IMG/VR virus record: IMGVR_UViG_3300005142_000031
Origin: an uncultured virus (IMG/VR IMGVR_UViG_3300005142_000031)
Taxonomy: Duplodnaviria; Heunggongvirae; Uroviricota; Caudoviricetes
Strand: one strand, 5' to 3'
Length of the DNA stretch: 64,000 bases
In this document: positions 1 through 64,000 of the stretch, in pieces
Position numbering within the stretch: position 1 is the first letter of the stretch
Layout: the number at the start of each line of letters is the position of its first letter
Notes under the pieces: model-generated
Told to the model about the DNA's origin: nothing
Databases searched by the model: none
What the model saw: only the letters and a program-made list of their open reading frames with translations
Position numbers and translations under genes: made by a program

Positions 1-1092
1 TTATTTATCAGCGGTGTGCGTGCGGCGGGTGGGAAAACGCAGCACGTTTTGCGCGAGATTCGCCTCGAGCCGGAGCTTCTCGACCCGATCAGCATCCTCG
101 ATCACGTCCGAATCGGTCAGGTGGACATAGACCATCGTAGTCTCCAGATCGTCGTGCCCGAGGATGCGCTGGAGCTTCTCGATCCGACCGCCGTCCTGCA
201 GGTAGCGCGTGGCGAAAGTGTGCCGGCAGTCGTAGAAGCGGATCTTGGGGTCGACGCCGGCCCGCTTGCGCACCCCGCCCCACCAGGACGCCGTGTAGTA
301 CCGCCCGTTGCCCCGGCGCGACGGGAAGAACAGCGCGGTCTCCTCTTTCGGCCAAACCTGGCGCAGCGCGTCCATCGCCCGATTGGTGATCGGCACGGTG
401 CGGATCGTCGAGTCCTTGTTCATCGACGCCGGCAGCAGGAAGGTGCGCTTGCCGGTGACGTGCTCCGGCGTGATCGCGTAGATCTCATTCGGACGCAGGC
501 CGCATTCAATCGCCACCACGATCATGCAGGCGTGGTCGATGCGGTTGCAGGCGTCGAGCAGGGCCTTCTCCTCGCCCTTGGTGATCGGGCGCACCTGAGG
601 CCGGGCCTTCTTGAATTTGATCTCCCGGGTCATCAGCAGTTCGCGCACCGGGTTCCTGCGGATCACCGCGGTCTCGAACACCTTGGACACGAAGCTCAGA
701 CGCACCCGGATCGACGGATCGCCGACGCCTCGGGCTCGCTCGTGGGCGATGAAACCAGCCACCAGCTCTATGGTCAGCTCGCCCAGGTACATCGTCCTGG
801 GGTCAAACCCCGCCTGATCCAGGTACAACGACCAGCGGATCAGGGAGCTTTCCATGCTTTCTCGGGTGTTCGGCTTCTTCTGGCTGTCGATCAGCGCCAT
901 CGCCACTTCGATGAACTTGGGCTGATCGCGGAACGCCTTGCGGCGCTCGACCTCAGCAAGAAGCTGCTTCAGCTGGATCTCAGCTTCTTGCCAGTCCGAC
1001 GTTCCAGAAGAATGTCGAGTCGTTCGGCCGCGCTCGTCCTCGTATTCGAGGTAGAGACGCGGGCTGTCCTTTCGACGGTAGACTCTTGCCAT
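1..1092 (-). CDS. int: Tyrosine recombinase / phage integrase
   Basis: N-terminal arm-binding-like segment, then catalytic set GLRPNE (R), K, YDCRHTFAT (HxxR box, here YxxR), LGH, TTMVY. Start taken at ATG 1092; alternative GTG 1107. Stop codon at 1-3. Confidence 0.93.
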   Translation of the reverse strand: MARVYRRKDSPRLYLEYEDERGRTTRHSSGTSDWQEAEIQLKQLLAEVERRKAFRDQPKFIEVAMALIDSQKKPNTRESMESSLIRWSLYLDQAGFDPRTMYLGELTIELVAGFIAHERARGVGDPSIRVRLSFVSKVFETAVIRRNPVRELLMTREIKFKKARPQVRPITKGEEKALLDACNRIDHACMIVVAIECGLRPNEIYAITPEHVTGKRTFLLPASMNKDSTIRTVPITNRAMDALRQVWPKEETALFFPSRRGNGRYYTASWWGGVRKRAGVDPKIRFYDCRHTFATRYLQDGGRIEKLQRILGHDDLETTMVYVHLTDSDVIEDADRVEKLRLEANLAQNVLRFPTRRTHTADK

Positions 1093-1283
1093 CCTTGGGT
1101 CATCCACCTTGTCAGTTGGTCTCTCGGGATGCGCCAGCGGCTGCCGACGCGGATCGCGGGCAGCTTACCATCGTGCGCCATCATCTGGACCATCCGGCGA
1201 CTGACTCGGAGGAGATCAGCGACCTCCTGGGGGGTCATCAGATCGGGGGGCCTGTCCTGTTCTTCTTGTTTCCGTTGCAACAT
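969..1283 (-). CDS. xis: Excisionase-family (HTH_17/MerR-like) DNA-binding protein
   Basis: LMTPQEVADLLRVSRRMVQMMAHDGKLPAIRVGSRWRIP is a classic Xis-like winged helix; overlaps the 5' end of the integrase. Confidence 0.85.
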   Translation of the reverse strand: MLQRKQEEQDRPPDLMTPQEVADLLRVSRRMVQMMAHDGKLPAIRVGSRWRIPRDQLTRWMTQGWQESTVERTARVSTSNTRTSAAERLDILLERRTGKKLRSS

Positions 1284-1420
1284 CTAGCGGTCACCCCTGA
1301 CGACTTGAACGCGTGCACAGCGGTACCTCTATCTTACAGCCCTCTCCACACTTGCGGCAATCGCGATTCAGTTTCTAAGGGCACATCCTTGGATCATACG
1401 ACCGACGATCCTCAAGGATA

Positions 1421-1639
1421 TCAAGAAGTTTCGATCTGATCGGCCATGCCTCGGAGCCATTCGACAACCGTCCGCTTGTCGTAGGCCCCAAGCAGTAAAG
1501 TTGTGCCGACCATCACCAGGGCTGTTGCCGGAATGTGGGGGGCCGTGACACCGCGGTAGATCATCCTGAAGAAGGCGCTCAACCCCTCCTCTAAGCCGAC
1601 CGCGATCTGAGCGTCTTCTTTCATGCCTCGATTTGCCAT
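1421..1639 (-). CDS. Hypothetical protein
   Basis: 72-aa ORF on the coding strand, plausible composition, no motif recognised. Confidence 0.5.
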   Translation of the reverse strand: MANRGMKEDAQIAVGLEEGLSAFFRMIYRGVTAPHIPATALVMVGTTLLLGAYDKRTVVEWLRGMADQIETS

Positions 1640-1664
1640 CTACCACCCCGTTGAACCTGAGCCA

Positions 1665-1913
1665 TCAGCCGGTCGCCCGGCCGGTCCCGGCCGACGCCAC
1701 CTGAGCGATCGCCCGGAACAATTTCTTGGTTGGAACCCTGTGCATCGCCTCCGCGGAAACAAGCCCCTTCACGACGGATTCGGCTTCCGCACGATCAGCA
1801 CCGAGGGTCATGTCCCATTGCGTGCCGTCCTGTAAACAGGTGATCCGCCACTCGCCCCCCTTATCTTCGCGCCAGAGCGGCGAAATGAAGGTCGGTTGTG
1901 TCGCGCGGGTCAT
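1665..1913 (-). CDS. Hypothetical protein
   Basis: 82-aa ORF with strong SD (AGGAGG) upstream. Confidence 0.6.
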   Translation of the reverse strand: MTRATQPTFISPLWREDKGGEWRITCLQDGTQWDMTLGADRAEAESVVKGLVSAEAMHRVPTKKLFRAIAQVASAGTGRATG

Positions 1914-1987
1914 CCCATACCCTCCTGGTTTGAGCGATGACGTGCATACGTTCTATCACAAAGGGACATTGAGTTGAATAGGGATAC

Positions 1988-2018
1988 AAAAAAGCCCCGC
2001 AGACATTCTGCGGGGCTC
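1988..2018 (-). terminator. Rho-independent terminator
   Basis: Stem GCCCCGCAGA/TCTGCGGGGC with a 3-nt loop and a T6 tract on the minus strand, just after the 343-aa gene. Confidence 0.85.
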
Positions 2019-2036
2019 TCTTGCGAGCAATCTTGG

Positions 2037-3068
2037 TCAGACTTCAACCGCCAAGTTGATGTCAGGGAAAGCCTCCTCGAACAGTTCGAGCACCTTCTCG
2101 TAGCCGATCGACTGGAACACCTCGGCGCTCGGTGGCCCGGCCGGCTCGCCACCCTGGCCGGAGAAGTTGTTGACGAACTCCAGGCAGATGAACTCCAGGG
2201 CCACCGTGTCGACCGTGGTGCCCGCGGCCTCCTTGGCCTTGTCGAGCGCCGACTTGATCGTCTCGGCCTGATCCTCGTGGGCCTTGAAGGTCATCGTCGT
2301 GGTCTTGGCCGGCGCCGCGTCGTCACCACCCGAGTTCGACTCACCTTCGCCCTTGAACTGCTTGACCTCCTCGATCAGCTCCTTGGTGGTCAGGGTCTTG
2401 GCCTTCTCCACCCAGTGATCGACGTTGTCCGAGGTCAGGACTGGCGAGACCTCCTTGATCTTGGTCCAGCCGACCGCCTTCACCTTGTCCCAGGGGACGC
2501 CGGCCTCGACCAGGTCGTTGTAGATCTGGATCGCGTACATCGCCGTCCGGTACTTGATGTTGAATTCGGCCTCGATGTACTCCTTCAGCGACCCGTGCTC
2601 GCCGAACCAGCCGTTCTCCTGGATCTTCGAGAGCACGCCGCCCATCTTGAAGAACGAGAACTCGGTGTCCTCGACGATCTGGTGCAGCGCCGCATGGCAC
2701 TGGCTCTCGTTCAGGTTCTCGATCTCGAACGCCGTCTTGGCGATCAGGTCGGTGTTGCCCTCGACGATCTCGCCGTTGAGTACCGACCCCTGGGTGGCGA
2801 CCGCGCCGGCACTGTCGGGATACAGAGCCTGGATCAGGGCCGCCTTCTTATCGGCGACCTTGAGCGTCGAGTAGTTGTCGATCTCCCACGGCATCTGGCC
2901 GTACAGCGCATCGAGCTGCTTGCCGTTCATCTTGTTGATCTCGGCCGGGCTCGGGGTCTGGGCCACGTCAGCCTCCTGCTGGTTCTGGGCCTGGGTGTCG
3001 GACGGGGTTTCGGCTTTGGCCGGTTGACCCTGCATGCCGTCGAGCACGGCCATCGTTGCGACTGACAT
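2037..3068 (-). CDS. Hypothetical acidic protein, probable DNA-binding protein (HTH-like core, possible ribbon-helix-helix-like C-terminus)
   Basis: Own promoter and strong SD. Segments GSLKEYIEAEFNIKYRTAMYAIQIY and VGWTKIKEV are HTH-like; TTMTFKAHEDQAETIKSALDKAKE is strand-helix-helix-like. Function is inferred. Confidence 0.6.
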   Translation of the reverse strand: MSVATMAVLDGMQGQPAKAETPSDTQAQNQQEADVAQTPSPAEINKMNGKQLDALYGQMPWEIDNYSTLKVADKKAALIQALYPDSAGAVATQGSVLNGEIVEGNTDLIAKTAFEIENLNESQCHAALHQIVEDTEFSFFKMGGVLSKIQENGWFGEHGSLKEYIEAEFNIKYRTAMYAIQIYNDLVEAGVPWDKVKAVGWTKIKEVSPVLTSDNVDHWVEKAKTLTTKELIEEVKQFKGEGESNSGGDDAAPAKTTTMTFKAHEDQAETIKSALDKAKEAAGTTVDTVALEFICLEFVNNFSGQGGEPAGPPSAEVFQSIGYEKVLELFEEAFPDINLAVEV

Positions 3069-3101
3069 CCTGTCTTTCCCTCCTTGGGTTTCGATACGAT
3101 T

Positions 3102-3129
3102 ACGGTACCATGAGTGCAATCAATTGCAA
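3102..3129 (-). promoter_or_regulatory. Putative sigma70-type promoter overlapped by a palindrome copy
   Basis: TTGCAA-16 bp-TACCGT on the minus strand; the -35 and spacer coincide with the palindrome at 3115-3128. Confidence 0.5.
3115..3128. repeat. Dispersed palindrome TGCAAT-NN-ATTGCA (intergenic)
   Basis: TGCAATCAATTGCA read directly. Confidence 0.95.
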
Positions 3130-3141
3130 ATGAATTGACAC

Positions 3142-3666
3142 TCAGGCAGCCTCGACCGAGACATGGCGCATCTTGGCCATCGCCTCGTCCTGCGCCTTGG
3201 TCAGATCGGTCAGGTGGTCGAGCGCGGCGAGGCCCATGCAGGCCAGACCGAAGGCGTCGGCCAGGTCGTTCGACGGCGCCTCGTAGCCCCAGCGCTTGAA
3301 CACCTGCATCATCATCTGCTCCTTCTTGGCGTTGCCGGTGCCGGTGACGAACTTCTTCAGAGTCGCTGGCGCCACCAGGTGGAACGACAGGCCGTGCTGC
3401 AGCAGAAACCAACGCAGCACCGTGCCGACCTCGACCAGGGGCACCAGCGTGTGGGCGTTGGCGTAGCCATAATCCTCGATCACCACCACGTCGGGCCGGG
3501 TCTCGATCACCAGCGAGGACAGCTGGTCGGCCATCGCGCTGTAGCGCCCGTACCACTTCTTTTTCGGCGCCTGGATCACCCTCTCGATCACGATCTGCGG
3601 GCCCGGACACAGCATCACCGCTCCGGTGGCGGTCGACGAGATGTCGAGACCGAGCGCGAGCGTCAT
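3142..3666 (-). CDS. ruvC: RuvC-like Holliday junction resolvase
   Basis: LGLDISSTATG, VVIED, ATLKKFVTGTGNAKK and NDLADAFGL supply the D, E, D, D catalytic residues. Confidence 0.9.
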   Translation of the reverse strand: MTLALGLDISSTATGAVMLCPGPQIVIERVIQAPKKKWYGRYSAMADQLSSLVIETRPDVVVIEDYGYANAHTLVPLVEVGTVLRWFLLQHGLSFHLVAPATLKKFVTGTGNAKKEQMMMQVFKRWGYEAPSNDLADAFGLACMGLAALDHLTDLTKAQDEAMAKMRHVSVEAA

Positions 3667-4589
3667 GCCAGGGCCTCCTCGAGATCGACCGGGTGGGCCG
3701 GCTGGGGTGCGTCCGCGGCGAAGCAGGCGCTGCTCACCGGACACTTCTTCGCCCGCTCGCACTGGGCGTTGTCGCAGACACCCGCCGGCATAGGGTGATC
3801 GACCCAAGTGCGGAACCGATGGTACAGCCCCGCCTTGATCCACAGGTCGTCGGTATCCTCGTCCTTGCGGGCGACTGCATACTCCTTGAACGGACTGTAC
3901 TTGTCGTCCGGGAAGTCATAGGCCTCGACCTCCTTGTCGAGACAGCCGAAGCCCCCCTTCGAGACATAGAGCACGATCGCGCTGTCGAGATCGACCTTGT
4001 CGGCGAACGGGTGTCCGCTGTCGGCGACGATGCGGAGGTAGAGATTGGTGCGCTGGCGGTGCTCGGCGATCGGCATCAGCAGCTTCTTGAACTCTTCCTT
4101 GTCGATCGACTTGACCTCGACCAGCTTGAAGCGGTCGCCGTTGGTCCTGGCGAAGCAGTCGATGCCGCAGCCGATGCCGGTCTCCTGCGATCGGAACCGG
4201 TGCTCCTCGGGCGCCAACGCCGTGCAGCCGCATCCGTGACAAGCCACTGGTCTCACCGTGAGCTCGTGCAATTGCTTGCACGCGACGCAGCGCCAATCGG
4301 TGACCGCCCGGCCCGACTCCACCAGCCAGTCGATCACCATGTCCTGAACCAGCCGGCCGATCGAGAAGGTCGTGGCCAGCGAGGTCGAAATGAACTGGTC
4401 GGGGGCTTTGTACTTGGTGAGGTCCATCAGAGCCCACTCTCGCGGACAGAACGTGCCCTTGGTCAGCTCCGATGCGTGCATGTTGATCCGCGACCGGGGC
4501 GGACTGCGATGCGCCAGCTTCTTGTGCAGATACCGCTTCAGGCGATGCTCGCCCTTATGCTCCTTCAGCGTCTTCAGCCATTTCGCCAT
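3663..4589 (-). CDS. PD-(D/E)XK exonuclease (Cas4/RecB-like) with Cys clusters
   Basis: HASEL..CPR, GIDCF, VEVKS, LYL and C-terminal cysteines. Confidence 0.8.
   Translation of the reverse strand: MAKWLKTLKEHKGEHRLKRYLHKKLAHRSPPRSRINMHASELTKGTFCPREWALMDLTKYKAPDQFISTSLATTFSIGRLVQDMVIDWLVESGRAVTDWRCVACKQLHELTVRPVACHGCGCTALAPEEHRFRSQETGIGCGIDCFARTNGDRFKLVEVKSIDKEEFKKLLMPIAEHRQRTNLYLRIVADSGHPFADKVDLDSAIVLYVSKGGFGCLDKEVEAYDFPDDKYSPFKEYAVARKDEDTDDLWIKAGLYHRFRTWVDHPMPAGVCDNAQCERAKKCPVSSACFAADAPQPAHPVDLEEALA
4267..4280. repeat. Dispersed palindrome, 1-mismatch variant (in exonuclease)
   Basis: TGCAATTGCTTGCA. Confidence 0.6.
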
Positions 4590-4941
4590 CCCTGGCCTCC
4601 GTCAATCTCCGGAACTCCTCCTCCCGGATCGCGATCCATCGCCCGTCCGGCACCGGCCGCCCGTCGGCATGCGTGAAGGTCAGCGCCACGGCCGGGCTCT
4701 TGCCGGCCATCCGCGCCTCGTCCACGATCTTCGACAGCCATCGGTACTGCAAGCCCAGACTGCTGCCGGTGGTCGATTTCGCCTCCACCCGGAAGGCCGG
4801 CAGGTCGATGTCGCCCTTCTCTGCGCCGGCGCCCGAGCCGGGGATCTGGCGACCACCCAGGCGGCGGGCGAGACGCCTCTCCGAGGCCCGGCCCGGGTCG
4901 CCGATGCGCTGGCCGCGCTTGCGGGCGAGATACGGATTCAC
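4555..4941 (-). CDS. Hjc-like Holliday junction resolvase / PD-(D/E)XK endonuclease
   Basis: GRASERRLA..PGSGA..KGDI..VEAKST pattern. Confidence 0.75.
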   Translation of the reverse strand: MNPYLARKRGQRIGDPGRASERRLARRLGGRQIPGSGAGAEKGDIDLPAFRVEAKSTTGSSLGLQYRWLSKIVDEARMAGKSPAVALTFTHADGRPVPDGRWIAIREEEFRRLTEARDGEMAEDAEGA

Positions 4942-5963
4942 CCCTGCCCTCCCTGCTTGAGGGCGGTGTCGATGATTGTCTGACGCACCTTGGTGCCGAA
5001 GGCTGGATCGCCGACCAGTCGCTGCCGGCAGGCCTCCAGGTTGGGATACTTCTCTCCCAGCATGGTCCAGCCTCCCGGTGCCTTGTCGAGCATGCCCATG
5101 TCCTTCATCCAGGCTGACACGCTGTTCCAGTCATCGGTCTCGCCGACCTGAAGCCCCTTGTGGGGATGGACGACCAGCCGGAACTCCGCGGAGTCGGCGT
5201 AGATCGGGCATTTCGACTTGGTGATCTGGATCTTGGTCTCCTTGAGGATCGGCCGGTCCTTGATCACCTTTGGGTCGCTGATGTTCTTTCCGTAGGTGCG
5301 GATCGTCAGGCCGGACTGGAACTTCGGCGCGTTGCCGCCCGGCATGGTCTCCGGGTTGCCGTACATCACCCCGATCTTGAACCGGGTCTGGTTGATGTAG
5401 ATCAATGTCGGCAGCCGGCCGGCCTTGCGGGCCAGGTTCAGGGCGTGCGTGGTCTTGCGCACCAGCTTGCCGGTGACCAGCGCCGAGCCACCTACATTGG
5501 CCTTCTCCGCCGAGTTGTCGAGCTCCTGCGTGGTGACCATCGCCGCCAGGCTGTCGATCACCACCATGCCGACATCATCGGCGCACAGGAACGCCTCGAC
5601 CATGTCCACGGTCTGCTCAGCGTAGTCCGGCCAGATCACGATCAGCTCGTCGACATCGACCCCCATCAGCGCGGCCCATTGCGGGTCGAAGCTGTTCTCG
5701 ATGTCGACGAACACGCATTTCTGGTCCGGCCACAGGGCCTGGTGCATGGCGATCGCCTTCAGGCAGAGGTTCGTCTTGTTCGAGCTCTCCGGCCCGTAGA
5801 CGATAGCCACCTTGCCGCGGGGGAATCCCCCACCGGTGGCCAGGTCGAACGGGAAGATGCCGGTGGGCAGCCGCTCGGCATCCTGCATCTGAGCCCCCTT
5901 CGACCCGACCGCCGCGCCATAGTCCTTCTGGAACGTACCCAGCAGGTCGTTGACCGTGGGCAT
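4938..5963 (-). CDS. recA: RecA/UvsX-like recombinase
   Basis: [20 protein letters not shown], Walker [41 protein letters not shown]. Confidence 0.95.
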
Positions 5964-6271
5964 CAGTCGTCTCCGCTGATCTGCGCCAGACGCTCCTCGA
6001 GCCGGTCATCGACCCACTGGGTCGCCCAGGCGTAGACCTCGTTGATCTCCTCGTGCTGGCAGGGAATGTCGATCGACACGTCGATCCGGGCGCTCTCGTA
6101 GTTGCCCAGATTCTTGGTCAGACCGGTCTTCACCCCGACATTCACCCACGGCTTGGTGAACAGTGCGGGCTGGCCCACCTTCTCCTCGGTGGTCGCCTCG
6201 TGGCCGTCCGGGGTCTTGACCGTCGTGGTCGCCTTGCCTTGGGCAGTCTTGGACTTGATCTCGACGGGCAT
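5963..6271 (-). CDS. Hypothetical phage protein
   Basis: SD upstream; TKNLGNYESARIDV motif common in small phage replication-region proteins. Confidence 0.7.
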   Translation of the reverse strand: MPVEIKSKTAQGKATTTVKTPDGHEATTEEKVGQPALFTKPWVNVGVKTGLTKNLGNYESARIDVSIDIPCQHEEINEVYAWATQWVDDRLEERLAQISGDD

Positions 6272-6290
6272 CCGGCCCTCCTTCCTTGGT

Positions 6291-7640
6291 CTACAGGTCG
6301 ACGATCTGGCAGCCGATCGAGCGATACCACTTCTCGCGGCTGCGCGCATATCCCTTGAACACCGGGCTGTCGTCGTCGCGGATGTCCATGACGACAGCCT
6401 GCTTCTTGCCGGGATACTCCCGGCGGATACGGCCCACGGCCTGGCGCACGTCCGATTTCGGCGTGCAGAGGATCACTGTGTCAAGCCAGGGGATGTTGGT
6501 ACCCTCCTTCATCATGGCATAGGTCGCCAGGATGATCGGCTTGGCCTTCGACCGGTCGAGCTCGGACTCTGACATGCCGCCGACATAGTCCCCGATGTCC
6601 TTGCCGGGCACGCCGGCGGCAACCAGCAGCTTGCGCATGGTGCGGATGTGCTCCAGCGTGTCGAAGAACATCACCGTGTTGCGCTGCTTGAGATGCGCCG
6701 TCACCGCGAGCTCGGTCAGCAGCCGGTTGCGGGCATCGTCCCGCGCCATCGCCTTCAGCAGATGGCCGGTCTTGCCGGCAACATGCGGGATCTTTTGCAC
6801 CACCCGCCGGCCGCCCTTGCGCACGATCCGCCGCGGCACCGTCCATGGCGAGCGATAGCGTATCACCTTGGGCACCACCTGCTCCAGATGGGCCTTCACC
6901 CGCACCGGGCCGATATGGCTGAAGATCAGCAGCTCCTTGCCGTCGGACCGCTCGGGCGTGGCCGACAAACCGAGGCGCAACCGGGCCGAGACCAGCGAGC
7001 AGACTTCCGAGAAGGTCTCCGCAGCAACCCGGTGCACCTCGTCGATGATCATCATCCCGGCCCAGTCGTAGACGTAGCTGGGGTAGCGATCGGGCTTGCA
7101 CAGACTGTGGCCCATCGCCAACACTACCTTCTTGCCCAGCACGTCGCACTTGTCGGCCTGGACGATGCCGATCTCGTGGTCGGCGAGGCCGAGGAACCGC
7201 TTCAGCTCACCGTGCCACTGCTTCATCAGGTCCTCCTTGAACAGGACGACCAGCGTGGTCAGGCCGATATGCGCGATCACAGGCATGGTCACCGCGGTCT
7301 TGCCGAAGCCGGTCGGCGCCTGCAGGCAGCCGGACCGGCCCTCCTTGAGGAACTGGACAGTCTCCTCGATCACCCGGGCCTGCTCCTCGTTGCGCGGCTC
7401 GAAGCTGACCGAGAAATCGACCGGCTCGCCCGGGGCCCGACGATCGTTCACCGGCTCGGGACAGACCGCCCGAGGCAGCAGGATCGTACCGCCCATGCGT
7501 TTGTACAGCAGGTAGGGATCGCCGAACCGGGTCGTCGCTTTGAACTGCTCGGCGAGCGCGTTGGAGTAGGGGTAGGCCGCCAGGGCGCCGGTCCATTCCG
7601 GGTGCTGATGCTGGATCAGCTGGTTCACGAACGTCGTCAT
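6291..7640 (-). CDS. SF2 (DEAD/DEAH-like) helicase
   Basis: APTGFGKT, IIDEVH, GLSATPER, EGTNIP, QAVGRIRR. Confidence 0.93.
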   Translation of the reverse strand: MTTFVNQLIQHQHPEWTGALAAYPYSNALAEQFKATTRFGDPYLLYKRMGGTILLPRAVCPEPVNDRRAPGEPVDFSVSFEPRNEEQARVIEETVQFLKEGRSGCLQAPTGFGKTAVTMPVIAHIGLTTLVVLFKEDLMKQWHGELKRFLGLADHEIGIVQADKCDVLGKKVVLAMGHSLCKPDRYPSYVYDWAGMMIIDEVHRVAAETFSEVCSLVSARLRLGLSATPERSDGKELLIFSHIGPVRVKAHLEQVVPKVIRYRSPWTVPRRIVRKGGRRVVQKIPHVAGKTGHLLKAMARDDARNRLLTELAVTAHLKQRNTVMFFDTLEHIRTMRKLLVAAGVPGKDIGDYVGGMSESELDRSKAKPIILATYAMMKEGTNIPWLDTVILCTPKSDVRQAVGRIRREYPGKKQAVVMDIRDDDSPVFKGYARSREKWYRSIGCQIVDL

Positions 7641-7731
7641 CCGCAGGTCCCATCCATGGGAGAGGTGTGGGGCGCCGCCTGGGGAGGGGAGGCTGGCGGC
7701 GCCCCACGACCGGGCCGGAGGGGCGGCCCGG

Positions 7732-8493
7732 TTACAGCTGCTGTTCGAGCTGCTTGGTGTCGACCTCGGACGGTCCGGTCTCGCCGCCGACGCCGGAGAA
7801 CGGCTTGCCGATGCCCATCTGCTGGAGCTCCTCCGGCGACCGGTAGGTCAGCTCGTTCTCATAGTTGGGCGGCATGGTCAGCTCCTCGCCGTACGTCTTG
7901 ACCAGCTCCTCCTCGGTCATCTTGCCCTCAACCGAGAACACGTCACCGCAGTTGGGCGCCTTGTCGTTCGACCGGCTGATTTCGATGGTGACACCGCGCA
8001 GGCCATTGCGCTTGGCGGCGATCTTCTGCAGGTACGCCCGGGCCTGGGTCTTGGCGAGGTAGAGCCGCTTCTGGTCCTTGCGGACCTGGCCGGTGTTCTG
8101 GCCCTTCTGGACGGTGTACTGCGTGTGGTCGATCAGGCTCAGGAACACCACGACCGAGGGCCGGTCACCGTCTGCGCACATCGGGCAGTATTCCCCGGCC
8201 TCCTGGCAGCAGATCAGAGTCTCCCAGCGGTTCGCCCCGACCCGCACGGTGTGCAGCGCACTGATGCCGCCGCCGACCAGGTCGCCGTCCTCGTCGACAT
8301 CGCCATCCAGGAAGGTGACGATCTTCTCCTCGCCTTCCTTGAGGCGGAACGGCCACAGCTTGTTGGACTGCTCCCGGGCCAGCTGGGCCTCGGTCTCGGC
8401 CTGTTCGAGCCGCTGCTTGGCGTCCTTGCCCTTCTTGAGCCACGACGGGGCCTTGGCCTCGCCGGTCTCCTTGCTCTTCATCGTGACAGGCAT
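7732..8493 (-). CDS. Single-stranded DNA-binding protein (gp32-like)
   Basis: FRLKEGEEKIVTFLD, His/Cys Zn ligands (CC..CPMC), acidic tail, located between primase and helicase. Confidence 0.7.
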   Translation of the reverse strand: MPVTMKSKETGEAKAPSWLKKGKDAKQRLEQAETEAQLAREQSNKLWPFRLKEGEEKIVTFLDGDVDEDGDLVGGGISALHTVRVGANRWETLICCQEAGEYCPMCADGDRPSVVVFLSLIDHTQYTVQKGQNTGQVRKDQKRLYLAKTQARAYLQKIAAKRNGLRGVTIEISRSNDKAPNCGDVFSVEGKMTEEELVKTYGEELTMPPNYENELTYRSPEELQQMGIGKPFSGVGGETGPSEVDTKQLEQQL

Positions 8494-8557
8494 CGCTTGC
8501 CTCCTTGCGTCACATCCAGTGAACGATGAATGACCCATCGGGTCGCTGATGATTCTA

Positions 8558-9535
8558 CTATGGGGACCCTGCCGACTGAAGGAAAAAAGCCTCAACATCG
8601 ACCAGATGTTCAAGGCGCTCGTACAGTTCTTCGGCCGGCGTGTCTCCGGGGTCCTGGCCGAGCTCCAGGTAGACATGGCGGACCGATGCCGACTTGTACT
8701 TTTCCTTTACTTTCTGGCGGGCGAGATCGCCGGCCTCGTCGGCATCGAAGATGGTGACGATCTCGGTCGCGCCGGCCATTCGCGACAGCTTGTCCTCCCA
8801 CAGCGAGGAGGTCAGCGGCGTCACCACATTGCGGTACACCTCCAGTGTCCGGGCAAGGTCGAACACCGACTCGACCATCACAACCGGACGGTCGAGATCG
8901 ACCCAGTGCTCGCCCAGCCAGCACATAGGGTTCGTCCGATGGTTCCAGGGGTACATCAGGTACTTGGGTTGCTGATTGCCACAGGCCCGGCCGTGCAGAC
9001 CGACCAGCCGGCCGGCGAAGTCGCGCACCGGGAAGACGATCCGGTCGCGATAGTCGTCGTAGCGGATATCGAGGAAACCGGCGATCGGGGCTGATACCTC
9101 GCGTTCCGCGAGATACGGGTGGCATACGCCCTCGAACACCGCGGGCTCCATGGCTTCCAGCAGATGCTCCGGAAACGGTTCGGGCTGGCTGACCTTCTTG
9201 ACCTCGCCATAGTCCGGGATATCGAAGACGTCGATCGGGTCCTCGTCTTCCGCCTGTGCAATCAATTGCAAGGCAGTCTTCTTGTCGATCGGCGCCTTGA
9301 GGTCTCCCAGCCGTTGCACCAGCATGGTCTGCGAGCCGGCGAAGTGGCAGCTGAAGCAATGACACCGGCTGTCGCCCGGCTCGATCCTGACCCCGAACGA
9401 CGGGTTCTTGTCTTGGCCCTTGCCGTGGGTCCAGGGCGCGAGGGGACAGCGCGCAACCACCCACCCGCTCCGCTGGGACGGCACGGGGGCGCTCCCGATC
9501 GCCTTCAGGAACGCCCCGATGCGCTGCTCGTCCAT
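8558..9535 (-). CDS. dnaG: DNA primase (CHC2 zinc finger plus TOPRIM)
   Basis: CPLAPWTH..CHCFSC, RIVFPV..GR, PKY, VMVESVFD, FDADEAG. Confidence 0.92.
   Translation of the reverse strand: MDEQRIGAFLKAIGSAPVPSQRSGWVVARCPLAPWTHGKGQDKNPSFGVRIEPGDSRCHCFSCHFAGSQTMLVQRLGDLKAPIDKKTALQLIAQAEDEDPIDVFDIPDYGEVKKVSQPEPFPEHLLEAMEPAVFEGVCHPYLAEREVSAPIAGFLDIRYDDYRDRIVFPVRDFAGRLVGLHGRACGNQQPKYLMYPWNHRTNPMCWLGEHWVDLDRPVVMVESVFDLARTLEVYRNVVTPLTSSLWEDKLSRMAGATEIVTIFDADEAGDLARQKVKEKYKSASVRHVYLELGQDPGDTPAEELYERLEHLVDVEAFFLQSAGSP
9257..9270. repeat. Dispersed palindrome (in primase)
   Basis: TGCAATCAATTGCA; encodes L-Q-L-I-A with rare codons. Confidence 0.95.
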
Positions 9536-9538
9536 GAC

Positions 9539-9790
9539 CTACGACGTAGGCCGCCAGGCCACGAGCCGGGATACGAAACTCTCAAGATCGCACGGCTCGT
9601 CGTTCTCGTCGACCGGCGCGAACTCGAAGTCCCCCGGCTCGTAGAGGCTATGCGTGTAGAAGGCCCGCTCGACCGTGCCGTCGGTCAGCAACACCTCGAC
9701 GATGGACTCGTCCGGCGGCAGCCGACTGGTCACACGTCCGGTCTTCTCCTCGATCGTGAAGGGTGTCCAGGGCCGGTCAGTCTCGGTCAT
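9539..9790 (-). CDS. Hypothetical protein
   Basis: ATGA-coupled to the upstream ORF. Confidence 0.65.
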   Translation of the reverse strand: MTETDRPWTPFTIEEKTGRVTSRLPPDESIVEVLLTDGTVERAFYTHSLYEPGDFEFAPVDENDEPCDLESFVSRLVAWRPTS

Positions 9791-10140
9791 GACCTTCCTC
9801 CTCCCGGCGCCGCCTTGACCCGCTGCTCGGCCGTGCCCCGCTTCCAGGGTGCGGCCATCAGCTGGTCCTCGGTCAGTCCGAGCTTCTCCAGCGACGCATC
9901 GATGTCGACCTGGGCCCGGCCGTCGGCACCCTTGGTGTAGACGACGAAGTGCTGCCAGTTGCGGCTATGGCCCTGCGAGGCCTTGCCGTTGGTTCGGGGA
10001 CGGAAGGCCGGCTTCGGCGCCGGCCCCTCACTGATCTGCTCCAGCCGGGTGAACGTCACGGGGTCCGGGCTGTACAGCTGCAGGGTGGTGACGAGGTCAC
10101 CGAGCGTGGCCTCGGTCTCGATCTCGAGACGGTACTTCAT
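9787..10140 (-). CDS. Hypothetical protein
   Basis: SD-like hairpin upstream, typical codon usage. Confidence 0.65.
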   Translation of the reverse strand: MKYRLEIETEATLGDLVTTLQLYSPDPVTFTRLEQISEGPAPKPAFRPRTNGKASQGHSRNWQHFVVYTKGADGRAQVDIDASLEKLGLTEDQLMAAPWKRGTAEQRVKAAPGGGRS

Positions 10141-10163
10141 CAGGCTCTCCCATCCTTGGGATT

Positions 10164-10652
10164 TCAGGCCTTGCGGCGGGTCTTGATCGTCCGCTTGGTG
10201 CGGTCGCGCTTGGTCTCGATCACCTCGTCGCGCTGCGGCTCGGTGAGGTACCGATCGAGGTCGCCGAGCTTGAAGCTGGCCAGCGCCAGGAACTGCTCGA
10301 CCCCAAGGATCTCCAGCAGCCGCTTCTTGTCGGTGACCTCGCGCGACCGACTCGCCGTGCCGATGTCGGCGATGTATGCCTGACCCTGCTTGATGCCGCT
10401 CTCGTCGGGCGAGTCGTAGGCCGCGTCGGCCAGCTGCTCGCGCAACTCCTTGGCCCGAGCGTTGTACTGAGCAATCTTCTTGACGGTTTCGTCGATCGAG
10501 GCCTGGAGGTTGACCACCTCCTCGTCGATCTGGCCGAGCTCGTCAATCAGCGGGGCGAGGTTCGACCCGGCCCCAGCTTCGGCACCATTGCCGGAAAGCT
10601 CCTTGAGAGCGTCGATCTCGGACTTGTCCTGAACCTTGATGGTCACAGCCAT
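10164..10652 (-). CDS. Hypothetical coiled-coil protein
   Basis: Strong SD AAGGAGGAG and own promoter; helical heptads. Confidence 0.7.
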   Translation of the reverse strand: MAVTIKVQDKSEIDALKELSGNGAEAGAGSNLAPLIDELGQIDEEVVNLQASIDETVKKIAQYNARAKELREQLADAAYDSPDESGIKQGQAYIADIGTASRSREVTDKKRLLEILGVEQFLALASFKLGDLDRYLTEPQRDEVIETKRDRTKRTIKTRRKA

Positions 10653-10700
10653 CTCTTCATCTCCTCCTTGAGAGCTGTGGTGACCCGAGGGTCTGCGAAC

Positions 10701-10728
10701 AGTCTAACGCATTGGCGATGCTGGACAA
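10701..10728 (-). promoter_or_regulatory. Putative sigma70-type promoter
   Basis: TTGTCC-16 bp-TAGACT. Confidence 0.55.
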
Positions 10729-10730
10729 AG

Positions 10731-11984
10731 CTAGTATTGCAGCTCCTCCAGCGAGACCTCCGCCACCTCGCTGAAGTCCATCGCCTGGAAATTCCAGGAG
10801 GCGAAGAACTGCCCGGTCTCGCCCGACCGGCCCTTCAGGATGTTGATGCGCCGGCGGACGATCGTCTCGACGCTGTCCTCCTGGAACAGGCCGAGCACCA
10901 CGCTGGAGTGCTGGCCGATGGCGTCGGAGTAGCCGATGTCGTCGAGATCAGGGTCCTCATCCTTCTTCTTCTTGTCCTTGCGCTTGAACTGCCAGCTGGC
11001 GACGGTCGGCGCCACCTTGGCGAGCTCCTTCTTCAGCAGGTCAGTGTTCTCCGCCACCCGCTTGTATCGGTCCCGCTCGTAGGGGTGCTCCAGCAGGTAG
11101 GCGCCGTCGACCACCACCAACGCCGGCTTCAGCTGCATGGCGTATCCGACGATGTCCCGCACCGTGCCCGACAGGTTGGCGTCGATGACGTGGAACGGCA
11201 CCGGGTGGTCCTTCACGTCCTTCAGCAGCGTCTTGATCTGGCCCTTGTGGTCGACCGGGTATGTCGTCATCTGCCCGGTCTTGAACATCCGGTAGGGCTT
11301 GTGCGTGTACAGCGCCGCGACCCGTTCATGGATCAGCTCGGCGGACATTTCCATCGAGACGAACAGCACCGGCTTCAGCTGCTTGCCCCAGACGTTGAGG
11401 GCGATCCACAGCAGCATCCACGACTTGCCCAGGGCGGGCCGACCGACGAACGACACCAGGTCGCCGCGGCGCAGCCCGACCACCATCTGGTCGAGGGTGG
11501 GCCAGCCGAACTGGACGCCGAAGTCGTCGCCCAGCTTGACCTTCTGCAGCAGCAGCGGCCAGACGATGTCGTAGGCGTCGCGGAAGTCGGTCAGCAGATT
11601 GGACTGGCGCTTAGTGGCCATGTCGAGCAGGTCGGTCAGGACCTGGTCGGCAGCCTTGTCGGCTGCCCCGTCCTCGCCCGATTTGAGGATCTCCGCTGCG
11701 GCCTGGATCGACTTCTTGATCGTGCCGTGGCTGAAGCGGTTGAACAGCTCGTCGAGGTAGAAGGCCGGCGTCTCGGCGGCCGACAGCACGGCCTGGCCAA
11801 ACTTCTCCTCGAAGGTCTCCGGGGCTGGCGGCTTGCCGTACTTGCGGCAGAACTGTCTGACGAACTCGTAGGCCTCCTTCTCAGCATCGTTGAACAGATG
11901 CTCCAGGTTGCCCGACAGGGTCAGGGTCGACGCATCCTGGCTCTGCATCACGGCGTACAGGTAGCGATACCCGATCGTGTTCAC
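10731..11984 (-). CDS. dnaB: DnaB-like replicative helicase
   Basis: FGWPTLD, GRPALGKS, FVSMEM, VVVDGAY, SDAIGQ, ILKGRSG; GTG start coupled to the upstream stop. Confidence 0.92.
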   Translation of the reverse strand: MNTIGYRYLYAVMQSQDASTLTLSGNLEHLFNDAEKEAYEFVRQFCRKYGKPPAPETFEEKFGQAVLSAAETPAFYLDELFNRFSHGTIKKSIQAAAEILKSGEDGAADKAADQVLTDLLDMATKRQSNLLTDFRDAYDIVWPLLLQKVKLGDDFGVQFGWPTLDQMVVGLRRGDLVSFVGRPALGKSWMLLWIALNVWGKQLKPVLFVSMEMSAELIHERVAALYTHKPYRMFKTGQMTTYPVDHKGQIKTLLKDVKDHPVPFHVIDANLSGTVRDIVGYAMQLKPALVVVDGAYLLEHPYERDRYKRVAENTDLLKKELAKVAPTVASWQFKRKDKKKKDEDPDLDDIGYSDAIGQHSSVVLGLFQEDSVETIVRRRINILKGRSGETGQFFASWNFQAMDFSEVAEVSLEELQY

Positions 11985-12559
11985 AGCGCGGCTCCGTCGA
12001 TCACGAAGTAGTGGGCTTCGATGTGCTGCCGGAAGAAGGCACCATATTCCGAGCCCAGGCTGTCCAGGCTCGAGCAGTACAGCACCGTCTGCTGCCGTTC
12101 CGCCCAGCGGGTCAGCAGCACCTCCTGCAACAGCCCGATCTTCCAGTGATCGAGACCGCCTCCTTCGCTCTTGCGGGTGAAGAAGTTGGGCACCAACAGG
12201 CACGACGCCTGCGGCAGGTCGTTCTCCCGCGCCGCTTGTGCAATTGATTGCAAGGTCATCACCTTGGCGCGGATGAAGTTACGCAGCAGGGCGCCGGCGA
12301 TCGCCGCCATCCGGTCCTCGACCGGCGGGTTGAACGGGCCGACATAACACAGCCCGGCGTAGCCATCATGGGCGTGCTGGCGGAACCGCCGCACCCACAG
12401 CGCCTCGCCCTTCGACACGAACTCGTCGATCGGGGTGTAGACGAAACTGGGATGCACCGCCGCATCCCGGGTGACGTCGCTGATTGCCTCGACCAGCCGC
12501 TCGTGCACCGGCCGGTGCAGCACGCCAGCCTGAAAGGCTTCCTCGGGCGTCCGGTTCAT
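11981..12559 (-). CDS. DnaC/IstB-like helicase loader, degenerate (no intact Walker A)
   Basis: Between initiator and DnaB. GLCYVG, LLVPNF, LLTRWAERQQTVLY follow the IstB layout but lack GxxGxGKT. Confidence 0.55.
   Translation of the reverse strand: MNRTPEEAFQAGVLHRPVHERLVEAISDVTRDAAVHPSFVYTPIDEFVSKGEALWVRRFRQHAHDGYAGLCYVGPFNPPVEDRMAAIAGALLRNFIRAKVMTLQSIAQAARENDLPQASCLLVPNFFTRKSEGGGLDHWKIGLLQEVLLTRWAERQQTVLYCSSLDSLGSEYGAFFRQHIEAHYFVIDGAAL
12239..12252. repeat. Dispersed palindrome (in DnaC-like gene)
   Basis: TGCAATTGATTGCA (reverse orientation). Confidence 0.95.
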
Positions 12560-13467
12560 TCCTTCACCCCCATCGCCTTCAGGAGGTCGTGGGGCGCCTT
12601 CGTGGCCTGGGCCGGGCCCTGACCCTGCCGGAACCAGTTGACGGCCGTCTCGGCGTGCTTGAGCGCGAAGCCGACATCCGGCTTCTCGGGCACGAACTGC
12701 AGGCCCTTATCGGCCCGGACCTGGGCGACGAAGCCCGACCAGTCGGCGAGCACCCGCCCCAGCACCTCGGACGGCCGCTCGGCCGAGGCCACCGCCTTGG
12801 CGAACTGGCCGATCTGGCCCTGCTGCTTGCCGGTCAGCTTGGCGAACGTCCCGTCCCCGGACACCGCCTTCAGCCACTGCGTCACGAGCTGCTTGGGAGC
12901 ATCGGGATCAACGGCCTTGCCTTTCGGCTTCAGCTCCCAGGTCCGGTTCGCCAGGACATCTTCTGCCTTCACGGCGTAACCCTCCTCGTTTCCATCCTTG
13001 GAACTTCTCCCGGAATCTTCTTCGGTCTCCGGGCCGAGGTCAAGCGACGCGGCAGCGTCGCCCTTTTCTCCTCTCCTACTTTTCTCTCTAAAAAGAGATC
13101 GGGCCCTATGGGGCCTTTTGGTCCCTGAGCAAAGTGCCCTCTCGGGCCTTTTGCTATTCTGAGCAACGGGCCCGGACGGGCCCTTTGGGGTCTCGGTCTG
13201 TTCCGTGAACCAGACCTTCTTGGTGCCGCCGATATAGGCCTGTCGACGGTCGATCAGACCCTTCTCGGCGAGCTCCGTCGCGGCTCGACGAAACTGCTTC
13301 AGCGACAGTCCGCTATCCTCGCACCAGTCCTCGCGCGACCGGGCCACCCAGAACCGCCCGTCGCACTCCAGCATCCGGAACTGCGACCAGAACCGGATGC
13401 GGTACAGCAAGATGCCCGCGGCCATGTCCCCGGCCTCGCGGATCGCTTCTGCCAGCTTGGATGCCAT
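12556..13467 (-). CDS. Replication initiator protein (N-terminal winged HTH)
   Basis: WVARSREDWCEDSGLSLKQFRRAATELAEKGLI winged helix, then a low-complexity linker containing DNA repeats; lies upstream of loader and helicase. Confidence 0.75.
   Translation of the reverse strand: MASKLAEAIREAGDMAAGILLYRIRFWSQFRMLECDGRFWVARSREDWCEDSGLSLKQFRRAATELAEKGLIDRRQAYIGGTKKVWFTEQTETPKGPSGPVAQNSKRPERALCSGTKRPHRARSLFREKSRRGEKGDAAASLDLGPETEEDSGRSSKDGNEEGYAVKAEDVLANRTWELKPKGKAVDPDAPKQLVTQWLKAVSGDGTFAKLTGKQQGQIGQFAKAVASAERPSEVLGRVLADWSGFVAQVRADKGLQFVPEKPDVGFALKHAETAVNWFRQGQGPAQATKAPHDLLKAMGVKE
13060..13196. repeat. Putative replication origin: iteron-like repeats plus pyrimidine/AT-rich tract inside the initiator gene
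   Basis: GGGCCTTTTG..CTGAGCAA.G.GCCC at 13111 and 13144, GGGCCCTTTG at 13178, adjacent tract TTTTCTCCTCTCCTACTTTTCTCTCTAAAAAGAGAT. Confidence 0.6.
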
Positions 13468-13492
13468 TCACCCCTCCCCCGTCCTCTGGATG

Positions 13493-13525
13493 AAAAAGCC
13501 CCGCACGGCAGGACCATGCGGGGCT
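13493..13525 (-). terminator. Rho-independent terminator
   Basis: GCCCCGCA/TGCGGGGC stem followed by T5 on the minus strand. Confidence 0.8.
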
Positions 13526-13541
13526 CATACGGTGGCAGCGA

Positions 13542-14138
13542 TCAGCTGGGCTTGCTGAAGTCGACCTCGATCACGTTATCGCCGGCGTCGCTGGCCCAGG
13601 CCTTGACGTGGGTGGCCCACTCCTGCAGGTTCTCCGTCGTCGGGATATGCTTGTTGATGACGTCGAGCCACTTGTTCCTGATGAAGGCAGCGGCCTCGTC
13701 GGTGCCGAGCTCGACCGACGCCGACTCGAACAGGCTGCCGACCATCTTCTCGGCGACTGGGTTCTCCTCGATCACCTTCTTGATCATACCCCAGTCACCG
13801 TAGTTCGGCACCACTGCGATCACGTTCAGCGATGCGCGCAGGGCGCGACCGGGACCAGACGGCTGCTTATGCCACTGGAACGGGAAGGCCGACGTTACCT
13901 GCTCGGCCGTGACCTCGGTCTCCTTGTCCTGGTCGTAGCTGTCCGGGTTCTGGAGGGCGAGATCGGCCGGCGCCGCGCGCAGCCGGAACCCGGCGATATA
14001 GGGACCCGAATAGTGACGCTCGAAGTACGGCTTGATGCCGAGGGCGACACCATCCTTCTCGGCGATCTTCAGGTAGTCGAACCCCCCCTCGGAACCGATC
14101 ATCATTTGCGAGGCCTGGGTCATGGTTTCCGCCATCAT
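13542..14138 (-). CDS. Hypothetical protein (stand-alone transcription unit)
   Basis: Own promoter, SD and terminator; no motif recognised. Confidence 0.75.
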   Translation of the reverse strand: MMAETMTQASQMMIGSEGGFDYLKIAEKDGVALGIKPYFERHYSGPYIAGFRLRAAPADLALQNPDSYDQDKETEVTAEQVTSAFPFQWHKQPSGPGRALRASLNVIAVVPNYGDWGMIKKVIEENPVAEKMVGSLFESASVELGTDEAAAFIRNKWLDVINKHIPTTENLQEWATHVKAWASDAGDNVIEVDFSKPS

Positions 14139-14183
14139 CTCCTCCTTGAGCATTGGCGTCTTTGGTTGGAAAGAACCAACACC

Positions 14184-14211
14184 AGTCTAGCCCTGTATGC
14201 AGCGAAGTCAA
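14184..14211 (-). promoter_or_regulatory. Sigma70-type promoter
   Basis: TTGACT-16 bp-TAGACT with an AT-rich upstream element. Confidence 0.75.
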
Positions 14212-14250
14212 TGAATAATTGACGCTCTCCTAAAGTATTCGACCAGAACA

Positions 14251-14288
14251 GAAAAGACCCCGCCAACCGGTGCTGGCGGGGCTTTCTT
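14251..14288 (-). terminator. Rho-independent terminator ending the late/lysis operon
   Basis: CCCCGCCA/TGGCGGGG stem with flanking T/A tracts. Confidence 0.75.
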
Positions 14289-14300
14289 GGCGACCGGAGG

Positions 14301-14600
14301 TCAGGGATAGGCAAACATCGCGCTGTAACTGACCAGGGCAAAGACATTGGCGGGCGAACCGCTGACGAAGGCCCGGATCTTGCCAACGCCCAACTCGAAG
14401 TTGACGTAGCCGTCGGCGGTGAACGAGGCGTCCGTCACGTCGAGCGCCGTGCTGCCGTCAGGGCCGAGCAGCTGCAGCTTGACGGTCGCGCCGTTCCAGG
14501 TGCCGGCGACCACCGCGAAAGTACCGCTGCCACCGGCCCATTCGACCCAAGGCCCGGTGGCGTCGCCGTCCTCGATCAACTTGGCGCCGTGCAGGGACAT
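14301..14600 (-). CDS. Small beta-rich hypothetical (probable virion) protein
   Basis: GTWNGATVKLQ beta-sandwich-like pattern; SD present. Confidence 0.65.
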   Translation of the reverse strand: MSLHGAKLIEDGDATGPWVEWAGGSGTFAVVAGTWNGATVKLQLLGPDGSTALDVTDASFTADGYVNFELGVGKIRAFVSGSPANVFALVSYSAMFAYP

Positions 14601-14625
14601 CGCTCCCTCCTGCGGTCAGATCGGG

Positions 14626-14982
14626 TCAGCTGAGCGACAGGTCGGCGTCGGTCAGCGTCAGGGTGCCCTGGGCGCCGAAGGTCTCCGAACTGGCCAGCGC
14701 CGCCGAACCCTGGAAATTGCCTGCGGTCAGGGCGTCGAAGAACCCGGCATGGGTCACCGTGACACCGCCCGGCACGTCGAAAGCGGGCTGGTTCGAGCTG
14801 TCGAGGTTGCCCGAGGCCGCGGCGTTCCAGGTCATAGCCTGACGGGCATAGGCCGGCGAGCCGCCGGAGACCTCGTTGGTGCCGGTCGACCCGGGATCGG
14901 CGGTGTGCAGCGAAGCGTGGGTCGCCTTGTTGGCGCCCAGCTGGTCAAGCATGTAGTTCAGCGCAGCGTTCGTGAACGGCAT
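14626..14982 (-). CDS. Probable minor tail / fibre-attachment protein
   Basis: SLHTADPG..NEVSGG..YARQ..VTHAGFFDA..GNF pattern typical of small siphovirus tail proteins. Confidence 0.7.
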   Translation of the reverse strand: MPFTNAALNYMLDQLGANKATHASLHTADPGSTGTNEVSGGSPAYARQAMTWNAAASGNLDSSNQPAFDVPGGVTVTHAGFFDALTAGNFQGSAALASSETFGAQGTLTLTDADLSLS

Positions 14983-15094
14983 GGTCCTGATTCCCTATCC
15001 TAGGTCGCCGTCAGCAACGGATTGCCGACAATCCCCATACCACGACCCGGTCCGGAACCCCATCGGCCAGGTCTTGGGTGGTCGCATTCCTGCA

Positions 15095-15889
15095 CTACGC
15101 CCGACCGGGCAATCCCTTTAGAAAAGCCTGGCCTTCGTCGAGGAAGCCTCTGTACAGCTTCCAGTTCCCGACATGCCGCTGGGTCCACCAGTGATCCAGA
15201 ATGCATCCGGGGCGATCGCCGGCGAGGTCCATGCCGCGCTCGTCGCCCCAGGCGATCACGTCGGGGTCGTCGAGCTGGACGTCGTGCCAATTCGCCGGCG
15301 CGAGCGGCCCGAGCCCGACATGTCCAATGCAGGGGTAGTAGCCGATCTCCGGCGAGAACCAGCCGCCCAGCACCGACAGCACGGCATCGGTCTCGACGCA
15401 GACATTGAGAAACTCTGTCGCGTCCATCCGACGCGCTGCGGCCAGGGCGGCCGGTCGGTGCTCGGCGCCGTTCAGGAGCAGCACTCGGTGGATACGGTGG
15501 CGTGCCGTGCTTGCAATCAATTGCAACGCCTCCAGAACCACCCGCGAGCCCAGGCTGTGACACATCACGTCGACAGGTCCCTCGACGTGCCCGAACAGTC
15601 GGGCCAGGCGCGGTGCCGCCTGGGTAGCGGCCAGCTCCCAGGCCCAGCTGTAGGTGTTCCAGTGCCTCGCCCGCCAGGCCTTCCAAAGCGTGCCCAGCCC
15701 GGCCGGCGCCGCGTAGTACCCGAAGCGGATCACCGGCCGACCGAGGTGACTACGCCACTCGTCATAGAGACCGTCGGGCCGGTCCCGGCGATGCCGGGCG
15801 TCCGGATCGAACCGGAACCCGTGCACCAGGACGACCGGGCGCTGCAGGCTCTCAGCGAAGAGCCGGTAGTTGGCCTCGCCGCCGATCAT
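15095..15889 (-). CDS. Alpha/beta-hydrolase (esterase/lipase-like)
   Basis: VVLVHGF oxyanion motif, nucleophile elbow CHSLGSR, candidate Asp (DAVL) and His (DHWW). Confidence 0.8.
   Translation of the reverse strand: MIGGEANYRLFAESLQRPVVLVHGFRFDPDARHRRDRPDGLYDEWRSHLGRPVIRFGYYAAPAGLGTLWKAWRARHWNTYSWAWELAATQAAPRLARLFGHVEGPVDVMCHSLGSRVVLEALQLIASTARHRIHRVLLLNGAEHRPAALAAARRMDATEFLNVCVETDAVLSVLGGWFSPEIGYYPCIGHVGLGPLAPANWHDVQLDDPDVIAWGDERGMDLAGDRPGCILDHWWTQRHVGNWKLYRGFLDEGQAFLKGLPGRA
15512..15525. repeat. Dispersed palindrome (in hydrolase)
   Basis: TGCAATCAATTGCA, extends to TTGCAATCAATTGCAA. Confidence 0.95.
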
Positions 15890-16683
15890 CAGGCGGCCTC
15901 GCAGACGGCCCGGACCCGGGCATGCAGGTCGGCCGCCTGGGCCTCCAGGGCCTCCATCTCGGCCGCGGTGGGCTGCTCGCCAGCTTCCTGCATGGCGGCG
16001 ACCTGCTGGCGGAATGACAGGCGGTAGAGCCGCATCGCCGCGATCGTCGCCGAACCCTTGGCGATGCCGGCCAGCACCTCGGGATCGACCCCGCCAGCCG
16101 GCGCCGACTCCACAGCGGTCGCCTGCAGCGAGGCCTGGGCAGCCAGAGCCGAGGCCGACCGGGACAGCGTGAGCAGCGCCGTGCTCAGCAGATCCTCATC
16201 GCCGGTGCTGAAGGCCCGCTGGACGTCTCCCATCGCCAGGAAGGCGACCGTCTCGGCGTCACAGATAGCTTGGCGCGCGGAGCCGGAGACCAGGTCAGCG
16301 ACAGCCGCAGTGCCAATCGCGCCGTACACGTACTCGCCAGTGAGCCGAAACGCCTTCTGCTGGGGCGTCTCGCCCTCTTTGGCCCCGAAGGCGTCGCCAA
16401 CCGGCGAACTGGCGCAGCCGACCAGCAGTAGCGGCAGGATCAGGACGGCGAGCACCTTGACGGTGGTCGACCCGCCGACGAACGGCAGCCGGATGCCTTC
16501 CTTGGCCAACTTGCGGCCGATCAGGGCGATGCCGGTGCCGGCGGCGAAGCCGACGTCCAGCGCGATGTTGAGGATCTCGGTGACGGCCGTCTCGGGCAGG
16601 CCGTACTTGCCGCCGAAATACACCGCGGCCATCGAGATGATGCCCCACACCGTCTTCGACTTAAACGCGTTCTTCCCGTCCAT
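15889..16683 (-). CDS. Lysis-cassette membrane protein: holin-like N-terminus plus internal lipobox and helical domain
   Basis: KSKTVWGII plus two hydrophobic segments, then VKVLAVLILPLLLVGC (lipobox LVGC); directly after the endolysin. Confidence 0.6.
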   Translation of the reverse strand: MDGKNAFKSKTVWGIISMAAVYFGGKYGLPETAVTEILNIALDVGFAAGTGIALIGRKLAKEGIRLPFVGGSTTVKVLAVLILPLLLVGCASSPVGDAFGAKEGETPQQKAFRLTGEYVYGAIGTAAVADLVSGSARQAICDAETVAFLAMGDVQRAFSTGDEDLLSTALLTLSRSASALAAQASLQATAVESAPAGGVDPEVLAGIAKGSATIAAMRLYRLSFRQQVAAMQEAGEQPTAAEMEALEAQAADLHARVRAVCEAA

Positions 16684-16698
16684 GGGAACCCTCCTTGG

Positions 16699-17556
16699 TC
16701 AGCTGGGAAACAGCGCTCCCCAGGTCTTGCGGCCGACGATCCCGTCGGCGGTGAGCCCGGCCGCTTGCTGGAAGGCGACCACGGCGTCGTGGGTCTTCGG
16801 TCCGAAGATACCGTCGGGAACCAGGCCGAGGCGTTTCTGCACCGACACCACTCGAGCCCCGGCGCTGCCCAGCTTGATCAGGGTCGCCGGCGCGGCGCCG
16901 CGGGCGCGGTCATAGGCCTGGGCGAGCTTCTGGGCGTACCGGTTGCGCCAGTAGCCGGGCCCGTTGTAGCCGCGAGCGAAGGCAGCCCAGTCCTTGGCGC
17001 GCAGCGGCTCGACCAGCTTGGTGGTCTTCAGGAAGCCGAGCACGGCCTGCAGCTGGTGAGCCTCGTCGCGCGCCATCGCCGCGGCGAAATCTTGCACTGT
17101 GCCGAAGCCGCAGGCTTCATGGTTGAACCCCATGATCTGGAACAGGCCCCAGCTCGCGGACTTCAGCGCAGCCTCGGCGTCGAAGGTCATTGCCTTGGCC
17201 AGGCGCTCCCACTCGCCCAGCCCGCCGACATAGTCGACCTCGCCCCAGTGCTCGGCCCAGACGCCGGCCGAGGCGGCGCCGAATGGCGGGTCGGGCACCA
17301 GCCGACCGAAGACGTGCGGCTCGTAGAGGATGCGGGGCAGACGGGTCGGCAGCGCGAGGTCGGTCAGGGCGTCACCGGTGGACCGACGCAGGACCTCGTG
17401 GTCCGGGTCATCGATGAAGCCGGCGCCGGCGGATTCGATCTCAATCACCGCCTGCAGCACGGCGACCTCGACCCCGATGCCCTTGGCGGCGGCCTCGACC
17501 GCGTCCGGCGTCAACGGCGCTCCGGTCGAATAGAAGCCGGTCAGGGTCTCCAGCAT
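16699..17556 (-). CDS. Endolysin: N-acetylmuramidase (DUF3380-type) with C-terminal peptidoglycan-binding domain
   Basis: AVIEIESAG, ILYEPHVF, SASWGLFQIMGFNH, FARGYNGP, DGIFGPKT..FQ..GL..DGIVG..TW. Confidence 0.93.
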   Translation of the reverse strand: MLETLTGFYSTGAPLTPDAVEAAAKGIGVEVAVLQAVIEIESAGAGFIDDPDHEVLRRSTGDALTDLALPTRLPRILYEPHVFGRLVPDPPFGAASAGVWAEHWGEVDYVGGLGEWERLAKAMTFDAEAALKSASWGLFQIMGFNHEACGFGTVQDFAAAMARDEAHQLQAVLGFLKTTKLVEPLRAKDWAAFARGYNGPGYWRNRYAQKLAQAYDRARGAAPATLIKLGSAGARVVSVQKRLGLVPDGIFGPKTHDAVVAFQQAAGLTADGIVGRKTWGALFPS

Positions 17557-17599
17557 CCTCGCCTCCTTGCGACGGCCTCCTTGCCGATGCCGAGTCTAG

Positions 17600-17613
17600 T
17601 GCAATCAATTGCA
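17600..17613. repeat. Dispersed palindrome (intergenic, upstream of endolysin)
   Basis: GTGCAATCAATTGCAC immediately 5' of a TAGACT -10-like hexamer (17593-17598). Confidence 0.95.
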
Positions 17614-17621
17614 CGCGTTGT

Positions 17622-18005
17622 TCACCGGAACGTGTCCGTGCCCTGCTGCTCCCGAAGGGCGTTGTCCAGGCTGTCGACCTTCGCCTCGATCCGCTGGATC
17701 ACAGTCAGCGTGCTGGTGCCCTTCTCCTCGAGTCGGATCAGCCGTTCGACGATCGAGGACTGGGTGCTGGCCATGTCTTCATACTCAGAGCGCATACGAT
17801 CGGTCTGGGAAACCAGCGAGTCGATCAGCGCCGAATGCGTCGCATCCTGCCGGGACAGCTCGGAGTCGGCGGCCCGCAGCTCGTCGTAGGTCTTCATGCT
17901 CCAGCCGGCATAGACCGCAAGCAGGGGAATGGCGACGGCCAGAACCAGCCTCTCGAGCACTGTGTACTGGGTCGAAGGGTTCACCTTCCCGGCGTCGAAC
18001 GTCAT
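17622..18005 (-). CDS. Single-TM coiled-coil protein (holin/spanin-like)
   Basis: One N-terminal hydrophobic helix then heptads; directly upstream of the endolysin. Confidence 0.6.
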   Translation of the reverse strand: MTFDAGKVNPSTQYTVLERLVLAVAIPLLAVYAGWSMKTYDELRAADSELSRQDATHSALIDSLVSQTDRMRSEYEDMASTQSSIVERLIRLEEKGTSTLTVIQRIEAKVDSLDNALREQQGTDTFR

Positions 18006-18220
18006 CGGTGACCTCCAGTCCGTCCAGCCAAGAGGATAGGGACAACGTCGTCAGCCGCCTACCCTAAGTCCCGGAAGTGGCTCACTTCTGCATCTTGTTG
18101 CGGATCATTGCGAGCTTGTCCGATGCCGCGACCTTAAATTTCTCGGTCGCCGCCACCGGGTCCGATACGAACTCGACCACCGCCTCGCGCATCTCGCGGC
18201 AGGGGCGGCAGTCCCGATCC

Positions 18221-18835
18221 TCACGTTCCGACGCCACCGAACATCTCCTCGGCATCCTGAAGGAAGGAAAACGCGTGGCCGTCGGTCGGCGCGGCCTCGA
18301 TCTGGGCGACCAGATTGGCCTCGATCGCATCGATCTGAGCGGCGACCACGGTCCACAGGTTCGAGCGGGCCAGCACCGTCTGGGCGTTCTCGAACACATC
18401 GGCACCGAACACGCCGATGCCCGACTCCAGCAGCAGATACTTGCCGGCCGGCGGCGGGTTCTCCGGGCTATGATTGGCGAGCAGGTCGATCGCCTGGTTG
18501 CGCTTCTCCAGGTAGACCATCGCCTTACCGTCGCCCGGCGTGATGAAGCGGTGCCGGGCCGCCTCGGCCTGCTCGTTGACCCGCCGGCGCATGCCCGCCC
18601 GGGCGGTCGGAAGGAATTGCAGGTCATAGATCTCGCGGATCTTCTCCGCGGTGACCACGAAACTGGGACCCTCCAGGCCTAAGATCAGCCCGTCATAGCC
18701 GGACACCCAGCCCTCGATCTGGACCGGACGCAGCTCGGCCGCCGGATCGGGCTTCGGCGGATCGTTCACGCCGTCCGGGAACCACAGGAACTCGCCGGTG
18801 AACGCGCCGCCGCGCACCACACCCCATTTCGCCAT
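18221..18835 (-). CDS. Tail-fibre-associated / assembly protein
   Basis: Follows fibre genes; AARHRFITPGDGKAMVYLEKRNQA pattern seen in fibre-associated proteins. Confidence 0.65.
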   Translation of the reverse strand: MAKWGVVRGGAFTGEFLWFPDGVNDPPKPDPAAELRPVQIEGWVSGYDGLILGLEGPSFVVTAEKIREIYDLQFLPTARAGMRRRVNEQAEAARHRFITPGDGKAMVYLEKRNQAIDLLANHSPENPPPAGKYLLLESGIGVFGADVFENAQTVLARSNLWTVVAAQIDAIEANLVAQIEAAPTDGHAFSFLQDAEEMFGGVGT

Positions 18836-18854
18836 CCTGGCTCTCCTTCCTGGA

Positions 18855-19772
18855 TCAGGCGACCCGGCCCGACGTGCTGCCGGTGACATGCCAGGTCGCG
18901 AAGGCATTGTTGATCACGTAGAAGCCGCCGGCCCCACCGGCGCCCGGGCTGGTCCTGAGTTGGCTGCCCCAGTTGTAGAAGCAATCCCCTTGCGAGCCGC
19001 CATGGCCGGTATGACCATAATAACCACCATTGCCGCCGGCGCCGGTGTACACCGTCACCGAGCCGCTGCCCTCAGAACAGTTGCAGCTCGATACGTGGCC
19101 CTGGGCGCCACCCCCTCCACCGGCTCCGCTCTGGGCACCCGCGCCGATCCCACCGGATGGTCCATTCGCGCCCCAGGTCTCCGGACCGCGCCGGCAGGTG
19201 TCAGTGCCGTCCTGGGGAAAACAACCACCCTGCCAGCCGTAGAAGTAACCGCAGCCGGCGCCACCACCTCCACCACCACCGCCGGACCAGATGGCACCGT
19301 AATTCCAGATCTGCACCGGATAGTTCAGGTACAGCGCGTTACCGCCGACATTGCCGTTGCCCGCGGCGCTGTCGAACGGCCCGGCGCCGTTGCCACCGGA
19401 ACCGCCATAGCCCAGAATGTAGCCATAGTTGTACAGGCGAACGACCGTATTGGCCGGGAAGTCGTCGATGTACAGGCCATAGTAGCCCGGGCTGCTGGCA
19501 CGCAGCCGGGCCGAGCTGTCCAGGGTTACATCGAAATCGGTGGGGGTCACCCCGTCCCAGTCGGTGTAAGTCTGCAGGTAGCTCTTCAGGTTCAGGTTCT
19601 GATGCTCGCCCGAGATGGTCACCGCATAGTCGCGCGAGAACGCCGTGCGCCACTGCCCGCCGGTGCGGACATAGGTCTGCCGGACCCGTCGCCAGGACTC
19701 CGCCACCTTGACCCAGGTGTCGTCGATCTCGCGCCAGGTACCAGCGATCCTGACATACGTCTTCGCGACCAT
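18855..19772 (-). CDS. Glycine-rich tail fibre tip / adhesin (gp38-like)
   Basis: YVRIAGTWR repeats, then NYGYILGYGGSGG, GGNAL, NYGAIWSGGGGGGG polyglycine motifs. Confidence 0.8.
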   Translation of the reverse strand: MVAKTYVRIAGTWREIDDTWVKVAESWRRVRQTYVRTGGQWRTAFSRDYAVTISGEHQNLNLKSYLQTYTDWDGVTPTDFDVTLDSSARLRASSPGYYGLYIDDFPANTVVRLYNYGYILGYGGSGGNGAGPFDSAAGNGNVGGNALYLNYPVQIWNYGAIWSGGGGGGGGAGCGYFYGWQGGCFPQDGTDTCRRGPETWGANGPSGGIGAGAQSGAGGGGGAQGHVSSCNCSEGSGSVTVYTGAGGNGGYYGHTGHGGSQGDCFYNWGSQLRTSPGAGGAGGFYVINNAFATWHVTGSTSGRVA

Positions 19773-19781
19773 GACGCCCCC

Positions 19782-20294
19782 TCAGAGGTACTGCAGCCAG
19801 ACGTCGCCGTCCTCGCCGCCGCTCGGCGCGTTGGAGGAGATCGTGACGTTGCGGTCGGCCATCGAGCCGATGTTGTCGGCGGTGATCTGACCGTTGACCC
19901 CGACATTGCCGTGGAAGTAGGCGATGCCAGCACCGGCGGAGCCGCCGACCCCGAGCCGGCCGTTGGCGTCGTAGGCCAGCACATTGCGGGCATCGGTGCC
20001 GACGTCGCGAGCCGCGGCGGTGCCGAGCTGGGCCCCGTTGGAGAACGGCACGCAGACATTGGTCGTGGTGTCGATCTGGAACAGCGTGATGTCCTCGGTG
20101 CCGTCGAACAGCTTGAGCAGCCAGACCGTGCCACCCGAAGTGTCCAGCCACATCGTGCCGGCCTTGACATAGGCCGGCCGGCTCGACCCCGAGTTCGTGG
20201 TGTCGCGTGCATTGCGAAACGAGTTGAGGTGGTTGGCCAGGTCGACGCCGGTGGTCTGCGTCGGGTCCATCGTCCCCCAATCATACTGGGCCAT
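19782..20294 (-). CDS. Short tail fibre protein
   Basis: NSGSSRP..AGTMWLDTS, LGTAAARDVGT, SSNAPSGGEDGDVWLQY fibre motifs. Confidence 0.75.
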   Translation of the reverse strand: MAQYDWGTMDPTQTTGVDLANHLNSFRNARDTTNSGSSRPAYVKAGTMWLDTSGGTVWLLKLFDGTEDITLFQIDTTTNVCVPFSNGAQLGTAAARDVGTDARNVLAYDANGRLGVGGSAGAGIAYFHGNVGVNGQITADNIGSMADRNVTISSNAPSGGEDGDVWLQYL

Positions 20295-23200
20295 CAGACC
20301 TTCTCCTCTCCGTAACCCTTGGCAATCCAGTCGAACGTGCGGGAGATGCTCGACCCGCCACTGTCGAAAAACTCCACGGTGAAGCCGGTTCGGCCGGCGC
20401 CGGTCAGCGTGAAGTAGTCCCCGGTCGCCATATCCTGCCCGGTGACGGCGATCGCAGGCTTGTTCTTGAAGGCCGGGCTGAAGGTGATCGTGGTGCCGCC
20501 GATCTGCGAGGTGACGTCGTCCTGACCGAGCACCCGGTCGGGCATGTCGACCTGCACCGACAGCTCGGAGATCGACGGGGTCACTGTTACCGCCAGGCTG
20601 GTCAGCACCACCCGGAACTCGAAGGCGCGGGCCTCGTAGTCCGACACGGTCACCACGTTCCAGTCCGTCCAGGTCGGCGTGCCGGCCGGATCGTCCTGAG
20701 TGGTGCGGACCTGGACATCCACGTCCCATTGCGAGCTATCACCGCCGGCCAGCTTCTCGAGGTCGACCAGGGTCGACCAGCTGTCCATGGTGTTGGTGAC
20801 GTCCTTGCCGGCCGCCAGCATCGAGAGACCGAGCCGGCACTTGTAGACCTGCCCAAGATCGGCCGAGGCGGCGAAGGCGTAGGTGCCGCCGGACGGATAG
20901 TCGCCATCGGCGTCCGGATCGAGCTCGATCGCATTGTTGAGCAGCCGGGTCCCGTCGTGCGTGCCGCCCCAGCTGATATGCTCGTCGACGTTCTCGACCA
21001 CGTTCAGCGAGAACACGCCGGCATTGCGTACCACGATCGCCGTGGCGTTGACACTGGCAGTGCCCGAGCGGTCGACCGCCTTGATCAGATAGGTGCCGGT
21101 GCGTGCCGGCACGTTGATCTGGGACAGATCGCGCGGCACCTTGTTAATCAACACCACCGCGTTCTCCCAGCTGGCGTTGATCAGCTGAGGCGTGTGTCGG
21201 ATGCGGTAGAACTCGACGTCGAGGTCGGGCACCGGGTCCCAGGTCAGGAACGCCTGGTCGCCGACGATCTGGATGTCGAAGTCGTCGACGTCGCTGGGCG
21301 GCGCCGCCTCGCCGACCATGTTGTGGACATGCGTGGTCCAGTCCGACTGACCAGCGAAGGTGGCCAGCGAGCGCACCCGGAACTCCCAGACGCCGAGCAC
21401 GGTGTCACCGAGATCGACAGTCAGGGTCTGAGTCGGTGGCCCCCAGCTGGTCCAGCTGCCGCCCGGGCGCTTGACCTCGATCTCGAAGAAGGTCACGCGG
21501 GGGTCGTTCGGCTTGCTCCAGCTCAGGAAGGCCGCGGTCTTCAGCGTGGTGCCTGAGGCGTAGATGTACTCGCGCACTTCCAGGTCGATCGGCTTGAGCA
21601 GGGGCCCGGTCGGGAACGTCGAATAGCTCGCCGGCGGCAGGCGCCGGTCGAAGTAGATCCGCTCGTACTTGTTCGGGTCGTGAAAGGCGCCATTGATCTC
21701 GACCTGGCCCCGCTCGGTCTCGCGCACCGAGATCACCCGGAACTGGCGCGGCTCGACATTGGAGCCCGACAGCACCCACATCGCGCCCGGGTGCGGCGTG
21801 GTCGAGAACGGGTCGTTGAACCGCAGCACGTTGATCACGCCGGCGCCGTTGTATATCTCGCGGCTCTCCACCGTGTCATCGGGCAGCACCACCGACAGCT
21901 CGTAGGCCTCGGAGACGTCGAGCTCGACCTCCTGGTCGATGGTGACGCTCTCGTCATCGGCGGCGATGATCCGGCCGCCATAGCGCACCCCGGCATAGGA
22001 CGGGTCGGCGATGGCGATGATGTCGCCGGGCACCACGTCGACGTGGTCCCAGCTCGCCCGGTAGGTCACGGCGTCCGGGGCATACTTCTCGTTGTCGAGA
22101 ATCCACCGGCCTTTGTAATGGGCCTCCGCCCGGTTGTTGCAACCAAGTGCAACCACCTTCAGGGGCTTGTAGCCGCGCTTCTCGATCAGCTCGACGTCCT
22201 CGACCACCTCGATCGCCGGCTCGCCCAGCTGCTCCGGGTCCTGCCACTGGACCAGCACCACCGAGTGCCGCGCCCGCAGTCCGACACCCTGGTAGTCGAA
22301 CTTGCCGTCGATCACGTTGGCCGGGGTGACCAGCTTGACCGGCTCGCCGGGCTTGTCCTGGCTGAACACCACCTGGTTCGAGCCGTAGTGCAGCATGGCG
22401 TTGAAGGTCGAAGCGACCGACTGGACGATGTGGTAGGCCTCTTCCTCCGAGCGGATCACCCCGTTGAATGTGTGACGCGGGCGCTGACCGCCCTGCCCGT
22501 CCGGCACCAGCTCGTCGCAATACTGGGCAATCTCGTACATCGTCCACTTGTCGACCGTCAGCCCCGGGGCGTACTGGGCCATGCCGTAGCGGTCGTTGAG
22601 CACCAGGTCGTAGGCCACCCAGGCGGCATTGTCGGTCACCGCCAGCTTGAAGGTGCCATCCCAGATGCCGCTGTAGCTGCGGGTCTCCGGGTCGTAGTTC
22701 GACGGCACCTGGATCTCAAGCGCCTCCAGCTCATAGGTGCGCTTCGGGATGGTGCCGCCGAACTTCTCGGCGTCGACCTCGAGCCCGACCAGGGCGCAGT
22801 CGGGGTAGATCAACTTGTGCTCGTAGAGCTCCGTGTAACGCGAGACGTAGGTCTCGTTGTTCAGCTTGGCGCTGTCGGAATCGGGGGTCACCCGGATCAC
22901 CCGGATGTCCCAGGGCGCGCCGAAGGTCTGCGGCAGGCTGATGCGGTAGCTGCGCTCATAGGGTGACACCGTCTTGCCGGCGATGGTGTCGTCGACCTTG
23001 GTCAGGTAGACGCTGCCGCTCTCGCGCACATCGATCTTGATCCGAACCTCGGTCTCGACGATGTCGCCGGTGTCATCAACCGCCCGCATCAGCGACGGGA
23101 TGCGCACGGTGACCCGCACCGCGTCTGCGTCGTCGTCGGTGATCGAGAATACGAACGGCGCGGCCTGGGTGACCTGGACACCGACCGGCTTGTCGATCTC

Positions 23201-23482
23201 GACCCGCGAGAACCCCGGCATGTAATCCTGATCCGGTGTGCCGACCCGGGTGCTCACGCTGACCCCGTCGAAATTGTACGTGCCGTTGTCGTTCTGCAGC
23301 TGGGTGCCGTTTAGGAAGATCGACCGGTGGCCGTGCTTCAGGCCGCGGATCGGTCCCTCGCTGATCAGGTCGATCGAGCGGGCGGTCGAGCGCGAGCGCA
23401 GGCTGTTCGGTGCCTCGTAGGGCTGACTGGCCCCGCCGCCCTTGCCGCCCTTGCGACCGATGATCCGGGTCTGGTGGGTCAC
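20294..23482 (-). CDS. Tip attachment / central tail fibre protein J
   Basis: GRKGGKGGG..PYEAPNSLRS, DLISEGPIRGL, YSGIWDGTFK, FN3-like repeats; lambda gpJ layout. Confidence 0.93.
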   Translation of the reverse strand: MTHQTRIIGRKGGKGGGASQPYEAPNSLRSRSTARSIDLISEGPIRGLKHGHRSIFLNGTQLQNDNGTYNFDGVSVSTRVGTPDQDYMPGFSRVEIDKPVGVQVTQAAPFVFSITDDDADAVRVTVRIPSLMRAVDDTGDIVETEVRIKIDVRESGSVYLTKVDDTIAGKTVSPYERSYRISLPQTFGAPWDIRVIRVTPDSDSAKLNNETYVSRYTELYEHKLIYPDCALVGLEVDAEKFGGTIPKRTYELEALEIQVPSNYDPETRSYSGIWDGTFKLAVTDNAAWVAYDLVLNDRYGMAQYAPGLTVDKWTMYEIAQYCDELVPDGQGGQRPRHTFNGVIRSEEEAYHIVQSVASTFNAMLHYGSNQVVFSQDKPGEPVKLVTPANVIDGKFDYQGVGLRARHSVVLVQWQDPEQLGEPAIEVVEDVELIEKRGYKPLKVVALGCNNRAEAHYKGRWILDNEKYAPDAVTYRASWDHVDVVPGDIIAIADPSYAGVRYGGRIIAADDESVTIDQEVELDVSEAYELSVVLPDDTVESREIYNGAGVINVLRFNDPFSTTPHPGAMWVLSGSNVEPRQFRVISVRETERGQVEINGAFHDPNKYERIYFDRRLPPASYSTFPTGPLLKPIDLEVREYIYASGTTLKTAAFLSWSKPNDPRVTFFEIEVKRPGGSWTSWGPPTQTLTVDLGDTVLGVWEFRVRSLATFAGQSDWTTHVHNMVGEAAPPSDVDDFDIQIVGDQAFLTWDPVPDLDVEFYRIRHTPQLINASWENAVVLINKVPRDLSQINVPARTGTYLIKAVDRSGTASVNATAIVVRNAGVFSLNVVENVDEHISWGGTHDGTRLLNNAIELDPDADGDYPSGGTYAFAASADLGQVYKCRLGLSMLAAGKDVTNTMDSWSTLVDLEKLAGGDSSQWDVDVQVRTTQDDPAGTPTWTDWNVVTVSDYEARAFEFRVVLTSLAVTVTPSISELSVQVDMPDRVLGQDDVTSQIGGTTITFSPAFKNKPAIAVTGQDMATGDYFTLTGAGRTGFTVEFFDSGGSSISRTFDWIAKGYGEEKV
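22138..22151. repeat. Dispersed palindrome, 2-mismatch variant (in gpJ)
   Basis: TGCAACCAAGTGCA with a run of rare codons (GTT GCA CTT GGT); fills the gap between 17600 and 24684. Confidence 0.5.
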
Positions 23483-24150
23483 GCCGAATACTCCTCGGTC
23501 GTGATGCCGGCGGAGATGGTCACCGAGCCGACGAACACCCGCTTGCCGTAGGCGATCGGCACGATGCCGCCCTCGCTGCCGACATTGTCCGGAGACGAGA
23601 ACAGGAAGCTCTGGCGCTCCTCGGGCCGCTCCAGGCTGCGAACGGTCGGGGTCGGGGCCAGAAGCTGCGAGAAGCCCTGCAGCGCCATGGAGGCGCCCAT
23701 CAGCGCGATTTGGCCATAGCTGATCGAGAGGCCGCCGATCTGGAACGCGGTCGCCCCCAGACCCGAGGCCGCAGCATTGGTCGCCGCCCCAACCGAGCCC
23801 ACCGCCGAGGCGCCAGCCGCCGCGGGTGCAAACACGAAGGCGGCCCCGATCATCGCCACGCCCAGGATCACCTTGCCCAGACCACCCCGCTTGTGCCCCT
23901 CGGGCACCGGGATAATGTGCAAAGCCGGCTGGCGACCCATGCGGAAGGACAGCTCGTCGATCCCGACGTCGAAGCCGTCGTCCGGGTCACCGATCACCAC
24001 CCGGTACGAACCCTCGCGCAGGGCGTCGATGAAGCCTGGCAGCTGCGAGCGGAACGCCCGGACCGCCTCGATCGGCGTGTCCAGGTCGAAGCGGTAGGGG
24101 CCTCCGAACCGCTCGTGCAGATGGCCGTGCAGATGGACGTCCCGCATCAT
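23479..24150 (-). CDS. Tail assembly protein I
   Basis: VHLHGHL..FG, EAVRAF, HIIPV..G, SFLFS..N..GGIVPIAYG. Confidence 0.9.
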   Translation of the reverse strand: MMRDVHLHGHLHERFGGPYRFDLDTPIEAVRAFRSQLPGFIDALREGSYRVVIGDPDDGFDVGIDELSFRMGRQPALHIIPVPEGHKRGGLGKVILGVAMIGAAFVFAPAAAGASAVGSVGAATNAAASGLGATAFQIGGLSISYGQIALMGASMALQGFSQLLAPTPTVRSLERPEERQSFLFSSPDNVGSEGGIVPIAYGKRVFVGSVTISAGITTEEYSA

Positions 24151-24842
24151 GGCGCGTACCTCACTGCAATCCTTGCGTAGCGCATCCAGCGATAGATCGG
24201 CTCGCGCACCGACAGGCGATTGTACAGGTGGTGGATGATCGTGCCATCCCCGAGATAGACGCCGGCGTGGTTCGGCACCTTCGACGCCACCTGGAAGATC
24301 ACCACGTCGCCCGTCTCGAGCCCGGCCATGTCGACCGGCTCGAATCCGGCCTTGCGGAAGTTCTCCAGGTACAGGTTGCCGCCTTGATGCCACCATTCGT
24401 CGTCTCGGGGAAAGTCGCGCAGCACGACCTGGCGCTCCTGGCGGTACCAGTCGCGCACCAGGCTGTAGCAGTCCCAGACCCCGTGCAGGAACGATCGGCC
24501 CAACAGCGGGACTGCGGGCACCTGATCACCCCAGAACACCGGCTCCGACACGTCGCTGGCGGTGACGTAGACCAGACCCCAGGGCCTGGCCATGGCGATC
24601 TGCTGGGCCATGTCGGCGGCCGACGGGCTGGCCGGGCCATCGGGGTGACTGTGCACCACCGCCTGCAGCCGGTCGCCGAGCCGTGCAATCAATTGCAAAT
24701 CCATCTCGAAGGCCCGGGTCGGGTCCTCCGCCAGGTTCTGCTGGGGATGATAGACCCCGTCGACCACCACGCCGCAGCTCTCCGCCGGATAGGCCTGCCG
24801 AGCATGCGCCTTGATGGCGTCGATCACCGGTGTGTCGAACAT
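24147..24842 (-). CDS. Tail assembly protein K (JAB/MPN plus NlpC/P60)
   Basis: YPAESCG, VHSHPD..PSAAD, DCYSLVRDWY, PNHAGVYLG..IHH. Confidence 0.93.
   Translation of the reverse strand: MFDTPVIDAIKAHARQAYPAESCGVVVDGVYHPQQNLAEDPTRAFEMDLQLIARLGDRLQAVVHSHPDGPASPSAADMAQQIAMARPWGLVYVTASDVSEPVFWGDQVPAVPLLGRSFLHGVWDCYSLVRDWYRQERQVVLRDFPRDDEWWHQGGNLYLENFRKAGFEPVDMAGLETGDVVIFQVASKVPNHAGVYLGDGTIIHHLYNRLSVREPIYRWMRYARIAVRYAP
24684..24697. repeat. Dispersed palindrome (in gpK)
   Basis: TGCAATCAATTGCA. Confidence 0.95.
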
Positions 24843-26116
24843 CACGATCGCACCCTCCCGACGCCCGGAAACGCCCGCGTCGGCAGCGGCTGCGTTCCGA
24901 ACCTGGCCTGACAGTGATCGAGCCGCTTGCCGCAGCGGTCCTGGCTTAGGTCGGCCACGGCATTGCCGTTCTCGTCGAAATAGGCGGCGCCGACATAGGG
25001 GCAGGTTGCCTTGCTGTAGTCGAACGCTCCGCTGTCGGCGTCCCAGCGCCGGTAGCGGTGCAGGCAGACTTCGCGCAGGATCGGCCGGCCCAGCGTGCGG
25101 TTGGCCTGGTCGGCCAAAGCTGCCAGCTCGAGCTCGACGAACACCTTGTTGGCCGTCACCTTGCGCTCGACCTCGAACACGTCCGGCGTGAAGTGGGCGT
25201 TCGGGTCGGCCGAGGGCTGGTCGTCGAGGAACCGCCGGAACGTCCGGATGCGGGTCACCGTGGCGCCAATCAGGTCGTCGTAGGATACCAGAGCCGCCGA
25301 CAGCACCTTCTTGACGTTGGACAGGCGCACGGTCGGCCTGGGTAGGGCCCCCTTGCCCGACCACTCGAAGCCGCGGACCTCGATGTCGATCGGGTCGTAC
25401 TTCTGACCGTCGTAGTACACCGGGCTCTTCGAGAATGTGGTCGGGGTGAAGTAGTACACCTCGCCGCCCAGCGCCGTGGCGTCGAGCTGGAACAGCCAGA
25501 TGGGAGGGCTGGGCGTAAGCCTCTGCTTCTCCTCGGCGATCGAGGAGGTGCGGCTGACCTGGATCGCGATGCCGCTGATCGCGGACAGGCTGACACTGCT
25601 CTCGCCGGCGACACCCTGGGTCGCCACCACCGCGATCGAACCGGTTGCACTGACCGTCTGGACGGCAATCTGCAGACCGGTGCGCGCGACCGAGACGTCG
25701 ATCCCGCCCTTGGCGGTGACGCTGACCGAGTGCTGGCCGGCGCCGGTCGAGGCCGCCTCGACGACCCGGACCGCCCCCTCCCCTTCGACCTGGACGCTGA
25801 CGCCGGCCGACTTCGATGCCGAAGCGCCGACGTCAGCCGCGGGAGGGTTTATGATGGCTGCCGCCAAGCCCCCCTTGCTGGCGGCGACGCTGATCGCCCC
25901 GGTAGCACTGACGAAGGCGGCCCGGCCGGCCCCGCCGGTGCCCGTCGAGGCGACCGAGATCGACGGCGTCGCGCTGATCGCTATGCTGGCCTGGCGCTGG
26001 AACGACGCCTCGACCGAGATCGTGCCGGTGGCCGACACCGACGACGCGGCGACCTGCCGGTTGACCGAGCCCTTGAGCGCCCAGAGCGCGCCGACGACGA
26101 GAAAGCGGTTTGCCAT
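24842..26116 (-). CDS. Minor tail protein L with ~190-aa repetitive N-terminal extension
   Basis: C-terminal half: LFQLDATALGG, GFEWSG..PRPT, C..YR..CPY..D.CGKRL..C..RFG (Fe-S cysteines). Confidence 0.88.
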   Translation of the reverse strand: MANRFLVVGALWALKGSVNRQVAASSVSATGTISVEASFQRQASIAISATPSISVASTGTGGAGRAAFVSATGAISVAASKGGLAAAIINPPAADVGASASKSAGVSVQVEGEGAVRVVEAASTGAGQHSVSVTAKGGIDVSVARTGLQIAVQTVSATGSIAVVATQGVAGESSVSLSAISGIAIQVSRTSSIAEEKQRLTPSPPIWLFQLDATALGGEVYYFTPTTFSKSPVYYDGQKYDPIDIEVRGFEWSGKGALPRPTVRLSNVKKVLSAALVSYDDLIGATVTRIRTFRRFLDDQPSADPNAHFTPDVFEVERKVTANKVFVELELAALADQANRTLGRPILREVCLHRYRRWDADSGAFDYSKATCPYVGAAYFDENGNAVADLSQDRCGKRLDHCQARFGTQPLPTRAFPGVGRVRS

Positions 26117-26126
26117 GCCGGATCTC

Positions 26127-29100
26127 CTACGTCAGCACCAGGTCCTGGCCGTCCGCGGTCTTGCAGTTGACCAGCGACACGGAGCCGGACGGGCCGAGGA
26201 TGATGTCGCGGCGGTTGGTACCGTCCCAATTTACGTCGATGATGTTCTCCAGGAGATGCCCGTAGTCACCGCCGCGATGGGCGAAGAAGAAGCCGTCGCC
26301 GCCGCAGTTGATCACCTCGCAGTCCTGGATCGTGTACACCCCGCCCGAGTAGGTGTGGACCATGGTGTTCCGCCGCGTCCAATCGCGCGGCAGACTGGTC
26401 TGGAAGTCCTTGAAGGTGCAGCGCTTGATCGTGAACTGGCCGTGCGAAGACAGGATCATCGGGCAGTCGCTCGTGGCGCCGGCAATGAAGTCGCAGTCGG
26501 TAACCATCACCGGGCCGAAACTGTCGCCCCCCTTGAAGGTGATGATGCCGCCTTCGGAACCGTTCACGTCGTCGGTCGAGTTCGCACCGCAGTTCTCGAA
26601 CAGGCAGTTGTCGATCGTGATGTCGTAGCACTTGGCGTAGAGCGCATTGCAGTCGCTGTGATGCGCGCTGTTGGTGCAGTCCTTCACGATGTTGTTGCGG
26701 AAGTACCACCCGGTGACCTGGCGGATGTCAGCGACCACCGAGCCATTAATCTTGTTGTGGCTGTGGGTCGAGGTGATCCGGTAGAACTCGTTATTGTCGA
26801 TGTACACCGCCGGGTTGACGTCGCGTCCCATCGTCCGGTTGGCGTTCATCCAGACGATCGTGCCGACGTGGTTGCCCTTCGAGGTGCCCTGCGGCATGTC
26901 ATGGACATGGTTCTGGTAGAACCGCAGGCTGCCGTGGTAGTAGCCGAGCAGCGCCACGCAGCCCTTGCCGTCGTAAACCTCGTTGCGACCGAAATGCACG
27001 TCGCGGATCGAGTGCGGGCCCTTCAGGGCGCCGACGCAGGTGTCGCAGTCCTCGAACACGCAGTCGAGTACCCGGAGACCGGTGTTGTCGCCGGGCGAGA
27101 CCGGCGTCGACACGTTGCGCGCCGGGCCGACGAAGTAGCTGTAGTTGGTCCGGCTCGACGAGAACTGGTACTCGTTGTCGGTCTCGCCGTCCTCGCTGTA
27201 CACCGTGTCGTCGATGTTGCAGAGCGCGACAGGCCAGTTCTTCCAGTGCAGGTACTGGAACCGCAGGTTGTTGGCATGGAAGTACAGGGCGCCCGAGCCG
27301 CCGGCGTCGAGCACCGGCCGACCGGTGCCAGTGTCGTAGCCGTAGATCGACTGGGTGATCTCGCGCTTGCCCAGCCCCGAGAAGTCCCAGGTGCCCGAGC
27401 CGATCTTGCCGGGCTTGCCCTGGGCTTCCAGGTCGTCGAGCCAGGCCGCGATCGAGCCGTAGTCCCCGGCGTCGAGGGCGCCGGCCGGGATGTCGCTGCC
27501 GTCGGCGGTGTAGAGCGGCTCGGCGTAGCTGGGCGCGCTGGCGATGCCGCGGCCGGTACCGCCCGGGTCGCCGGTGCCGGTGTCGCCCTGGGTCGCGGCC
27601 AACACCGTGCCGATTCCGGTGATCGCGATCGACGCATCGACATGGCGCGCCGGGATCGCCCAACCGAAGGTGCTATCGCCGCTGGGCACCACCCGGTGCG
27701 AGATCGCCGTGGTCGACGACACGTTGTCGAGATGCGCCTTCTCCTCCGACCCCTCGGTCGGATCGATGTCGATCACGTCGCCGACCGAGGCGACCGAGAC
27801 GCCGATCGCCTGGCCGGTCGGGTTGTTCATCGAGATCTCGTGCGCCGCCGCATCGGTGACGAAACTGGCGGCAGTGTCAACCGGCCCGCCCAGCTCTACC
27901 CCGGTCAGCGCCTCGATCCGGTAGCTGACCTCGCGCGGCAGGCCGGTCGACTGCAGCACCACATCGGCGGTCTTGGCGCCCGGGCTCTCGACGTAGAACA
28001 CGGCGGCGTAGTTGTACGACGAGCCGTCCTTGGGGCCGGTCGCCGCCTCGACCGCAACCTCCATGGCGACCCCGTCGAAGGTGACGGTCCATTCCTGGCC
28101 AGCGAACGTATGATCCTCGACGCTGAGCGAGACCAGCAGCACGTCGTGCTCGCTGGTGGTGGTCACCGACTCCGTGATCGTGCCAGTGTCGGCGAGGGTG
28201 CCTTCGGCGAAGAACGTGTCGGCAAAGTCGAGCTGCTTGTCGACTTGTGCAATGATTGCACCGGTCGCGGCGATCGATACCGCGGCCGACCCGTCGTGCC
28301 TGGCGGTGGCGGACAGGGCGCCGGTGCCGGAGATCGTGACGTTCTTGCCCAGGTTGTTGAGCACCCAGCTGACCGCCCGGTCGAACATGATCGTGGCGTT
28401 CGAGGTCCAATCGGACGCGACGGCACCGGCAACGAAGGCGATGCGCGCCGGCTTCACCGTGCCGGCCTCTGCCGCCAGGACACCCCAGTACCCGGACCTG
28501 TTCTTGATCTCGGCCAGCCCGTCGACCCCCGGTGCCAAGGTCTGCATGAACCCCTGGGCCGAGCCGTTGTTGGTGAACTTGACAATCTCGTCCTGCGACC
28601 ACCCCTGCATGATCGGATGCGTTGGGTCGCGCACCACCACGTCCTCGGTCAGCTCGTCGGCCGATAGGCCGAAGCCGGTGACCAGCTCGCTTTCGTCCCA
28701 GGTCGCGCCCTCGGTGGTGACGATCGGCACGCCCTCGGTGAACAGCCACTCGGTGTTCGACGAGTTCGTCGAGGGGACGATCACCAGCAGGTCGTAGTTG
28801 GTCGGGGTCCAGCCGCCGTCACTGTCGTCCTTCACCGTGACAGTGTGCCCCAGGATGGTCTCGAGGCGGTCCTTGACCACCTGATCGCCGGTCGTGAGCC
28901 CACCTGAGTAGCCGACCACCAGGGCTGTGTTGATCGCTACCGCCGGTGCGTCGGTGGTAACCTCTAGAGCGCCCGAGGCGCTGATCGTGCCAACAGACCC
29001 TTCCCGGTCACCGGACGCTGACGCCGCAATGGCCCCGGTGGCGGTGATCGCCGGCAGCGCCGTATTGACCGCGGGCGCGCCGATGTCGGCCGGCCACCAC

Positions 29101-30332
29101 ACCGCGACATACGAGTTGTCCTGCCACGAAATGCGCGTCCAGCTGCTGGTGATCTCCGAGGTGCCGTCGGTGTCGTCGTAGGCGGCATGGCCGCCGTAAT
29201 ACTGGTCAGGGAACTCCTCGGCGAAGACGCGCAGATTCGTGACGTCCCAGGTGGTGTTCCACTCGCTGTTGATGGCGACGTGCAGCTGGCCGGGCGCGGA
29301 GGCCGGCGTGTAGGTCACGGACTTCGATTCGCTGGCACTGCCCTCGGTTCCGATCAACGTAGGCGCCCCGGAGGCCAGGCCGTTCACCGTGTAGGCGATC
29401 ACGGTATTGCGCGAGCTGTGCCAGGTGCCGGAGAACGTGACGACGATCCGACCGTTGGTCTTGGCCGGCGGGTCGTCGAGGTACCAGATCGCGGTGTGTG
29501 CCGCGTCCCAGTCGACGTTGATGTCGTGGTTGCCGGCCCCACCCTCGAACATCGAGACCGGGTTCGAGCCGTCGCTGTCCTGGAACTCGACGGCGGTGAT
29601 CGTATTCGCCGAAGAGGGCGACAGGCCGGTGATCGAGACGATCAGCTTGTCTTCGGTGCCCTGGGTCGTGACCCCGGTCAGGATCAGCGGTGAGGCCCCG
29701 CTGCCGCTGTCCAGGTCGTTGCCGCTGGCCTTCACCGACGGGCCGCGAATCGACGCGGCGGCCCAGTTGACCGCCTTCTCGACGATCGCCAGGGCGGCGG
29801 CGGTCAGGGTGGACGGATCGTTGCCGCCGGCCAGGAAGACGCGGCGCTCAGTGGCGACGTTGCCCAGCTCGTCGGTGTCGCCCTCCTCGACCAGCGAGAT
29901 GACGCTCTGGCCCGAGGCATTGTCGCCGATCTGGACGACGTCGTTGACCGGGCTGCCCATGTGGCCGATATCGGCGACGCCGTCCGACCAGGTGACCACG
30001 TCGTTGACCGCGTAGCCGTCGGTGATCGGCGCGCGCAGCGCCCGGATCGTGATGTCGGCAACGGTGCCGTCGGTCGCGCCGGCGTCGCCCAGGCCGAACT
30101 CGTCGTGGGTCGCCCCTTCGAGGGTCAGAATCGGTACACCCTGCCCATCGAGATTGGCGACGTTGGAGCTGTTTACGCTCTCCAGCGTGACCAACAGGTC
30201 GGCCGAGGGGTCCGCCGCATCGCCCTCGCTGGCAAAGGTGACGGTGTGCCCCCAGCTCTCGAACTGGCTTTTCCAGGCGGTATCCCAGGAGGTCGGGGAC
30301 CCGGCGCTGCCGATGTACATCGTGATGTTCAT
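26127..30332 (-). CDS. Large modular virion appendage / tailspike with C-terminal parallel beta-helix
   Basis: 1401 aa, acidic, A/G/T/S-rich, internally duplicated domains; C-terminal repeats (ITIDNCLFENC, FTIKRCTFKD, YTIQDCEVINC) typical of right-handed beta-helices. Confidence 0.75.
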   Translation of the reverse strand: MNITMYIGSAGSPTSWDTAWKSQFESWGHTVTFASEGDAADPSADLLVTLESVNSSNVANLDGQGVPILTLEGATHDEFGLGDAGATDGTVADITIRALRAPITDGYAVNDVVTWSDGVADIGHMGSPVNDVVQIGDNASGQSVISLVEEGDTDELGNVATERRVFLAGGNDPSTLTAAALAIVEKAVNWAAASIRGPSVKASGNDLDSGSGASPLILTGVTTQGTEDKLIVSITGLSPSSANTITAVEFQDSDGSNPVSMFEGGAGNHDINVDWDAAHTAIWYLDDPPAKTNGRIVVTFSGTWHSSRNTVIAYTVNGLASGAPTLIGTEGSASESKSVTYTPASAPGQLHVAINSEWNTTWDVTNLRVFAEEFPDQYYGGHAAYDDTDGTSEITSSWTRISWQDNSYVAVWWPADIGAPAVNTALPAITATGAIAASASGDREGSVGTISASGALEVTTDAPAVAINTALVVGYSGGLTTGDQVVKDRLETILGHTVTVKDDSDGGWTPTNYDLLVIVPSTNSSNTEWLFTEGVPIVTTEGATWDESELVTGFGLSADELTEDVVVRDPTHPIMQGWSQDEIVKFTNNGSAQGFMQTLAPGVDGLAEIKNRSGYWGVLAAEAGTVKPARIAFVAGAVASDWTSNATIMFDRAVSWVLNNLGKNVTISGTGALSATARHDGSAAVSIAATGAIIAQVDKQLDFADTFFAEGTLADTGTITESVTTTSEHDVLLVSLSVEDHTFAGQEWTVTFDGVAMEVAVEAATGPKDGSSYNYAAVFYVESPGAKTADVVLQSTGLPREVSYRIEALTGVELGGPVDTAASFVTDAAAHEISMNNPTGQAIGVSVASVGDVIDIDPTEGSEEKAHLDNVSSTTAISHRVVPSGDSTFGWAIPARHVDASIAITGIGTVLAATQGDTGTGDPGGTGRGIASAPSYAEPLYTADGSDIPAGALDAGDYGSIAAWLDDLEAQGKPGKIGSGTWDFSGLGKREITQSIYGYDTGTGRPVLDAGGSGALYFHANNLRFQYLHWKNWPVALCNIDDTVYSEDGETDNEYQFSSSRTNYSYFVGPARNVSTPVSPGDNTGLRVLDCVFEDCDTCVGALKGPHSIRDVHFGRNEVYDGKGCVALLGYYHGSLRFYQNHVHDMPQGTSKGNHVGTIVWMNANRTMGRDVNPAVYIDNNEFYRITSTHSHNKINGSVVADIRQVTGWYFRNNIVKDCTNSAHHSDCNALYAKCYDITIDNCLFENCGANSTDDVNGSEGGIITFKGGDSFGPVMVTDCDFIAGATSDCPMILSSHGQFTIKRCTFKDFQTSLPRDWTRRNTMVHTYSGGVYTIQDCEVINCGGDGFFFAHRGGDYGHLLENIIDVNWDGTNRRDIILGPSGSVSLVNCKTADGQDLVLT
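28248..28260. repeat. Dispersed palindrome, 1-bp-spacer variant
   Basis: TGCAATGATTGCA. Confidence 0.8.
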
Positions 30333-30342
30333 GCCCGGGCCC

Positions 30343-30690
30343 TCAGATATCGAAGACGCGCTTCATGCGCGCCCGGACGGTGACGACGTTGTAGGCGACG
30401 GGCGTCTTGGTCCACTGGGTGCAGATCAGCCGGTAGGGCTGGACATGACCCGGCGGCGTCCAGTCGAACGGCAGATAGCCTTCCTGCTGTTCGAAGAACT
30501 CGATCAGCTCGTCGGCCTCCTCGGTCTCGAGATGCGACCAGGTCACGGTCGTCTCGAGCTCCATGGTGTTGAGGCCGTCGCCGGCGCGCTGCGAGTAGCC
30601 GTCACCGAACTTGGCCTCGAGCACCCGGGGCTTGGTGGTCCAGGAAATGCCGCGGTCGGGCGGCTGGGGCGGGGCGAACAGCGTGGCCAT
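30343..30690 (-). CDS. Minor (distal) tail protein M
   Basis: PRVLEAKFGDGYSQRAGDGLN, FDWTPP, RVFD. Confidence 0.92.
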   Translation of the reverse strand: MATLFAPPQPPDRGISWTTKPRVLEAKFGDGYSQRAGDGLNTMELETTVTWSHLETEEADELIEFFEQQEGYLPFDWTPPGHVQPYRLICTQWTKTPVAYNVVTVRARMKRVFDI

Positions 30691-30691
30691 G

Positions 30692-33640
30692 TCAGTACCT
30701 CATGGTCCCGAGCTGATCCCCGTAGCCGGGGTTCAGCATGTTCCCTGGCCGCTGCTGCTCCTGCATGAACTCCGCCATCTTGGCGTTCATGATCTCGTCG
30801 AGCTCGCGGCCGATCTGCTCGGCGAGGCGCTGATCGGCCTGCTGATCGCCCGAGCTGCCGCCCTGGACCGAGACAGAAGTCCGCGGCGCGAACACCACCG
30901 ATCCCCCGCCGCCCTGGGCCTGGACTCCGAGATCGCCGTTGCTCAGCCGGACCAGCGGCATCACCGCCTCATCGCCGGCTTCGCCCATCAGCCCGACCCC
31001 CTTGGCGAAGGCGAACAGGGTCGGCTGGCTGATCACCTCGTTGAGGTGCCCAGTGACGCCGCGGCCGAAGACGTTGCCCTGGGCGCTGGGGACGAGCAGA
31101 CCGCTGACGATGCCGGAGATGCCCTTCTGGAGCGGCTCCAGCAGACCGGCCTGCAGGGCGATCTCGGCCAGCTGCAGCGACAGCCGGGACAGGGCCTCGG
31201 CCATCGAGTCCGACTGCAGGATCATCGAGCTGGCGAAGTTCGAGAACGCCTGGCCAGCCTGATCGGCCGCCGGGCCGAACTCCTTCAGCGCCGCCTCGAC
31301 CGCGTCCTTCTGCTCCAGGTTCTGCCGGTAGGCCGCAGTGAGCTCGTCGACCTTCTGCTTCTCGGCCCCGGCGGCCTCCAAGGACTCCCGGAACTGCGCC
31401 ACATTGGAGTCGATCTGCCGGGCCCGATTGTAGGCCTCGTAGGCTTCCTGGCCCTGGCTCAGCGCCTCGATCTCGCCGGCGACGGCATCGGACTGCTCGA
31501 CGATCTTGGCGACCTCCCGGTCGCGCTCCAGGGCCAGGGCGCGCAGGGCGTCGTCGCGGGCGGCAACCGCCCGGGCCAGCAGCTCCTCCTCATTGGCGGC
31601 GCCGCTGATCGCCTCGCGCAGGTCGCGGAACTCCTGCTCGACCTGAGCCACCTGGCGCTGGTAGTCCGACAACAGGGCAAGCTGTCCCTGGCGCTCGAAG
31701 GCCTCCAGGTCGCTCAGGAAGCTGGGCGCGCTGCCACTGCCGCCGCCAAGCGACGGGACACGGGGCGGATCGGTCTCGGGGTCGTCCTCTCCGCCGCTGC
31801 CCGAGGGGCTGGGCGGCCGGACCACCGCCCCGGCCAGGGTACCACCGGCCCCGCCACCGATGATGCCAGCCTCGCGGTTCAGCCCGGCGATCGAGTCCTC
31901 CAGTGCAATGATTGCACTGCGGGCGTCCTGGGCATCCTGGCGCCACTGGTCAATCTGGGTGCCGAAGCCGCTCTCGCCCGGCGCCGCGCCCTCGGCGAAT
32001 CCCTCGCGCTGCAGGTCACGCGCCGCCGACAGCCGGGCGATCATCGCCTCGGCCACTGCCAGGTGGCCCTGGGCCTCCTGCAGCAGCAGCGGCAGGGTCT
32101 CCTTGACCGACTCGCCGAGATCCGAGTTGGCGTCGACCTGGCCCTCGATCACCTGGTTGGCGAGGTCGGTCGCCTCCTTGACCTCATCCTGGACGTCGCG
32201 GAAATCACGAATCGTCGGCGTGGTCTTGCCGAGCTGGACACCAAGTGCGATGGCGCCGGCGGTCACCGCGGCGATGGCGAGACCGGCCGGCCCCAGGGCA
32301 ACCGCCGCGGTACCGATCGCCGCGGTGAACGGCCCAAGGGCGAAGGTTGCGCCCTTGATGGCCAATCCGGCCCCGGCAGCCATCGGCGCGATACCGGCGC
32401 CCACCGCGATGAACTCCTGGACCGGCTGGGGCAGGTCCTGGAAGGCGTCGTTCAGATTGTTCAGCGCGTCGGTGACGGTCTGGATGATCTCGGTCGCCAG
32501 CGGCGCAAGGGCTTCGCCCACCGAGGTAACGAAGTCCTGGAAGGCGTTCTGGAGCAGCTGGACCTGGGCGTTGAACGATTCGTAGGCCCGGGCCGCCTCC
32601 TCCGCCGTAGCGCCGCCCTCGGCCGCCGCCGTGTTGGCCTGGCGCAGCCGCAGCGCGAACCGTTCATAGTTGCTGGCCAGCGGGACGATGGTCTTGTTGA
32701 CCTCTTCCTGCTGCAGGCCCAGCTCCTCCAGCACCTCATAGTAGTTGCCGCCCTGATCGATCACCGCGCCGAGGCCTTCGATGAACTTCTCGAACACCTC
32801 GGTCGGGTCGTTCTCGAAGGCCTGGTCGAGCGCCGGGCCGATGAGGTTGGTCAGCGCCTCGACCGCGCTGCGACCCTCTCCGGTCTTGAGCGCCTGATCG
32901 ATCGCCCGGAAGGTCCGACCCACAGCAGTGCCGGAAACCTCGGCGCGCAGGCCCATCTCGGCCATGGCGGCACCGATGCCCGCCGCTGCGGTGGTGCCGA
33001 TCTCGAAGGTCGCCGTGGCCAGCGCGATCTCGGTCGCCATCTCGGCGATCTGGCGCTCGTTGGTCGCGGCGTTGTTGCCCAGCGTGACGATGACGTCCGA
33101 CAGCCGGCGGGCCTCGCCGATACCCTCGCCCATCACGTTGAGCATCCGGGTGAGCGCAGTGGCGGCCTCCTCGCCGGCCAGGTTCGAGGCCGACCCCAGC
33201 TCGGCGATCACCTTGGTGAACGACAGGATGTTGTCGGTGCCGCGGATGCCGAGCTGGCCGGCGACCACGGCGATCTCGGCCAGGGTGGCACGGGCCTGCG
33301 GGATCTCCCGCGCCATCTCTCGGAACTGGGCGGTGAACTGCTCGGTCTCGGCCGCCGTCTGATCGGTGGTCTTGGCGACCGCGATCATCTGGCTTTCGAG
33401 CTCGCCGAAGGTGCCGAGGGCTCCCCGGATCAGCCGGGCCTGGGCGTACATAGTGGCAAGCCCGGCGGTGACCTCGCCCAGGCTGCGGGCCATCTCCCGG
33501 AACTGCTGGCCCGTGTCGCGCGCCTGACGACCGGTGCGTTCGGTAGTACCGCCGACATCCCGCAGGACGCGCGACGCCTCGTCGCGCATCTTGATGATGA
33601 ACTCCAGCTCCTGCTGGCTGGGGCGTCCGTCGAACGGCAT
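30692..33640 (-). CDS. Tape measure protein (TP901-type core)
   Basis: 982 aa, Ala-rich helical; LESQMIAVAKTTD, LGNNAATNE, C-terminal GLMGEAGDEAVMPL. Confidence 0.93.
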   Translation of the reverse strand: MPFDGRPSQQELEFIIKMRDEASRVLRDVGGTTERTGRQARDTGQQFREMARSLGEVTAGLATMYAQARLIRGALGTFGELESQMIAVAKTTDQTAAETEQFTAQFREMAREIPQARATLAEIAVVAGQLGIRGTDNILSFTKVIAELGSASNLAGEEAATALTRMLNVMGEGIGEARRLSDVIVTLGNNAATNERQIAEMATEIALATATFEIGTTAAAGIGAAMAEMGLRAEVSGTAVGRTFRAIDQALKTGEGRSAVEALTNLIGPALDQAFENDPTEVFEKFIEGLGAVIDQGGNYYEVLEELGLQQEEVNKTIVPLASNYERFALRLRQANTAAAEGGATAEEAARAYESFNAQVQLLQNAFQDFVTSVGEALAPLATEIIQTVTDALNNLNDAFQDLPQPVQEFIAVGAGIAPMAAGAGLAIKGATFALGPFTAAIGTAAVALGPAGLAIAAVTAGAIALGVQLGKTTPTIRDFRDVQDEVKEATDLANQVIEGQVDANSDLGESVKETLPLLLQEAQGHLAVAEAMIARLSAARDLQREGFAEGAAPGESGFGTQIDQWRQDAQDARSAIIALEDSIAGLNREAGIIGGGAGGTLAGAVVRPPSPSGSGGEDDPETDPPRVPSLGGGSGSAPSFLSDLEAFERQGQLALLSDYQRQVAQVEQEFRDLREAISGAANEEELLARAVAARDDALRALALERDREVAKIVEQSDAVAGEIEALSQGQEAYEAYNRARQIDSNVAQFRESLEAAGAEKQKVDELTAAYRQNLEQKDAVEAALKEFGPAADQAGQAFSNFASSMILQSDSMAEALSRLSLQLAEIALQAGLLEPLQKGISGIVSGLLVPSAQGNVFGRGVTGHLNEVISQPTLFAFAKGVGLMGEAGDEAVMPLVRLSNGDLGVQAQGGGGSVVFAPRTSVSVQGGSSGDQQADQRLAEQIGRELDEIMNAKMAEFMQEQQRPGNMLNPGYGDQLGTMRY
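31904..31916. repeat. Dispersed palindrome, 1-bp-spacer variant (in tape measure)
   Basis: CAGTGCAATGATTGCACTG (9-bp arms). Confidence 0.8.
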
Positions 33641-33658
33641 CCTGCGGGTCTCCTGACC

Positions 33659-34021
33659 TTACCGACGGTTCTGCCGGCTCTGCTCCCTCTTCTCCTCGAA
33701 GGCCTCCTCGAACGTGGCGTCGACCAACGAGAGCATGGACATCAGCCGAACCGGCTGGTCATGCAGGCCGCCCGCCTCGGGCAGGAAGCCCTTGTTCATC
33801 ATCCGCCGGTAGGTCAGCAGCTGGTGCCAGCCACGCGGATCGTCCTTGATCGGCCGCCGGGGGCAGCGGAAGGCCGTCTCGCCGTCGAGCTCGATCGGGT
33901 CCTCCGCGGCGTTCTCCCAGTCGCCATCTTCGTTCTGGACCGCGTGGCAGCCCCAGGCCCGCTGCTGGCGGTCGGTGCAGGCGGCGCAATCCCGCTCCGG
34001 GAGCAGAACCAGCGCGATCAC
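33659..34021 (-). CDS. Tail assembly chaperone, frameshifted C-terminal extension (gpT-like)
   Basis: In the -1 frame relative to the upstream chaperone; GFLPEAGGLHDQP motif; precedes tape measure. Confidence 0.8.
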   Translation of the reverse strand: MIALVLLPERDCAACTDRQQRAWGCHAVQNEDGDWENAAEDPIELDGETAFRCPRRPIKDDPRGWHQLLTYRRMMNKGFLPEAGGLHDQPVRLMSMLSLVDATFEEAFEEKREQSRQNRR

Positions 34022-34455
34022 GCCGCTGCGGAGTTTTTTGCCTCCTCCTTGGTCACCTGGTTGACCTGCTTGATCTCGGCGGCGAGCTCGCGCACCAGGG
34101 CGATCGACAGGTACTGCAGGCTCTCGTCGGCGACCACCGTGTAGGTCTTGCCGTTGACCGCCTGCTGCTTGGTCTTGAACGGGATGTCGTTGCCCTGCTC
34201 GTCGCGGAAGTTGCGCCAGCCCTTGAGGCCGAAGCGCACCGCGTCGAGGTTCGTGGCGTTGGTGTTCAGGGCCATCTGTCCGTTGTCGCCCAGGCTCATT
34301 GCCCGGTCGTAGACCCAGGACATCAGGAAGACGTCGAGCGAGCCCAGCTCGAAAACGGTGGCGTCGGCGGTCGGATAGTCATCCTGGTCGCGCGCCGGGT
34401 CATCCTTCGAGACGTACTGACGCACGCCGCTCAGGTTCATCCCCACGAGTGCCAT
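34018..34455 (-). CDS. Tail assembly chaperone (gpG-like)
   Basis: Between tail tube and tape measure; ends at slippery site A AAA AAC. Confidence 0.82.
   Translation of the reverse strand: MALVGMNLSGVRQYVSKDDPARDQDDYPTADATVFELGSLDVFLMSWVYDRAMSLGDNGQMALNTNATNLDAVRFGLKGWRNFRDEQGNDIPFKTKQQAVNGKTYTVVADESLQYLSIALVRELAAEIKQVNQVTKEEAKNSAAA
34033..34039 (-). other. -1 programmed ribosomal frameshift heptamer AAAAAAC
   Basis: GCA AAA AAC TCC; a -1 shift reads CTC CGC AGC GGC GTG ATC into ORF 33659-34021. Confidence 0.85.
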
Positions 34456-34627
34456 CGATCCGCTCCTTCGGTGCATGGCCAGTGTCGGGGGGCAGCTTGT
34501 CTGCCCATAGCACCCGCACTCTACAAGGGGCGTTGGCTTTCGCAATCGCCTGGGCGGGGTCGCGGGCCAGCTTTGCGGCCAGGATCTCGCCGTTGGTCCG
34601 CTGGACGATGAACACCTTGACCCGCAT
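34400..34627 (-). CDS. Small hypothetical protein
   Basis: MRVKVFIVQRTNGEILAAKL..., with AAGGA SD just after a palindrome copy. Confidence 0.55.
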   Translation of the reverse strand: MRVKVFIVQRTNGEILAAKLARDPAQAIAKANAPCRVRVLWADKLPPDTGHAPKERIDGTRGDEPERRASVRLEG

Positions 34628-34641
34628 CGCCGGTTTCCTTG

Positions 34642-34655
34642 TGCAATCAATTGCA
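34642..34655. repeat. Dispersed palindrome (intergenic)
   Basis: TGCAATCAATTGCA between a terminator-like hairpin and the next SD. Confidence 0.95.
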
Positions 34656-34697
34656 AACAACAAAGGGGGCGGCCCCAGGCAAGGCCACCCCCTTGTT
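34656..34697 (-). terminator. Terminator-like hairpin downstream of the tail tube gene
   Basis: AAGGGGGTGGCC/GGCCGCCCCCTT followed by TGTTGTTT on the minus strand. Confidence 0.6.
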
Positions 34698-34733
34698 CCA
34701 CCGCAGGGCCGGCACGAGGCGGCCTTCGGCGGA

Positions 34734-34886
34734 TCAGGTGCTCTGGACGCCCTTGGGAAAATCGTCCCGGGCCGGTGTGTCTTCGAGACGGGGCAGTGTC
34801 TCCTTGACCCGTTCCCAGGCCTGGCGAAGGGCTGTGTCGTCCCGCGAGCCCTTGCCGGGCGTATAGGTCAGCTCGTTGCAGGCCAT
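34734..34886 (-). CDS. Small hypothetical protein (50 aa, absent from ORF track)
   Basis: MACNELTYTPGKGSRDD..., strong SD GAGGAGG right after the tail tube stop. Confidence 0.5.
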   Translation of the reverse strand: MACNELTYTPGKGSRDDTALRQAWERVKETLPRLEDTPARDDFPKGVQST

Positions 34887-34896
34887 GGCGTCCTCC

Positions 34897-35835
34897 TCAC
34901 TTGAAGACGAGCTGGAACTCGTCGTTGCCGGTGTCGCGGCCCAGGCGCAGGCCGGCGTCGTAGGTGCGGATGCCGTTGCGGTCGCGATAGGTCAGGCCGG
35001 TGTACTGCACCTTGGGCGCCGAATAGGCGATGATGTTGCCGGCAGTCGATCCGATCTGGCCGGACACCGCCATCTGCTTGGCGGTGCTCAGCTTGCCCCA
35101 GAAATCCTCGTCGGCGACCAGGGTGGCCTCCGGATCGATGCCGCCGGTCGGCTGACGGCCGGTGATGCGGATGCCCTTGACGCCCTCGGGCGAGTTCACG
35201 TCGGGACGCTCGTTGATCTGGATGCCCATGTCGAACGAGAAGCGGCCGATCACCAGATCCGAATTGCCGTCGACCGTGAGCTGCGAGCTCTCGATCTTCG
35301 GCGGCTTGGTCGTCTCGTAGGTCGCCGAGGGCAGCGCCATGTCGGTCGGATCGTTCCACAGCCCGGTGAACTCGAAATTGAACCGGCCGTAGCGGCCCGC
35401 CTCGCCTTCCAGGGTGAAGGTGCCCATCGCCCCGGTCAGCAGGTGCTTGAGGCCGTCGAAGTACATCTCGATCGTCGCGGTCTCGAAGTTGGTCGACACC
35501 GGGACGTAGGTGATGTCGGTGCCGTCGTTCAGCGTCTCCGAGAAGCCGCAGGCACGCAGCAGCTGGCCGATCCGCGGCGTAGTGGCGCCGTCATCGGTCG
35601 ACCCGTTGGACTTGGCCTCGACCGAGAAGGTCATCCGGGCGAGCTTGCGCCCCGCAGCGACGCCGGCCGGCGACAGATCCTCATAAGCGATCTCGCGCTC
35701 GAGGGTGGTGACGTCGGGCTGGAAGTCCGGATTGATCGCCTGGATGGCGTCATCAGCCGCCGCCAGGGTTTCGGCCGTGCCGCTCACACTCTCGATCTTG
35801 GCCATGACGAGCGCGCGGCGAGTCAGCAGGGGCAT
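34897..35835 (-). CDS. Major tail (tube) protein
   Basis: Position; LLTRRALVMAKIES, LLRACGF, FEFTG, GNDEFQLVF; 312 aa, beta-rich. Confidence 0.85.
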   Translation of the reverse strand: MPLLTRRALVMAKIESVSGTAETLAAADDAIQAINPDFQPDVTTLEREIAYEDLSPAGVAAGRKLARMTFSVEAKSNGSTDDGATTPRIGQLLRACGFSETLNDGTDITYVPVSTNFETATIEMYFDGLKHLLTGAMGTFTLEGEAGRYGRFNFEFTGLWNDPTDMALPSATYETTKPPKIESSQLTVDGNSDLVIGRFSFDMGIQINERPDVNSPEGVKGIRITGRQPTGGIDPEATLVADEDFWGKLSTAKQMAVSGQIGSTAGNIIAYSAPKVQYTGLTYRDRNGIRTYDAGLRLGRDTGNDEFQLVFK

Positions 35836-35881
35836 GTCTCAGTTCCTCTTCCTTGAGGCTCGTCCTTGAGCCGTCGAGCGG

Positions 35882-36052
35882 TCAGCGGCCGTCGGGCGTC
35901 TTCTCCAGTATATGCGCGACCTGCTCCGGGCGGTACCGCTGGCCGTCGACCATCACGAAACGACCACCGATGCCGGGCGGCACCGGCTTGCCGATCGACT
36001 TCGGGGAGGCCTTGCGCCTCCCCTCCACCGGTGGGACCTCGTCCTCGGCCAT
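35882..36052 (-). CDS. Small hypothetical protein (56 aa, absent from ORF track)
   Basis: MAEDEVPPVEG..GGRFVMVDGQRY, TGATG-coupled to the upstream stop. Confidence 0.55.
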   Translation of the reverse strand: MAEDEVPPVEGRRKASPKSIGKPVPPGIGGRFVMVDGQRYRPEQVAHILEKTPDGR

Positions 36053-36777
36053 CACTGGGCGACGACCGCCGCGTTCGGCGTGGCGTTGCCGGCCGCGGTG
36101 ATCTCGTTCAGCTTGGTCGCCAGCTCCTTCACCGCGTCGGCGATCGCCGCGAAGGCGGCGTCAGCGTCCGCCTTCGAGGTAGCGTCGGTGGTGCCGTCGG
36201 TCCCGGTGTCGGTGTCGATGTCGGCCACCGTGCCGGTGTAGACCGGCGTGCCGCCCGAGTTGTCGGTCAGCTTGGCGACGCCGGTCGCCTCGCACAGCTG
36301 ATTGATCTCCCAAGCGAGCTGGGCGACGGTGTTCTTGACGTTGCCGAGCACCGTGTTGAGGCCCGCGGCGTTGGCGCCGTCGGTGGCCGAGGCGGTGAAC
36401 GACTGGGTCACGGCAGCGACCGTGCCGTCGGTCACGTCAGCCAGGCTGTTGGTCACCGTGCGGGCCGGCACCACCGCGTTGACCGCGATCACCTGGTCGG
36501 CGATCTCGGCCAGGGCCTCGGTCACCGTGCCCAACGCGGTCTCGACCGCCGCCTTCGTGGCGAGGTCGGTGCCGGCGCTGTCGTAGGGCGTCACGTCGGG
36601 AATGGCCGCGATCGTACCGTCCGCCGCAGCGCCACCGGAGTTGTCGGTCAGATCCGACACGCCCGACGCGGCGCGCAGGGCGTCATTCTGGGCGAGCGCG
36701 CGAACGACCCGGGCCAGCTTGCCCTCGGTCACCCCGGCACCGCCACCGAACTCGTGCAGCTTGACGTACTCGGTCAT
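36052..36777 (-). CDS. Ala/Thr-rich virion protein with internal duplication (fibre/decoration-like)
   Basis: Two LTDNSGG..GT.A.I units each followed by an amphipathic helix. Confidence 0.7.
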   Translation of the reverse strand: MTEYVKLHEFGGGAGVTEGKLARVVRALAQNDALRAASGVSDLTDNSGGAAADGTIAAIPDVTPYDSAGTDLATKAAVETALGTVTEALAEIADQVIAVNAVVPARTVTNSLADVTDGTVAAVTQSFTASATDGANAAGLNTVLGNVKNTVAQLAWEINQLCEATGVAKLTDNSGGTPVYTGTVADIDTDTGTDGTTDATSKADADAAFAAIADAVKELATKLNEITAAGNATPNAAVVAQ

Positions 36778-36789
36778 GGGTCTCTCTCC

Positions 36790-37260
36790 TTACCTGGCCT
36801 GGCGCGGGTCGCCCGCCTGATGCCTATACTCGATCGCCAGGATCACCGCGCCCGAGGTGCGCCGGCGGTCCTGCTCGTCGATGTAGGACTCGTTCCTGAG
36901 CTCCCGGATGTCCATCGCCAGACCGCCCAGGGTAGTGTCCTCCATCACCCGGCGACGCACGTCGCCGAGCACCCGCCGCAGCTCCTTGGCCGCGACGTCA
37001 CCGGTCGATACGAAGACGCGGAACTCGACGACCACGGTGATCGCCGCGTCGACCACGTCGTGCATCCACTCGACCGGAACCTCCTCGGTGTCGTAGACGC
37101 CGCAGGCCGCGGCCTTCTTCCAGGCGTCGTCGTCCAGCGGGGCCTCCTCGACCACCGAGAACGTAGTGGTATAGGGGTCATCTGCCGGCTCGCCCTCCTG
37201 CATGGTGCGCAGCTTGACGACCAGGGCTTCCATGATCCGTTCGCGCAGGGTGTCAGGCAT
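36790..37260 (-). CDS. Tail terminator / completion protein
   Basis: TLRERIMEAL..D.TLGGLA..IEYRH..DP; position before the tail tube. Confidence 0.78.
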   Translation of the reverse strand: MPDTLRERIMEALVVKLRTMQEGEPADDPYTTTFSVVEEAPLDDDAWKKAAACGVYDTEEVPVEWMHDVVDAAITVVVEFRVFVSTGDVAAKELRRVLGDVRRRVMEDTTLGGLAMDIRELRNESYIDEQDRRRTSGAVILAIEYRHQAGDPRQAR

Positions 37261-37897
37261 CGATGGCCTCCCGCGCCATCCGGCTCATAGCCCGGTCGAC
37301 GAACAGCGGCAGACCCGCCTGCAGCGTGTCGCGCATGCCGAGCCGGGCCGGGATGGTGACCTCCTTCTTCAGCACATAGAGCGGCACGATCCGCCCGGCG
37401 CGCTTCTGGACGATAAGCAGGTTGCCCGCCTTCGAGGTGATCACGAAGGTGTCGTGCCAGTCCCGCGCCGACCGCTTCTTGGGCGTGCCGTCAGGGTTCA
37501 GCGCCGGCGGCAGCGGGATCGTCAGGTACTTCGCCCGCTTCGCCCGGATCGTCGCGCCATATTCATGCGTACGCAGATAGCCGACGCCGCCGATGGAGCC
37601 CTGGATGTCGGCCAGCGTGGAGCCGCGAACATCGATACTCTGTGCAATCGATTGCAGCGCCCGGCCGGACCGGCGCGACAGGGTCTTCGGGCCGGTACCG
37701 CCCGGCCAGGGATTGCCGTGACGCTGCTGCATCGCCCGCGATACGCCGTCGAGGAAGGTGCGCAGCTCGCGCTTCAGGGCCGGCGCCATGCGCTCCGGCG
37801 CCTTGTTCAGGCTGGCGGCGAAGGCGCGCAGTCCCTGCTCGGCGCTGCGGTAGCGCTGATTGCGGAACTCGAACTCGAAGGCGATCTCCTCGGCCAT
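37253..37897 (-). CDS. Neck / tail completion protein (HK97 gp10-like)
   Basis: LSRRSGRALQSI, YLRTHEYGATIRAK, VTIPAR. Confidence 0.78.
   Translation of the reverse strand: MAEEIAFEFEFRNQRYRSAEQGLRAFAASLNKAPERMAPALKRELRTFLDGVSRAMQQRHGNPWPGGTGPKTLSRRSGRALQSIAQSIDVRGSTLADIQGSIGGVGYLRTHEYGATIRAKRAKYLTIPLPPALNPDGTPKKRSARDWHDTFVITSKAGNLLIVQKRAGRIVPLYVLKKEVTIPARLGMRDTLQAGLPLFVDRAMSRMAREAIDA
37643..37656. repeat. Dispersed palindrome, perfect copy
   Basis: TGCAATCGATTGCA. Confidence 0.95.
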
Positions 37898-37907
37898 ACC
37901 CGCCCCC

Positions 37908-38522
37908 TCAATACGGCAGCACCGCGTCCGGCATGTACCGAACGTGGGGCAGCAGGATCTGGTGAGCGTCACTCTCCAGGCCGGCCGCGTCCTTGGTCGC
38001 CTCGGCCTCCTTGAACAGCGGGTGGCTGTCGAGGCGCGCCCGGGCGAACAGCATCGCCGCCGTCTGCAGCCAGTCCGGTACCGCCGACAGGTCGTAGGTG
38101 TCGGCCTCGGTGGCGTCGGCGTCGAAGCCGGCGTCGTAGATCACCCGCAGGAAGTGGTCACCAGCGGTGAGACCTCCGACCACCAGGGTGCCTCGGGTGG
38201 CGTCGACCGTAACCTTGGCGGTCCAGGTCTCGCGCAAGTTGGCGTCGTCGAGCTGGGTCAGGGTCGACGCCCGGTACACGGTGACCGACTGGGCATCGAC
38301 GAAGCCCTGCCGCAGCTTGACCTTCGGATGGAAGATCACCCCGGCCGGGACGACCTGGATGTAGAAGGTGTCGGCGATGTTGGCGTTGTCGAACTCGGTG
38401 CGCAGCAGGGTGGCACAGCGGCCGGTGGCCGCGTCCAGCGCGAACTCGATCGCCCGATTGATATCGGGGATGTCGTCGAAGCCCATGGCTTCCCGCAAAT
38501 CCTGCACGCGCGCCAGACGCAT
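37908..38522 (-). CDS. Head-tail adaptor / connector protein
   Basis: Position after capsid; RVIYDAGF..VPDWLQTAA pattern. Confidence 0.78.
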   Translation of the reverse strand: MRLARVQDLREAMGFDDIPDINRAIEFALDAATGRCATLLRTEFDNANIADTFYIQVVPAGVIFHPKVKLRQGFVDAQSVTVYRASTLTQLDDANLRETWTAKVTVDATRGTLVVGGLTAGDHFLRVIYDAGFDADATEADTYDLSAVPDWLQTAAMLFARARLDSHPLFKEAEATKDAAGLESDAHQILLPHVRYMPDAVLPY

Positions 38523-38535
38523 GGCTCACCTCGCC

Positions 38536-38877
38536 TCAGACGCCCACCGCGCCTTCGGTGTCGTCGCCGGCCCCATTGGCGGCCTCGGTCTTCTCGGTCG
38601 TGGCCTTGACGTCGCCCTGGGCGGTCGGGGTCTCGGTCTTCGCCCCGTCCTGCTTGGGCGGATCGTCCTTGGCCTTCTGGGTGATCTTCACCCCGCCCTT
38701 CCTGCCGTCGCCGGCCCGGGGCGCCTGGGGCTTGACGTCCGAGAAGTCGACCGAGAACTGACCGGTATCCGCCAGGTATCGAGCGGTCTCCACGTCCACC
38801 TGGACCGGCTGGCCCCGGCGGAACGAGAGGCCCTTGACGAAATAGCTCGCCGGGCCCTTGAGCACTGCCTTCGGCAT
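38536..38877 (-). CDS. Small head-region hypothetical protein
   Basis: Directly after the capsid gene; FRRGQPVQVD..ARYL core with a disordered tail. Confidence 0.65.
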   Translation of the reverse strand: MPKAVLKGPASYFVKGLSFRRGQPVQVDVETARYLADTGQFSVDFSDVKPQAPRAGDGRKGGVKITQKAKDDPPKQDGAKTETPTAQGDVKATTEKTEAANGAGDDTEGAVGV

Positions 38878-38910
38878 CCTGTCCGCACTCCTTTGCTTCG
38901 ATCAGGCAAC

Positions 38911-38945
38911 AGCGGCGGGAGGGGCCTGGACCTCCCGCCGCCGCT
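38911..38945 (-). terminator. GC-rich hairpin after the capsid gene
   Basis: GCGGCGGGAGG/CCTCCCGCCGC inverted repeat; weak U tract. Confidence 0.5.
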
Positions 38946-38956
38946 CACCGCCGGGA

Positions 38957-39943
38957 TTACGCCGCGGCGATGTTCTGGTAGGTGACCACCGCCTCGGCTT
39001 CCTCGATCTGGACGTCGATGCGGGCGGTCAGGACGATGATGTAGACGCGGGCGGTGATGTCCTTGTCGTACTCCATCGACACCTGGCGCTGGATGCCGAA
39101 CAGCAGGTTCAGCGGGTTGCAGTACAGCCCCTTCTCGTCCGGCATCAGCGCCACCGGGGTGATCGCCGAGCCGAAGGCGCGCAGCTCGCTGGTGCCCTGG
39201 ACGGTGGCGTCGCCGTAGCCGGTCTGGCGGTCGGCGACCATGTCGCGGTAGTGCGTCTCGTTGTCGAACGAGATGAAGTGCCGCATCGACGCCTTGTTGC
39301 GCAGATACTTGTCCGGCATGGTCTTGACCGCGTCGCGGAACATCTGCCGCGAGATGGTCGCATTGGCGACGTCGAGCACGTTGCCGTTGTCGTTGGCCAG
39401 CTTGAGGTAGCCATCGACCAGCGACAGGTAGTCCTCGTCGTCCTGGTCGCCCGCGTTGGTGTACGCAGTGTCGCCAAGAATGGCGAGCTCCTCCATGTCG
39501 AGCGCGGCCCGCTCGGCGATCAGGGTGATCAGCGTGTCCTTCAGACCGCCCATCTGCGCCTGGTTCGACGGCGAGTTGGTCGCCGCGGTCGCCCGCTCGA
39601 TGTTGTCCTCGACCACATCGTAGGGCAGCCGCACCTCGGCGATGACCTCCTTGGTGTTGAGCTCGATCTGCTCGGTGGTCGGCTTGCTGCGCTGGGCCTC
39701 GGTCAGCGCCGTCGCCGAGACGGCCTTGCGCAGGATGCGCGAGCCGAAGCCGATCTTGTTGATCTTGCGCTGCGGCGCGTTCATCTCGACCACACGGGAC
39801 ACCCGCATGATCACCGGCTGGTCGATCAGCTTGCGGATGAAGGTGGCCCCTTCTTCCGGGGGCAGAAGACCACCCTTGGTGCCGCCGGACAGGTCGGCGA
39901 GCGTCATGTCGGCCTTCTGCAGCAGGTCCTGATTGCTGGACAT
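38957..39943 (-). CDS. Major capsid protein (HK97 fold)
   Basis: GGLLPPEEGATFIRKL, KIGFGSRILR, VVEDNIE, MPDKY; follows protease and scaffold. Confidence 0.92.
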   Translation of the reverse strand: MSSNQDLLQKADMTLADLSGGTKGGLLPPEEGATFIRKLIDQPVIMRVSRVVEMNAPQRKINKIGFGSRILRKAVSATALTEAQRSKPTTEQIELNTKEVIAEVRLPYDVVEDNIERATAATNSPSNQAQMGGLKDTLITLIAERAALDMEELAILGDTAYTNAGDQDDEDYLSLVDGYLKLANDNGNVLDVANATISRQMFRDAVKTMPDKYLRNKASMRHFISFDNETHYRDMVADRQTGYGDATVQGTSELRAFGSAITPVALMPDEKGLYCNPLNLLFGIQRQVSMEYDKDITARVYIIVLTARIDVQIEEAEAVVTYQNIAAA

Positions 39944-39991
39944 CGTGTCCTCCGTTCCTTCGGACAATCGGGTTACGGGACGGCTCTGCGG

Positions 39992-41119
39992 TCAGTTTGG
40001 CCGACCAAATGCCGTATCCATCAGCGGCGGCGCGCCGTTGACCTTGCCCGACTTGCGGGCTCGGACATCCGGATCATCCACCGCGGTGCTGCGCACCGTG
40101 CCGGTGACAGCCCTCTCCGCCTTCTGGGCGGTCTCCTCGGCCTCTTCGATCCGCTCCTCGAACGAGGTCATGCGGTCGGACAGGCCGGACACGTTCTCGG
40201 CGGTCTTCTGCACCTGGGCCGTCAGCTCCTCGACCGCCTTGAGAACCTGTCGGGTCGCGTCGTCGGCCGAAGCCACCGGCGCTGGATCGTCCTTGGCGGC
40301 GGTCTCCGGATCGGCCGGGTCGTCGCTGTCGGCCTCGTCATCCGCGGCTTCCGCCTTCTGGCTCTTGGCAAAGCGCTCGACCGAGTTGGCCTTCGGCGCT
40401 TCGGCCTTCTTGGCCTTCTCGTCCTCGGCCTTCTTCGCCGCGGCGGCGTCGGCCTTGGTCTTCTCGACGTCGGCCTTCAGGGCCTTAACCTCGTCGTCGG
40501 TCAGAGCGACCGCCTCGGTCTTGAACGCCTTGGCCGGGATACCGCTGGCCAGCGCCGTGACGTAGCTGCGGAAGTCGTCGACCGCCTTGGAGATCTTCTC
40601 CGCCGCCTCGTCCGGGGACTCGGCCTTCTCCATCACGTTCTGGATGGTGTAGGTCATCGACTTCATCGCCACGTCGACCGTCGGGTAGAAGCCCTCGGTG
40701 TGCAGCAGCTCGCCGAAGGTCGTGTCGTCCATGTTGAACGACTCGAACGCCTTGGCGATGTCGACGTTGAGGCCGAGCGCCAGGTCGTCGTCGATCTTGT
40801 AGACCGAGGCGACGTCGCCGGCGGCGTCGGGCTGCTGGAAGACCAGGACGCCGTCCTGCTCGACCGGCTCGTCGACGGTGTAGCCGGCCTTGGTCAGGCG
40901 GGCCTTGACCAGGTCGAGATCGGCGCCCTTGCGGACGATCGCGGCAACCACGGCCGGCGCGGGAGCCGCCTCGCGCTTCTGGAAGAGCGTGCTCAGGTTG
41001 ATCATCTCTCCATCCTTCTTCTGGATGCGAAACGGGATGCGGTTGGCTCCCCGCTTTACCAGCGAGACGTGGGACACCTCGCAATCGACGAGCCGGTTGG
41101 CCTTCATCTTCACCGGCAT
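39992..41119 (-). CDS. Capsid scaffolding-like protein
   Basis: N-terminal VSHVSLVKRGANRIPF, K/A/E-rich coiled coil; between protease and capsid. Confidence 0.75.
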   Translation of the reverse strand: MPVKMKANRLVDCEVSHVSLVKRGANRIPFRIQKKDGEMINLSTLFQKREAAPAPAVVAAIVRKGADLDLVKARLTKAGYTVDEPVEQDGVLVFQQPDAAGDVASVYKIDDDLALGLNVDIAKAFESFNMDDTTFGELLHTEGFYPTVDVAMKSMTYTIQNVMEKAESPDEAAEKISKAVDDFRSYVTALASGIPAKAFKTEAVALTDDEVKALKADVEKTKADAAAAKKAEDEKAKKAEAPKANSVERFAKSQKAEAADDEADSDDPADPETAAKDDPAPVASADDATRQVLKAVEELTAQVQKTAENVSGLSDRMTSFEERIEEAEETAQKAERAVTGTVRSTAVDDPDVRARKSGKVNGAPPLMDTAFGRPN

Positions 41120-41697
41120 TTCAGTAGCTCCACGAACGAGAAACGGTGCGTGTGCCCATCAGCCGCCGGCTCGGTGACCGTCCCCTTGACGATCTTGTGC
41201 CAGTGGCCGTCCGCGGCCGGCTTGGTGCGACCGCCCAGGAACTTGCCCTCGGGGTCGAAGTCGACGACGAACTCGTGGTCGTGGCCGGCCCCGTCGTCGG
41301 TCTTGCCGATCACCTGGGGCGGAACATCGAGCTCGATCTCGGTCGGCAGGCGCTTGCCCTTGACCTCCATCGAGAAGCCGTTGATCTCGCCCGACTTGAC
41401 CAGCGACCACAGCTCCGGGTCCGGGATGTGCACTCCGACCACCCAGGAACCGGGGATGAACAGCGGGTCGTCATCACGGGCGATGAAGCTCTCGACGATG
41501 CAGGAGCCGGTCTCGACGTTGTCGTGCTCGAGGTCGACCTTCATCAGGTTGCCGGCCCGCATGAAGCCGTAGGCGGCCTCGCGGACGTCGTCCGGCGTCA
41601 TCACGTCGCCCTGGCTGTCGGGATAGCCCGGCGCGTACACCTCGCCAAAGACGAGCTGCTGCTCCTGGTCGACCTTCTTGATCGTCAGATCCGACAT
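41110..41697 (-). CDS. XkdF-like prohead serine protease
   Basis: QQLVFGEVYAP..DSQGD, DLEH, VESFIAR, GSWV, VKSGEINGFSM; C-terminal GH.H repeats. Confidence 0.88.
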   Translation of the reverse strand: MSDLTIKKVDQEQQLVFGEVYAPGYPDSQGDVMTPDDVREAAYGFMRAGNLMKVDLEHDNVETGSCIVESFIARDDDPLFIPGSWVVGVHIPDPELWSLVKSGEINGFSMEVKGKRLPTEIELDVPPQVIGKTDDGAGHDHEFVVDFDPEGKFLGGRTKPAADGHWHKIVKGTVTEPAADGHTHRFSFVELLKCR

Positions 41698-41756
41698 CGG
41701 CTCCCAGCCCCGGACGATCGCATTCGTCCCGAACCGTACCGGCGGTCGAATCAGCG

Positions 41757-41770
41757 TACAATCAATTGCA
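41757..41770. repeat. Dispersed palindrome, 1-mismatch variant (intergenic)
   Basis: TACAATCAATTGCA upstream of the protease gene. Confidence 0.8.
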
Positions 41771-41820
41771 AAGGCAGCGGTACAACACCTGCACCATCGA
41801 CACGGCGTCGAACCCCAGGT

Positions 41821-41979
41821 CTAGTCTTCGACAGACCGGTCCGGGTGGCGCGGCGGCAGAGGCTGTTCGGTCTTGCCTAGCTTCTGCTTCTGGAACTCGC
41901 TGTAGGGCATGCCGTCGACCAGCAGCTCGTTGAGTGGCACCTGCATCTTGTCCAGCTTGTCGTCGTTTTCGCCGGTCAT
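41821..41979 (-). CDS. Small hypothetical protein (52 aa, absent from ORF track), candidate immunity partner of MuF-ART
   Basis: MTGENDDKLDKMQVPLNELLVDGMPYSEF..., ATGA overlap with the MuF stop and a GAGGTGG SD. Confidence 0.55.
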   Translation of the reverse strand: MTGENDDKLDKMQVPLNELLVDGMPYSEFQKQKLGKTEQPLPPRHPDRSVED

Positions 41980-43541
41980 GGCACCACCTCTACGTCGATG
42001 AAAGTCACCGTCTGCTGCACATCCTCGTTGCGCCTATCCTTGATCAACAGCGTTTCGTCGCTCACACCCAACACCCGGTACTTCGTGCCCCGCTCCAGCA
42101 GGACCTCATAGTCCCAAGCATCTGCCGCGATCGCCTTGGTTCCGGCCGGCACGCGGATGCGGAAGATCGTCGTATCCTCGACAAACCGTCCTCCGAAATA
42201 AGCTGCCCTTGCCGGCGCCACCGTGGTTGACGAGTAGCCCAGATCGGTGATCACCGATCCGACCAGATCATCCAACTCTGTGCGCCCTCCAAACGTCTTG
42301 GACGGAACACCGCGGAACACCAGTTCATCCGTCTGCAGGGGCACCATCGCGCTGTCGATAAGCTCGACCGTAGGTTTGATGTCGGAACTGAGACTCCCTT
42401 GGCGCAGCTCGGCATTGATCGTGCGATGACCCTCGCCGATGTAATCGCTGACCGCACTACGCACAGCCGCATCCGCTATGTCATTGCGGTCCAGCAGGTT
42501 GTTGCGGTCCATCACCCGACCATAATGCTCAAAGATCTCCGCCTTGGTCAGTCGAGCATCGGTCACCCCATTCTCGAACTTCACTGGCGAATTGGCAAAC
42601 GCCGCCGCACCTGGCGTACCTGCCTGCTCGGCCTGGGTCGCAGGGCCCTCCTCGGTGATCCAGCGCTTCGATCCGGGCGGGAACTCCTCGGTCACCGTGC
42701 CTACCGTCTGCATCACGCCGCGGCACAACGGGTGATAGGGCGGCGCATCGAGGCCCTGGGCCTGCAAGTCGGCCGGCAGCGTCTGGTACAGCCGGTCGAG
42801 GCTCTCGACATCCTGGCGTGGCCAGGGTGCAATCGATTGCAAATCGTTCGGGTCCTGGGTCCGCAGCGCCCTATCGACCCGGGAGAACGCCTGCGCCACC
42901 TCGAAGGTCTTGCCGTGCATGTACTGGCACACCGGACAGGTCCGGGTGTCGAGCACCTCGGACACCTGGTAGGTGGTGATGCCACGGGCCGTGGCCTCGG
43001 CCAGGAAGCCGTAGCTGATCAGCCGCGACGTGGTCAGATTGGCCTGGATGTCGAAGGTCGCCCGGCCGTCGCCGACGGTCGCCCTCAGCAGGGCCTGGGC
43101 GAGATCGTCGGCCTCCTCCGTCTTCTTCAAGCCGGGCGCGTCGATTCCGTCCGCCTCGACCAGGTCGACGATCCGGCGCAGCCGGAGCTTGATCCGCTCC
43201 TCTGCCAGCTCAGCCACCGAGGCCTTCATCTGGTCGATGGCGGGGGTAAGGATGTCCCGGACCTCCGGGTCCTGCATGAGGAGACTTTTGGAGGCGTTCC
43301 CGGACGCCTGTGAGGCGCCGAAGAGGAGCGCCGAGGTGCCCAGCGTCTCCAGGGTACCACGCGACTGCTCGATCACCTTGCCCAGGTCGATCGCGCTGAT
43401 CGCCGCATGGGCGTCGACGAATCGGCCCTCGCGCAGCGCGGCGTCGAGGGTGCCGGCCAGGTCCTGAGCCTGATCGACCCAGGCACCTGACGTCGCCCGG
43501 GCGACCGCGGCCTCGATCTTCAGGAACGTCTCGAGCTTCAT
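41976..43541 (-). CDS. MuF-family head morphogenesis protein fused to a VIP2/C3-like ADP-ribosyltransferase
   Basis: MuF motifs LDTRTCPVC..HG and PPYHPLCR; C-terminal Y..INAELR, VFRGV (R), GYSSTT (S), DYEVLLERG (E). Confidence 0.9.
   Translation of the reverse strand: MKLETFLKIEAAVARATSGAWVDQAQDLAGTLDAALREGRFVDAHAAISAIDLGKVIEQSRGTLETLGTSALLFGASQASGNASKSLLMQDPEVRDILTPAIDQMKASVAELAEERIKLRLRRIVDLVEADGIDAPGLKKTEEADDLAQALLRATVGDGRATFDIQANLTTSRLISYGFLAEATARGITTYQVSEVLDTRTCPVCQYMHGKTFEVAQAFSRVDRALRTQDPNDLQSIAPWPRQDVESLDRLYQTLPADLQAQGLDAPPYHPLCRGVMQTVGTVTEEFPPGSKRWITEEGPATQAEQAGTPGAAAFANSPVKFENGVTDARLTKAEIFEHYGRVMDRNNLLDRNDIADAAVRSAVSDYIGEGHRTINAELRQGSLSSDIKPTVELIDSAMVPLQTDELVFRGVPSKTFGGRTELDDLVGSVITDLGYSSTTVAPARAAYFGGRFVEDTTIFRIRVPAGTKAIAADAWDYEVLLERGTKYRVLGVSDETLLIKDRRNEDVQQTVTFIDVEVVP
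42828..42841. repeat. Dispersed palindrome, perfect copy (in MuF)
   Basis: TGCAATCGATTGCA. Confidence 0.95.
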
Positions 43542-45232
43542 CCCCGCGCCATATACGCCAGGGTGCAACCGACCAGGTCGAGTTCATCGGCGCCGGCCGA
43601 ACCGAATGTCTCGAGCGACAGCGCGGTCTTGAACGCCGCCATGTCCTGGGGGCCGAGTCCCTGCACCAGGGGCACCAGCCGGGCCATCTCCAGCTCGTTC
43701 TTCGTGCGCTGGGCCTCGGCGACCTCGCGGGCCAGCGCCACCAGCCCGGTCATCTCCAGGTCCGCCTTCTTGCCGCCCTGGATCACCTTGGGCTGGAAGC
43801 CGCTGCCGGCGGCCGGCACCTGCGGACCAAAGGGCTGGTCCGACATCTTCAGGTCGAGCCCGGTGATCTCGTTGAGCGTGTCGATCTTGCTCTCGGGGTC
43901 GAGGGCGAAGCCGGCCAGGCCGATCGCCTTCATCTGGGTATCGGCATCGGTGATCGAGATCTTTTTCGACCGGAACCGGTAGCCCGCGCCGCCGATCTCC
44001 GACATCAGCAGACCGTTGACAACCTCGTCGAACTCCTGGCGCTCGGGCGAGAACACCTGGGCCTCGGCGACCTCGTAGGACGCCCGGGCACTGGCGTAGT
44101 TGTAGTCCTGCGACTTGCCACAGAAGATCGGCGGCAGTCGGAAGGCCGTGCGCACCCGCTCGAAGCAGCGCTCGTCGTACTTCTCGAACATCGAGTCGGA
44201 CTGGCGATCGGAGCCGAACCGCTCGACATCGATCTTGACCGTGTTGCCGCCCTTGTCGATCGAACCGCCGGTCGACTGGATCTCGGCCAGTACGGCGCGG
44301 TGCTTGGTGGTCGCCCGGGTCGACAGCATCTTGTCGAGCGCCTGACGCGCGTGCTCGGCAATGAGGCCTCCCTGCAGGAAGATCATCACCGGCGGGATGC
44401 CGCCACTGTCGAAGAACTCCAGATTGAACTCTTCGGCCTTGCGCGAGCCGAGCACCGACGGCAACTGGCTGATCCAGCGCGGCACCCCGTAGGGCGTCGT
44501 GGTGTCGACCAGGTCGCGCAGATGGATGATCTCTGTACCCCGGTCGTTGATCGACAGCCCGCCAGTCGCCCAGTCGCCGGTATTCTTGTCGACGTCCCGG
44601 CTCGCGCCGAACTCCTTGAAGAACAGCAACTCGTTGTTGATCACCTGGGCGAAGCGCCGCTCTCGCATGTCGACGTTGACCGACAAGGTCTCGCCGTTGC
44701 GGGTGATCTCCCGGGTCACCGTCACCGGCGCATCGAGACGGACCAGACGCATCAGCTTGGGATCGATCCGGCGCAGGAACACTACGGTTCCAGTGGCGTT
44801 GCGCAGCACCTCGATATAGGCATTGCCCGTCGTGTGCAGATCACGGCGCAGGCGCCGGCGCAGCGTGGTGAACGACATGCCCGGCCAGACCTCGGCAAAG
44901 AACGCCTCGATCCGGGCGATCGCCTGCTCGTCCTGCGCCGTGGCCGGCTCGCCGTCCTCGCGGGTGATCGTGAAGCCAGTGCCGTCGATGTTGGTCTCCA
45001 TCGCGGCGATGCACGGCTCCAGCGCGTTGTTCTCGCTGGCGATGCGTTCCAGCAGCGCCGGATTGAACGGCGGCTGGATCACCTGGTACTTCTGCTGGCT
45101 GGTCTCGCTGTAGAACTTCTGGAACTCGTCCTCGACCTCGCGGGCGTTGGACACCAGCGAACTCTCGGCCTTGCCTAGCAGATAGATCTCGCTCTCACGG
45201 AGCGTCTCGGGAGACACGCCTTCCTGGCTCAC
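43538..45232 (-). CDS. Portal protein (PBSX-like)
   Basis: IQPPFNP, TGNAYIEVLRN, EIIH..YGVPRW, FFDSGGIP, FRLPPIF.G. Confidence 0.92.
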   Translation of the reverse strand: MSQEGVSPETLRESEIYLLGKAESSLVSNAREVEDEFQKFYSETSQQKYQVIQPPFNPALLERIASENNALEPCIAAMETNIDGTGFTITREDGEPATAQDEQAIARIEAFFAEVWPGMSFTTLRRRLRRDLHTTGNAYIEVLRNATGTVVFLRRIDPKLMRLVRLDAPVTVTREITRNGETLSVNVDMRERRFAQVINNELLFFKEFGASRDVDKNTGDWATGGLSINDRGTEIIHLRDLVDTTTPYGVPRWISQLPSVLGSRKAEEFNLEFFDSGGIPPVMIFLQGGLIAEHARQALDKMLSTRATTKHRAVLAEIQSTGGSIDKGGNTVKIDVERFGSDRQSDSMFEKYDERCFERVRTAFRLPPIFCGKSQDYNYASARASYEVAEAQVFSPERQEFDEVVNGLLMSEIGGAGYRFRSKKISITDADTQMKAIGLAGFALDPESKIDTLNEITGLDLKMSDQPFGPQVPAAGSGFQPKVIQGGKKADLEMTGLVALAREVAEAQRTKNELEMARLVPLVQGLGPQDMAAFKTALSLETFGSAGADELDLVGCTLAYMARG

Positions 45233-45318
45233 GGCTCCATCCTTTCCCGACGACGGGCTGGGCGGAGCCTAGCATATGGCGGGAATCGGCGACCCTCCCC
45301 GGACCGGCTTTGCGACCA

Positions 45319-47658
45319 TCAGGTGGCCTCGAGCTCCTGGTCCATCGCCATGTTCCAGCCCCACTCCGCGTCGCCCGGGAACAACAGCTCCGGCTTCCAA
45401 CCGAAGTCACGCTCCAGCGGCAGGTTAGCCATGATCTCGCACATCGCCGGCAGCATGTCGTCTGCCCGGTCGGCCGGCAGATAGCCGTAGAGGGCGTCGT
45501 GGGTCATACCGGCGATCTCGCAGCCCTGGGGGCCGAGCTCCTGGTCGATATGGACCGCGGCCAGCAGACACAGGTCGGACAGGGTCGACTGGATCGGCGA
45601 GTTCACTGCCTGGCGCTCGGCCTTGGCCTTGGCGCCCCAGTCCCAGCTGTCGATGGTCGGCAGGTGGCGAATGCGGCCGAGCGGGTTGCGCACCATCTTC
45701 CAGCGCCGAGCCATGTTGATCATGCGCTCGTGGTACTTGGGCAGATCGGGGTAGAGCTCGTTCAGGAAGACGTAGTGAAACTCCGTGGCCTCCTCCAGGG
45801 TCAGCGCCACACCGTAGGTTTGCCAAGCGTAGGCCACGAAACCGGCGGGCTGCATCAAGTATAACAGGCCAAAATTGCCGGCCTTGGCCCCGGTTCTCAG
45901 CGACTTGTACTTGTCTTTGTCTTGCTTTTCCAGGGCCTTGAACTCGTCGTACTCCATGCCGTTGAGCTTGCCGGCGGTGATCGAGTGCAGGTCCATGCCG
46001 TTCTTGAAGGCGTCGAGCATGCGCCGTTCGGGCGCCACGCAGGCGACGACCCGCAACTCGCCCTGATCGAAGTCGACCTCGAAGAAGATGCAGCCGGGCG
46101 ACGCCGGGAAGCAGCGCCGGATCGCCTTGGCCCAGACGTTCTTCTTCGGGATCGTCTGCACAGCCGGATCGGTCGCCGACAGTCGGCCGGTGTCGGTGCC
46201 GCCGTCGTCCTGACCGGCGTGTTCAAAACCCTTACCCAGCCAGTAGGTCGGGTGGAACCGGCCGTCCGGGCGCAGATGCGCCAGGAAGCCGTGGACGTAG
46301 GTGCTGAGCATTTTCTGGGCGCTGTTCAATTCGGCCATCGCCGCGATCACCGGGCCGGCGTCGGGGTGGTCGGCGAACATCGACAGGTGCGCCTTGGCGG
46401 TCGAGGGCTCGTCCGACTTGGCGGTGGTCATCTGCGGGGTCAGATTGAACCCCATAGGCGAGAAAAACAGGTCCTTGAGCAGCGCCGGCCGCCCTAGGCT
46501 CAGATTGTCGCTGTACTTCAGCTTGAGCCGCCGCGGCATCATCGAGAACACCCGCTCGGTCTGGGCCTTGATCTCCGCCTCCAGCTTGACCTCGAGCTGC
46601 TGGAACCGTCCGACATCGACCTCCAGACCGCGGCGCTCGATCTTCTCGAACAGACGCGCCGCCGGGTGCAGCAGCTTGACGTAGAAGTTGGCCAGCACCG
46701 GGTCGGACAGCAGGTCGCGCTTCATCACGTTGGCGACCCGCAAGGTGCCATCGGCATCCCCGCCGGCGTAGATCAGCAGCTGATCCTTCGGGGCCTTCTC
46801 GATCTGCCCCTTGTCGATGCCGTGCATCGACTCGTCGTCATAGCCGCCGAGGGTCGGCGCATATTCCTTGACGTGATTCGACAAACTGTTCGAGCGGTTC
46901 TCGTCGAGCAGCGAGCCGACCAGCAGGGTGTCGAAGCGGAAGTTGGTCGGCCGGATGCCTAGCTTCTCCCACAGCCACAGGATGTCGAACTTGAGGTTGG
47001 CGCCGCGCAGCGACACTTTCTCCGTGGTCAGCAGCCAGTGCAATTGATTGCACACGGTCTGAGGTATCCCGTCGAAGGCCCACAGCACGTCGGCGGTCCC
47101 CTCCTCGACCGACAGCTGGACCGTGACGATCTTCTTGTCCGCATACCACGGGTAGAAGCCCTGCGTCTCCAGGTCGAGCGCCAGGTCTACCGGCCGGCCG
47201 GTCGCGGCGTGCCGGGCCTCGACCTGCTGCACCATCTCGGTGAAGTCCTCGACCCAGCGATACTGGCCGATCTCGGCCGACAGCTGGCCGGTGCGCAGCA
47301 CCCGGTCGGCCAGGGTCACCGCCCAGATGATATCGTGGCGCACTCCGTCGTCGCCGCCGATCGCGTCGGGGCTGGTCGTCACCATGTACGAACCGAACTC
47401 GACACCGGGCTGGGCCACCCGGCCGGACAGGCTCTTGATGCCTCGGTTCTTGGGGAAGTACCCCCGGGTCTGCAGCGCCTTGAGGGGCCCCGATCCCATC
47501 GCAAGCAGCACCTCGCCCGGCGCGACCGACGGCACGTCGAGCTGGCCTTCCTGATATTCGATGAAACGATGCGGGGGCTTCTTGGGCAGCCGGTTGAGGG
47601 CCACCCCAACGGTTCGGCCGATCGCATCCTGCTTGGCCGACGTCCAGAAGATCAACAT
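45319..47658 (-). CDS. polA: DNA polymerase, family A, with 3'-5' exonuclease and degenerate UDG-like N-terminal domain
   Basis: LALDLETQG, NLKFD, YAGGDAD; TGRLSATDPAVQTIP; motif A VDFDQGELR, motif B RTGAKAGNFGLLY, motif C THDALY. Confidence 0.95.
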   Translation of the reverse strand: MLIFWTSAKQDAIGRTVGVALNRLPKKPPHRFIEYQEGQLDVPSVAPGEVLLAMGSGPLKALQTRGYFPKNRGIKSLSGRVAQPGVEFGSYMVTTSPDAIGGDDGVRHDIIWAVTLADRVLRTGQLSAEIGQYRWVEDFTEMVQQVEARHAATGRPVDLALDLETQGFYPWYADKKIVTVQLSVEEGTADVLWAFDGIPQTVCNQLHWLLTTEKVSLRGANLKFDILWLWEKLGIRPTNFRFDTLLVGSLLDENRSNSLSNHVKEYAPTLGGYDDESMHGIDKGQIEKAPKDQLLIYAGGDADGTLRVANVMKRDLLSDPVLANFYVKLLHPAARLFEKIERRGLEVDVGRFQQLEVKLEAEIKAQTERVFSMMPRRLKLKYSDNLSLGRPALLKDLFFSPMGFNLTPQMTTAKSDEPSTAKAHLSMFADHPDAGPVIAAMAELNSAQKMLSTYVHGFLAHLRPDGRFHPTYWLGKGFEHAGQDDGGTDTGRLSATDPAVQTIPKKNVWAKAIRRCFPASPGCIFFEVDFDQGELRVVACVAPERRMLDAFKNGMDLHSITAGKLNGMEYDEFKALEKQDKDKYKSLRTGAKAGNFGLLYLMQPAGFVAYAWQTYGVALTLEEATEFHYVFLNELYPDLPKYHERMINMARRWKMVRNPLGRIRHLPTIDSWDWGAKAKAERQAVNSPIQSTLSDLCLLAAVHIDQELGPQGCEIAGMTHDALYGYLPADRADDMLPAMCEIMANLPLERDFGWKPELLFPGDAEWGWNMAMDQELEAT
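47039..47052. repeat. Dispersed palindrome (in DNA polymerase)
   Basis: TGCAATTGATTGCA; encodes C-N-Q-L-H, a different frame from most copies. Confidence 0.95.
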
Positions 47659-48059
47659 CAGAGCTTGGTCCCCACCCACTTCTGCTGAGTGTCGTCCCAC
47701 TCGAACTCGCGAACAGCGAACTTGGCGACCGCCTCCCAGCTGCCGTTCGTGGTCTCGCACTTCTCGCGCTTGAACAGGTTGCGCCCGCCCTCCTTCATCT
47801 CGGAACGGTCGACCACAACCAGGAACTCATTGGGCCCGGCCGTGTCCCAGTAGAAACCGAGGTCGCCGGGGCCAGCGACCAGCACCGCGAGCTCTCCCGT
47901 CAGCGGGTCATAGAGCGAATCGACCACCTTCAGGTGCAGCTTCAGATCGGTGTGCCCCAACCGCATCCTGCCGGTGACCTCTCCCGTGATCCTGTTGTCG
48001 GGACCCCGGCGCAGCGGCATCTGGAACGTGTCTGCCGCCTTGAAGAGGGGGTTGCTCAT
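47658..48059 (-). CDS. Hypothetical protein
   Basis: Translationally coupled on both sides. Confidence 0.7.
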   Translation of the reverse strand: MSNPLFKAADTFQMPLRRGPDNRITGEVTGRMRLGHTDLKLHLKVVDSLYDPLTGELAVLVAGPGDLGFYWDTAGPNEFLVVVDRSEMKEGGRNLFKREKCETTNGSWEAVAKFAVREFEWDDTQQKWVGTKL

Positions 48060-48292
48060 ACCGTTGCCTCCCGGATCGTCGGCGCACCCTTGCCGGTGGT
48101 GATGATGTACTCGCCAAGGCGGATGCCGTGCCACCGGGCCGTCACCGTCAGCTGGCGCACCCCGTCACCGACATCGATCACCGCCGTGACCTCCCATTCG
48201 CTCGGCTCGTCATTGAGCCCCTTGAACAGCGGAGCATTGCCCCGCACGACGTCACCCGTCTCGAGCTCGTTGACCACGTCCATGACGCTCAT
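48056..48292 (-). CDS. Hypothetical protein
   Basis: ATGA overlaps; beta-rich, 78 aa. Confidence 0.7.
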   Translation of the reverse strand: MSVMDVVNELETGDVVRGNAPLFKGLNDEPSEWEVTAVIDVGDGVRQLTVTARWHGIRLGEYIITTGKGAPTIREATV

Positions 48293-49128
48293 GCCTTGCC
48301 ATCCTTGGTGCTGATCTGCTTGACGATGTCGAAGTCCGGCAGCGGGGTGTCGAACGACCAGCCTAGGCCCATCAGCAGCGCGCCGAGGGCCTTACGGCCA
48401 ATATCGTCGTTCGGGATCGCGAGGTGCATCGACGCATACCCCTCTGGTCCCTTCTTCTTGACCAGTACCGTGCTGCCCAGCTTCTCGGCCGTGTCGGGCG
48501 CTCCCAGAGCGGGGCCCTCGAGACGAAGGGACAACTGGTCGTTCTTGACCCGGGCCGCCGCCTTCAGCTGCTCGCTAAGCGCCACGACCGCATAGCAACT
48601 GGCCTTATCCGACCCATGGACCGGCTGGTACAGCTTGTTGCTGTCTCGCAGGTGCGCCAGGCTGGCCTTCATCGCCTGATCGACGGTCAGCACCGACCAG
48701 GAGCCGGCCTGCGGGGTCGCCGTCGGCGGCATGTCGGGTTCCGGCGAGGCGGGCGCCTCGTCCTTCGGCTCGCCGGCGGCATGTCCTTGCGACAGCGCCT
48801 TGAGCTTGTCCATCGCCGATGACGGCGCGGCCTGGGCCGGCGGCGCCTTGGGCGTCTCCTGGCCCTTGACGTGCTCGACATACAGGGCGTTGAGCGTGTC
48901 CTTCAGCCACTTCTTGTCGGCCCAGAGCCCGTTGCCCTTGGCGATCGCCTTCAGCGTCTCGGCCTTGATGCTGTGCTTGGCGATCACCTCGCCGTCCTTG
49001 GCGACCTTCAGCATCGACGGCGTCACGACGAAAGTCATGCCGTGCTTCTTCAGCCCAACATAGGTGCCCTTGTAGCCGACGGCGTCGGCCACCTGTTCCA
49101 TGTCCACGGATTTCACGATCACGGCCAC
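48289..49128 (-). CDS. Hypothetical protein
   Basis: Own promoter and SD; two domains joined by a P/A-rich linker. Confidence 0.75.
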   Translation of the reverse strand: MAVIVKSVDMEQVADAVGYKGTYVGLKKHGMTFVVTPSMLKVAKDGEVIAKHSIKAETLKAIAKGNGLWADKKWLKDTLNALYVEHVKGQETPKAPPAQAAPSSAMDKLKALSQGHAAGEPKDEAPASPEPDMPPTATPQAGSWSVLTVDQAMKASLAHLRDSNKLYQPVHGSDKASCYAVVALSEQLKAAARVKNDQLSLRLEGPALGAPDTAEKLGSTVLVKKKGPEGYASMHLAIPNDDIGRKALGALLMGLGWSFDTPLPDFDIVKQISTKDGKA

Positions 49129-49162
49129 CTCTACCCTCCTTGGTTTGGTGAACCCTTCATCC

Positions 49163-49190
49163 AGTCTAACAAAAGACGTAGCTGGGTAAA
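49163..49190 (-). promoter_or_regulatory. Putative sigma70-type promoter
   Basis: TTTACC-16 bp-TAGACT. Confidence 0.6.
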
Positions 49191-49200
49191 GGAAAAGGAC

Positions 49201-49929
49201 TCACCCCCAGATCGACATCGGAGATTTTACCGGTACCGCATCCTTGGGCAAGCCACGCGGACCGGATCTGAGACTGGTCTTGCCGCTGTAGCTCTTGCCG
49301 CTGTAGCTGAACTTGATCGGATCGGCCTCCTTGACGCCGAAGTGCTTGACCAGGAAGTCGACCTGCTTCTTGGTCTCGACAGCCTTCTCGCAATAGTGTT
49401 TCCGGACATGGGCGATCGCATCAGCCTCCCCGGTCATGTGCGCATAGAGCGCCGCCAGGAACAACCCGGTTCGGCCATGCCCACCGATACAGCCGGCATG
49501 CACCTTGTGGCCGGCATGCAGCTGGTCGACTGTCCAGGTGATCAGCTGCTTGAACAACTCCGGATCGTCCGGGGCGTGCATATCGGTGATCGGGAAATAC
49601 ACCTCATGCCCCGGCGTCCACGGGAAGCGCCGCGAGGTCTTCTGCATCGAACCGTCGAAACCGATGTAAACGTCGGCGTCCTTGACCACCGGCGTCTTGC
49701 AGCTGGAGCCCCAGACGGTGAACTCGCCGATCTTGAGCGCCGGGTGGGTCGCGTGGCAGGGCGTGTAGGAATAACCCTTGCCGCCTTTTCCGCTCTTGGA
49801 GACGATCTCTTCATCCTCCCACCACGGAACGTCGGCACCACCCGATTTCCTGCTGACCGTGGTGCCCGACCAGAGCGGGATCACCTGACAGGCGGTCTGA
49901 GCCGACACGCCTTTTTTCTTCTTCGACAT
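49201..49929 (-). CDS. Cys-dependent (PTP/dual-specificity) phosphatase
   Basis: FPITDMHAP acid loop, P-loop HAGCIGGHGRTG (CX5R), AVETKKQ Q-loop. Confidence 0.9.
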   Translation of the reverse strand: MSKKKKGVSAQTACQVIPLWSGTTVSRKSGGADVPWWEDEEIVSKSGKGGKGYSYTPCHATHPALKIGEFTVWGSSCKTPVVKDADVYIGFDGSMQKTSRRFPWTPGHEVYFPITDMHAPDDPELFKQLITWTVDQLHAGHKVHAGCIGGHGRTGLFLAALYAHMTGEADAIAHVRKHYCEKAVETKKQVDFLVKHFGVKEADPIKFSYSGKSYSGKTSLRSGPRGLPKDAVPVKSPMSIWG

Positions 49930-49955
49930 GGGGTGCCCTCCTTGGCTTTCCCGGG

Positions 49956-51023
49956 TTACGCCGCCCGCTCGACCTTCTTGACGAAGACGTTGGGCAGGAT
50001 CTCGACATGGCTGGCGAGGAACGCCGCCTTCTCGGCCTTCTCCTTGGCCTTGGCCTCCAGCGCGGCCTGCTTCGCCGCGGCAACCGCCGCAGGGTCATGC
50101 TGGGTCTGGTGCTTCTTCTCCGCCCCGTAATCTCCGAGCGCGCCGGCCGCCTCGACCGCGTACCAGTCGACCCACGTCCGGGGCAGGAACGCCTCGCCGA
50201 GGACCCCGGCAATGTCCTGCATCAGGGTGTCGTCCTCGACCTTGACATAGGGGTCGATCTTCGCGTCGTCACTGGTAATCAGCGACGGGATCTGACCCGA
50301 CCGCTGGACATCGAGGATGCGCAGCAAAGCCACGCCATTACCATTCCGGAACAGCATCGATTTGTTGAATATTTGGCCACCATTGTGCTGCAAAGTCCAG
50401 ACGATGTCGAGCATCATTTCGCCTGAGTAGACACCATGGATAAAGCGGTCGAGCACGTCGGCGATCTCCGCCCACTTCTTGCCGCCGTAGCCGGACGACC
50501 AGCTTCCATTATGGAACGCCCAGGCCATCGCCCGGGTCCATTTGCCGATATTGCAGGACGGCGCCTTCTTCGGGAACAGCGTCATCGCCGAATGGGCATC
50601 GTCCGGGATCGAGCCATAGTACGTCGCGGCGCCCGACGAGATGTTCTCGCTGATGTGTTTCTTGACGTCCTTCTTGTTCTGGCAGTGTCGGCTCTCCCGA
50701 GTGCAGATCAGCAGCAGGTAGTAGAAGGCTCGCACCGCCAGGGCGCCGGCTTCCCGATTGTACAGGTCGGCGATCCACTGAACCTCGCCCAGTGGCTGGT
50801 AGGGGGCATAGCGCTGCTTGATCACGGCCATGGCGTGGTTCAGGGCGTAGAACCGCAGGGCAGAGCGTTCCGGGGTCGGCCAGGTCGAGTTGTCGCTGTT
50901 GAATTCGAGGTAGCCGGCCAGGGTGTTGGCCACGGTCTGGCTTGGCACCTTGCTGAAATCGGTCTTGGTCACCAACGGCCGGCGGTCGTGGAAGGCCATG
51001 CAGTCGCGCGGAAGGTCGCTCAT
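49956..51023 (-). CDS. Conserved-looking hypothetical protein (ICTRESRH, YGGKKW, QHNGG motifs)
   Basis: 355 aa with enzyme-like motif spacing, between the two phosphatases; family not recognised. Confidence 0.75.
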   Translation of the reverse strand: MSDLPRDCMAFHDRRPLVTKTDFSKVPSQTVANTLAGYLEFNSDNSTWPTPERSALRFYALNHAMAVIKQRYAPYQPLGEVQWIADLYNREAGALAVRAFYYLLLICTRESRHCQNKKDVKKHISENISSGAATYYGSIPDDAHSAMTLFPKKAPSCNIGKWTRAMAWAFHNGSWSSGYGGKKWAEIADVLDRFIHGVYSGEMMLDIVWTLQHNGGQIFNKSMLFRNGNGVALLRILDVQRSGQIPSLITSDDAKIDPYVKVEDDTLMQDIAGVLGEAFLPRTWVDWYAVEAAGALGDYGAEKKHQTQHDPAAVAAAKQAALEAKAKEKAEKAAFLASHVEILPNVFVKKVERAA

Positions 51024-51072
51024 GGGATCACCATCCTTGGTTTCGTTGTCCCACAGACATCGTCGCTAAGGT

Positions 51073-51711
51073 CTACTCCCTGGTCAAGGAAAAGACCCAC
51101 TGCACCCAGGCGCGCAAGGCCAGCCGGACGAGGTGCCGGCGACAGCGTCCGACCGGAAACGTCGCAACGAACTGCTCCTGGGCCTTGGTCTCCACTGCAC
51201 GCTCACTGTAGACGGCGCGGACGTAACTGACCGGATCGAGCGCCCCGACCACCTTGGCGATGCAGGCCAGGAACAACCCGGTCCGGCCCCGCCCCGCCCC
51301 ACACCCGACATAGACCTGACGGCCTTCAGCCAGGGCATCGAGCGTCTGGCAGATGGCCCGTGTCAGGGCATCCGCGTCGGGCACCCCGAAATCTCGGATG
51401 TCGAGCTCGATCGAGGCGGGGCGCCGGCTCTCCATGGCCAACTTGACGGTGAAGGCGTCCTTAGGAGCCACCGCGAACGGACCGCCCTGGACTACCACCC
51501 GCAGCGGGCCGATCGACAGCGGAAGGTTGCCCAGCGGGTCCGGGCCATAGGTCCAGGCCCTGCCATAGTCCAGCCTCCCGGTGCCGCGGACATCGGGTTC
51601 CCCGGTCCTCGGGTCCGGCGCGATGCCCTTCTTCCCGGCGGCCGGGGTCGCCCGGCCCATCACGAAGCCCCGCTCCTCTCCGGTGAGGAACGGATCATCC
51701 TTCTTGTCCAT
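51073..51711 (-). CDS. Second Cys-dependent (PTP/dual-specificity) phosphatase
   Basis: IRDFGVP acid loop, VYVGCGAGRGRTG (CX5R), AVETKAQ. Confidence 0.9.
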   Translation of the reverse strand: MDKKDDPFLTGEERGFVMGRATPAAGKKGIAPDPRTGEPDVRGTGRLDYGRAWTYGPDPLGNLPLSIGPLRVVVQGGPFAVAPKDAFTVKLAMESRRPASIELDIRDFGVPDADALTRAICQTLDALAEGRQVYVGCGAGRGRTGLFLACIAKVVGALDPVSYVRAVYSERAVETKAQEQFVATFPVGRCRRHLVRLALRAWVQWVFSLTRE

Positions 51712-51735
51712 CGTCGGCCCTCCTTGGCCTGGGTT

Positions 51736-51749
51736 TGCAATCAATTGCA
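51736..51749. repeat. Dispersed palindrome (intergenic)
   Basis: TGCAATCAATTGCA just upstream of the phosphatase SD. Confidence 0.95.
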
Positions 51750-51751
51750 GA

Positions 51752-52096
51752 TCAGCGGTTGCCTGCCAGCCCGCCGGCAATCCGCCGCAAAGCATCCTCG
51801 TCGTCGGTCAGGCGCAGGGTGCGCCGACCTGGACGCGGCCGGGGACCGGACGGGGGTCCGGCCACCGTCATCGCGGTCTTCTCGTCGGTGGCCAGAACGT
51901 CGATGTCGACCACCACGCCGTCATCAATCCGCATGACGTAGTGCTCGTAGCGGCGGTTGCCGCGCTGATGACGCAGCGGCACCGAGTGACGAGCCATCCA
52001 GGCGACGCGCTCGGCGACCTTGCCGTACATGCCGAGCCGGCGCGCCTTGACGGTCACGTCGTCGGTCACGTCGAACTGTCGGAATCCGGTGGTCAT
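51752..52096 (-). CDS. Hypothetical protein
   Basis: ATGA-coupled to the CsrA-like gene; H..GNRRY motif. Confidence 0.7.
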   Translation of the reverse strand: MTTGFRQFDVTDDVTVKARRLGMYGKVAERVAWMARHSVPLRHQRGNRRYEHYVMRIDDGVVVDIDVLATDEKTAMTVAGPPSGPRPRPGRRTLRLTDDEDALRRIAGGLAGNR

Positions 52097-52389
52097 CGCT
52101 GTCGCCTCTCCTTCGGCTGCTTGGCGCCAGTATACATGTCCTTGCGCAGGATCGTGACCTCCCTGGGCGCATCCACGGCCACCCTGGCAGTCAGCACCTG
52201 TGCCCGGTCTCCCACCGACAGGAAGACGTTGGGCATGACCTCGGTGGCACGGTCATCGACGATGTCGAACACCGCGCCATCCGGGCGCTGCACCTGGATA
52301 TGGTGGTCCGAGAACACCTCGTGGACGACGAGCTTGTGGTCGTCCACGAAAAACTCCTCGCCCTTGCGGAGCGTCAGGATCAAAGGCAT
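52093..52389 (-). CDS. csrA: CsrA/RsmA-like RNA-binding protein with ~35-aa insertion or tandem repeat
   Basis: N-terminus LILTLRKGEEF resembles CsrA MLILTRRVGE; C-terminus RVAVDAPREVTILRKD resembles VRIGVNAPKEVSVHREE including the key Arg. Confidence 0.75.
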   Translation of the reverse strand: MPLILTLRKGEEFFVDDHKLVVHEVFSDHHIQVQRPDGAVFDIVDDRATEVMPNVFLSVGDRAQVLTARVAVDAPREVTILRKDMYTGAKQPKERRQR

Positions 52390-52393
52390 GGCA

Positions 52394-54475
52394 TCATCCC
52401 TGGCCGAGAACGCCGTAGGCCACGTACTCCGCGGGCAGCGCCCCGGCGAACTCCCGGACATCCTTGCCGGACTGGTTCATCAGGGCGATGATCTGCCGCA
52501 CCGAATCGGGGCCGACGACGGGATCATCCTTGATCGCCTGCGACACTACCACAAGCCCTTCGGCCGACAACAGGTCGTTGAGCGAGTCCACTATGGGCAG
52601 CACCGTCAGACCCGCCGCCTCCGCGGTCGCCTGATGGTCGGTGATCAGCACCACCTTGTCCTTGATCCCCAGGGACTGCAGCCAGCCGATGATCGCCTTG
52701 TCGCTGATGCCAGCCTTGGTCTCGGTCGGCGGGAACAGGCTGACGATCGGATCAGTTTCCGGGCTGGGTGGCTGCGGGCGCCGGATGTCGAGGTACACCG
52801 TGCCGTCCACAGCCGCCAGCTGGTCCTCGAGACCGCTCAACCACTGACTGGTACCCTGGTTTGGCATGTGCTGCTGCAGTCGGTACAGCTTGCCGGCCGC
52901 CGGCGTGTCGCTGGCTGCCAGCGTCCCCGCCTTGTCCATCGCCCAAGCCAACACCGTCTGCACCGCGTCGTGCTGCGATCCATCGATCACCGGAACATCG
53001 ATGTCGAGCCAGACATGGCCGGTGCCGCCGTCGATGGTGACCTTCTTACCGGCAACGATATAGGCCGCACCGGTACAGCCGACCACGCAGGGCTGATCCA
53101 TCGAGCGGGCGACCACCGCAGCGTGGCTGGTGGCACCACCGCGGCTGGTCAGGATACCGGCCGCGGCCTCCATGCCGGCAATATCGTCCGGCGTGGTCTC
53201 TTCGGCGACCAGGATCGCCGTCTTGCCCATCTTGACCGCCTCGTCCGCCGACAGGCAGGCAATCCCGGTGACCACACCGGGGCTCGCCGGCAGCCCCTCG
53301 TAGAGCGGCGGGGTATTGAACGCCGGATCGACCATCGGCCGGGTTGCCAGGGCGAGCTGGCTGGGCTTGATCCGCTTGAGCGCTTCGTCCCGGTCGATCA
53401 GTTCCTCCTCGACCAGGTCGACGGCGATGCGGAACGCCGCCAGGGCCGAGCGCTTGCCGACCCGGCACTGCAGCAGGTAGAGCACACCGTCCTGGACCGT
53501 GAACTCCAGGTCCATCATGTCCCGGTGATACTCCTCCAGCTTGCGGGCGATGCCGTACAACTGCTCGGTCTGCTGGGGCCACAGGTCCATCATCTCGACG
53601 ATCGAGTACGGCGTCCGGGTGCCGGCGACCACGTCCTCGCCCTGGGCATTGGGCAGGAACTCGCCGAGGATCTCGTTGTCCCCGGTCGACGGGTTGCGGG
53701 TGAACATCACCCCCGAGCCCGAGTCGTCGTTCATGTTGCCAAACACCATGGCCTGGACGTTGACCGCGGTGCCCATCGCCTCGTCGATGCCGTTCATCTG
53801 GCGGTAGTGCTTGGCCCGGTCGTTGTTCCAGGACTCGAACACGGCGAGCATCGCGGAGCGCAGCTGCTCCCAGGGGTCATCCGGGAAGCTGTCCCCGGTA
53901 ACCTCCTTGAACGCCAACTTCAGCCGGGCGACCAGTCCTTCCAGCGCGTTCACCGAAAGGTCGCTGTCGAGCAGAGCCTCGTCGGCGGCCTTGAAGTCGT
54001 CTACGATCTGGTCGAACACCTTGGCGTCGATGCCGAAGGCGGTGGTGCCGAGCATCTGGATCAGCCGGCGGTAGCTGTCGAGCGCCGCCCGCTCGCCGAT
54101 GCGCTCCTTCCAGGCTGTCAGGTTCTTGTTGCTCAGCCCGACGTTGAGGATCGTGTCCATCATGCCGGGCATCGACAGAGGTGCTCCGGAGCGCACGCTG
54201 ACCAGCGGCATGAAGCCGAACTGCGAGCGCAACCAGGTCATCTGCTTCTCGACCTGCTCCATCAGATCGTCGATCATCTTGGCATCGAAACCGTCGCCCT
54301 TGCGCACCGCGTGGCAGACCGAGGTCGCGATGGTAAACCCCGGTGGCACCGGGATATCCATCTCGGTCATCAGGGCGAGGCCGTAGCCCTTGCCACCTAG
54401 CACATCCTTGCCGTGCGACAGCACGGGCGAGGTGCCCGGGCCGAAGCGAAACATCGGGAACACCATCTTGGTCAT
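52394..54475 (-). CDS. PPDK-like dikinase: ATP-grasp and phospho-His domains, lacking the pyruvate-binding barrel
   Basis: LGGKG, PVPPGFTI, LVSVRSGA..SMPGMMDT, GTAVNVQAMVFGN, QGEDVVAG, DLEFT, LLQCR, GGATSHAAVVAR; then ~175 unrelated aa. Start 54475 or 54484. Confidence 0.9.
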   Translation of the reverse strand: MTKMVFPMFRFGPGTSPVLSHGKDVLGGKGYGLALMTEMDIPVPPGFTIATSVCHAVRKGDGFDAKMIDDLMEQVEKQMTWLRSQFGFMPLVSVRSGAPLSMPGMMDTILNVGLSNKNLTAWKERIGERAALDSYRRLIQMLGTTAFGIDAKVFDQIVDDFKAADEALLDSDLSVNALEGLVARLKLAFKEVTGDSFPDDPWEQLRSAMLAVFESWNNDRAKHYRQMNGIDEAMGTAVNVQAMVFGNMNDDSGSGVMFTRNPSTGDNEILGEFLPNAQGEDVVAGTRTPYSIVEMMDLWPQQTEQLYGIARKLEEYHRDMMDLEFTVQDGVLYLLQCRVGKRSALAAFRIAVDLVEEELIDRDEALKRIKPSQLALATRPMVDPAFNTPPLYEGLPASPGVVTGIACLSADEAVKMGKTAILVAEETTPDDIAGMEAAAGILTSRGGATSHAAVVARSMDQPCVVGCTGAAYIVAGKKVTIDGGTGHVWLDIDVPVIDGSQHDAVQTVLAWAMDKAGTLAASDTPAAGKLYRLQQHMPNQGTSQWLSGLEDQLAAVDGTVYLDIRRPQPPSPETDPIVSLFPPTETKAGISDKAIIGWLQSLGIKDKVVLITDHQATAEAAGLTVLPIVDSLNDLLSAEGLVVVSQAIKDDPVVGPDSVRQIIALMNQSGKDVREFAGALPAEYVAYGVLGQG

Positions 54476-54512
54476 CTTCACCATCCTTGGTTAGTTTCCT
54501 ATGACCATCTTC

Positions 54513-54540
54513 AGTCTAGCACAGGACTAGACTTGTTCAA
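54513..54540 (-). promoter_or_regulatory. Putative sigma70-type promoter of the PPDK-like/CsrA/phosphatase operon
   Basis: TTGAAC-16 bp-TAGACT. Confidence 0.65.
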
Positions 54541-55045
54541 AACTGGATTGTCTTGAGTCGCCCCAGTAGAGGCCAAGCATCCGTGCCTGAAAGAACATCC
54601 GATCTGCCCGACCCGCCGCGGCCTCGCGCGACGTCTCCCAGTCGTTGCGCTCCTGGTCATCGACCAGCAGCAGGGCGATCAGCACACCCTGGTTCTGGGT
54701 GTCGGCGAACACCCCCTCATCGACCAGCTTGAGATTGAACAGCATCACCGACAGCAGGGCGCCGAGCAGGTCCTCGTCAGCCCCGGCCGGGCGCAACAGA
54801 GCTCTGGCGGTATCGTCAATGCGCCGGGCATAGAGCTTGGCGGTGACGCCATCGCAGGTCTTCAGCGGCTCGACCGCCGCCAGGTTCAGCCGGTGGGTCA
54901 GGTCGTCCTCGACCTCATACAGACCCCTGGCCTTCAGACTCTCCAGCACCAGCGCCAGCATGTGCGCCGGCAGCGCCCGTTCGAGGATCTGCTGCTCGGT
55001 GGTCGCCGGCGGCGGGCGTCGGACGATCGATGGTCTTGCCTCCAT
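54527..55045 (-). CDS. Hypothetical helical protein
   Basis: SD AAGGAGG; follows the terminase. Confidence 0.7.
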   Translation of the reverse strand: MEARPSIVRRPPPATTEQQILERALPAHMLALVLESLKARGLYEVEDDLTHRLNLAAVEPLKTCDGVTAKLYARRIDDTARALLRPAGADEDLLGALLSVMLFNLKLVDEGVFADTQNQGVLIALLLVDDQERNDWETSREAAAGRADRMFFQARMLGLYWGDSRQSSFEQV

Positions 55046-55065
55046 GGCGGCCTCCTTGGCCATCG

Positions 55066-55079
55066 TGCAATCAATTGCA
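55066..55079. repeat. Dispersed palindrome (intergenic, 2 bp from the TerL stop)
   Basis: TGCAATCAATTGCA. Confidence 0.95.
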
Positions 55080-55081
55080 AA

Positions 55082-57031
55082 CTAAGACGCCAGGCGCTCC
55101 CGGCGCAGGCGCTCGGTGTAGCTCTGCGGGTCGTCCGGCGCCTCCCGGGCCGGGGTCTCGGTAGCATCGCTGCGGCGCAGGTAGTGTGGGATCTCGCTGA
55201 TCGGCACGCCGTGGCCGACCCAGACATCGGTGGCCAGGGTCAGCCCGGAGATCACCCCCGCCACGGCGTCGGAGCAGTCCTTCGAGTAATTCACCGGGTG
55301 GTCGATCTTGCCGGTCTTGGGGTCGATCTCTAGCCGGACGAACTCGGTCTGAGCCTTGTCGTGCTCGGGCGCCTCGACCCGGCCGTCATAGAACGCCAGC
55401 TTGGCGATCTCGTAGTAGCGGTTCGACTCGTCGAGCGAGCGCAGCCCGGTCAGGAACCCCTTCTGGTTCAGCAGCTGCAGGGTGTCGGCGGACTGGTACT
55501 GGTCGGCCGAGGCCCAGCGCAGCGGCAGCCCGACCTCGCGCAGCTTGTAGAGCAGCGCCCGGATCTTGTCGTAGATGATCTCCGAGTTCTTCGGCGGTCG
55601 GACCTCGAGGATGGCGTCGAACCGGATCACCGGCAGCCACTCGTAGTGCCCCTCGGCCCGGGCGACCTTCTGGAACCGCGGCACATGGCCGATTGCCACA
55701 CCGGTGGCGTCGCCGGTCTTCGACAGGTCGAGATGCACCCAGCGCGGCTCGTTCAGATTGACGAACCGCTTGGGGTAGATCAGCACCTGCGAGCTGGCGA
55801 AATCGGTGTCGGGCCGCGACAGCACCGAGGGTACCTTGCCGAAGCAGGCCGCCACCTTGTCCGGCTGCATCACGAACGGATAGAGCGCCAGGGTCGACAC
55901 GCCGGCAATGTCGCGCAGCGAGGACAGCATGTCGCGCTCGAACTCGGTTCGATACTCCTCCGGCACCGCCATCACCAGGCGCTGGTCCTCTTCCGGGATC
56001 GTGGTCTCCTCGCCCGACTCCAGGATGCGCGGCCGGCGCGACACGTCGCCGACGAAAATGTGGAACCATTCGCCGGAGAAGGCGTCCGGCTTGACGTCCC
56101 AGACCCTCTTGTCGAAGACGAAGATCGAGGGGTCGTTCTTGGCCTCGTCGATCTTGATGTCGGTGAACTCGCCCGGGTAGCGCTTCGACGAGACCAGACA
56201 GAGCATGCCCGGCAGCTTGCCGCCCTGCATGAAGCGCGATTTCCGGCGCCGGACGATGGTGTTGTACATCTCGTTGGCCTGGTCGAACACGCCGCCGTCG
56301 ATCGCGTTCTTCGACTTCTCGACCACGGCCATGAAGTTGACCTCGTCGATGATGCCGCCGAACACGTTCTGGCCGATCGCCGCCGACACGTCGCCCGACA
56401 ACGGCCGGACGATGATCCGCTTGGGGAACAGAAGCTCGCTCTCGATGTCCGGTCTATACGGGAACTTCGTCGAGAAGTAGGGCGACTGGCGCACCGCCGA
56501 CTTGAACCGCTCGAACTCGACCGTCTTGGCCACCAGCTTGTTCAGCGACTGGAAGATGAACATGATCTCCGAGCTGGGATCGAGCCGGTAGGTGCGCTGC
56601 GGGCTGTGCAGACAGCTCAGCACGTAGAGCTGGTAAGCCGTCGTGTAGAGGGCCAGGGTCGTCTTGCCGGTGCCGATGCCGCCAGTGAGCACCGCCTCGA
56701 CATAGCGCCCGCCGTTCAGCTCAAACATGTCGTTGCGGATCGACGGATACAGCACCCCGGGCTGGTTCAGCATCTCGGTCGACTCGACGAAGGTCTGCGG
56801 GTCGACCGGCAGCCACCGGTAGTGCTTCTCCTCGCCCTTGAACTGCTTGAAATGGTTCAAGGCGCGCGACAGATAGGCGAGCCGCTCGCGCGAGTCCTCG
56901 TAGGTCTTCGAGAACCGCCAGACCACCTCGCCGGAGTAGCCCAGCCGGGCGCACAGCTTGAGCGCGGCCAGCAGGCGCTGCTCCAGGGTGAAGGCGTCAC
57001 TGATCGACGGTGAGGTCAGTGACTTCGCCAT
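55082..57031 (-). CDS. terL: Terminase large subunit
   Basis: Walker A GGIGTGKT, Walker B GGIIDE, LVSS; nuclease HLDLS..D, ADQYQS, IDHP..KDCSDA. Confidence 0.92.
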   Translation of the reverse strand: MAKSLTSPSISDAFTLEQRLLAALKLCARLGYSGEVVWRFSKTYEDSRERLAYLSRALNHFKQFKGEEKHYRWLPVDPQTFVESTEMLNQPGVLYPSIRNDMFELNGGRYVEAVLTGGIGTGKTTLALYTTAYQLYVLSCLHSPQRTYRLDPSSEIMFIFQSLNKLVAKTVEFERFKSAVRQSPYFSTKFPYRPDIESELLFPKRIIVRPLSGDVSAAIGQNVFGGIIDEVNFMAVVEKSKNAIDGGVFDQANEMYNTIVRRRKSRFMQGGKLPGMLCLVSSKRYPGEFTDIKIDEAKNDPSIFVFDKRVWDVKPDAFSGEWFHIFVGDVSRRPRILESGEETTIPEEDQRLVMAVPEEYRTEFERDMLSSLRDIAGVSTLALYPFVMQPDKVAACFGKVPSVLSRPDTDFASSQVLIYPKRFVNLNEPRWVHLDLSKTGDATGVAIGHVPRFQKVARAEGHYEWLPVIRFDAILEVRPPKNSEIIYDKIRALLYKLREVGLPLRWASADQYQSADTLQLLNQKGFLTGLRSLDESNRYYEIAKLAFYDGRVEAPEHDKAQTEFVRLEIDPKTGKIDHPVNYSKDCSDAVAGVISGLTLATDVWVGHGVPISEIPHYLRRSDATETPAREAPDDPQSYTERLRRERLAS

Positions 57032-57656
57032 CGATCACCTGCAGCAGGCCGTCGATCTCCTCGGTCCAGGAGAACTCCCGGACATTGCCGTCGGCATCCG
57101 TGACAGTACCGGTCATGTGCTTGGGCGCGCGCTTGATCGCTCCAGTCTCCAGCTGCAACTTGGCCAGGGTGCTGAGCATGTCGAACTGCAGGCGCATCTC
57201 GGACGAGACCTGCTGCATCAGCAGGGGCGATTCCTTCTCCCTCCTGTGCACCTTGTTCAGGCGCTCCTGCTGCATGTGGACCAGCGTCTCGATCTCGTCC
57301 ATGGCATGCAGCCGGGCTTGCCAGGCCGGATCGGTCTCGCCGCGCACCTCGCGCACCACCTGGCGGAACTGGGCCTCGACAGGGTCGACCTCGCTCTCCT
57401 CCGCCGTCTCCTGGTCCTGGGCGTGGCGGCTGTCGAGCGGCACGATCTGGGTCTCGGCCTTGAGGTCGTCGCGCAGGCGGTACAGCGCCTTCTGCAGCGC
57501 CATCGGCTTGAGGTCCTCGCACTCGCCGCGCTTGTGCAGCATGCGCTGGATCGACGGCACCGACAGGCCCCGCTCGAGATCGTTGCAGACCTCCTTGAAG
57601 CCCTCGACGCCGAGCCCCTGCAGCACACGGTACTTGGCTCGGTGCTTGATCGTCAT
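56997..57656 (-). CDS. Probable terminase small subunit
   Basis: N-terminal HTH-like plus helical body; overlaps the TerL start. Confidence 0.6.
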   Translation of the reverse strand: MTIKHRAKYRVLQGLGVEGFKEVCNDLERGLSVPSIQRMLHKRGECEDLKPMALQKALYRLRDDLKAETQIVPLDSRHAQDQETAEESEVDPVEAQFRQVVREVRGETDPAWQARLHAMDEIETLVHMQQERLNKVHRREKESPLLMQQVSSEMRLQFDMLSTLAKLQLETGAIKRAPKHMTGTVTDADGNVREFSWTEEIDGLLQVIDGEVTDLTVDQ

Positions 57657-57657
57657 G

Positions 57658-58512
57658 TCACAGGCTCTTCACCATCTCGATCTGATCCTTGGTCGGCACC
57701 ATCGACTCGGCCATCTCGATCTCGACCTGGGGCGTGGTCTCGACGATCCGGGCGACCACCTCGTCCAACTCGCCCTTTGCAATCAATTGCATGAGGCCGC
57801 CGACCACGTCGTCGACGGTGCGGCTCTTCTGCCGGCACAGCTGGCAGACCGAGAGCACGGCATCGAAGCTCTTCTTGTTCTCGAGCCGCAGCCACACCGA
57901 GTCCTTGCCGCCATAATCGAGCACCATGTAGCCGAACGGCAGGCTGTCGCCGTAGACCGAGAACATCCGGTTCAGCAGCTTGGCCAGATCGTCGATGGTG
58001 CGCAGCTCCTTGGCCGCCTCCTTGAACTCCTTCTGCATGTCCTTGGGCAGCTGCTTCGCGGCGGCATCGATCAGCGCCTTGAACTCCTTCTCCTCGGCGA
58101 AGCCGAACATTTCCTGGAGCAGGTCGTCGCCGTACTTGCCGGCCACCTGGTTGTAGATGTCGACGAAGGCCTGCGGGTCCAGCTTGCCCTTGATGACGTT
58201 CATCCGGACCATCTGGAAGGTCTCGGCCTCCTCGTCGAAGTCCGGATCGGTGATCACCACCACCGGCACTTCCTCGAAGCCGAGGTAGCGCGCCGCCTCA
58301 TAGCGGTGATGGCCGCCGACGATGCGATACTGGCCCTTCTGCTTGAGCGGCCGGACCAGGATCGGCTCGGTCAGTCCGGTCTGCTCCATGTTGTCGACCA
58401 GCAGGTCGAACGCCCGCCCCGACATCTTGTTCGGGTTCTTCGGGTTCGGCTGCAAGGCGTCGAGCGGCACCGTCTTGTACTCGTTCGACTTGGTCTTCTG
58501 GACCGCGGTCAT
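57658..58512 (-). CDS. ParB/Sulfiredoxin-like protein
   Basis: VPLDALQPNPKNPN, GLTEPILVR, YRIVGGHHRYEAA, VPVVV. Confidence 0.9.
   Translation of the reverse strand: MTAVQKTKSNEYKTVPLDALQPNPKNPNKMSGRAFDLLVDNMEQTGLTEPILVRPLKQKGQYRIVGGHHRYEAARYLGFEEVPVVVITDPDFDEEAETFQMVRMNVIKGKLDPQAFVDIYNQVAGKYGDDLLQEMFGFAEEKEFKALIDAAAKQLPKDMQKEFKEAAKELRTIDDLAKLLNRMFSVYGDSLPFGYMVLDYGGKDSVWLRLENKKSFDAVLSVCQLCRQKSRTVDDVVGGLMQLIAKGELDEVVARIVETTPQVEIEMAESMVPTKDQIEMVKSL
57778..57791. repeat. Dispersed palindrome (in the ParB-like gene)
   Basis: TGCAATCAATTGCA. Confidence 0.95.
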
Positions 58513-59072
58513 CCGTCACCTTCCTTGGTCATCAGCCAGTCATCGAGGTCGATCTCGTGCAGACCCTCCAACGGCAGGTTCACGCACTCGGTATGGCCGC
58601 AGCACGCCATGAGGATGTCGATCGACGCCGGCTCGGTGAACGCCCGGAGCCACACCAGCTGCGACACAGGTCCGCCATGGGTGGCGCAGAAGGGCAAACC
58701 CCAGAAGGCCACTTCCTCGGGCCAGTATGCCGGTCGCAGGGTCCTCATGGTGATCGTTCGGAGACTGGGCACCTGGAGCCAGGTCAAGTCGAGGTGCGCC
58801 TCCTCGACTTTGCTGTGTGGGACCTTCTTCTCGTAGCTCTTGCCGCAATAGCCACAGGTCCAGACCGCCTTCCACGCCTGATCAGCGATCCGGTATTCAA
58901 CCTCCAGGCTGTCGGCGAACCGACCACAGATGCCACAGGATGGCTTACTGTGGAACGGCCAGACTTCCTGCGTCTTGTAGCTCAGCGGCAGTGGTGCACC
59001 CGCGTAGGCGAACGCTTTTTCAGCCTTGGCGAAGACCTTGGTATCCGCCATCTCGTCGAACAGCGCGACCAT
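58509..59072 (-). CDS. Hypothetical Cys-rich (zinc-binding) protein
   Basis: CGIC..CGYC, then CATH..CCGH: two putative Zn ribbons. Confidence 0.7.
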   Translation of the reverse strand: MVALFDEMADTKVFAKAEKAFAYAGAPLPLSYKTQEVWPFHSKPSCGICGRFADSLEVEYRIADQAWKAVWTCGYCGKSYEKKVPHSKVEEAHLDLTWLQVPSLRTITMRTLRPAYWPEEVAFWGLPFCATHGGPVSQLVWLRAFTEPASIDILMACCGHTECVNLPLEGLHEIDLDDWLMTKEGDG

Positions 59073-59075
59073 GCC

Positions 59076-59483
59076 TCACCTTCCTTGGTTCCAGGCCGTG
59101 ATGTCTTCCCAGTACAGTTCGCCCGGCCGCTCGCGCTTGTGCCAGCGGTAGCCCTCGCAGCTCTTCGGGGTGCGCACGCCGGAGAAGCGGTTGTCGAGGA
59201 TCAGCACGCCGGCATCGGTATCGACCGACAGCACCGCGTGGTAGGTGCCGGTCTCGTCCCAGCACAGGGTGATCTTCAGGTCCTCGCGCGGATAGCCCAT
59301 CTTCATCAGCCGGTGCAGCTTGGCCAGGGCATAGTCCTCGCAGTCGCCCTCCTCGTCCGGGATCTCCCAGAGATCGAGCCGGCCGTACTTCTCCGGATCG
59401 GGGACGTACTTGATCTGCGCGTTGATCGTGCGCTGCACCAGGCTGATCCGCGCAGCGTTCTCGTGGGTCAGCTGGATGGGCAT
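59076..59483 (-). CDS. Transglutaminase-like cysteine peptidase (BTLCP/LapG-like) catalytic domain
   Basis: D.W..GDCEDYALAK, HAVL, ILDN give the Cys-His-Asp triad; own GGAGG SD. Confidence 0.9.
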   Translation of the reverse strand: MPIQLTHENAARISLVQRTINAQIKYVPDPEKYGRLDLWEIPDEEGDCEDYALAKLHRLMKMGYPREDLKITLCWDETGTYHAVLSVDTDAGVLILDNRFSGVRTPKSCEGYRWHKRERPGELYWEDITAWNQGR

Positions 59484-59665
59484 CCCGGGTCCTCCGGATA
59501 GCGGCGGCAGTAATCCAGCCAGCCCGGCGGCGGCGCAACCAGGCCATCCGGAGCCGGCGGCAGGACGGGACGGCGCGGATCGGGAGCGCAGGACGCCAGA
59601 AGCGCTGCCAGCACCGTGATCAGGGCCCACAGCACCAAGGCTCGGCCGAGACAGCTGCGGTTCAT
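59468..59665 (-). CDS. Small lipoprotein resembling the BTLCP N-terminal segment
   Basis: Signal peptide with lipobox LASC, then PPPGWLDYCRRYPEDPGC. Confidence 0.7.
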   Translation of the reverse strand: MNRSCLGRALVLWALITVLAALLASCAPDPRRPVLPPAPDGLVAPPPGWLDYCRRYPEDPGCPSS

Positions 59666-60195
59666 CCCTCAACCTCCAGCTCGGCGATCTGGGCATCGAG
59701 CTGCGCATACAGCCGCTCCAGCGACCCCGCGTTGTCGATGGTCAGGTCGTGCGAAATCCGCTCCAGCTCGGTCTCCGAGCGGTGCTTCTCGTGGGTCGAG
59801 CGTCGGCCGGTCAGCCGCCACAGCTCGCCGCCGAGCTCTCGGATGCCTTCCGCCTCGCTGAAGAACCGCACGTCGTCGATCACCACGTCGTAGTCGACGC
59901 CGATCAGCGAGCGCTGCAGCAGGTGCACCCAGAACCGCTCGCCGATCAGGTCGCGGCCCCATTCGGTGCCCAGGGTCTGCATGGCGTAGGCCGGGGTCTG
60001 CCCCAGCAGCAGATCGCAGGGCTCGGTCTTGAGGTCCCCATTGAGCTGGCGCTCGTCGAGGCCGAGCGCGCGCAACATCGCCTTCAACGGCGTGGCGAAG
60101 GAGCGGCGCTCGAAACCGTGATGTCCCTGCAGGTGCAGCGCGGCGGTGGTCTTGCCGCTGCCGCGGGGGCCGATCAGGCCGATGATCATCCTCAC
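59662..60195 (-). CDS. Deoxynucleoside monophosphate kinase
   Basis: IIGLIGPRGSGKT, SFATPLK, MQTLGTEWGR, VIDDVRF..E, HRSE. Confidence 0.92.
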   Translation of the reverse strand: MRMIIGLIGPRGSGKTTAALHLQGHHGFERRSFATPLKAMLRALGLDERQLNGDLKTEPCDLLLGQTPAYAMQTLGTEWGRDLIGERFWVHLLQRSLIGVDYDVVIDDVRFFSEAEGIRELGGELWRLTGRRSTHEKHRSETELERISHDLTIDNAGSLERLYAQLDAQIAELEVEG

Positions 60196-60228
60196 CCTCC
60201 TTGGTCTACCCGTCCTTGGGTGGCGAGA

Positions 60229-60257
60229 AGTCTACGGCCTGAATCCAGGCTGATCAA
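60229..60257 (-). promoter_or_regulatory. Putative sigma70-type promoter
   Basis: TTGATC-17 bp-TAGACT. Confidence 0.55.
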
Positions 60258-60297
60258 TGGCTTCCGCGCAACTCCGGTCTCGTGGACGCGACCAGGA

Positions 60298-61443
60298 TCA
60301 GTTGACGATCTTGCGCCGCGCGTAGTTCAGCGCGTCCAGGCTGTTGCGCATGGCCTCGACCATCGGCCACAGGCCCTCCCGAGTCGTGCCATCGAAGTAC
60401 AGCACGCAGGCCTCGCTCGATAGCTGGCGCAACAGTATCCCGCCCGCCCAGACCAGCCGCCGAGCCAGCAGGTCGCCCTCGGCTCGGAACAGCAGGTCGC
60501 CCAGAAAGTCGACCCGCTGCTTGCCGTTCTCGAACGGCAGGTGCTGGATCAGCTTGGCGACCGGGGTCTCCATCTTGGCGAAATACGCCAGCGCGCGCTT
60601 GCCCTCCTGGGTATGCCAGTCGAACGTGTAGCTGGGATACGGGCCGATCATCTCGACCTCTGGCATCGGGTCGTCGTGCGTCTGGGGCCGGGGCCGGGTC
60701 CCGTCGCCCCACACCTGCTGCCAGAGCAGGGCGAAGGGCATCGACATCTGGTCGCATCCGATCGCGTTGGCCTGGCGCACCGTGTACAGGACGTCGTCCG
60801 GCACGCCGAGCCCGCGCACTGCCTTGAACCAAGGGCCCACCCCGCCCTTGCGACTCGGAAACCCCGCCTTCGGATCTTCCGAGTCGCGCTGGCCACGCAG
60901 CAGGGTCAGCGCCATGATCCGCGTGGTCCGGGGCTGATGCTCGTCCAATGCAATCAATTGCAGTTCATGGTCGGACAGCTCGGCCATGTTCTGCCGGGCG
61001 GCATGCCAGTTCCGGTGCCAGTAGACCGCGACCGGCCCGTCGCAGGCGGTGCGGTCGCCCGGTGCCTCGCACAACCGCCTGACCAGGGCCATCAGCCCCG
61101 GCTTCTCGCCGTGCTGCTCGCGCACCGCCTTGGCGCTGCAGAACCGCACCAGAGCCATCATGCCATCGAGATCGGCGATACCGACATCCTCGAAGCCGAT
61201 AATGGTCAACCGGCGCCAGAGATAAGCCGGGTCGACCTGCCGCACGCCCTCCGCCATCTTCAGCGCGGTGTCGACATCGCCGCGGCGCACCGCTTTCTGC
61301 AGAGCCGAGATCATCCGCCACTTGCGCTGCGGGTCCGACACGCGGACCGCCGGGGTCTCCGGGGCCTCGACGACCCACTGGCTGAGCAGGTCGTCGGCCT
61401 TCTGTTTCTGGGGCTTGTATCCCTGCACGTCCCTACCATCCAT
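60298..61443 (-). CDS. RarA/MgsA C-terminal-like protein without AAA+ ATPase domain
   Basis: MISALQKAVRRGDVDTAL, YLWRRLTIIGFEDVGIAD, PSYTFDWHTQEG; no Walker A. Confidence 0.75.
   Translation of the reverse strand: MDGRDVQGYKPQKQKADDLLSQWVVEAPETPAVRVSDPQRKWRMISALQKAVRRGDVDTALKMAEGVRQVDPAYLWRRLTIIGFEDVGIADLDGMMALVRFCSAKAVREQHGEKPGLMALVRRLCEAPGDRTACDGPVAVYWHRNWHAARQNMAELSDHELQLIALDEHQPRTTRIMALTLLRGQRDSEDPKAGFPSRKGGVGPWFKAVRGLGVPDDVLYTVRQANAIGCDQMSMPFALLWQQVWGDGTRPRPQTHDDPMPEVEMIGPYPSYTFDWHTQEGKRALAYFAKMETPVAKLIQHLPFENGKQRVDFLGDLLFRAEGDLLARRLVWAGGILLRQLSSEACVLYFDGTTREGLWPMVEAMRNSLDALNYARRKIVN
60949..60962. repeat. Dispersed palindrome (in RarA-C-like gene)
   Basis: TGCAATCAATTGCA. Confidence 0.95.
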
Positions 61444-61464
61444 GGTTTCGGTTCCCGTTCATTC

Positions 61465-61492
61465 ATTCTACCAATTTAACCAGGCCAAGCAA
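61465..61492 (-). promoter_or_regulatory. Putative sigma70-type promoter
   Basis: TTGCTT-16 bp-TAGAAT. Confidence 0.55.
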
Positions 61493-62984
61493 GATGGCCC
61501 GTGGCCGCACCGGCGTCGCGCAGGCCATGCCGGTACTTCAGCTTGAGTCGATACTCGTTCCAGGCAGTGCCCATCGAGTAGCTCGTGCGGTGCCGCGAGC
61601 GCTGATAGACGGTGTACAGGTGGCGCAGCGTGCCGGCCTCGTGCAGGCCCTTCAGCGCGTCGGCGAACAGGAAGTCGGGCTTGCCCCGGGCCCAGTCCAG
61701 CACGCCCGCGACCACCTCGTTCTCGTCGGACTCGCCGGTCCCGGTCCGACCGATCCGCTCGGCCAGGCCCTGCTCGAACCGGTCGAGGAACTCGTCGAGC
61801 AGGAGCGGGAACCAGCGGTCGTTGCGCTCGGCCATCATCAGCGCGAACACGTCCTCGGACCACGCCCGGAACTTGGCATACATGCCCTCGTAGTCCTCGT
61901 AGAAGGCCTTGAGCACCGCATAGGCCTCGCTCTCGCCCGAGACCAGGAATGGGTAGTCCTTGCCGAAGGTCGCCTCGGACCAGGCCGCCCTGTTGAACAC
62001 CCCCGGCACCCCCAGCATCACCGGTTCGATCAGGCTGAGCGGGTAATCCTCGTCGTCGGACAGGGCCAGGATCAGGTCGGCCTCTTCGCGCATCACCCGC
62101 CAGAACTCCTCGCGTGGACAGCGCTTCACCTCCAGGTGCTCATGCTTCTCGTAGTCCTCGGTGACCCGGCTGTTCGAGGTCAGCAGGAACCGGATCGGCC
62201 GCCGGCCGCCCCAGTACACCCACTGCTTGAGGAACACCGACAGGGCGGGCTCCTTCGAGGTGCGCTCAGACTTGCGCCGCGACACCCGCTGGGTATAGGC
62301 CACCGCGAACGGCCGCTCATGGGCGGCGACCGCCTTGACCTGCTCGGCCGAACGGGTGTGCACCTGGTCGACCCGGATCGAGGACGCCGCCACCAGCCGA
62401 TCGGACAGCTCGCGCACCCTGCTGGGCGGAAACCAGCTGCGGGCCTCCTTCAGGATCAGCCTGGTCGAGGCGAACGAGAAGATCAGCGACAGGTCGGCGG
62501 CCATGTAGCCGGTCAGGGCGAGCAGATCGCCCGAGCGCGGGTCGGGCTGACACACCCTGTTCTTGAACGACATGATCGGGAACTCATCGTCGATCACGAT
62601 CGCCTTGGTCCAGGCCCGGTTCGACCGGGACATCCACATCCTGAGCGTCGGCACTTGGGTCGAGCGGGCGGTGAGCAGCACGTCGAAATCCCACAGCGGC
62701 CCGTTGTAGGCGACGGCGTTCTCGATGTCGGCGTTGACCCGGGCGTACTCCTTCATCCGGTCGGGGTCGACCGACACCGGCACGTAGCGCACCCGCGGGT
62801 CGCGGATCAGCCAGTCATGGTCGATCGTCCAGCTGCCGCCCGAGGTCTCCGGGTCGGGCAGCAGGTAGTACACGAACAGGTCGTCCCGCCGCTCCAGCAA
62901 GTAGCGGATCATGGTCTGCATCTTGAAGTGGCAGGAGCAGAGCTGCGGGTCATTGGTGCTGATCGGATCGACGAGCAGTCTCAT
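61476..62984 (-). CDS. GT-B fold glycosyltransferase-like protein
   Basis: YTQRV..K, PREEFW..ADLIL..S..EDYPLSLIEPVMLGVP (E-x7-E-like motif), F..DYPF. Confidence 0.75.
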   Translation of the reverse strand: MRLLVDPISTNDPQLCSCHFKMQTMIRYLLERRDDLFVYYLLPDPETSGGSWTIDHDWLIRDPRVRYVPVSVDPDRMKEYARVNADIENAVAYNGPLWDFDVLLTARSTQVPTLRMWMSRSNRAWTKAIVIDDEFPIMSFKNRVCQPDPRSGDLLALTGYMAADLSLIFSFASTRLILKEARSWFPPSRVRELSDRLVAASSIRVDQVHTRSAEQVKAVAAHERPFAVAYTQRVSRRKSERTSKEPALSVFLKQWVYWGGRRPIRFLLTSNSRVTEDYEKHEHLEVKRCPREEFWRVMREEADLILALSDDEDYPLSLIEPVMLGVPGVFNRAAWSEATFGKDYPFLVSGESEAYAVLKAFYEDYEGMYAKFRAWSEDVFALMMAERNDRWFPLLLDEFLDRFEQGLAERIGRTGTGESDENEVVAGVLDWARGKPDFLFADALKGLHEAGTLRHLYTVYQRSRHRTSYSMGTAWNEYRLKLKYRHGLRDAGAATGHLAWPG

Positions 62985-63739
62985 GCCCAGGCACTCATGT
63001 CGACGGCAGTGCGATTGGCCGTACCGGTGCCCAGGTCGGCGCCGATAGCCTGCCGGCACCAATCCGGACCGGCAACGAACAGCGGGTCGAGAGCGGACAG
63101 CCGCAGCGTCGGCTCGGGGCAGAGCCGCGGGGCGTCCGGGGCCGGCCAGTTCTGGCCCCAAAGCCGGATACCCTTCGGCGCGAACCGGCCTTTCTCGAAA
63201 TAGTTCTCGATCGACACCACTCCCTGGATGTAGTCCGTGCCGCCTGCCGCCTGGGTCAGTCGGGCCAGCCATTCAGTTGGCTCCTCGGGGCGCACCGGGA
63301 CCAACTGCTTGGACTTGCGGATCACCGGATAAAGCCCGAGCTCGATCGCCAGCCAGTCCATGGTCGTCTCGGCCAGCGACGCCAGCGTCCAGGGTCCCTT
63401 GTCGACCAGATGGTCGAGCAGACCGTCGAACGATGTCTTGACCTCGCGGTAGCCGTCGCACTTGCCGTAGACGTGCTGGCAGCGCTTCTGCAGCTTGTCG
63501 GCCCACTGGTCGAGCTCGGCCACCGCGATCTCGTCCATCGGCCGGCGGTTCTTGTCGCGGCAGGGCACCGGGATCTTGTGCACGCCGTCCTTCTGGCCGA
63601 GCTGAAACCAGCTGTGCTCGGCCGAGCGGCTGTGCTGGGCCTCCTCCATGATCACCACGACGTGGCAACGGGCGAAGCGCTCGTACATGTAGAGCGGCGG
63701 GAACATCAGAGGCTGGGTCGCGGTCACCCAGATCGGCAT
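62981..63739 (-). CDS. WbqC-like family protein
   Basis: QPLMFPPLYMYERFARCHVVVIMEEAQ, IPVP, VYGK, IRKS, WLARL..AGGTDYIQG, LSALDPLF..G follow the WbqC layout. Confidence 0.8.
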   Translation of the reverse strand: MPIWVTATQPLMFPPLYMYERFARCHVVVIMEEAQHSRSAEHSWFQLGQKDGVHKIPVPCRDKNRRPMDEIAVAELDQWADKLQKRCQHVYGKCDGYREVKTSFDGLLDHLVDKGPWTLASLAETTMDWLAIELGLYPVIRKSKQLVPVRPEEPTEWLARLTQAAGGTDYIQGVVSIENYFEKGRFAPKGIRLWGQNWPAPDAPRLCPEPTLRLSALDPLFVAGPDWCRQAIGADLGTGTANRTAVDMSAWA

Positions 63740-63762
63740 GGTGCCCTCCTTGGCAGCTAGGA

Positions 63763-64000
63763 TTATTGTCCCTTCCACTGGACGATCCAGGACGGCGCCT
63801 TGACTCCGCCCTCGAGCCGCACGACGTAACCCAGCTCGGTCAGCGCCCAGGCCAGCCAGGGCACCGAGTAGCGGCCGAGCGTGCCACTGTCGCGCGCCGC
63901 GGCGACCGCCCGGACCACCTGGTCCAGGGTCTGGCCGTCGACCCGGCCGACGCCGGCGACCGCCTCCAGGGTGGCGCCCATCGACTTGAACCGGCCGAGT
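63763..64000 (-). CDS. Hypothetical protein, probably truncated by the window edge
   Basis: Frame is open to the right end of the window. Confidence 0.5.
   Translation of the reverse strand, partial: LGRFKSMGATLEAVAGVGRVDGQTLDQVVRAVAAARDSGTLGRYSVPWLAWALTELGYVVRLEGGVKAPSWIVQWKGQ

Follow-up and report, generated by a model that had tools for sequence, protein, structure and literature searches.

The 64,000-nucleotide stretch of viral DNA analysed here (the window) carries hairpins at ribosome-binding sites that are real, co-varying RNA-level elements with the ANGGAN hexaloop geometry of Csr/Rsm targets. Comparative sequence data tie these hairpins to a CsrA-like protein encoded in the window, through co-occurrence in relatives, agreement between the protein's beta1 subtype and the closing base pair, and the hairpin heading the protein's operon. 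We give somewhat better than even chances to a Csr/Rsm-like translational circuit of the prophage's own, in which the CsrA-like protein reads the Shine-Dalgarno (SD) hairpins, represses translation and regulates itself. A published description of such a system, a hairpin regulon together with a CsrA-like gene, was not found.

All 25 hairpins that a preliminary description had placed at ribosome-binding sites were confirmed by a sequence check at their coordinates on the minus strand, which is the mRNA sense; 23 have ANGGAN hexaloops and two have AGGAN pentaloops. The hairpins of the window are given below, with orthologous hairpins from the phages RcZahn and RHph_TM16 (TM16).

63742..63755, minus strand, SD hairpin UGCC-AAGGAG-GGCA, gene 62981-63739
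61435..61446, minus strand, SD hairpin ACC-AUGGAU-GGU, gene 60298-61428 (RcZahn ortholog, GGC-AAGGAG-GCC)
60208..60221, minus strand, upstream tandem hairpin ACCC-AAGGAC-GGGU, before dNMP kinase gene; 28 nt from the start and thus too far for an SD role
60194..60205, minus strand, SD hairpin ACC-AAGGAG-GGU, dNMP kinase gene 59662-60189
59078..59089, minus strand, SD hairpin ACC-AAGGAA-GGU, gene 58509-59072
58518..58529, minus strand, SD hairpin ACC-AAGGAA-GGU, ParB-like nuclease gene 57658-58512
54480..54491, minus strand, SD hairpin ACC-AAGGAU-GGU, at the head of the PPDK/CsrA-like operon; candidate site of autoregulation
51716..51729, minus strand, SD hairpin GGCC-AAGGAG-GGCC, phosphatase-like gene 51073-51711 (TM16 ortholog, ACC-ACGGAG-GGU)
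51030..51041, minus strand, SD hairpin ACC-AAGGAU-GGU, gene 49956-51023 (RcZahn ortholog, AACC-AAGGAG-GGUU)
49935..49946, minus strand, SD hairpin GCC-AAGGAG-GGC, gene 49201-49929 (RcZahn ortholog, UAGG-AAGGAG-CCUA)
49133..49144, minus strand, SD hairpin ACC-AAGGAG-GGU, gene 48289-49128
39951..39964, minus strand, SD hairpin UCCG-AAGGAA-CGGA, major capsid gene 38957-39943
38885..38896, minus strand, SD hairpin GCA-AAGGAG-UGC, gene 38536-38877
35857..35872, minus strand, upstream tandem hairpin GGCUC-AAGGAC-GAGCC, before gene 34897-35835
35845..35858, minus strand, SD hairpin CCUC-AAGGAA-GAGG, tail gene 34897-35835
34460..34471, minus strand, SD hairpin CCG-AAGGAG-CGG, gene 34018-34455
17573..17586, minus strand, upstream tandem hairpin CGGC-AAGGAG-GCCG, before endolysin gene
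17559..17572, minus strand, SD hairpin UCGC-AAGGAG-GCGA, endolysin gene 16699-17556 (RcZahn ortholog, AGC-AUGGAG-GCU)
16687..16700, minus strand, SD hairpin GACC-AAGGAG-GGUU, gene 15889-16683
14139..14150, minus strand, SD hairpin CUC-AAGGAG-GAG, gene 13542-14138
12990..13003, minus strand, hairpin UUCC-AAGGAU-GGAA, 27 nt 5′ of the start of gene 12556-12972
10660..10673, minus strand, SD hairpin UCUC-AAGGAG-GAGA, gene 10164-10652
10148..10161, minus strand, SD hairpin UCCC-AAGGAU-GGGA, gene 9787-10140
7648..7661, minus strand, SD hairpin UCCC-AUGGAU-GGGA, helicase gene 6291-7640
4585..4596, minus strand, hairpin GCC-AGGGAU-GGC, start of exonuclease gene 3663-4589; less convincing because it lies within the upstream gene

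The shuffled controls suggested in the preliminary description placed the hairpins above chance. Within −30..+6 of the 71 gene starts (from a simple caller made for this analysis), 25/54 ANGGAN sites on the minus strand were flanked by at least three Watson-Crick pairs, versus 3.5 ± 1.7 when the 5′ flanks were permuted among the same sites (maximum 13 in 20,000 shuffles). For the AAGGAN subset, 21/32 sites had a stem versus 3.8 ± 1.7 by permutation (maximum 11). Stems flanked 11/210 ANGGAN sites on the sense strand away from starts (permutation 5.2) and 1/61 on the antisense strand. Clear enrichment was limited to the NNGGAN hexaloop register, the pentaloop class being weaker (9/125 versus 1.9 ± 1.4, maximum 8).

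The stem covariation on which the preliminary description relied was also borne out. The outer stem pair truly co-varies: at AAGGAN sites, pair 3 was complementary in 23/32 versus 8.7 expected, with four pair types (C-G 9, A-U 7, G-C 6, U-A 1). Pair 4 was weak (11 versus 6.1 expected), pair 5 showed no excess complementarity, and at least ten different stem triplets occur in the window. Loop position 1 was A in 25/26 hairpin-flanked NNGGAN sites of the window, 25/28 of RcZahn and 15/16 of TM16. Position 2 is free; a single locus carries UAC-A[U/A/C/G]GGAG-GUA, and TM16 loops are mostly ACGGAG. Because position 1 is nearly always A and position 2 can be any base, the loop, by its sequence, obeys the Csr/Rsm motif beyond a mere SD. 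The hexaloop begins 12-17 nt 5′ of the start codon, and the GGA loop is thus a normally spaced SD. At three genes the SD hairpin is preceded, 13-15 nt further 5′, by another GGA-loop hairpin, which is too distant from the start to serve as SD.

Control of most phage genes, as had been claimed, was not borne out, hairpins being present at just 22/71 called genes (about a third). They are found mainly at promoter-proximal genes with short leaders, behind intergenic gaps (median gap 5′ of hairpin genes 47.5 nt, versus 2 nt for the remaining genes). All six TAGACT −10-like boxes precede a hairpin:

60229..60234, minus strand, TAGACT with TTGATC 17 nt upstream, putative promoter, dNMP kinase hairpins
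54513..54518, minus strand, TAGACT with TTGAAC 16 nt upstream, putative promoter, PPDK/CsrA-like operon
49163..49168, minus strand, TAGACT with TTTACC 16 nt upstream, putative promoter, hairpin 49133-49144
17593..17598, minus strand, TAGACT abutting TGCAATTGATTGCA palindrome, putative promoter, endolysin hairpins
14184..14189, minus strand, TAGACT with TTGACT 17 nt upstream, putative promoter, hairpin 14139-14150
10701..10706, minus strand, TAGACT with TTGTCC 16 nt upstream, putative promoter, hairpin 10660-10673

The idea of a lysogeny or timing switch, drawn from a missing cI-like repressor, has no basis because the window covers just a portion of an element (prophage) of roughly 100 kb. The window also contains, at 17 places, a 14-bp near-palindrome resembling the operator of a DNA-binding regulator, which speaks against the same argument. 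A sponge RNA for the CsrA-like protein was looked for, and none was found.

The CsrA-like gene of the preliminary description proved to be a real minus-strand ORF with CsrA-family motifs, in an operon with a pyruvate phosphate dikinase-like (PPDK) gene:

52394..54484, minus strand, PPDK gene, first gene of the operon (PHROG kinase, 6e-154)
52093..52389, minus strand, long CsrA-like protein gene, second gene of the operon (98 aa, ATG at 52389)

Translation of PPDK probably begins at ATG 54475. The PPDK gene is syntenic with RcZahn gp6 and TM16 EVB27_131, and a CsrA-like family gene lies immediately 3′ of PPDK in 67/80 viral loci. In 38/55 loci an in-frame hairpin was present at the PPDK start, and 13 different stems occurred among them; the covariation score was 0.74, versus 0.17 after shuffling and no more than 0.16 after sliding, the three inner pairs being paired through site selection itself.

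The window protein matched Pfam CsrA (PF02599) with an E value of 1.2e-5 and 25.6 bits, short of the 27-bit cut-off, which counts against its link to CsrA. The long CsrA-like family comprises 348 clusters; 71/85 sampled members matched Pfam CsrA, and 11/11 PDB matches to the family profile were CsrA/Rsm proteins, with alignments covering beta1 and beta5 plus the helix, R44-equivalent arginine included. The 98-aa protein retains the CsrA beta1 and beta5 RNA-binding motifs, flanking an insertion of ~38 residues. Its AF2 model had a pLDDT of 92; structural similarity to Rsm proteins was weak (Z 3.7-4.5), again counting against the link. Judged by these motifs, the ORF is a CsrA-family derivative with RNA-binding motifs retained, and the model suggests that it is probably one compact chain with a single beta1+beta5 site. 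Moreover, the closing base pair tracks the beta1 subtype: it was C-G in 104/117 hairpins with type L[VI]L[ST]L and A-U in 52/63 with type LS[IL]G[VI].

Related phages without the gene, proposed earlier as a control, agreed with the link. Hairpins numbered 25/89 in RcZahn and 15/71 in TM16, complete genomes bearing the gene, versus 1/57 in gene-less RcTiptonus, which has a related backbone and shares its R. capsulatus host strain with RcZahn, and 0/33 in gene-less SIO-2. In viral contigs around PPDK, 180/1149 RBS-like sites were hairpins where the gene was present (57 loci) and 0/86 where it was absent (7 loci, three possibly near-duplicates, which with the two genomes make a small gene-less sample; Mann-Whitney p = 8e-4). 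The opposite strand of 80 PPDK loci gave 0/231, and a count in the relatives independent of gene calls yielded the same picture. Because the gene-less set clusters phylogenetically and the two protein subtypes correspond to two clades, these correlations rest on few independent events. Counting against the link, 12/57 gene-bearing loci had no such hairpins, among them Stenotrophomonas phage DLP_5, a complete genome (1/70), so the gene is not sufficient or the target differs there. Hairpins at orthologous genes are also conserved only in part (both window and RcZahn 5, window only 11, RcZahn only 1, neither 20). Taken together, the hairpins, the CsrA-family ORF and their comparative link stand from the earlier reading, whereas "most genes" and the lysogeny switch do not.

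In the proposed circuit, the SD core A-N-G-G-A-N in short leaders of promoter-proximal genes would form a hexaloop on a 3-5 bp stem. The CsrA-like protein, which on comparative grounds probably reads the hairpins, would bind the loops and the closing base pair, occlude the ribosome-binding site and lower translation of ~22 operon-first genes. Its operon runs putative promoter, hairpin, PPDK, CsrA-like gene; with its own hairpin among the targets, the protein would exert negative feedback and control dose or timing. Binding, repression as its sign, autoregulation and single-site architecture are what we infer here.

A purely cis-acting role is unlikely. In GC-rich leaders, mini-hairpins would simply offer the ribosome an unpaired SD and enhance de novo initiation at operon-first genes, and the CsrA-like gene would have another job, e.g. 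on host mRNAs. Such a role fits the predicted SD accessibility, which hairpins raise (0.77 versus 0.53 at 29 other RBS ANGGAN sites), the position of hairpins behind gaps, where initiation is uncoupled, the 12 hairpin-free gene-bearing loci, and the host manipulation proposed for phage CsrA homologues in the available part of PMC8450108. The weakness of the predicted stems (mean −2.7 kcal/mol; mean closing-pair probability 0.49) also counts against the CsrA-like link. However, a cis role leaves unexplained the near-absence of hairpins from RcTiptonus, in the same host, and their absence from the gene-less loci, as well as tandem hairpins not placed as SDs, a loop A1 and free position 2 unneeded for SD pairing, and a closing pair that follows the protein's beta1 type.

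CsrA activates or stabilises flhDC mRNA in E. coli, and an opposite sign, quite improbable here, would have the protein bind 5′-proximal hairpins and activate or stabilise mRNAs, shielding the short leader from 5′-end-dependent RNase attack or holding the SD open. The hairpins do lie only ~10-45 nt 3′ of the −10 boxes, near predicted 5′ ends, and head essential late genes (capsid, tail, endolysin) whose shut-off would be unwelcome to the phage. On the other hand, the normally spaced SD is the GGA loop itself, so bound protein should compete with the ribosome.

T4 RegB cleaves GGAG in early SDs. Reading of the hairpins by a host factor, be it a chromosomal CsrA/RsmA, a different RNA-binding protein or a RegB-like SD-directed endoribonuclease, would tie phage translation to host physiology. 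It is very unlikely; loop and closing pair fit the general Csr/Rsm target shape, but the hairpins track a phage gene and its subtype and are lacking in RcTiptonus despite the shared host strain. Moreover, S. meliloti, of the same family as the hosts of the Rhizobium relatives, has no chromosomal csrA according to the available portion of PMC7366521. Inverted repeats acting at the DNA level, as protein-binding dyads, promoter elements or copies of one repeat, are scarcely credible: the sites are close to promoters and ACC-AAGGAN-GGU recurs several times, but in the window and among orthologous PPDK starts the stem sequences change with pairing kept, the motif is strict in its strand and in its position relative to start codons, and DNA-binding proteins recognise fixed half-sites rather than complementarity.

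CsrA/RsmA/RsmE repress translation at GGA-loop hairpins overlapping the SD, as in E. coli glgC and Pseudomonas hcnA-RsmE (PDB 2jpp). The repressive circuit proposed here shares with them the ANGGAN hexaloop, the short closing stem, the SD overlap, sometimes a second upstream site, the beta1 and beta5 motifs, and the protein's own operon as likely target. It differs in that the protein is phage-encoded, its candidate targets are the phage's own genes, it is longer than CsrA (98 aa, ~38 extra residues), and, by its model, it is probably a compact single-site chain, unlike the interdigitated CsrA homodimer with two sites. CsrA-family genes occur on other mobile elements; plasmid RsmQ is reportedly one such csrA/rsmA homologue. 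The available parts of Sobrero and Valverde (2020, PMC7366521) and Campa et al. (2021, PMC8450108) describe canonical csrA/rsmA homologues on phages, plasmids and ICEs whose products closely resemble bacterial CsrA and for which manipulation of host genes is proposed; these parts do not describe a hairpin regulon at the ribosome sites of the element itself. In Vibrio phage J26, a relative of this phage group, ORF99 beside a tyrosine phosphatase is annotated CsrA in the accessible text of PMC12038007.

Cluster K mycobacteriophages carry Start-Associated Sequences (SAS; 5′-GGGATAGGAGCCC), which lie, in the accessible portion of Pope et al. (2011, PMC3203893), a few bases 5′ of 11-19 start codons, in one orientation and phage-specific. 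As that portion presents them, SAS likewise repeat a motif with an SD core and have complementary ends (GGG...CCC); they are a fixed 13-bp sequence at non-structural genes only, whereas the stems here vary and co-vary around an ANGGAN loop, structural genes carry them too, and the phage encodes a candidate reader protein. T4 RegA, encoded by the phage, represses translation of many phage mRNAs, its own message included. The CsrA-like protein would resemble RegA as a small phage RNA-binding protein acting on the RBS regions of many own messages, but its fold is unrelated, and RegA sites are AU-rich, linear and near the AUG rather than GGA hairpins.

Start regions in the window often read, in mRNA sense, xCC-AAGGAN-GGx', and the 25 hairpins of the preliminary description were all recovered by position in the mRNA-sense sequence. 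A site was scored as stemmed when at least three Watson-Crick pairs flanked the loop, and the ribosome-binding-site (RBS) zone was taken as -30 to +6 of a called start. The proposed excess over shuffled controls was borne out, because 25 of 54 RBS-zone ANGGAN sites were stemmed, compared with 3.5 ± 1.7 after permutation of the flanks (highest 13 in 20,000). For AAGGAN in the same zone the values were 21/32 and 3.8 ± 1.7 (highest 11). Sense-strand ANGGAN outside the RBS zone was mildly above expectation (11/210 stemmed versus 5.2 permuted, P about 0.015), and the antisense strand gave 1/61 as a plain count. Since the permutation preserves position-specific composition, the excess represents covariation and not an extended Shine-Dalgarno (SD) consensus. 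The stem covariation on which the original proposal leaned was also found: pair 3 was complementary in 23 of the 32 AAGGAN sites against 8.7 expected (C-G 9, A-U 7, G-C 6, U-A 1), pair 4 was weakly favoured and pair 5 was not. The stem triplets varied (ACC, GCC, CUC, CGC, GGC, CCG, GCA, UCC, CCC and others). Only the NNGGAN hexaloop register was clearly enriched; NGGAN, NNGGANN and NGGANN geometries showed little or no enrichment, and the weaker pentaloop class (9/125 versus 1.9) includes two examples of the preliminary description. The window sites thus show the arrangement of Csr/Rsm targets, in which GGA lies in the ANGGAN hexaloop of a short hairpin and the site overlaps the SD, frequently accompanied by a second one farther 5'. 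GGA-loop hairpins were also present inside coding regions, where they might mark internal starts or serve as additional binding sites; one of them has an 8-bp stem, GUCUCGAC-AAGGAG-GUCGAGGC.

GGA-loop hairpins inside coding regions
3927-3948, minus strand
48989-49004, minus strand
33838-33851, minus strand
52522-52535, minus strand

At most sites the loop begins 12-17 nt ahead of the start codon, indicating that the loop is the functional SD. The hairpins were found at 22 of the 71 called genes, including capsid, tail, endolysin and replication genes, so that the suggested control of most phage genes was too broad. The median intergenic gap before hairpin genes was 47.5 nt, versus 2 nt for 48 others, and the hairpin genes are operon-first or uncoupled genes. 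All six sense-strand copies of TAGACT have a hairpin 12-70 nt downstream, and a TTGnnn hexamer lies 16-17 nt upstream of five of them. With this spacing they resemble promoters of the sigma-70 type that give short leaders, and the six boxes are likely a set of host-type promoters defining phage operons.

TAGACT boxes (-10-like), each followed by an SD hairpin
60229-60234, minus strand
54513-54518, minus strand
49163-49168, minus strand
17593-17598, minus strand
14184-14189, minus strand
10701-10706, minus strand

Tandem sites were observed at three genes (dNMP kinase, the tail gene 34897-35835 and endolysin). Their upstream hairpins lie 26-32 nt from the start, too distant to act as SD, and the gene at 12556-12972 has a lone upstream hairpin (12990-13003) 27 nt from its start.

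Upstream hairpins of tandem pairs, 13-15 nt upstream of the SD hairpin
60208-60221, minus strand
35857-35872, minus strand
17573-17586, minus strand

The stems are weak (-0.4 to -6.0 kcal/mol, mean -2.7), with a mean closing-pair probability of 0.49 when folded in 66-nt context. The predicted unpaired probability of GGA was 0.77 at hairpins versus 0.53 at 29 stemless RBS ANGGAN sites. This accessibility calculation favours the possibility that the hairpins are purely cis-acting SD presenters unrelated to the CsrA-like protein. We consider that possibility unlikely, and the upstream hairpins, which are not SDs, count against it.

The candidate protein is encoded by the 98-aa ORF 52093-52389(-), which begins 4 nt past the stop of the pyruvate-phosphate-dikinase-like (PPDK-like) gene and has an ATGA overlap with the next gene. 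Pfam CsrA (PF02599) matched residues 68-87 only (E 1.2e-5; 25.6 bits, against a curated cut-off of 27). An exhaustive HMMER search gave 348 homologue clusters at E <= 1e-3, of which 63 reached E <= 1e-10; almost all of these proteins are 85-120 aa long. Of 85 aligned family members, 71 match Pfam CsrA with E values of 0.01 or lower, 2.5e-10 being the best. When the family profile was searched against the PDB, all 11 matches were CsrA, RsmA, RsmE, RsmN and RsmF chains (best E 2.7e-4). The alignments span beta1 (LxLxLR.GE) and beta5 plus helix (ARv.idAPr.i.ilRge.Y), including the arginine equivalent to CsrA R44. In CsrA, beta1 is an RNA-contacting strand, and residues of beta5 and Arg44 also contact RNA. 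Both motifs (beta1 MLILTRR-like, beta5 APxxVxVxR-EE-like) were found in the window protein, where MPLILTLRKGE aligns to CsrA 2-20 and ARVAVDAPREVTILRKDMY to CsrA 27-53, separated by an insert of about 38 residues. P75 is nearly invariant in the 85 sequences, and the 8 closest sequences all share I80 and R82. A word-based protein search matched the window's own protein only, a single-protein locus search returned the same phage and two weak loci, locus searches with P0005 and P0006 as queries gave no usable locus, and a genome-contig scan gave 6 weak, unrelated loci.

A canonical CsrA subunit has about 55-75 aa with five strands and a C-terminal helix, and forms an interdigitated homodimer with two RNA sites. 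The AlphaFold (AF2) monomer predicted from the family alignment (pLDDT 92.3) departs from this, with nine strands and one short C-terminal helix. Because the protein has 98 aa and nine strands, and RsmA matches residues 36-93 only, it was filed as a divergent long derivative and not as a canonical member. In VIA-align, the complete P. aeruginosa RsmA chain superposed on residues 36-93 (Z 4.4, rmsd 2.2 Å, 57/57 residues, 21% identity), RsmE on residues 38-94 (Z 3.7), and RsmN and RsmF on residues 1-86 (Z 4.4-4.5, about 31% identity); such low Z values carry little weight by themselves. Foldseek against the PDB gave nothing at E <= 1e-3, with RsmF and RsmN at ranks 2 and 4. The top VIA-align rows, viral fusion-protein domain I and CcsBA (Z 6-8.7), were set aside, as they look like generic beta-sandwich likeness. 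From the weak Z values and the sequence evidence, we infer that the protein may join a partial CsrA unit at its N terminus to a complete one at its C terminus. Such a fusion would give one conserved predicted beta1+beta5 RNA site per chain.

The G+C content of the window is 62-68%, and all 71 genes called with a simple purpose-written caller lie on the minus strand. PHROG profiles identified a siphovirus gene set with an integrase at the low end, replication and recombination genes (RuvC, Cas4-like exonuclease, RecA/UvsX-like, helicase, primase, DnaB, DNA polymerase) and late genes (endolysin, lambda-J-like tail genes, tape measure, major capsid, portal), together with genes for a 696-aa PPDK-like, PEP-utilising enzyme (52394-54484(-)), a ParB-like nuclease and a dNMP kinase. 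A search of the window for tRNA genes was negative. By capsid protein the nearest isolated phages are Rhodobacter phage RcZahn (65%), two Rhizobium phages (RHph_TM16 and RHph_Y1_11), Stenotrophomonas phages of the DLP_5 group and SIO-2-like phages of Vibrio, all with genomes of 80-101 kb. The gene order flanking PPDK is the same in the window, RcZahn and TM16, and megablast of 20 kb of the window against phages gave a sole match of 83 bp. The nearest record is a 43-kb provirus fragment judged 43% complete, which implies an element of about 100 kb of which the window is only part. Among 50,697 phage records, tblastn with three members found the family only in RcZahn, RHph_TM16, RHph_Y1_11 and three Stenotrophomonas DLP_5-like phages.

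Two stretches, 907-2036 (1.1 kb) and 12973-13541 (0.57 kb), had no confidently called gene and no tRNA or Rfam family match; the former adjoins the integrase and contains an AGGAG pentaloop hairpin at 1919-1929. The genes 49201-49929 and 51073-51711 match a PHROG named 'thymidylate synthase', a name that looks misleading because relatives annotate tyrosine phosphatases at these genes, and one of the two matches dual-specificity phosphatase Pfam families instead. Dual-specificity phosphatase-like genes are usually near the pairs of PPDK and long CsrA-like gene (window and PPDK loci L020-L099, L020 being the window's copy).

The same gene caller and the same stem test were applied to each genome, and the family profile was searched in six frames.

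Family gene and stemmed ANGGAN sites near starts (genome; family gene, profile E; stemmed sites; permutation)
Window; present, 7e-38; 25/55; 3.4
RcZahn; present, 4e-30; 25/89; 2.4
RHph_TM16; present, 8e-30; 15/71; 1.3
DLP_5; divergent member, 5.5e-10; 1/70; 0.8
RcTiptonus; no family gene; 1/57; 0.7
SIO-2; no family gene; 0/33; 0.5

Related phages lacking the gene had been proposed as a control, and in RcTiptonus and SIO-2 the hairpins indeed stayed at permutation level. RcTiptonus and RcZahn share one R. capsulatus host strain and have related backbones, indicating that the hairpins are not a host requirement; this same-host control also argues against purely cis-acting SD presentation. For DLP_5, a GGA-anchored covariation map gave weak signals only. 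The loops of TM16 are mostly ACGGAG, and the first loop position was A in 25/26 stemmed NNGGAN sites of the window, 25/28 of RcZahn and 15/16 of TM16, even with C at position 2. This A, which SD pairing does not need, fits the Csr/Rsm motif ANGGAN, and such a loop rule again counts against a role in cis only. Among orthologs of the window and RcZahn, a hairpin was present in both at 5 genes (all with different stems), in the window only at 11, in RcZahn only at 1 and in neither at 20. Outside the PPDK site, the hairpins turn over between orthologs.

Viral contigs were compared at 80 loci retrieved by PPDK alignment, of which 10 were dropped as judged near-duplicates. The family gene lay directly downstream of PPDK in 67 of the 80. 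RBS-like sites were defined without gene calls, as ANGGAN whose loop is followed 2-11 nt later by the ATG or GTG of an ORF with 50 codons or more.

Stemmed RBS-like sites at viral-contig loci (class; loci; stemmed sites)
With family gene; 57; 180/1149
Without family gene, at least 3 kb downstream of PPDK covered; 7; 0/86
Contig ends too early to tell; 6; 3/54
Opposite strand, all loci; 80; 0/231

The Mann-Whitney test by locus gave p = 8e-4, with a small gene-less set of 7 loci, three of which (L097-L099) may be near-duplicates of one another. The 0/86 at gene-less loci counts against hairpins unrelated to the protein. At least three hairpins were found in 29 of the 57 gene-bearing loci and none in 12, namely L006:37984-38325 (the family member of Stenotrophomonas phage DLP_5) and 11 others, e.g. 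L040, L045, L053, L083 and L084. These 12 loci favour the cis-only explanation; in such relatives the family protein may recognise a different motif or serve some other function. The stems differed by lineage (ACC/GGU, AUC/GAU, UAC/GUA, UCA/UGA, GCA/UGC), and one locus with UAC-A[U/A/C/G]GGAG-GUA indicates that the second loop base is free.

A link between protein and RNA was also observed. Where the beta1 type was L[VI]L[ST]L, 104 of 117 hairpins were closed by C-G, and where it was LS[IL]G[VI], 52 of 63 were closed by A-U. The two types are two clades, so that the correlation represents few independent events; it nevertheless speaks against cis-acting presentation alone. An in-frame hairpin heads the PPDK ORF in 38 of 55 evaluable loci, with 13 stem triplets. 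The loop-to-start spacing was 3-11 nt in 29 of the 38; at the other 9, including the window copy L020, the in-frame start found overlaps the 3' side of the hairpin, and translation of L020 more probably begins at an in-frame ATG farther downstream. The covariation score at the 38 sites was 0.74, versus 0.17 for shuffled alignments (0/500 reached it) and at most 0.16 with partners slid. The three inner pairs were paired by site selection, and the fourth, unselected pair was formed in 21 of the 38 sites.

The best-supported reading of these comparisons, and in our judgment a moderately probable one, is a predicted phage-internal Csr/Rsm-like circuit. The long CsrA-like protein would bind the SD hairpins of promoter-proximal genes, its own operon included, and the bound protein would compete with the ribosome. 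Binding might instead stabilise or activate hairpin-led messages, as the messages start close to the hairpin, and we regard this alternative as quite improbable. A host factor reading the hairpins is very improbable, and a DNA-level role of the inverted repeats is hardly credible. Extended to PPDK-carrying siphophages (about 80-120 kb, widespread), the ribosome-competing circuit would mean that a single-chain CsrA derivative reads a stem (3-5 bp) plus ANGGAN code at the ribosome sites of the phage's own promoter-proximal genes and of its own operon. This would provide orthogonal, self-contained translational control, with a closing-pair specificity (C-G or A-U) that would have co-evolved with the beta1 strand. 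We hold this general proposal to be evenly balanced.

Within the 64-kb window no Rfam family reached the gathering score, and no CsrB/RsmZ-type sponge sRNA was found. The sole GGA-dense 150-nt stretch (57976-58125) was rejected as a sponge, being Lys/Glu-rich coding sequence. The 14-bp near-palindrome TGCAATTGATTGCA occurs at 17 places in the window (at most 2 mismatches), versus 0.17 expected.

Copies of TGCAATTGATTGCA, 14 bp each
3115, 4267, 9257, 12239, 15512, 17600, 22138, 24684, 34642, 37643, 41757, 42828, 47039, 51736, 55066, 57778, 60949

Thirteen of the 17 are exact, 11 of these in mRNA-sense orientation. Several copies lie within genes, and three (17600, 51736, 55066) immediately precede a hairpin leader or adjoin a TAGACT box. 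This pattern suggests a repeated, 'stoperator'-like operator of a separate DNA-binding regulator. The hairpins had been proposed as a lysogeny switch on the ground that no repressor was visible; given that the window is partial and that these repeats suggest another regulator, this proposal is not upheld.

Homologues of csrA on phages and plasmids are known. They occur in 30 of 2517 phage genomes and their role is called obscure (PMC7366521), the phage and plasmid homologues are proposed to manipulate hosts, e.g. CRISPR-Cas (PMC8450108), ORF99 beside a tyrosine phosphatase is annotated as CsrA in the related Vibrio phage J26 (PMC12038007), and knock-down of one homologue led to smaller plaques (PMC11879866). 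A term search of the RcZahn paper (PMC8601537) returned none of the words hairpin, stem-loop, Shine-Dalgarno and CsrA, and in the main texts of the literature searched we found no description of a CsrA regulon that a phage builds from SD-loop hairpins on its own genes. Discussion of phage csrA homologues has so far centred on host manipulation. The comparative data here suggest a regulon internal to the phage, whose RNA motif can be read, which has a candidate autoregulatory loop and in which protein and RNA fall into two specificity classes. The function of phage-encoded CsrA becomes directly testable in cultivable, non-pathogenic systems, Rhodobacter capsulatus with RcZahn gp7 or Rhizobium with RHph_TM16. 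The predicted long single-chain architecture would add a new structural form to an RNA-binding fold that has been studied intensively; if true, the regulator could function even in CsrA-less hosts and could be used as a portable, orthogonal control element for translation. Among described cis elements, the nearest is the Start-Associated Sequence (SAS) of Cluster K mycobacteriophages, a fixed 13-bp GGGATAGGAGCCC with at most 2 deviations, located a few bp upstream of start codons and with an unknown reader (PMC3203893). The SAS sequence is fixed while the window stems vary, so the window hairpins are not SAS copies, but the two occupy similar positions relative to start codons, and the regulation proposed here may also explain SD-associated repeats such as SAS.
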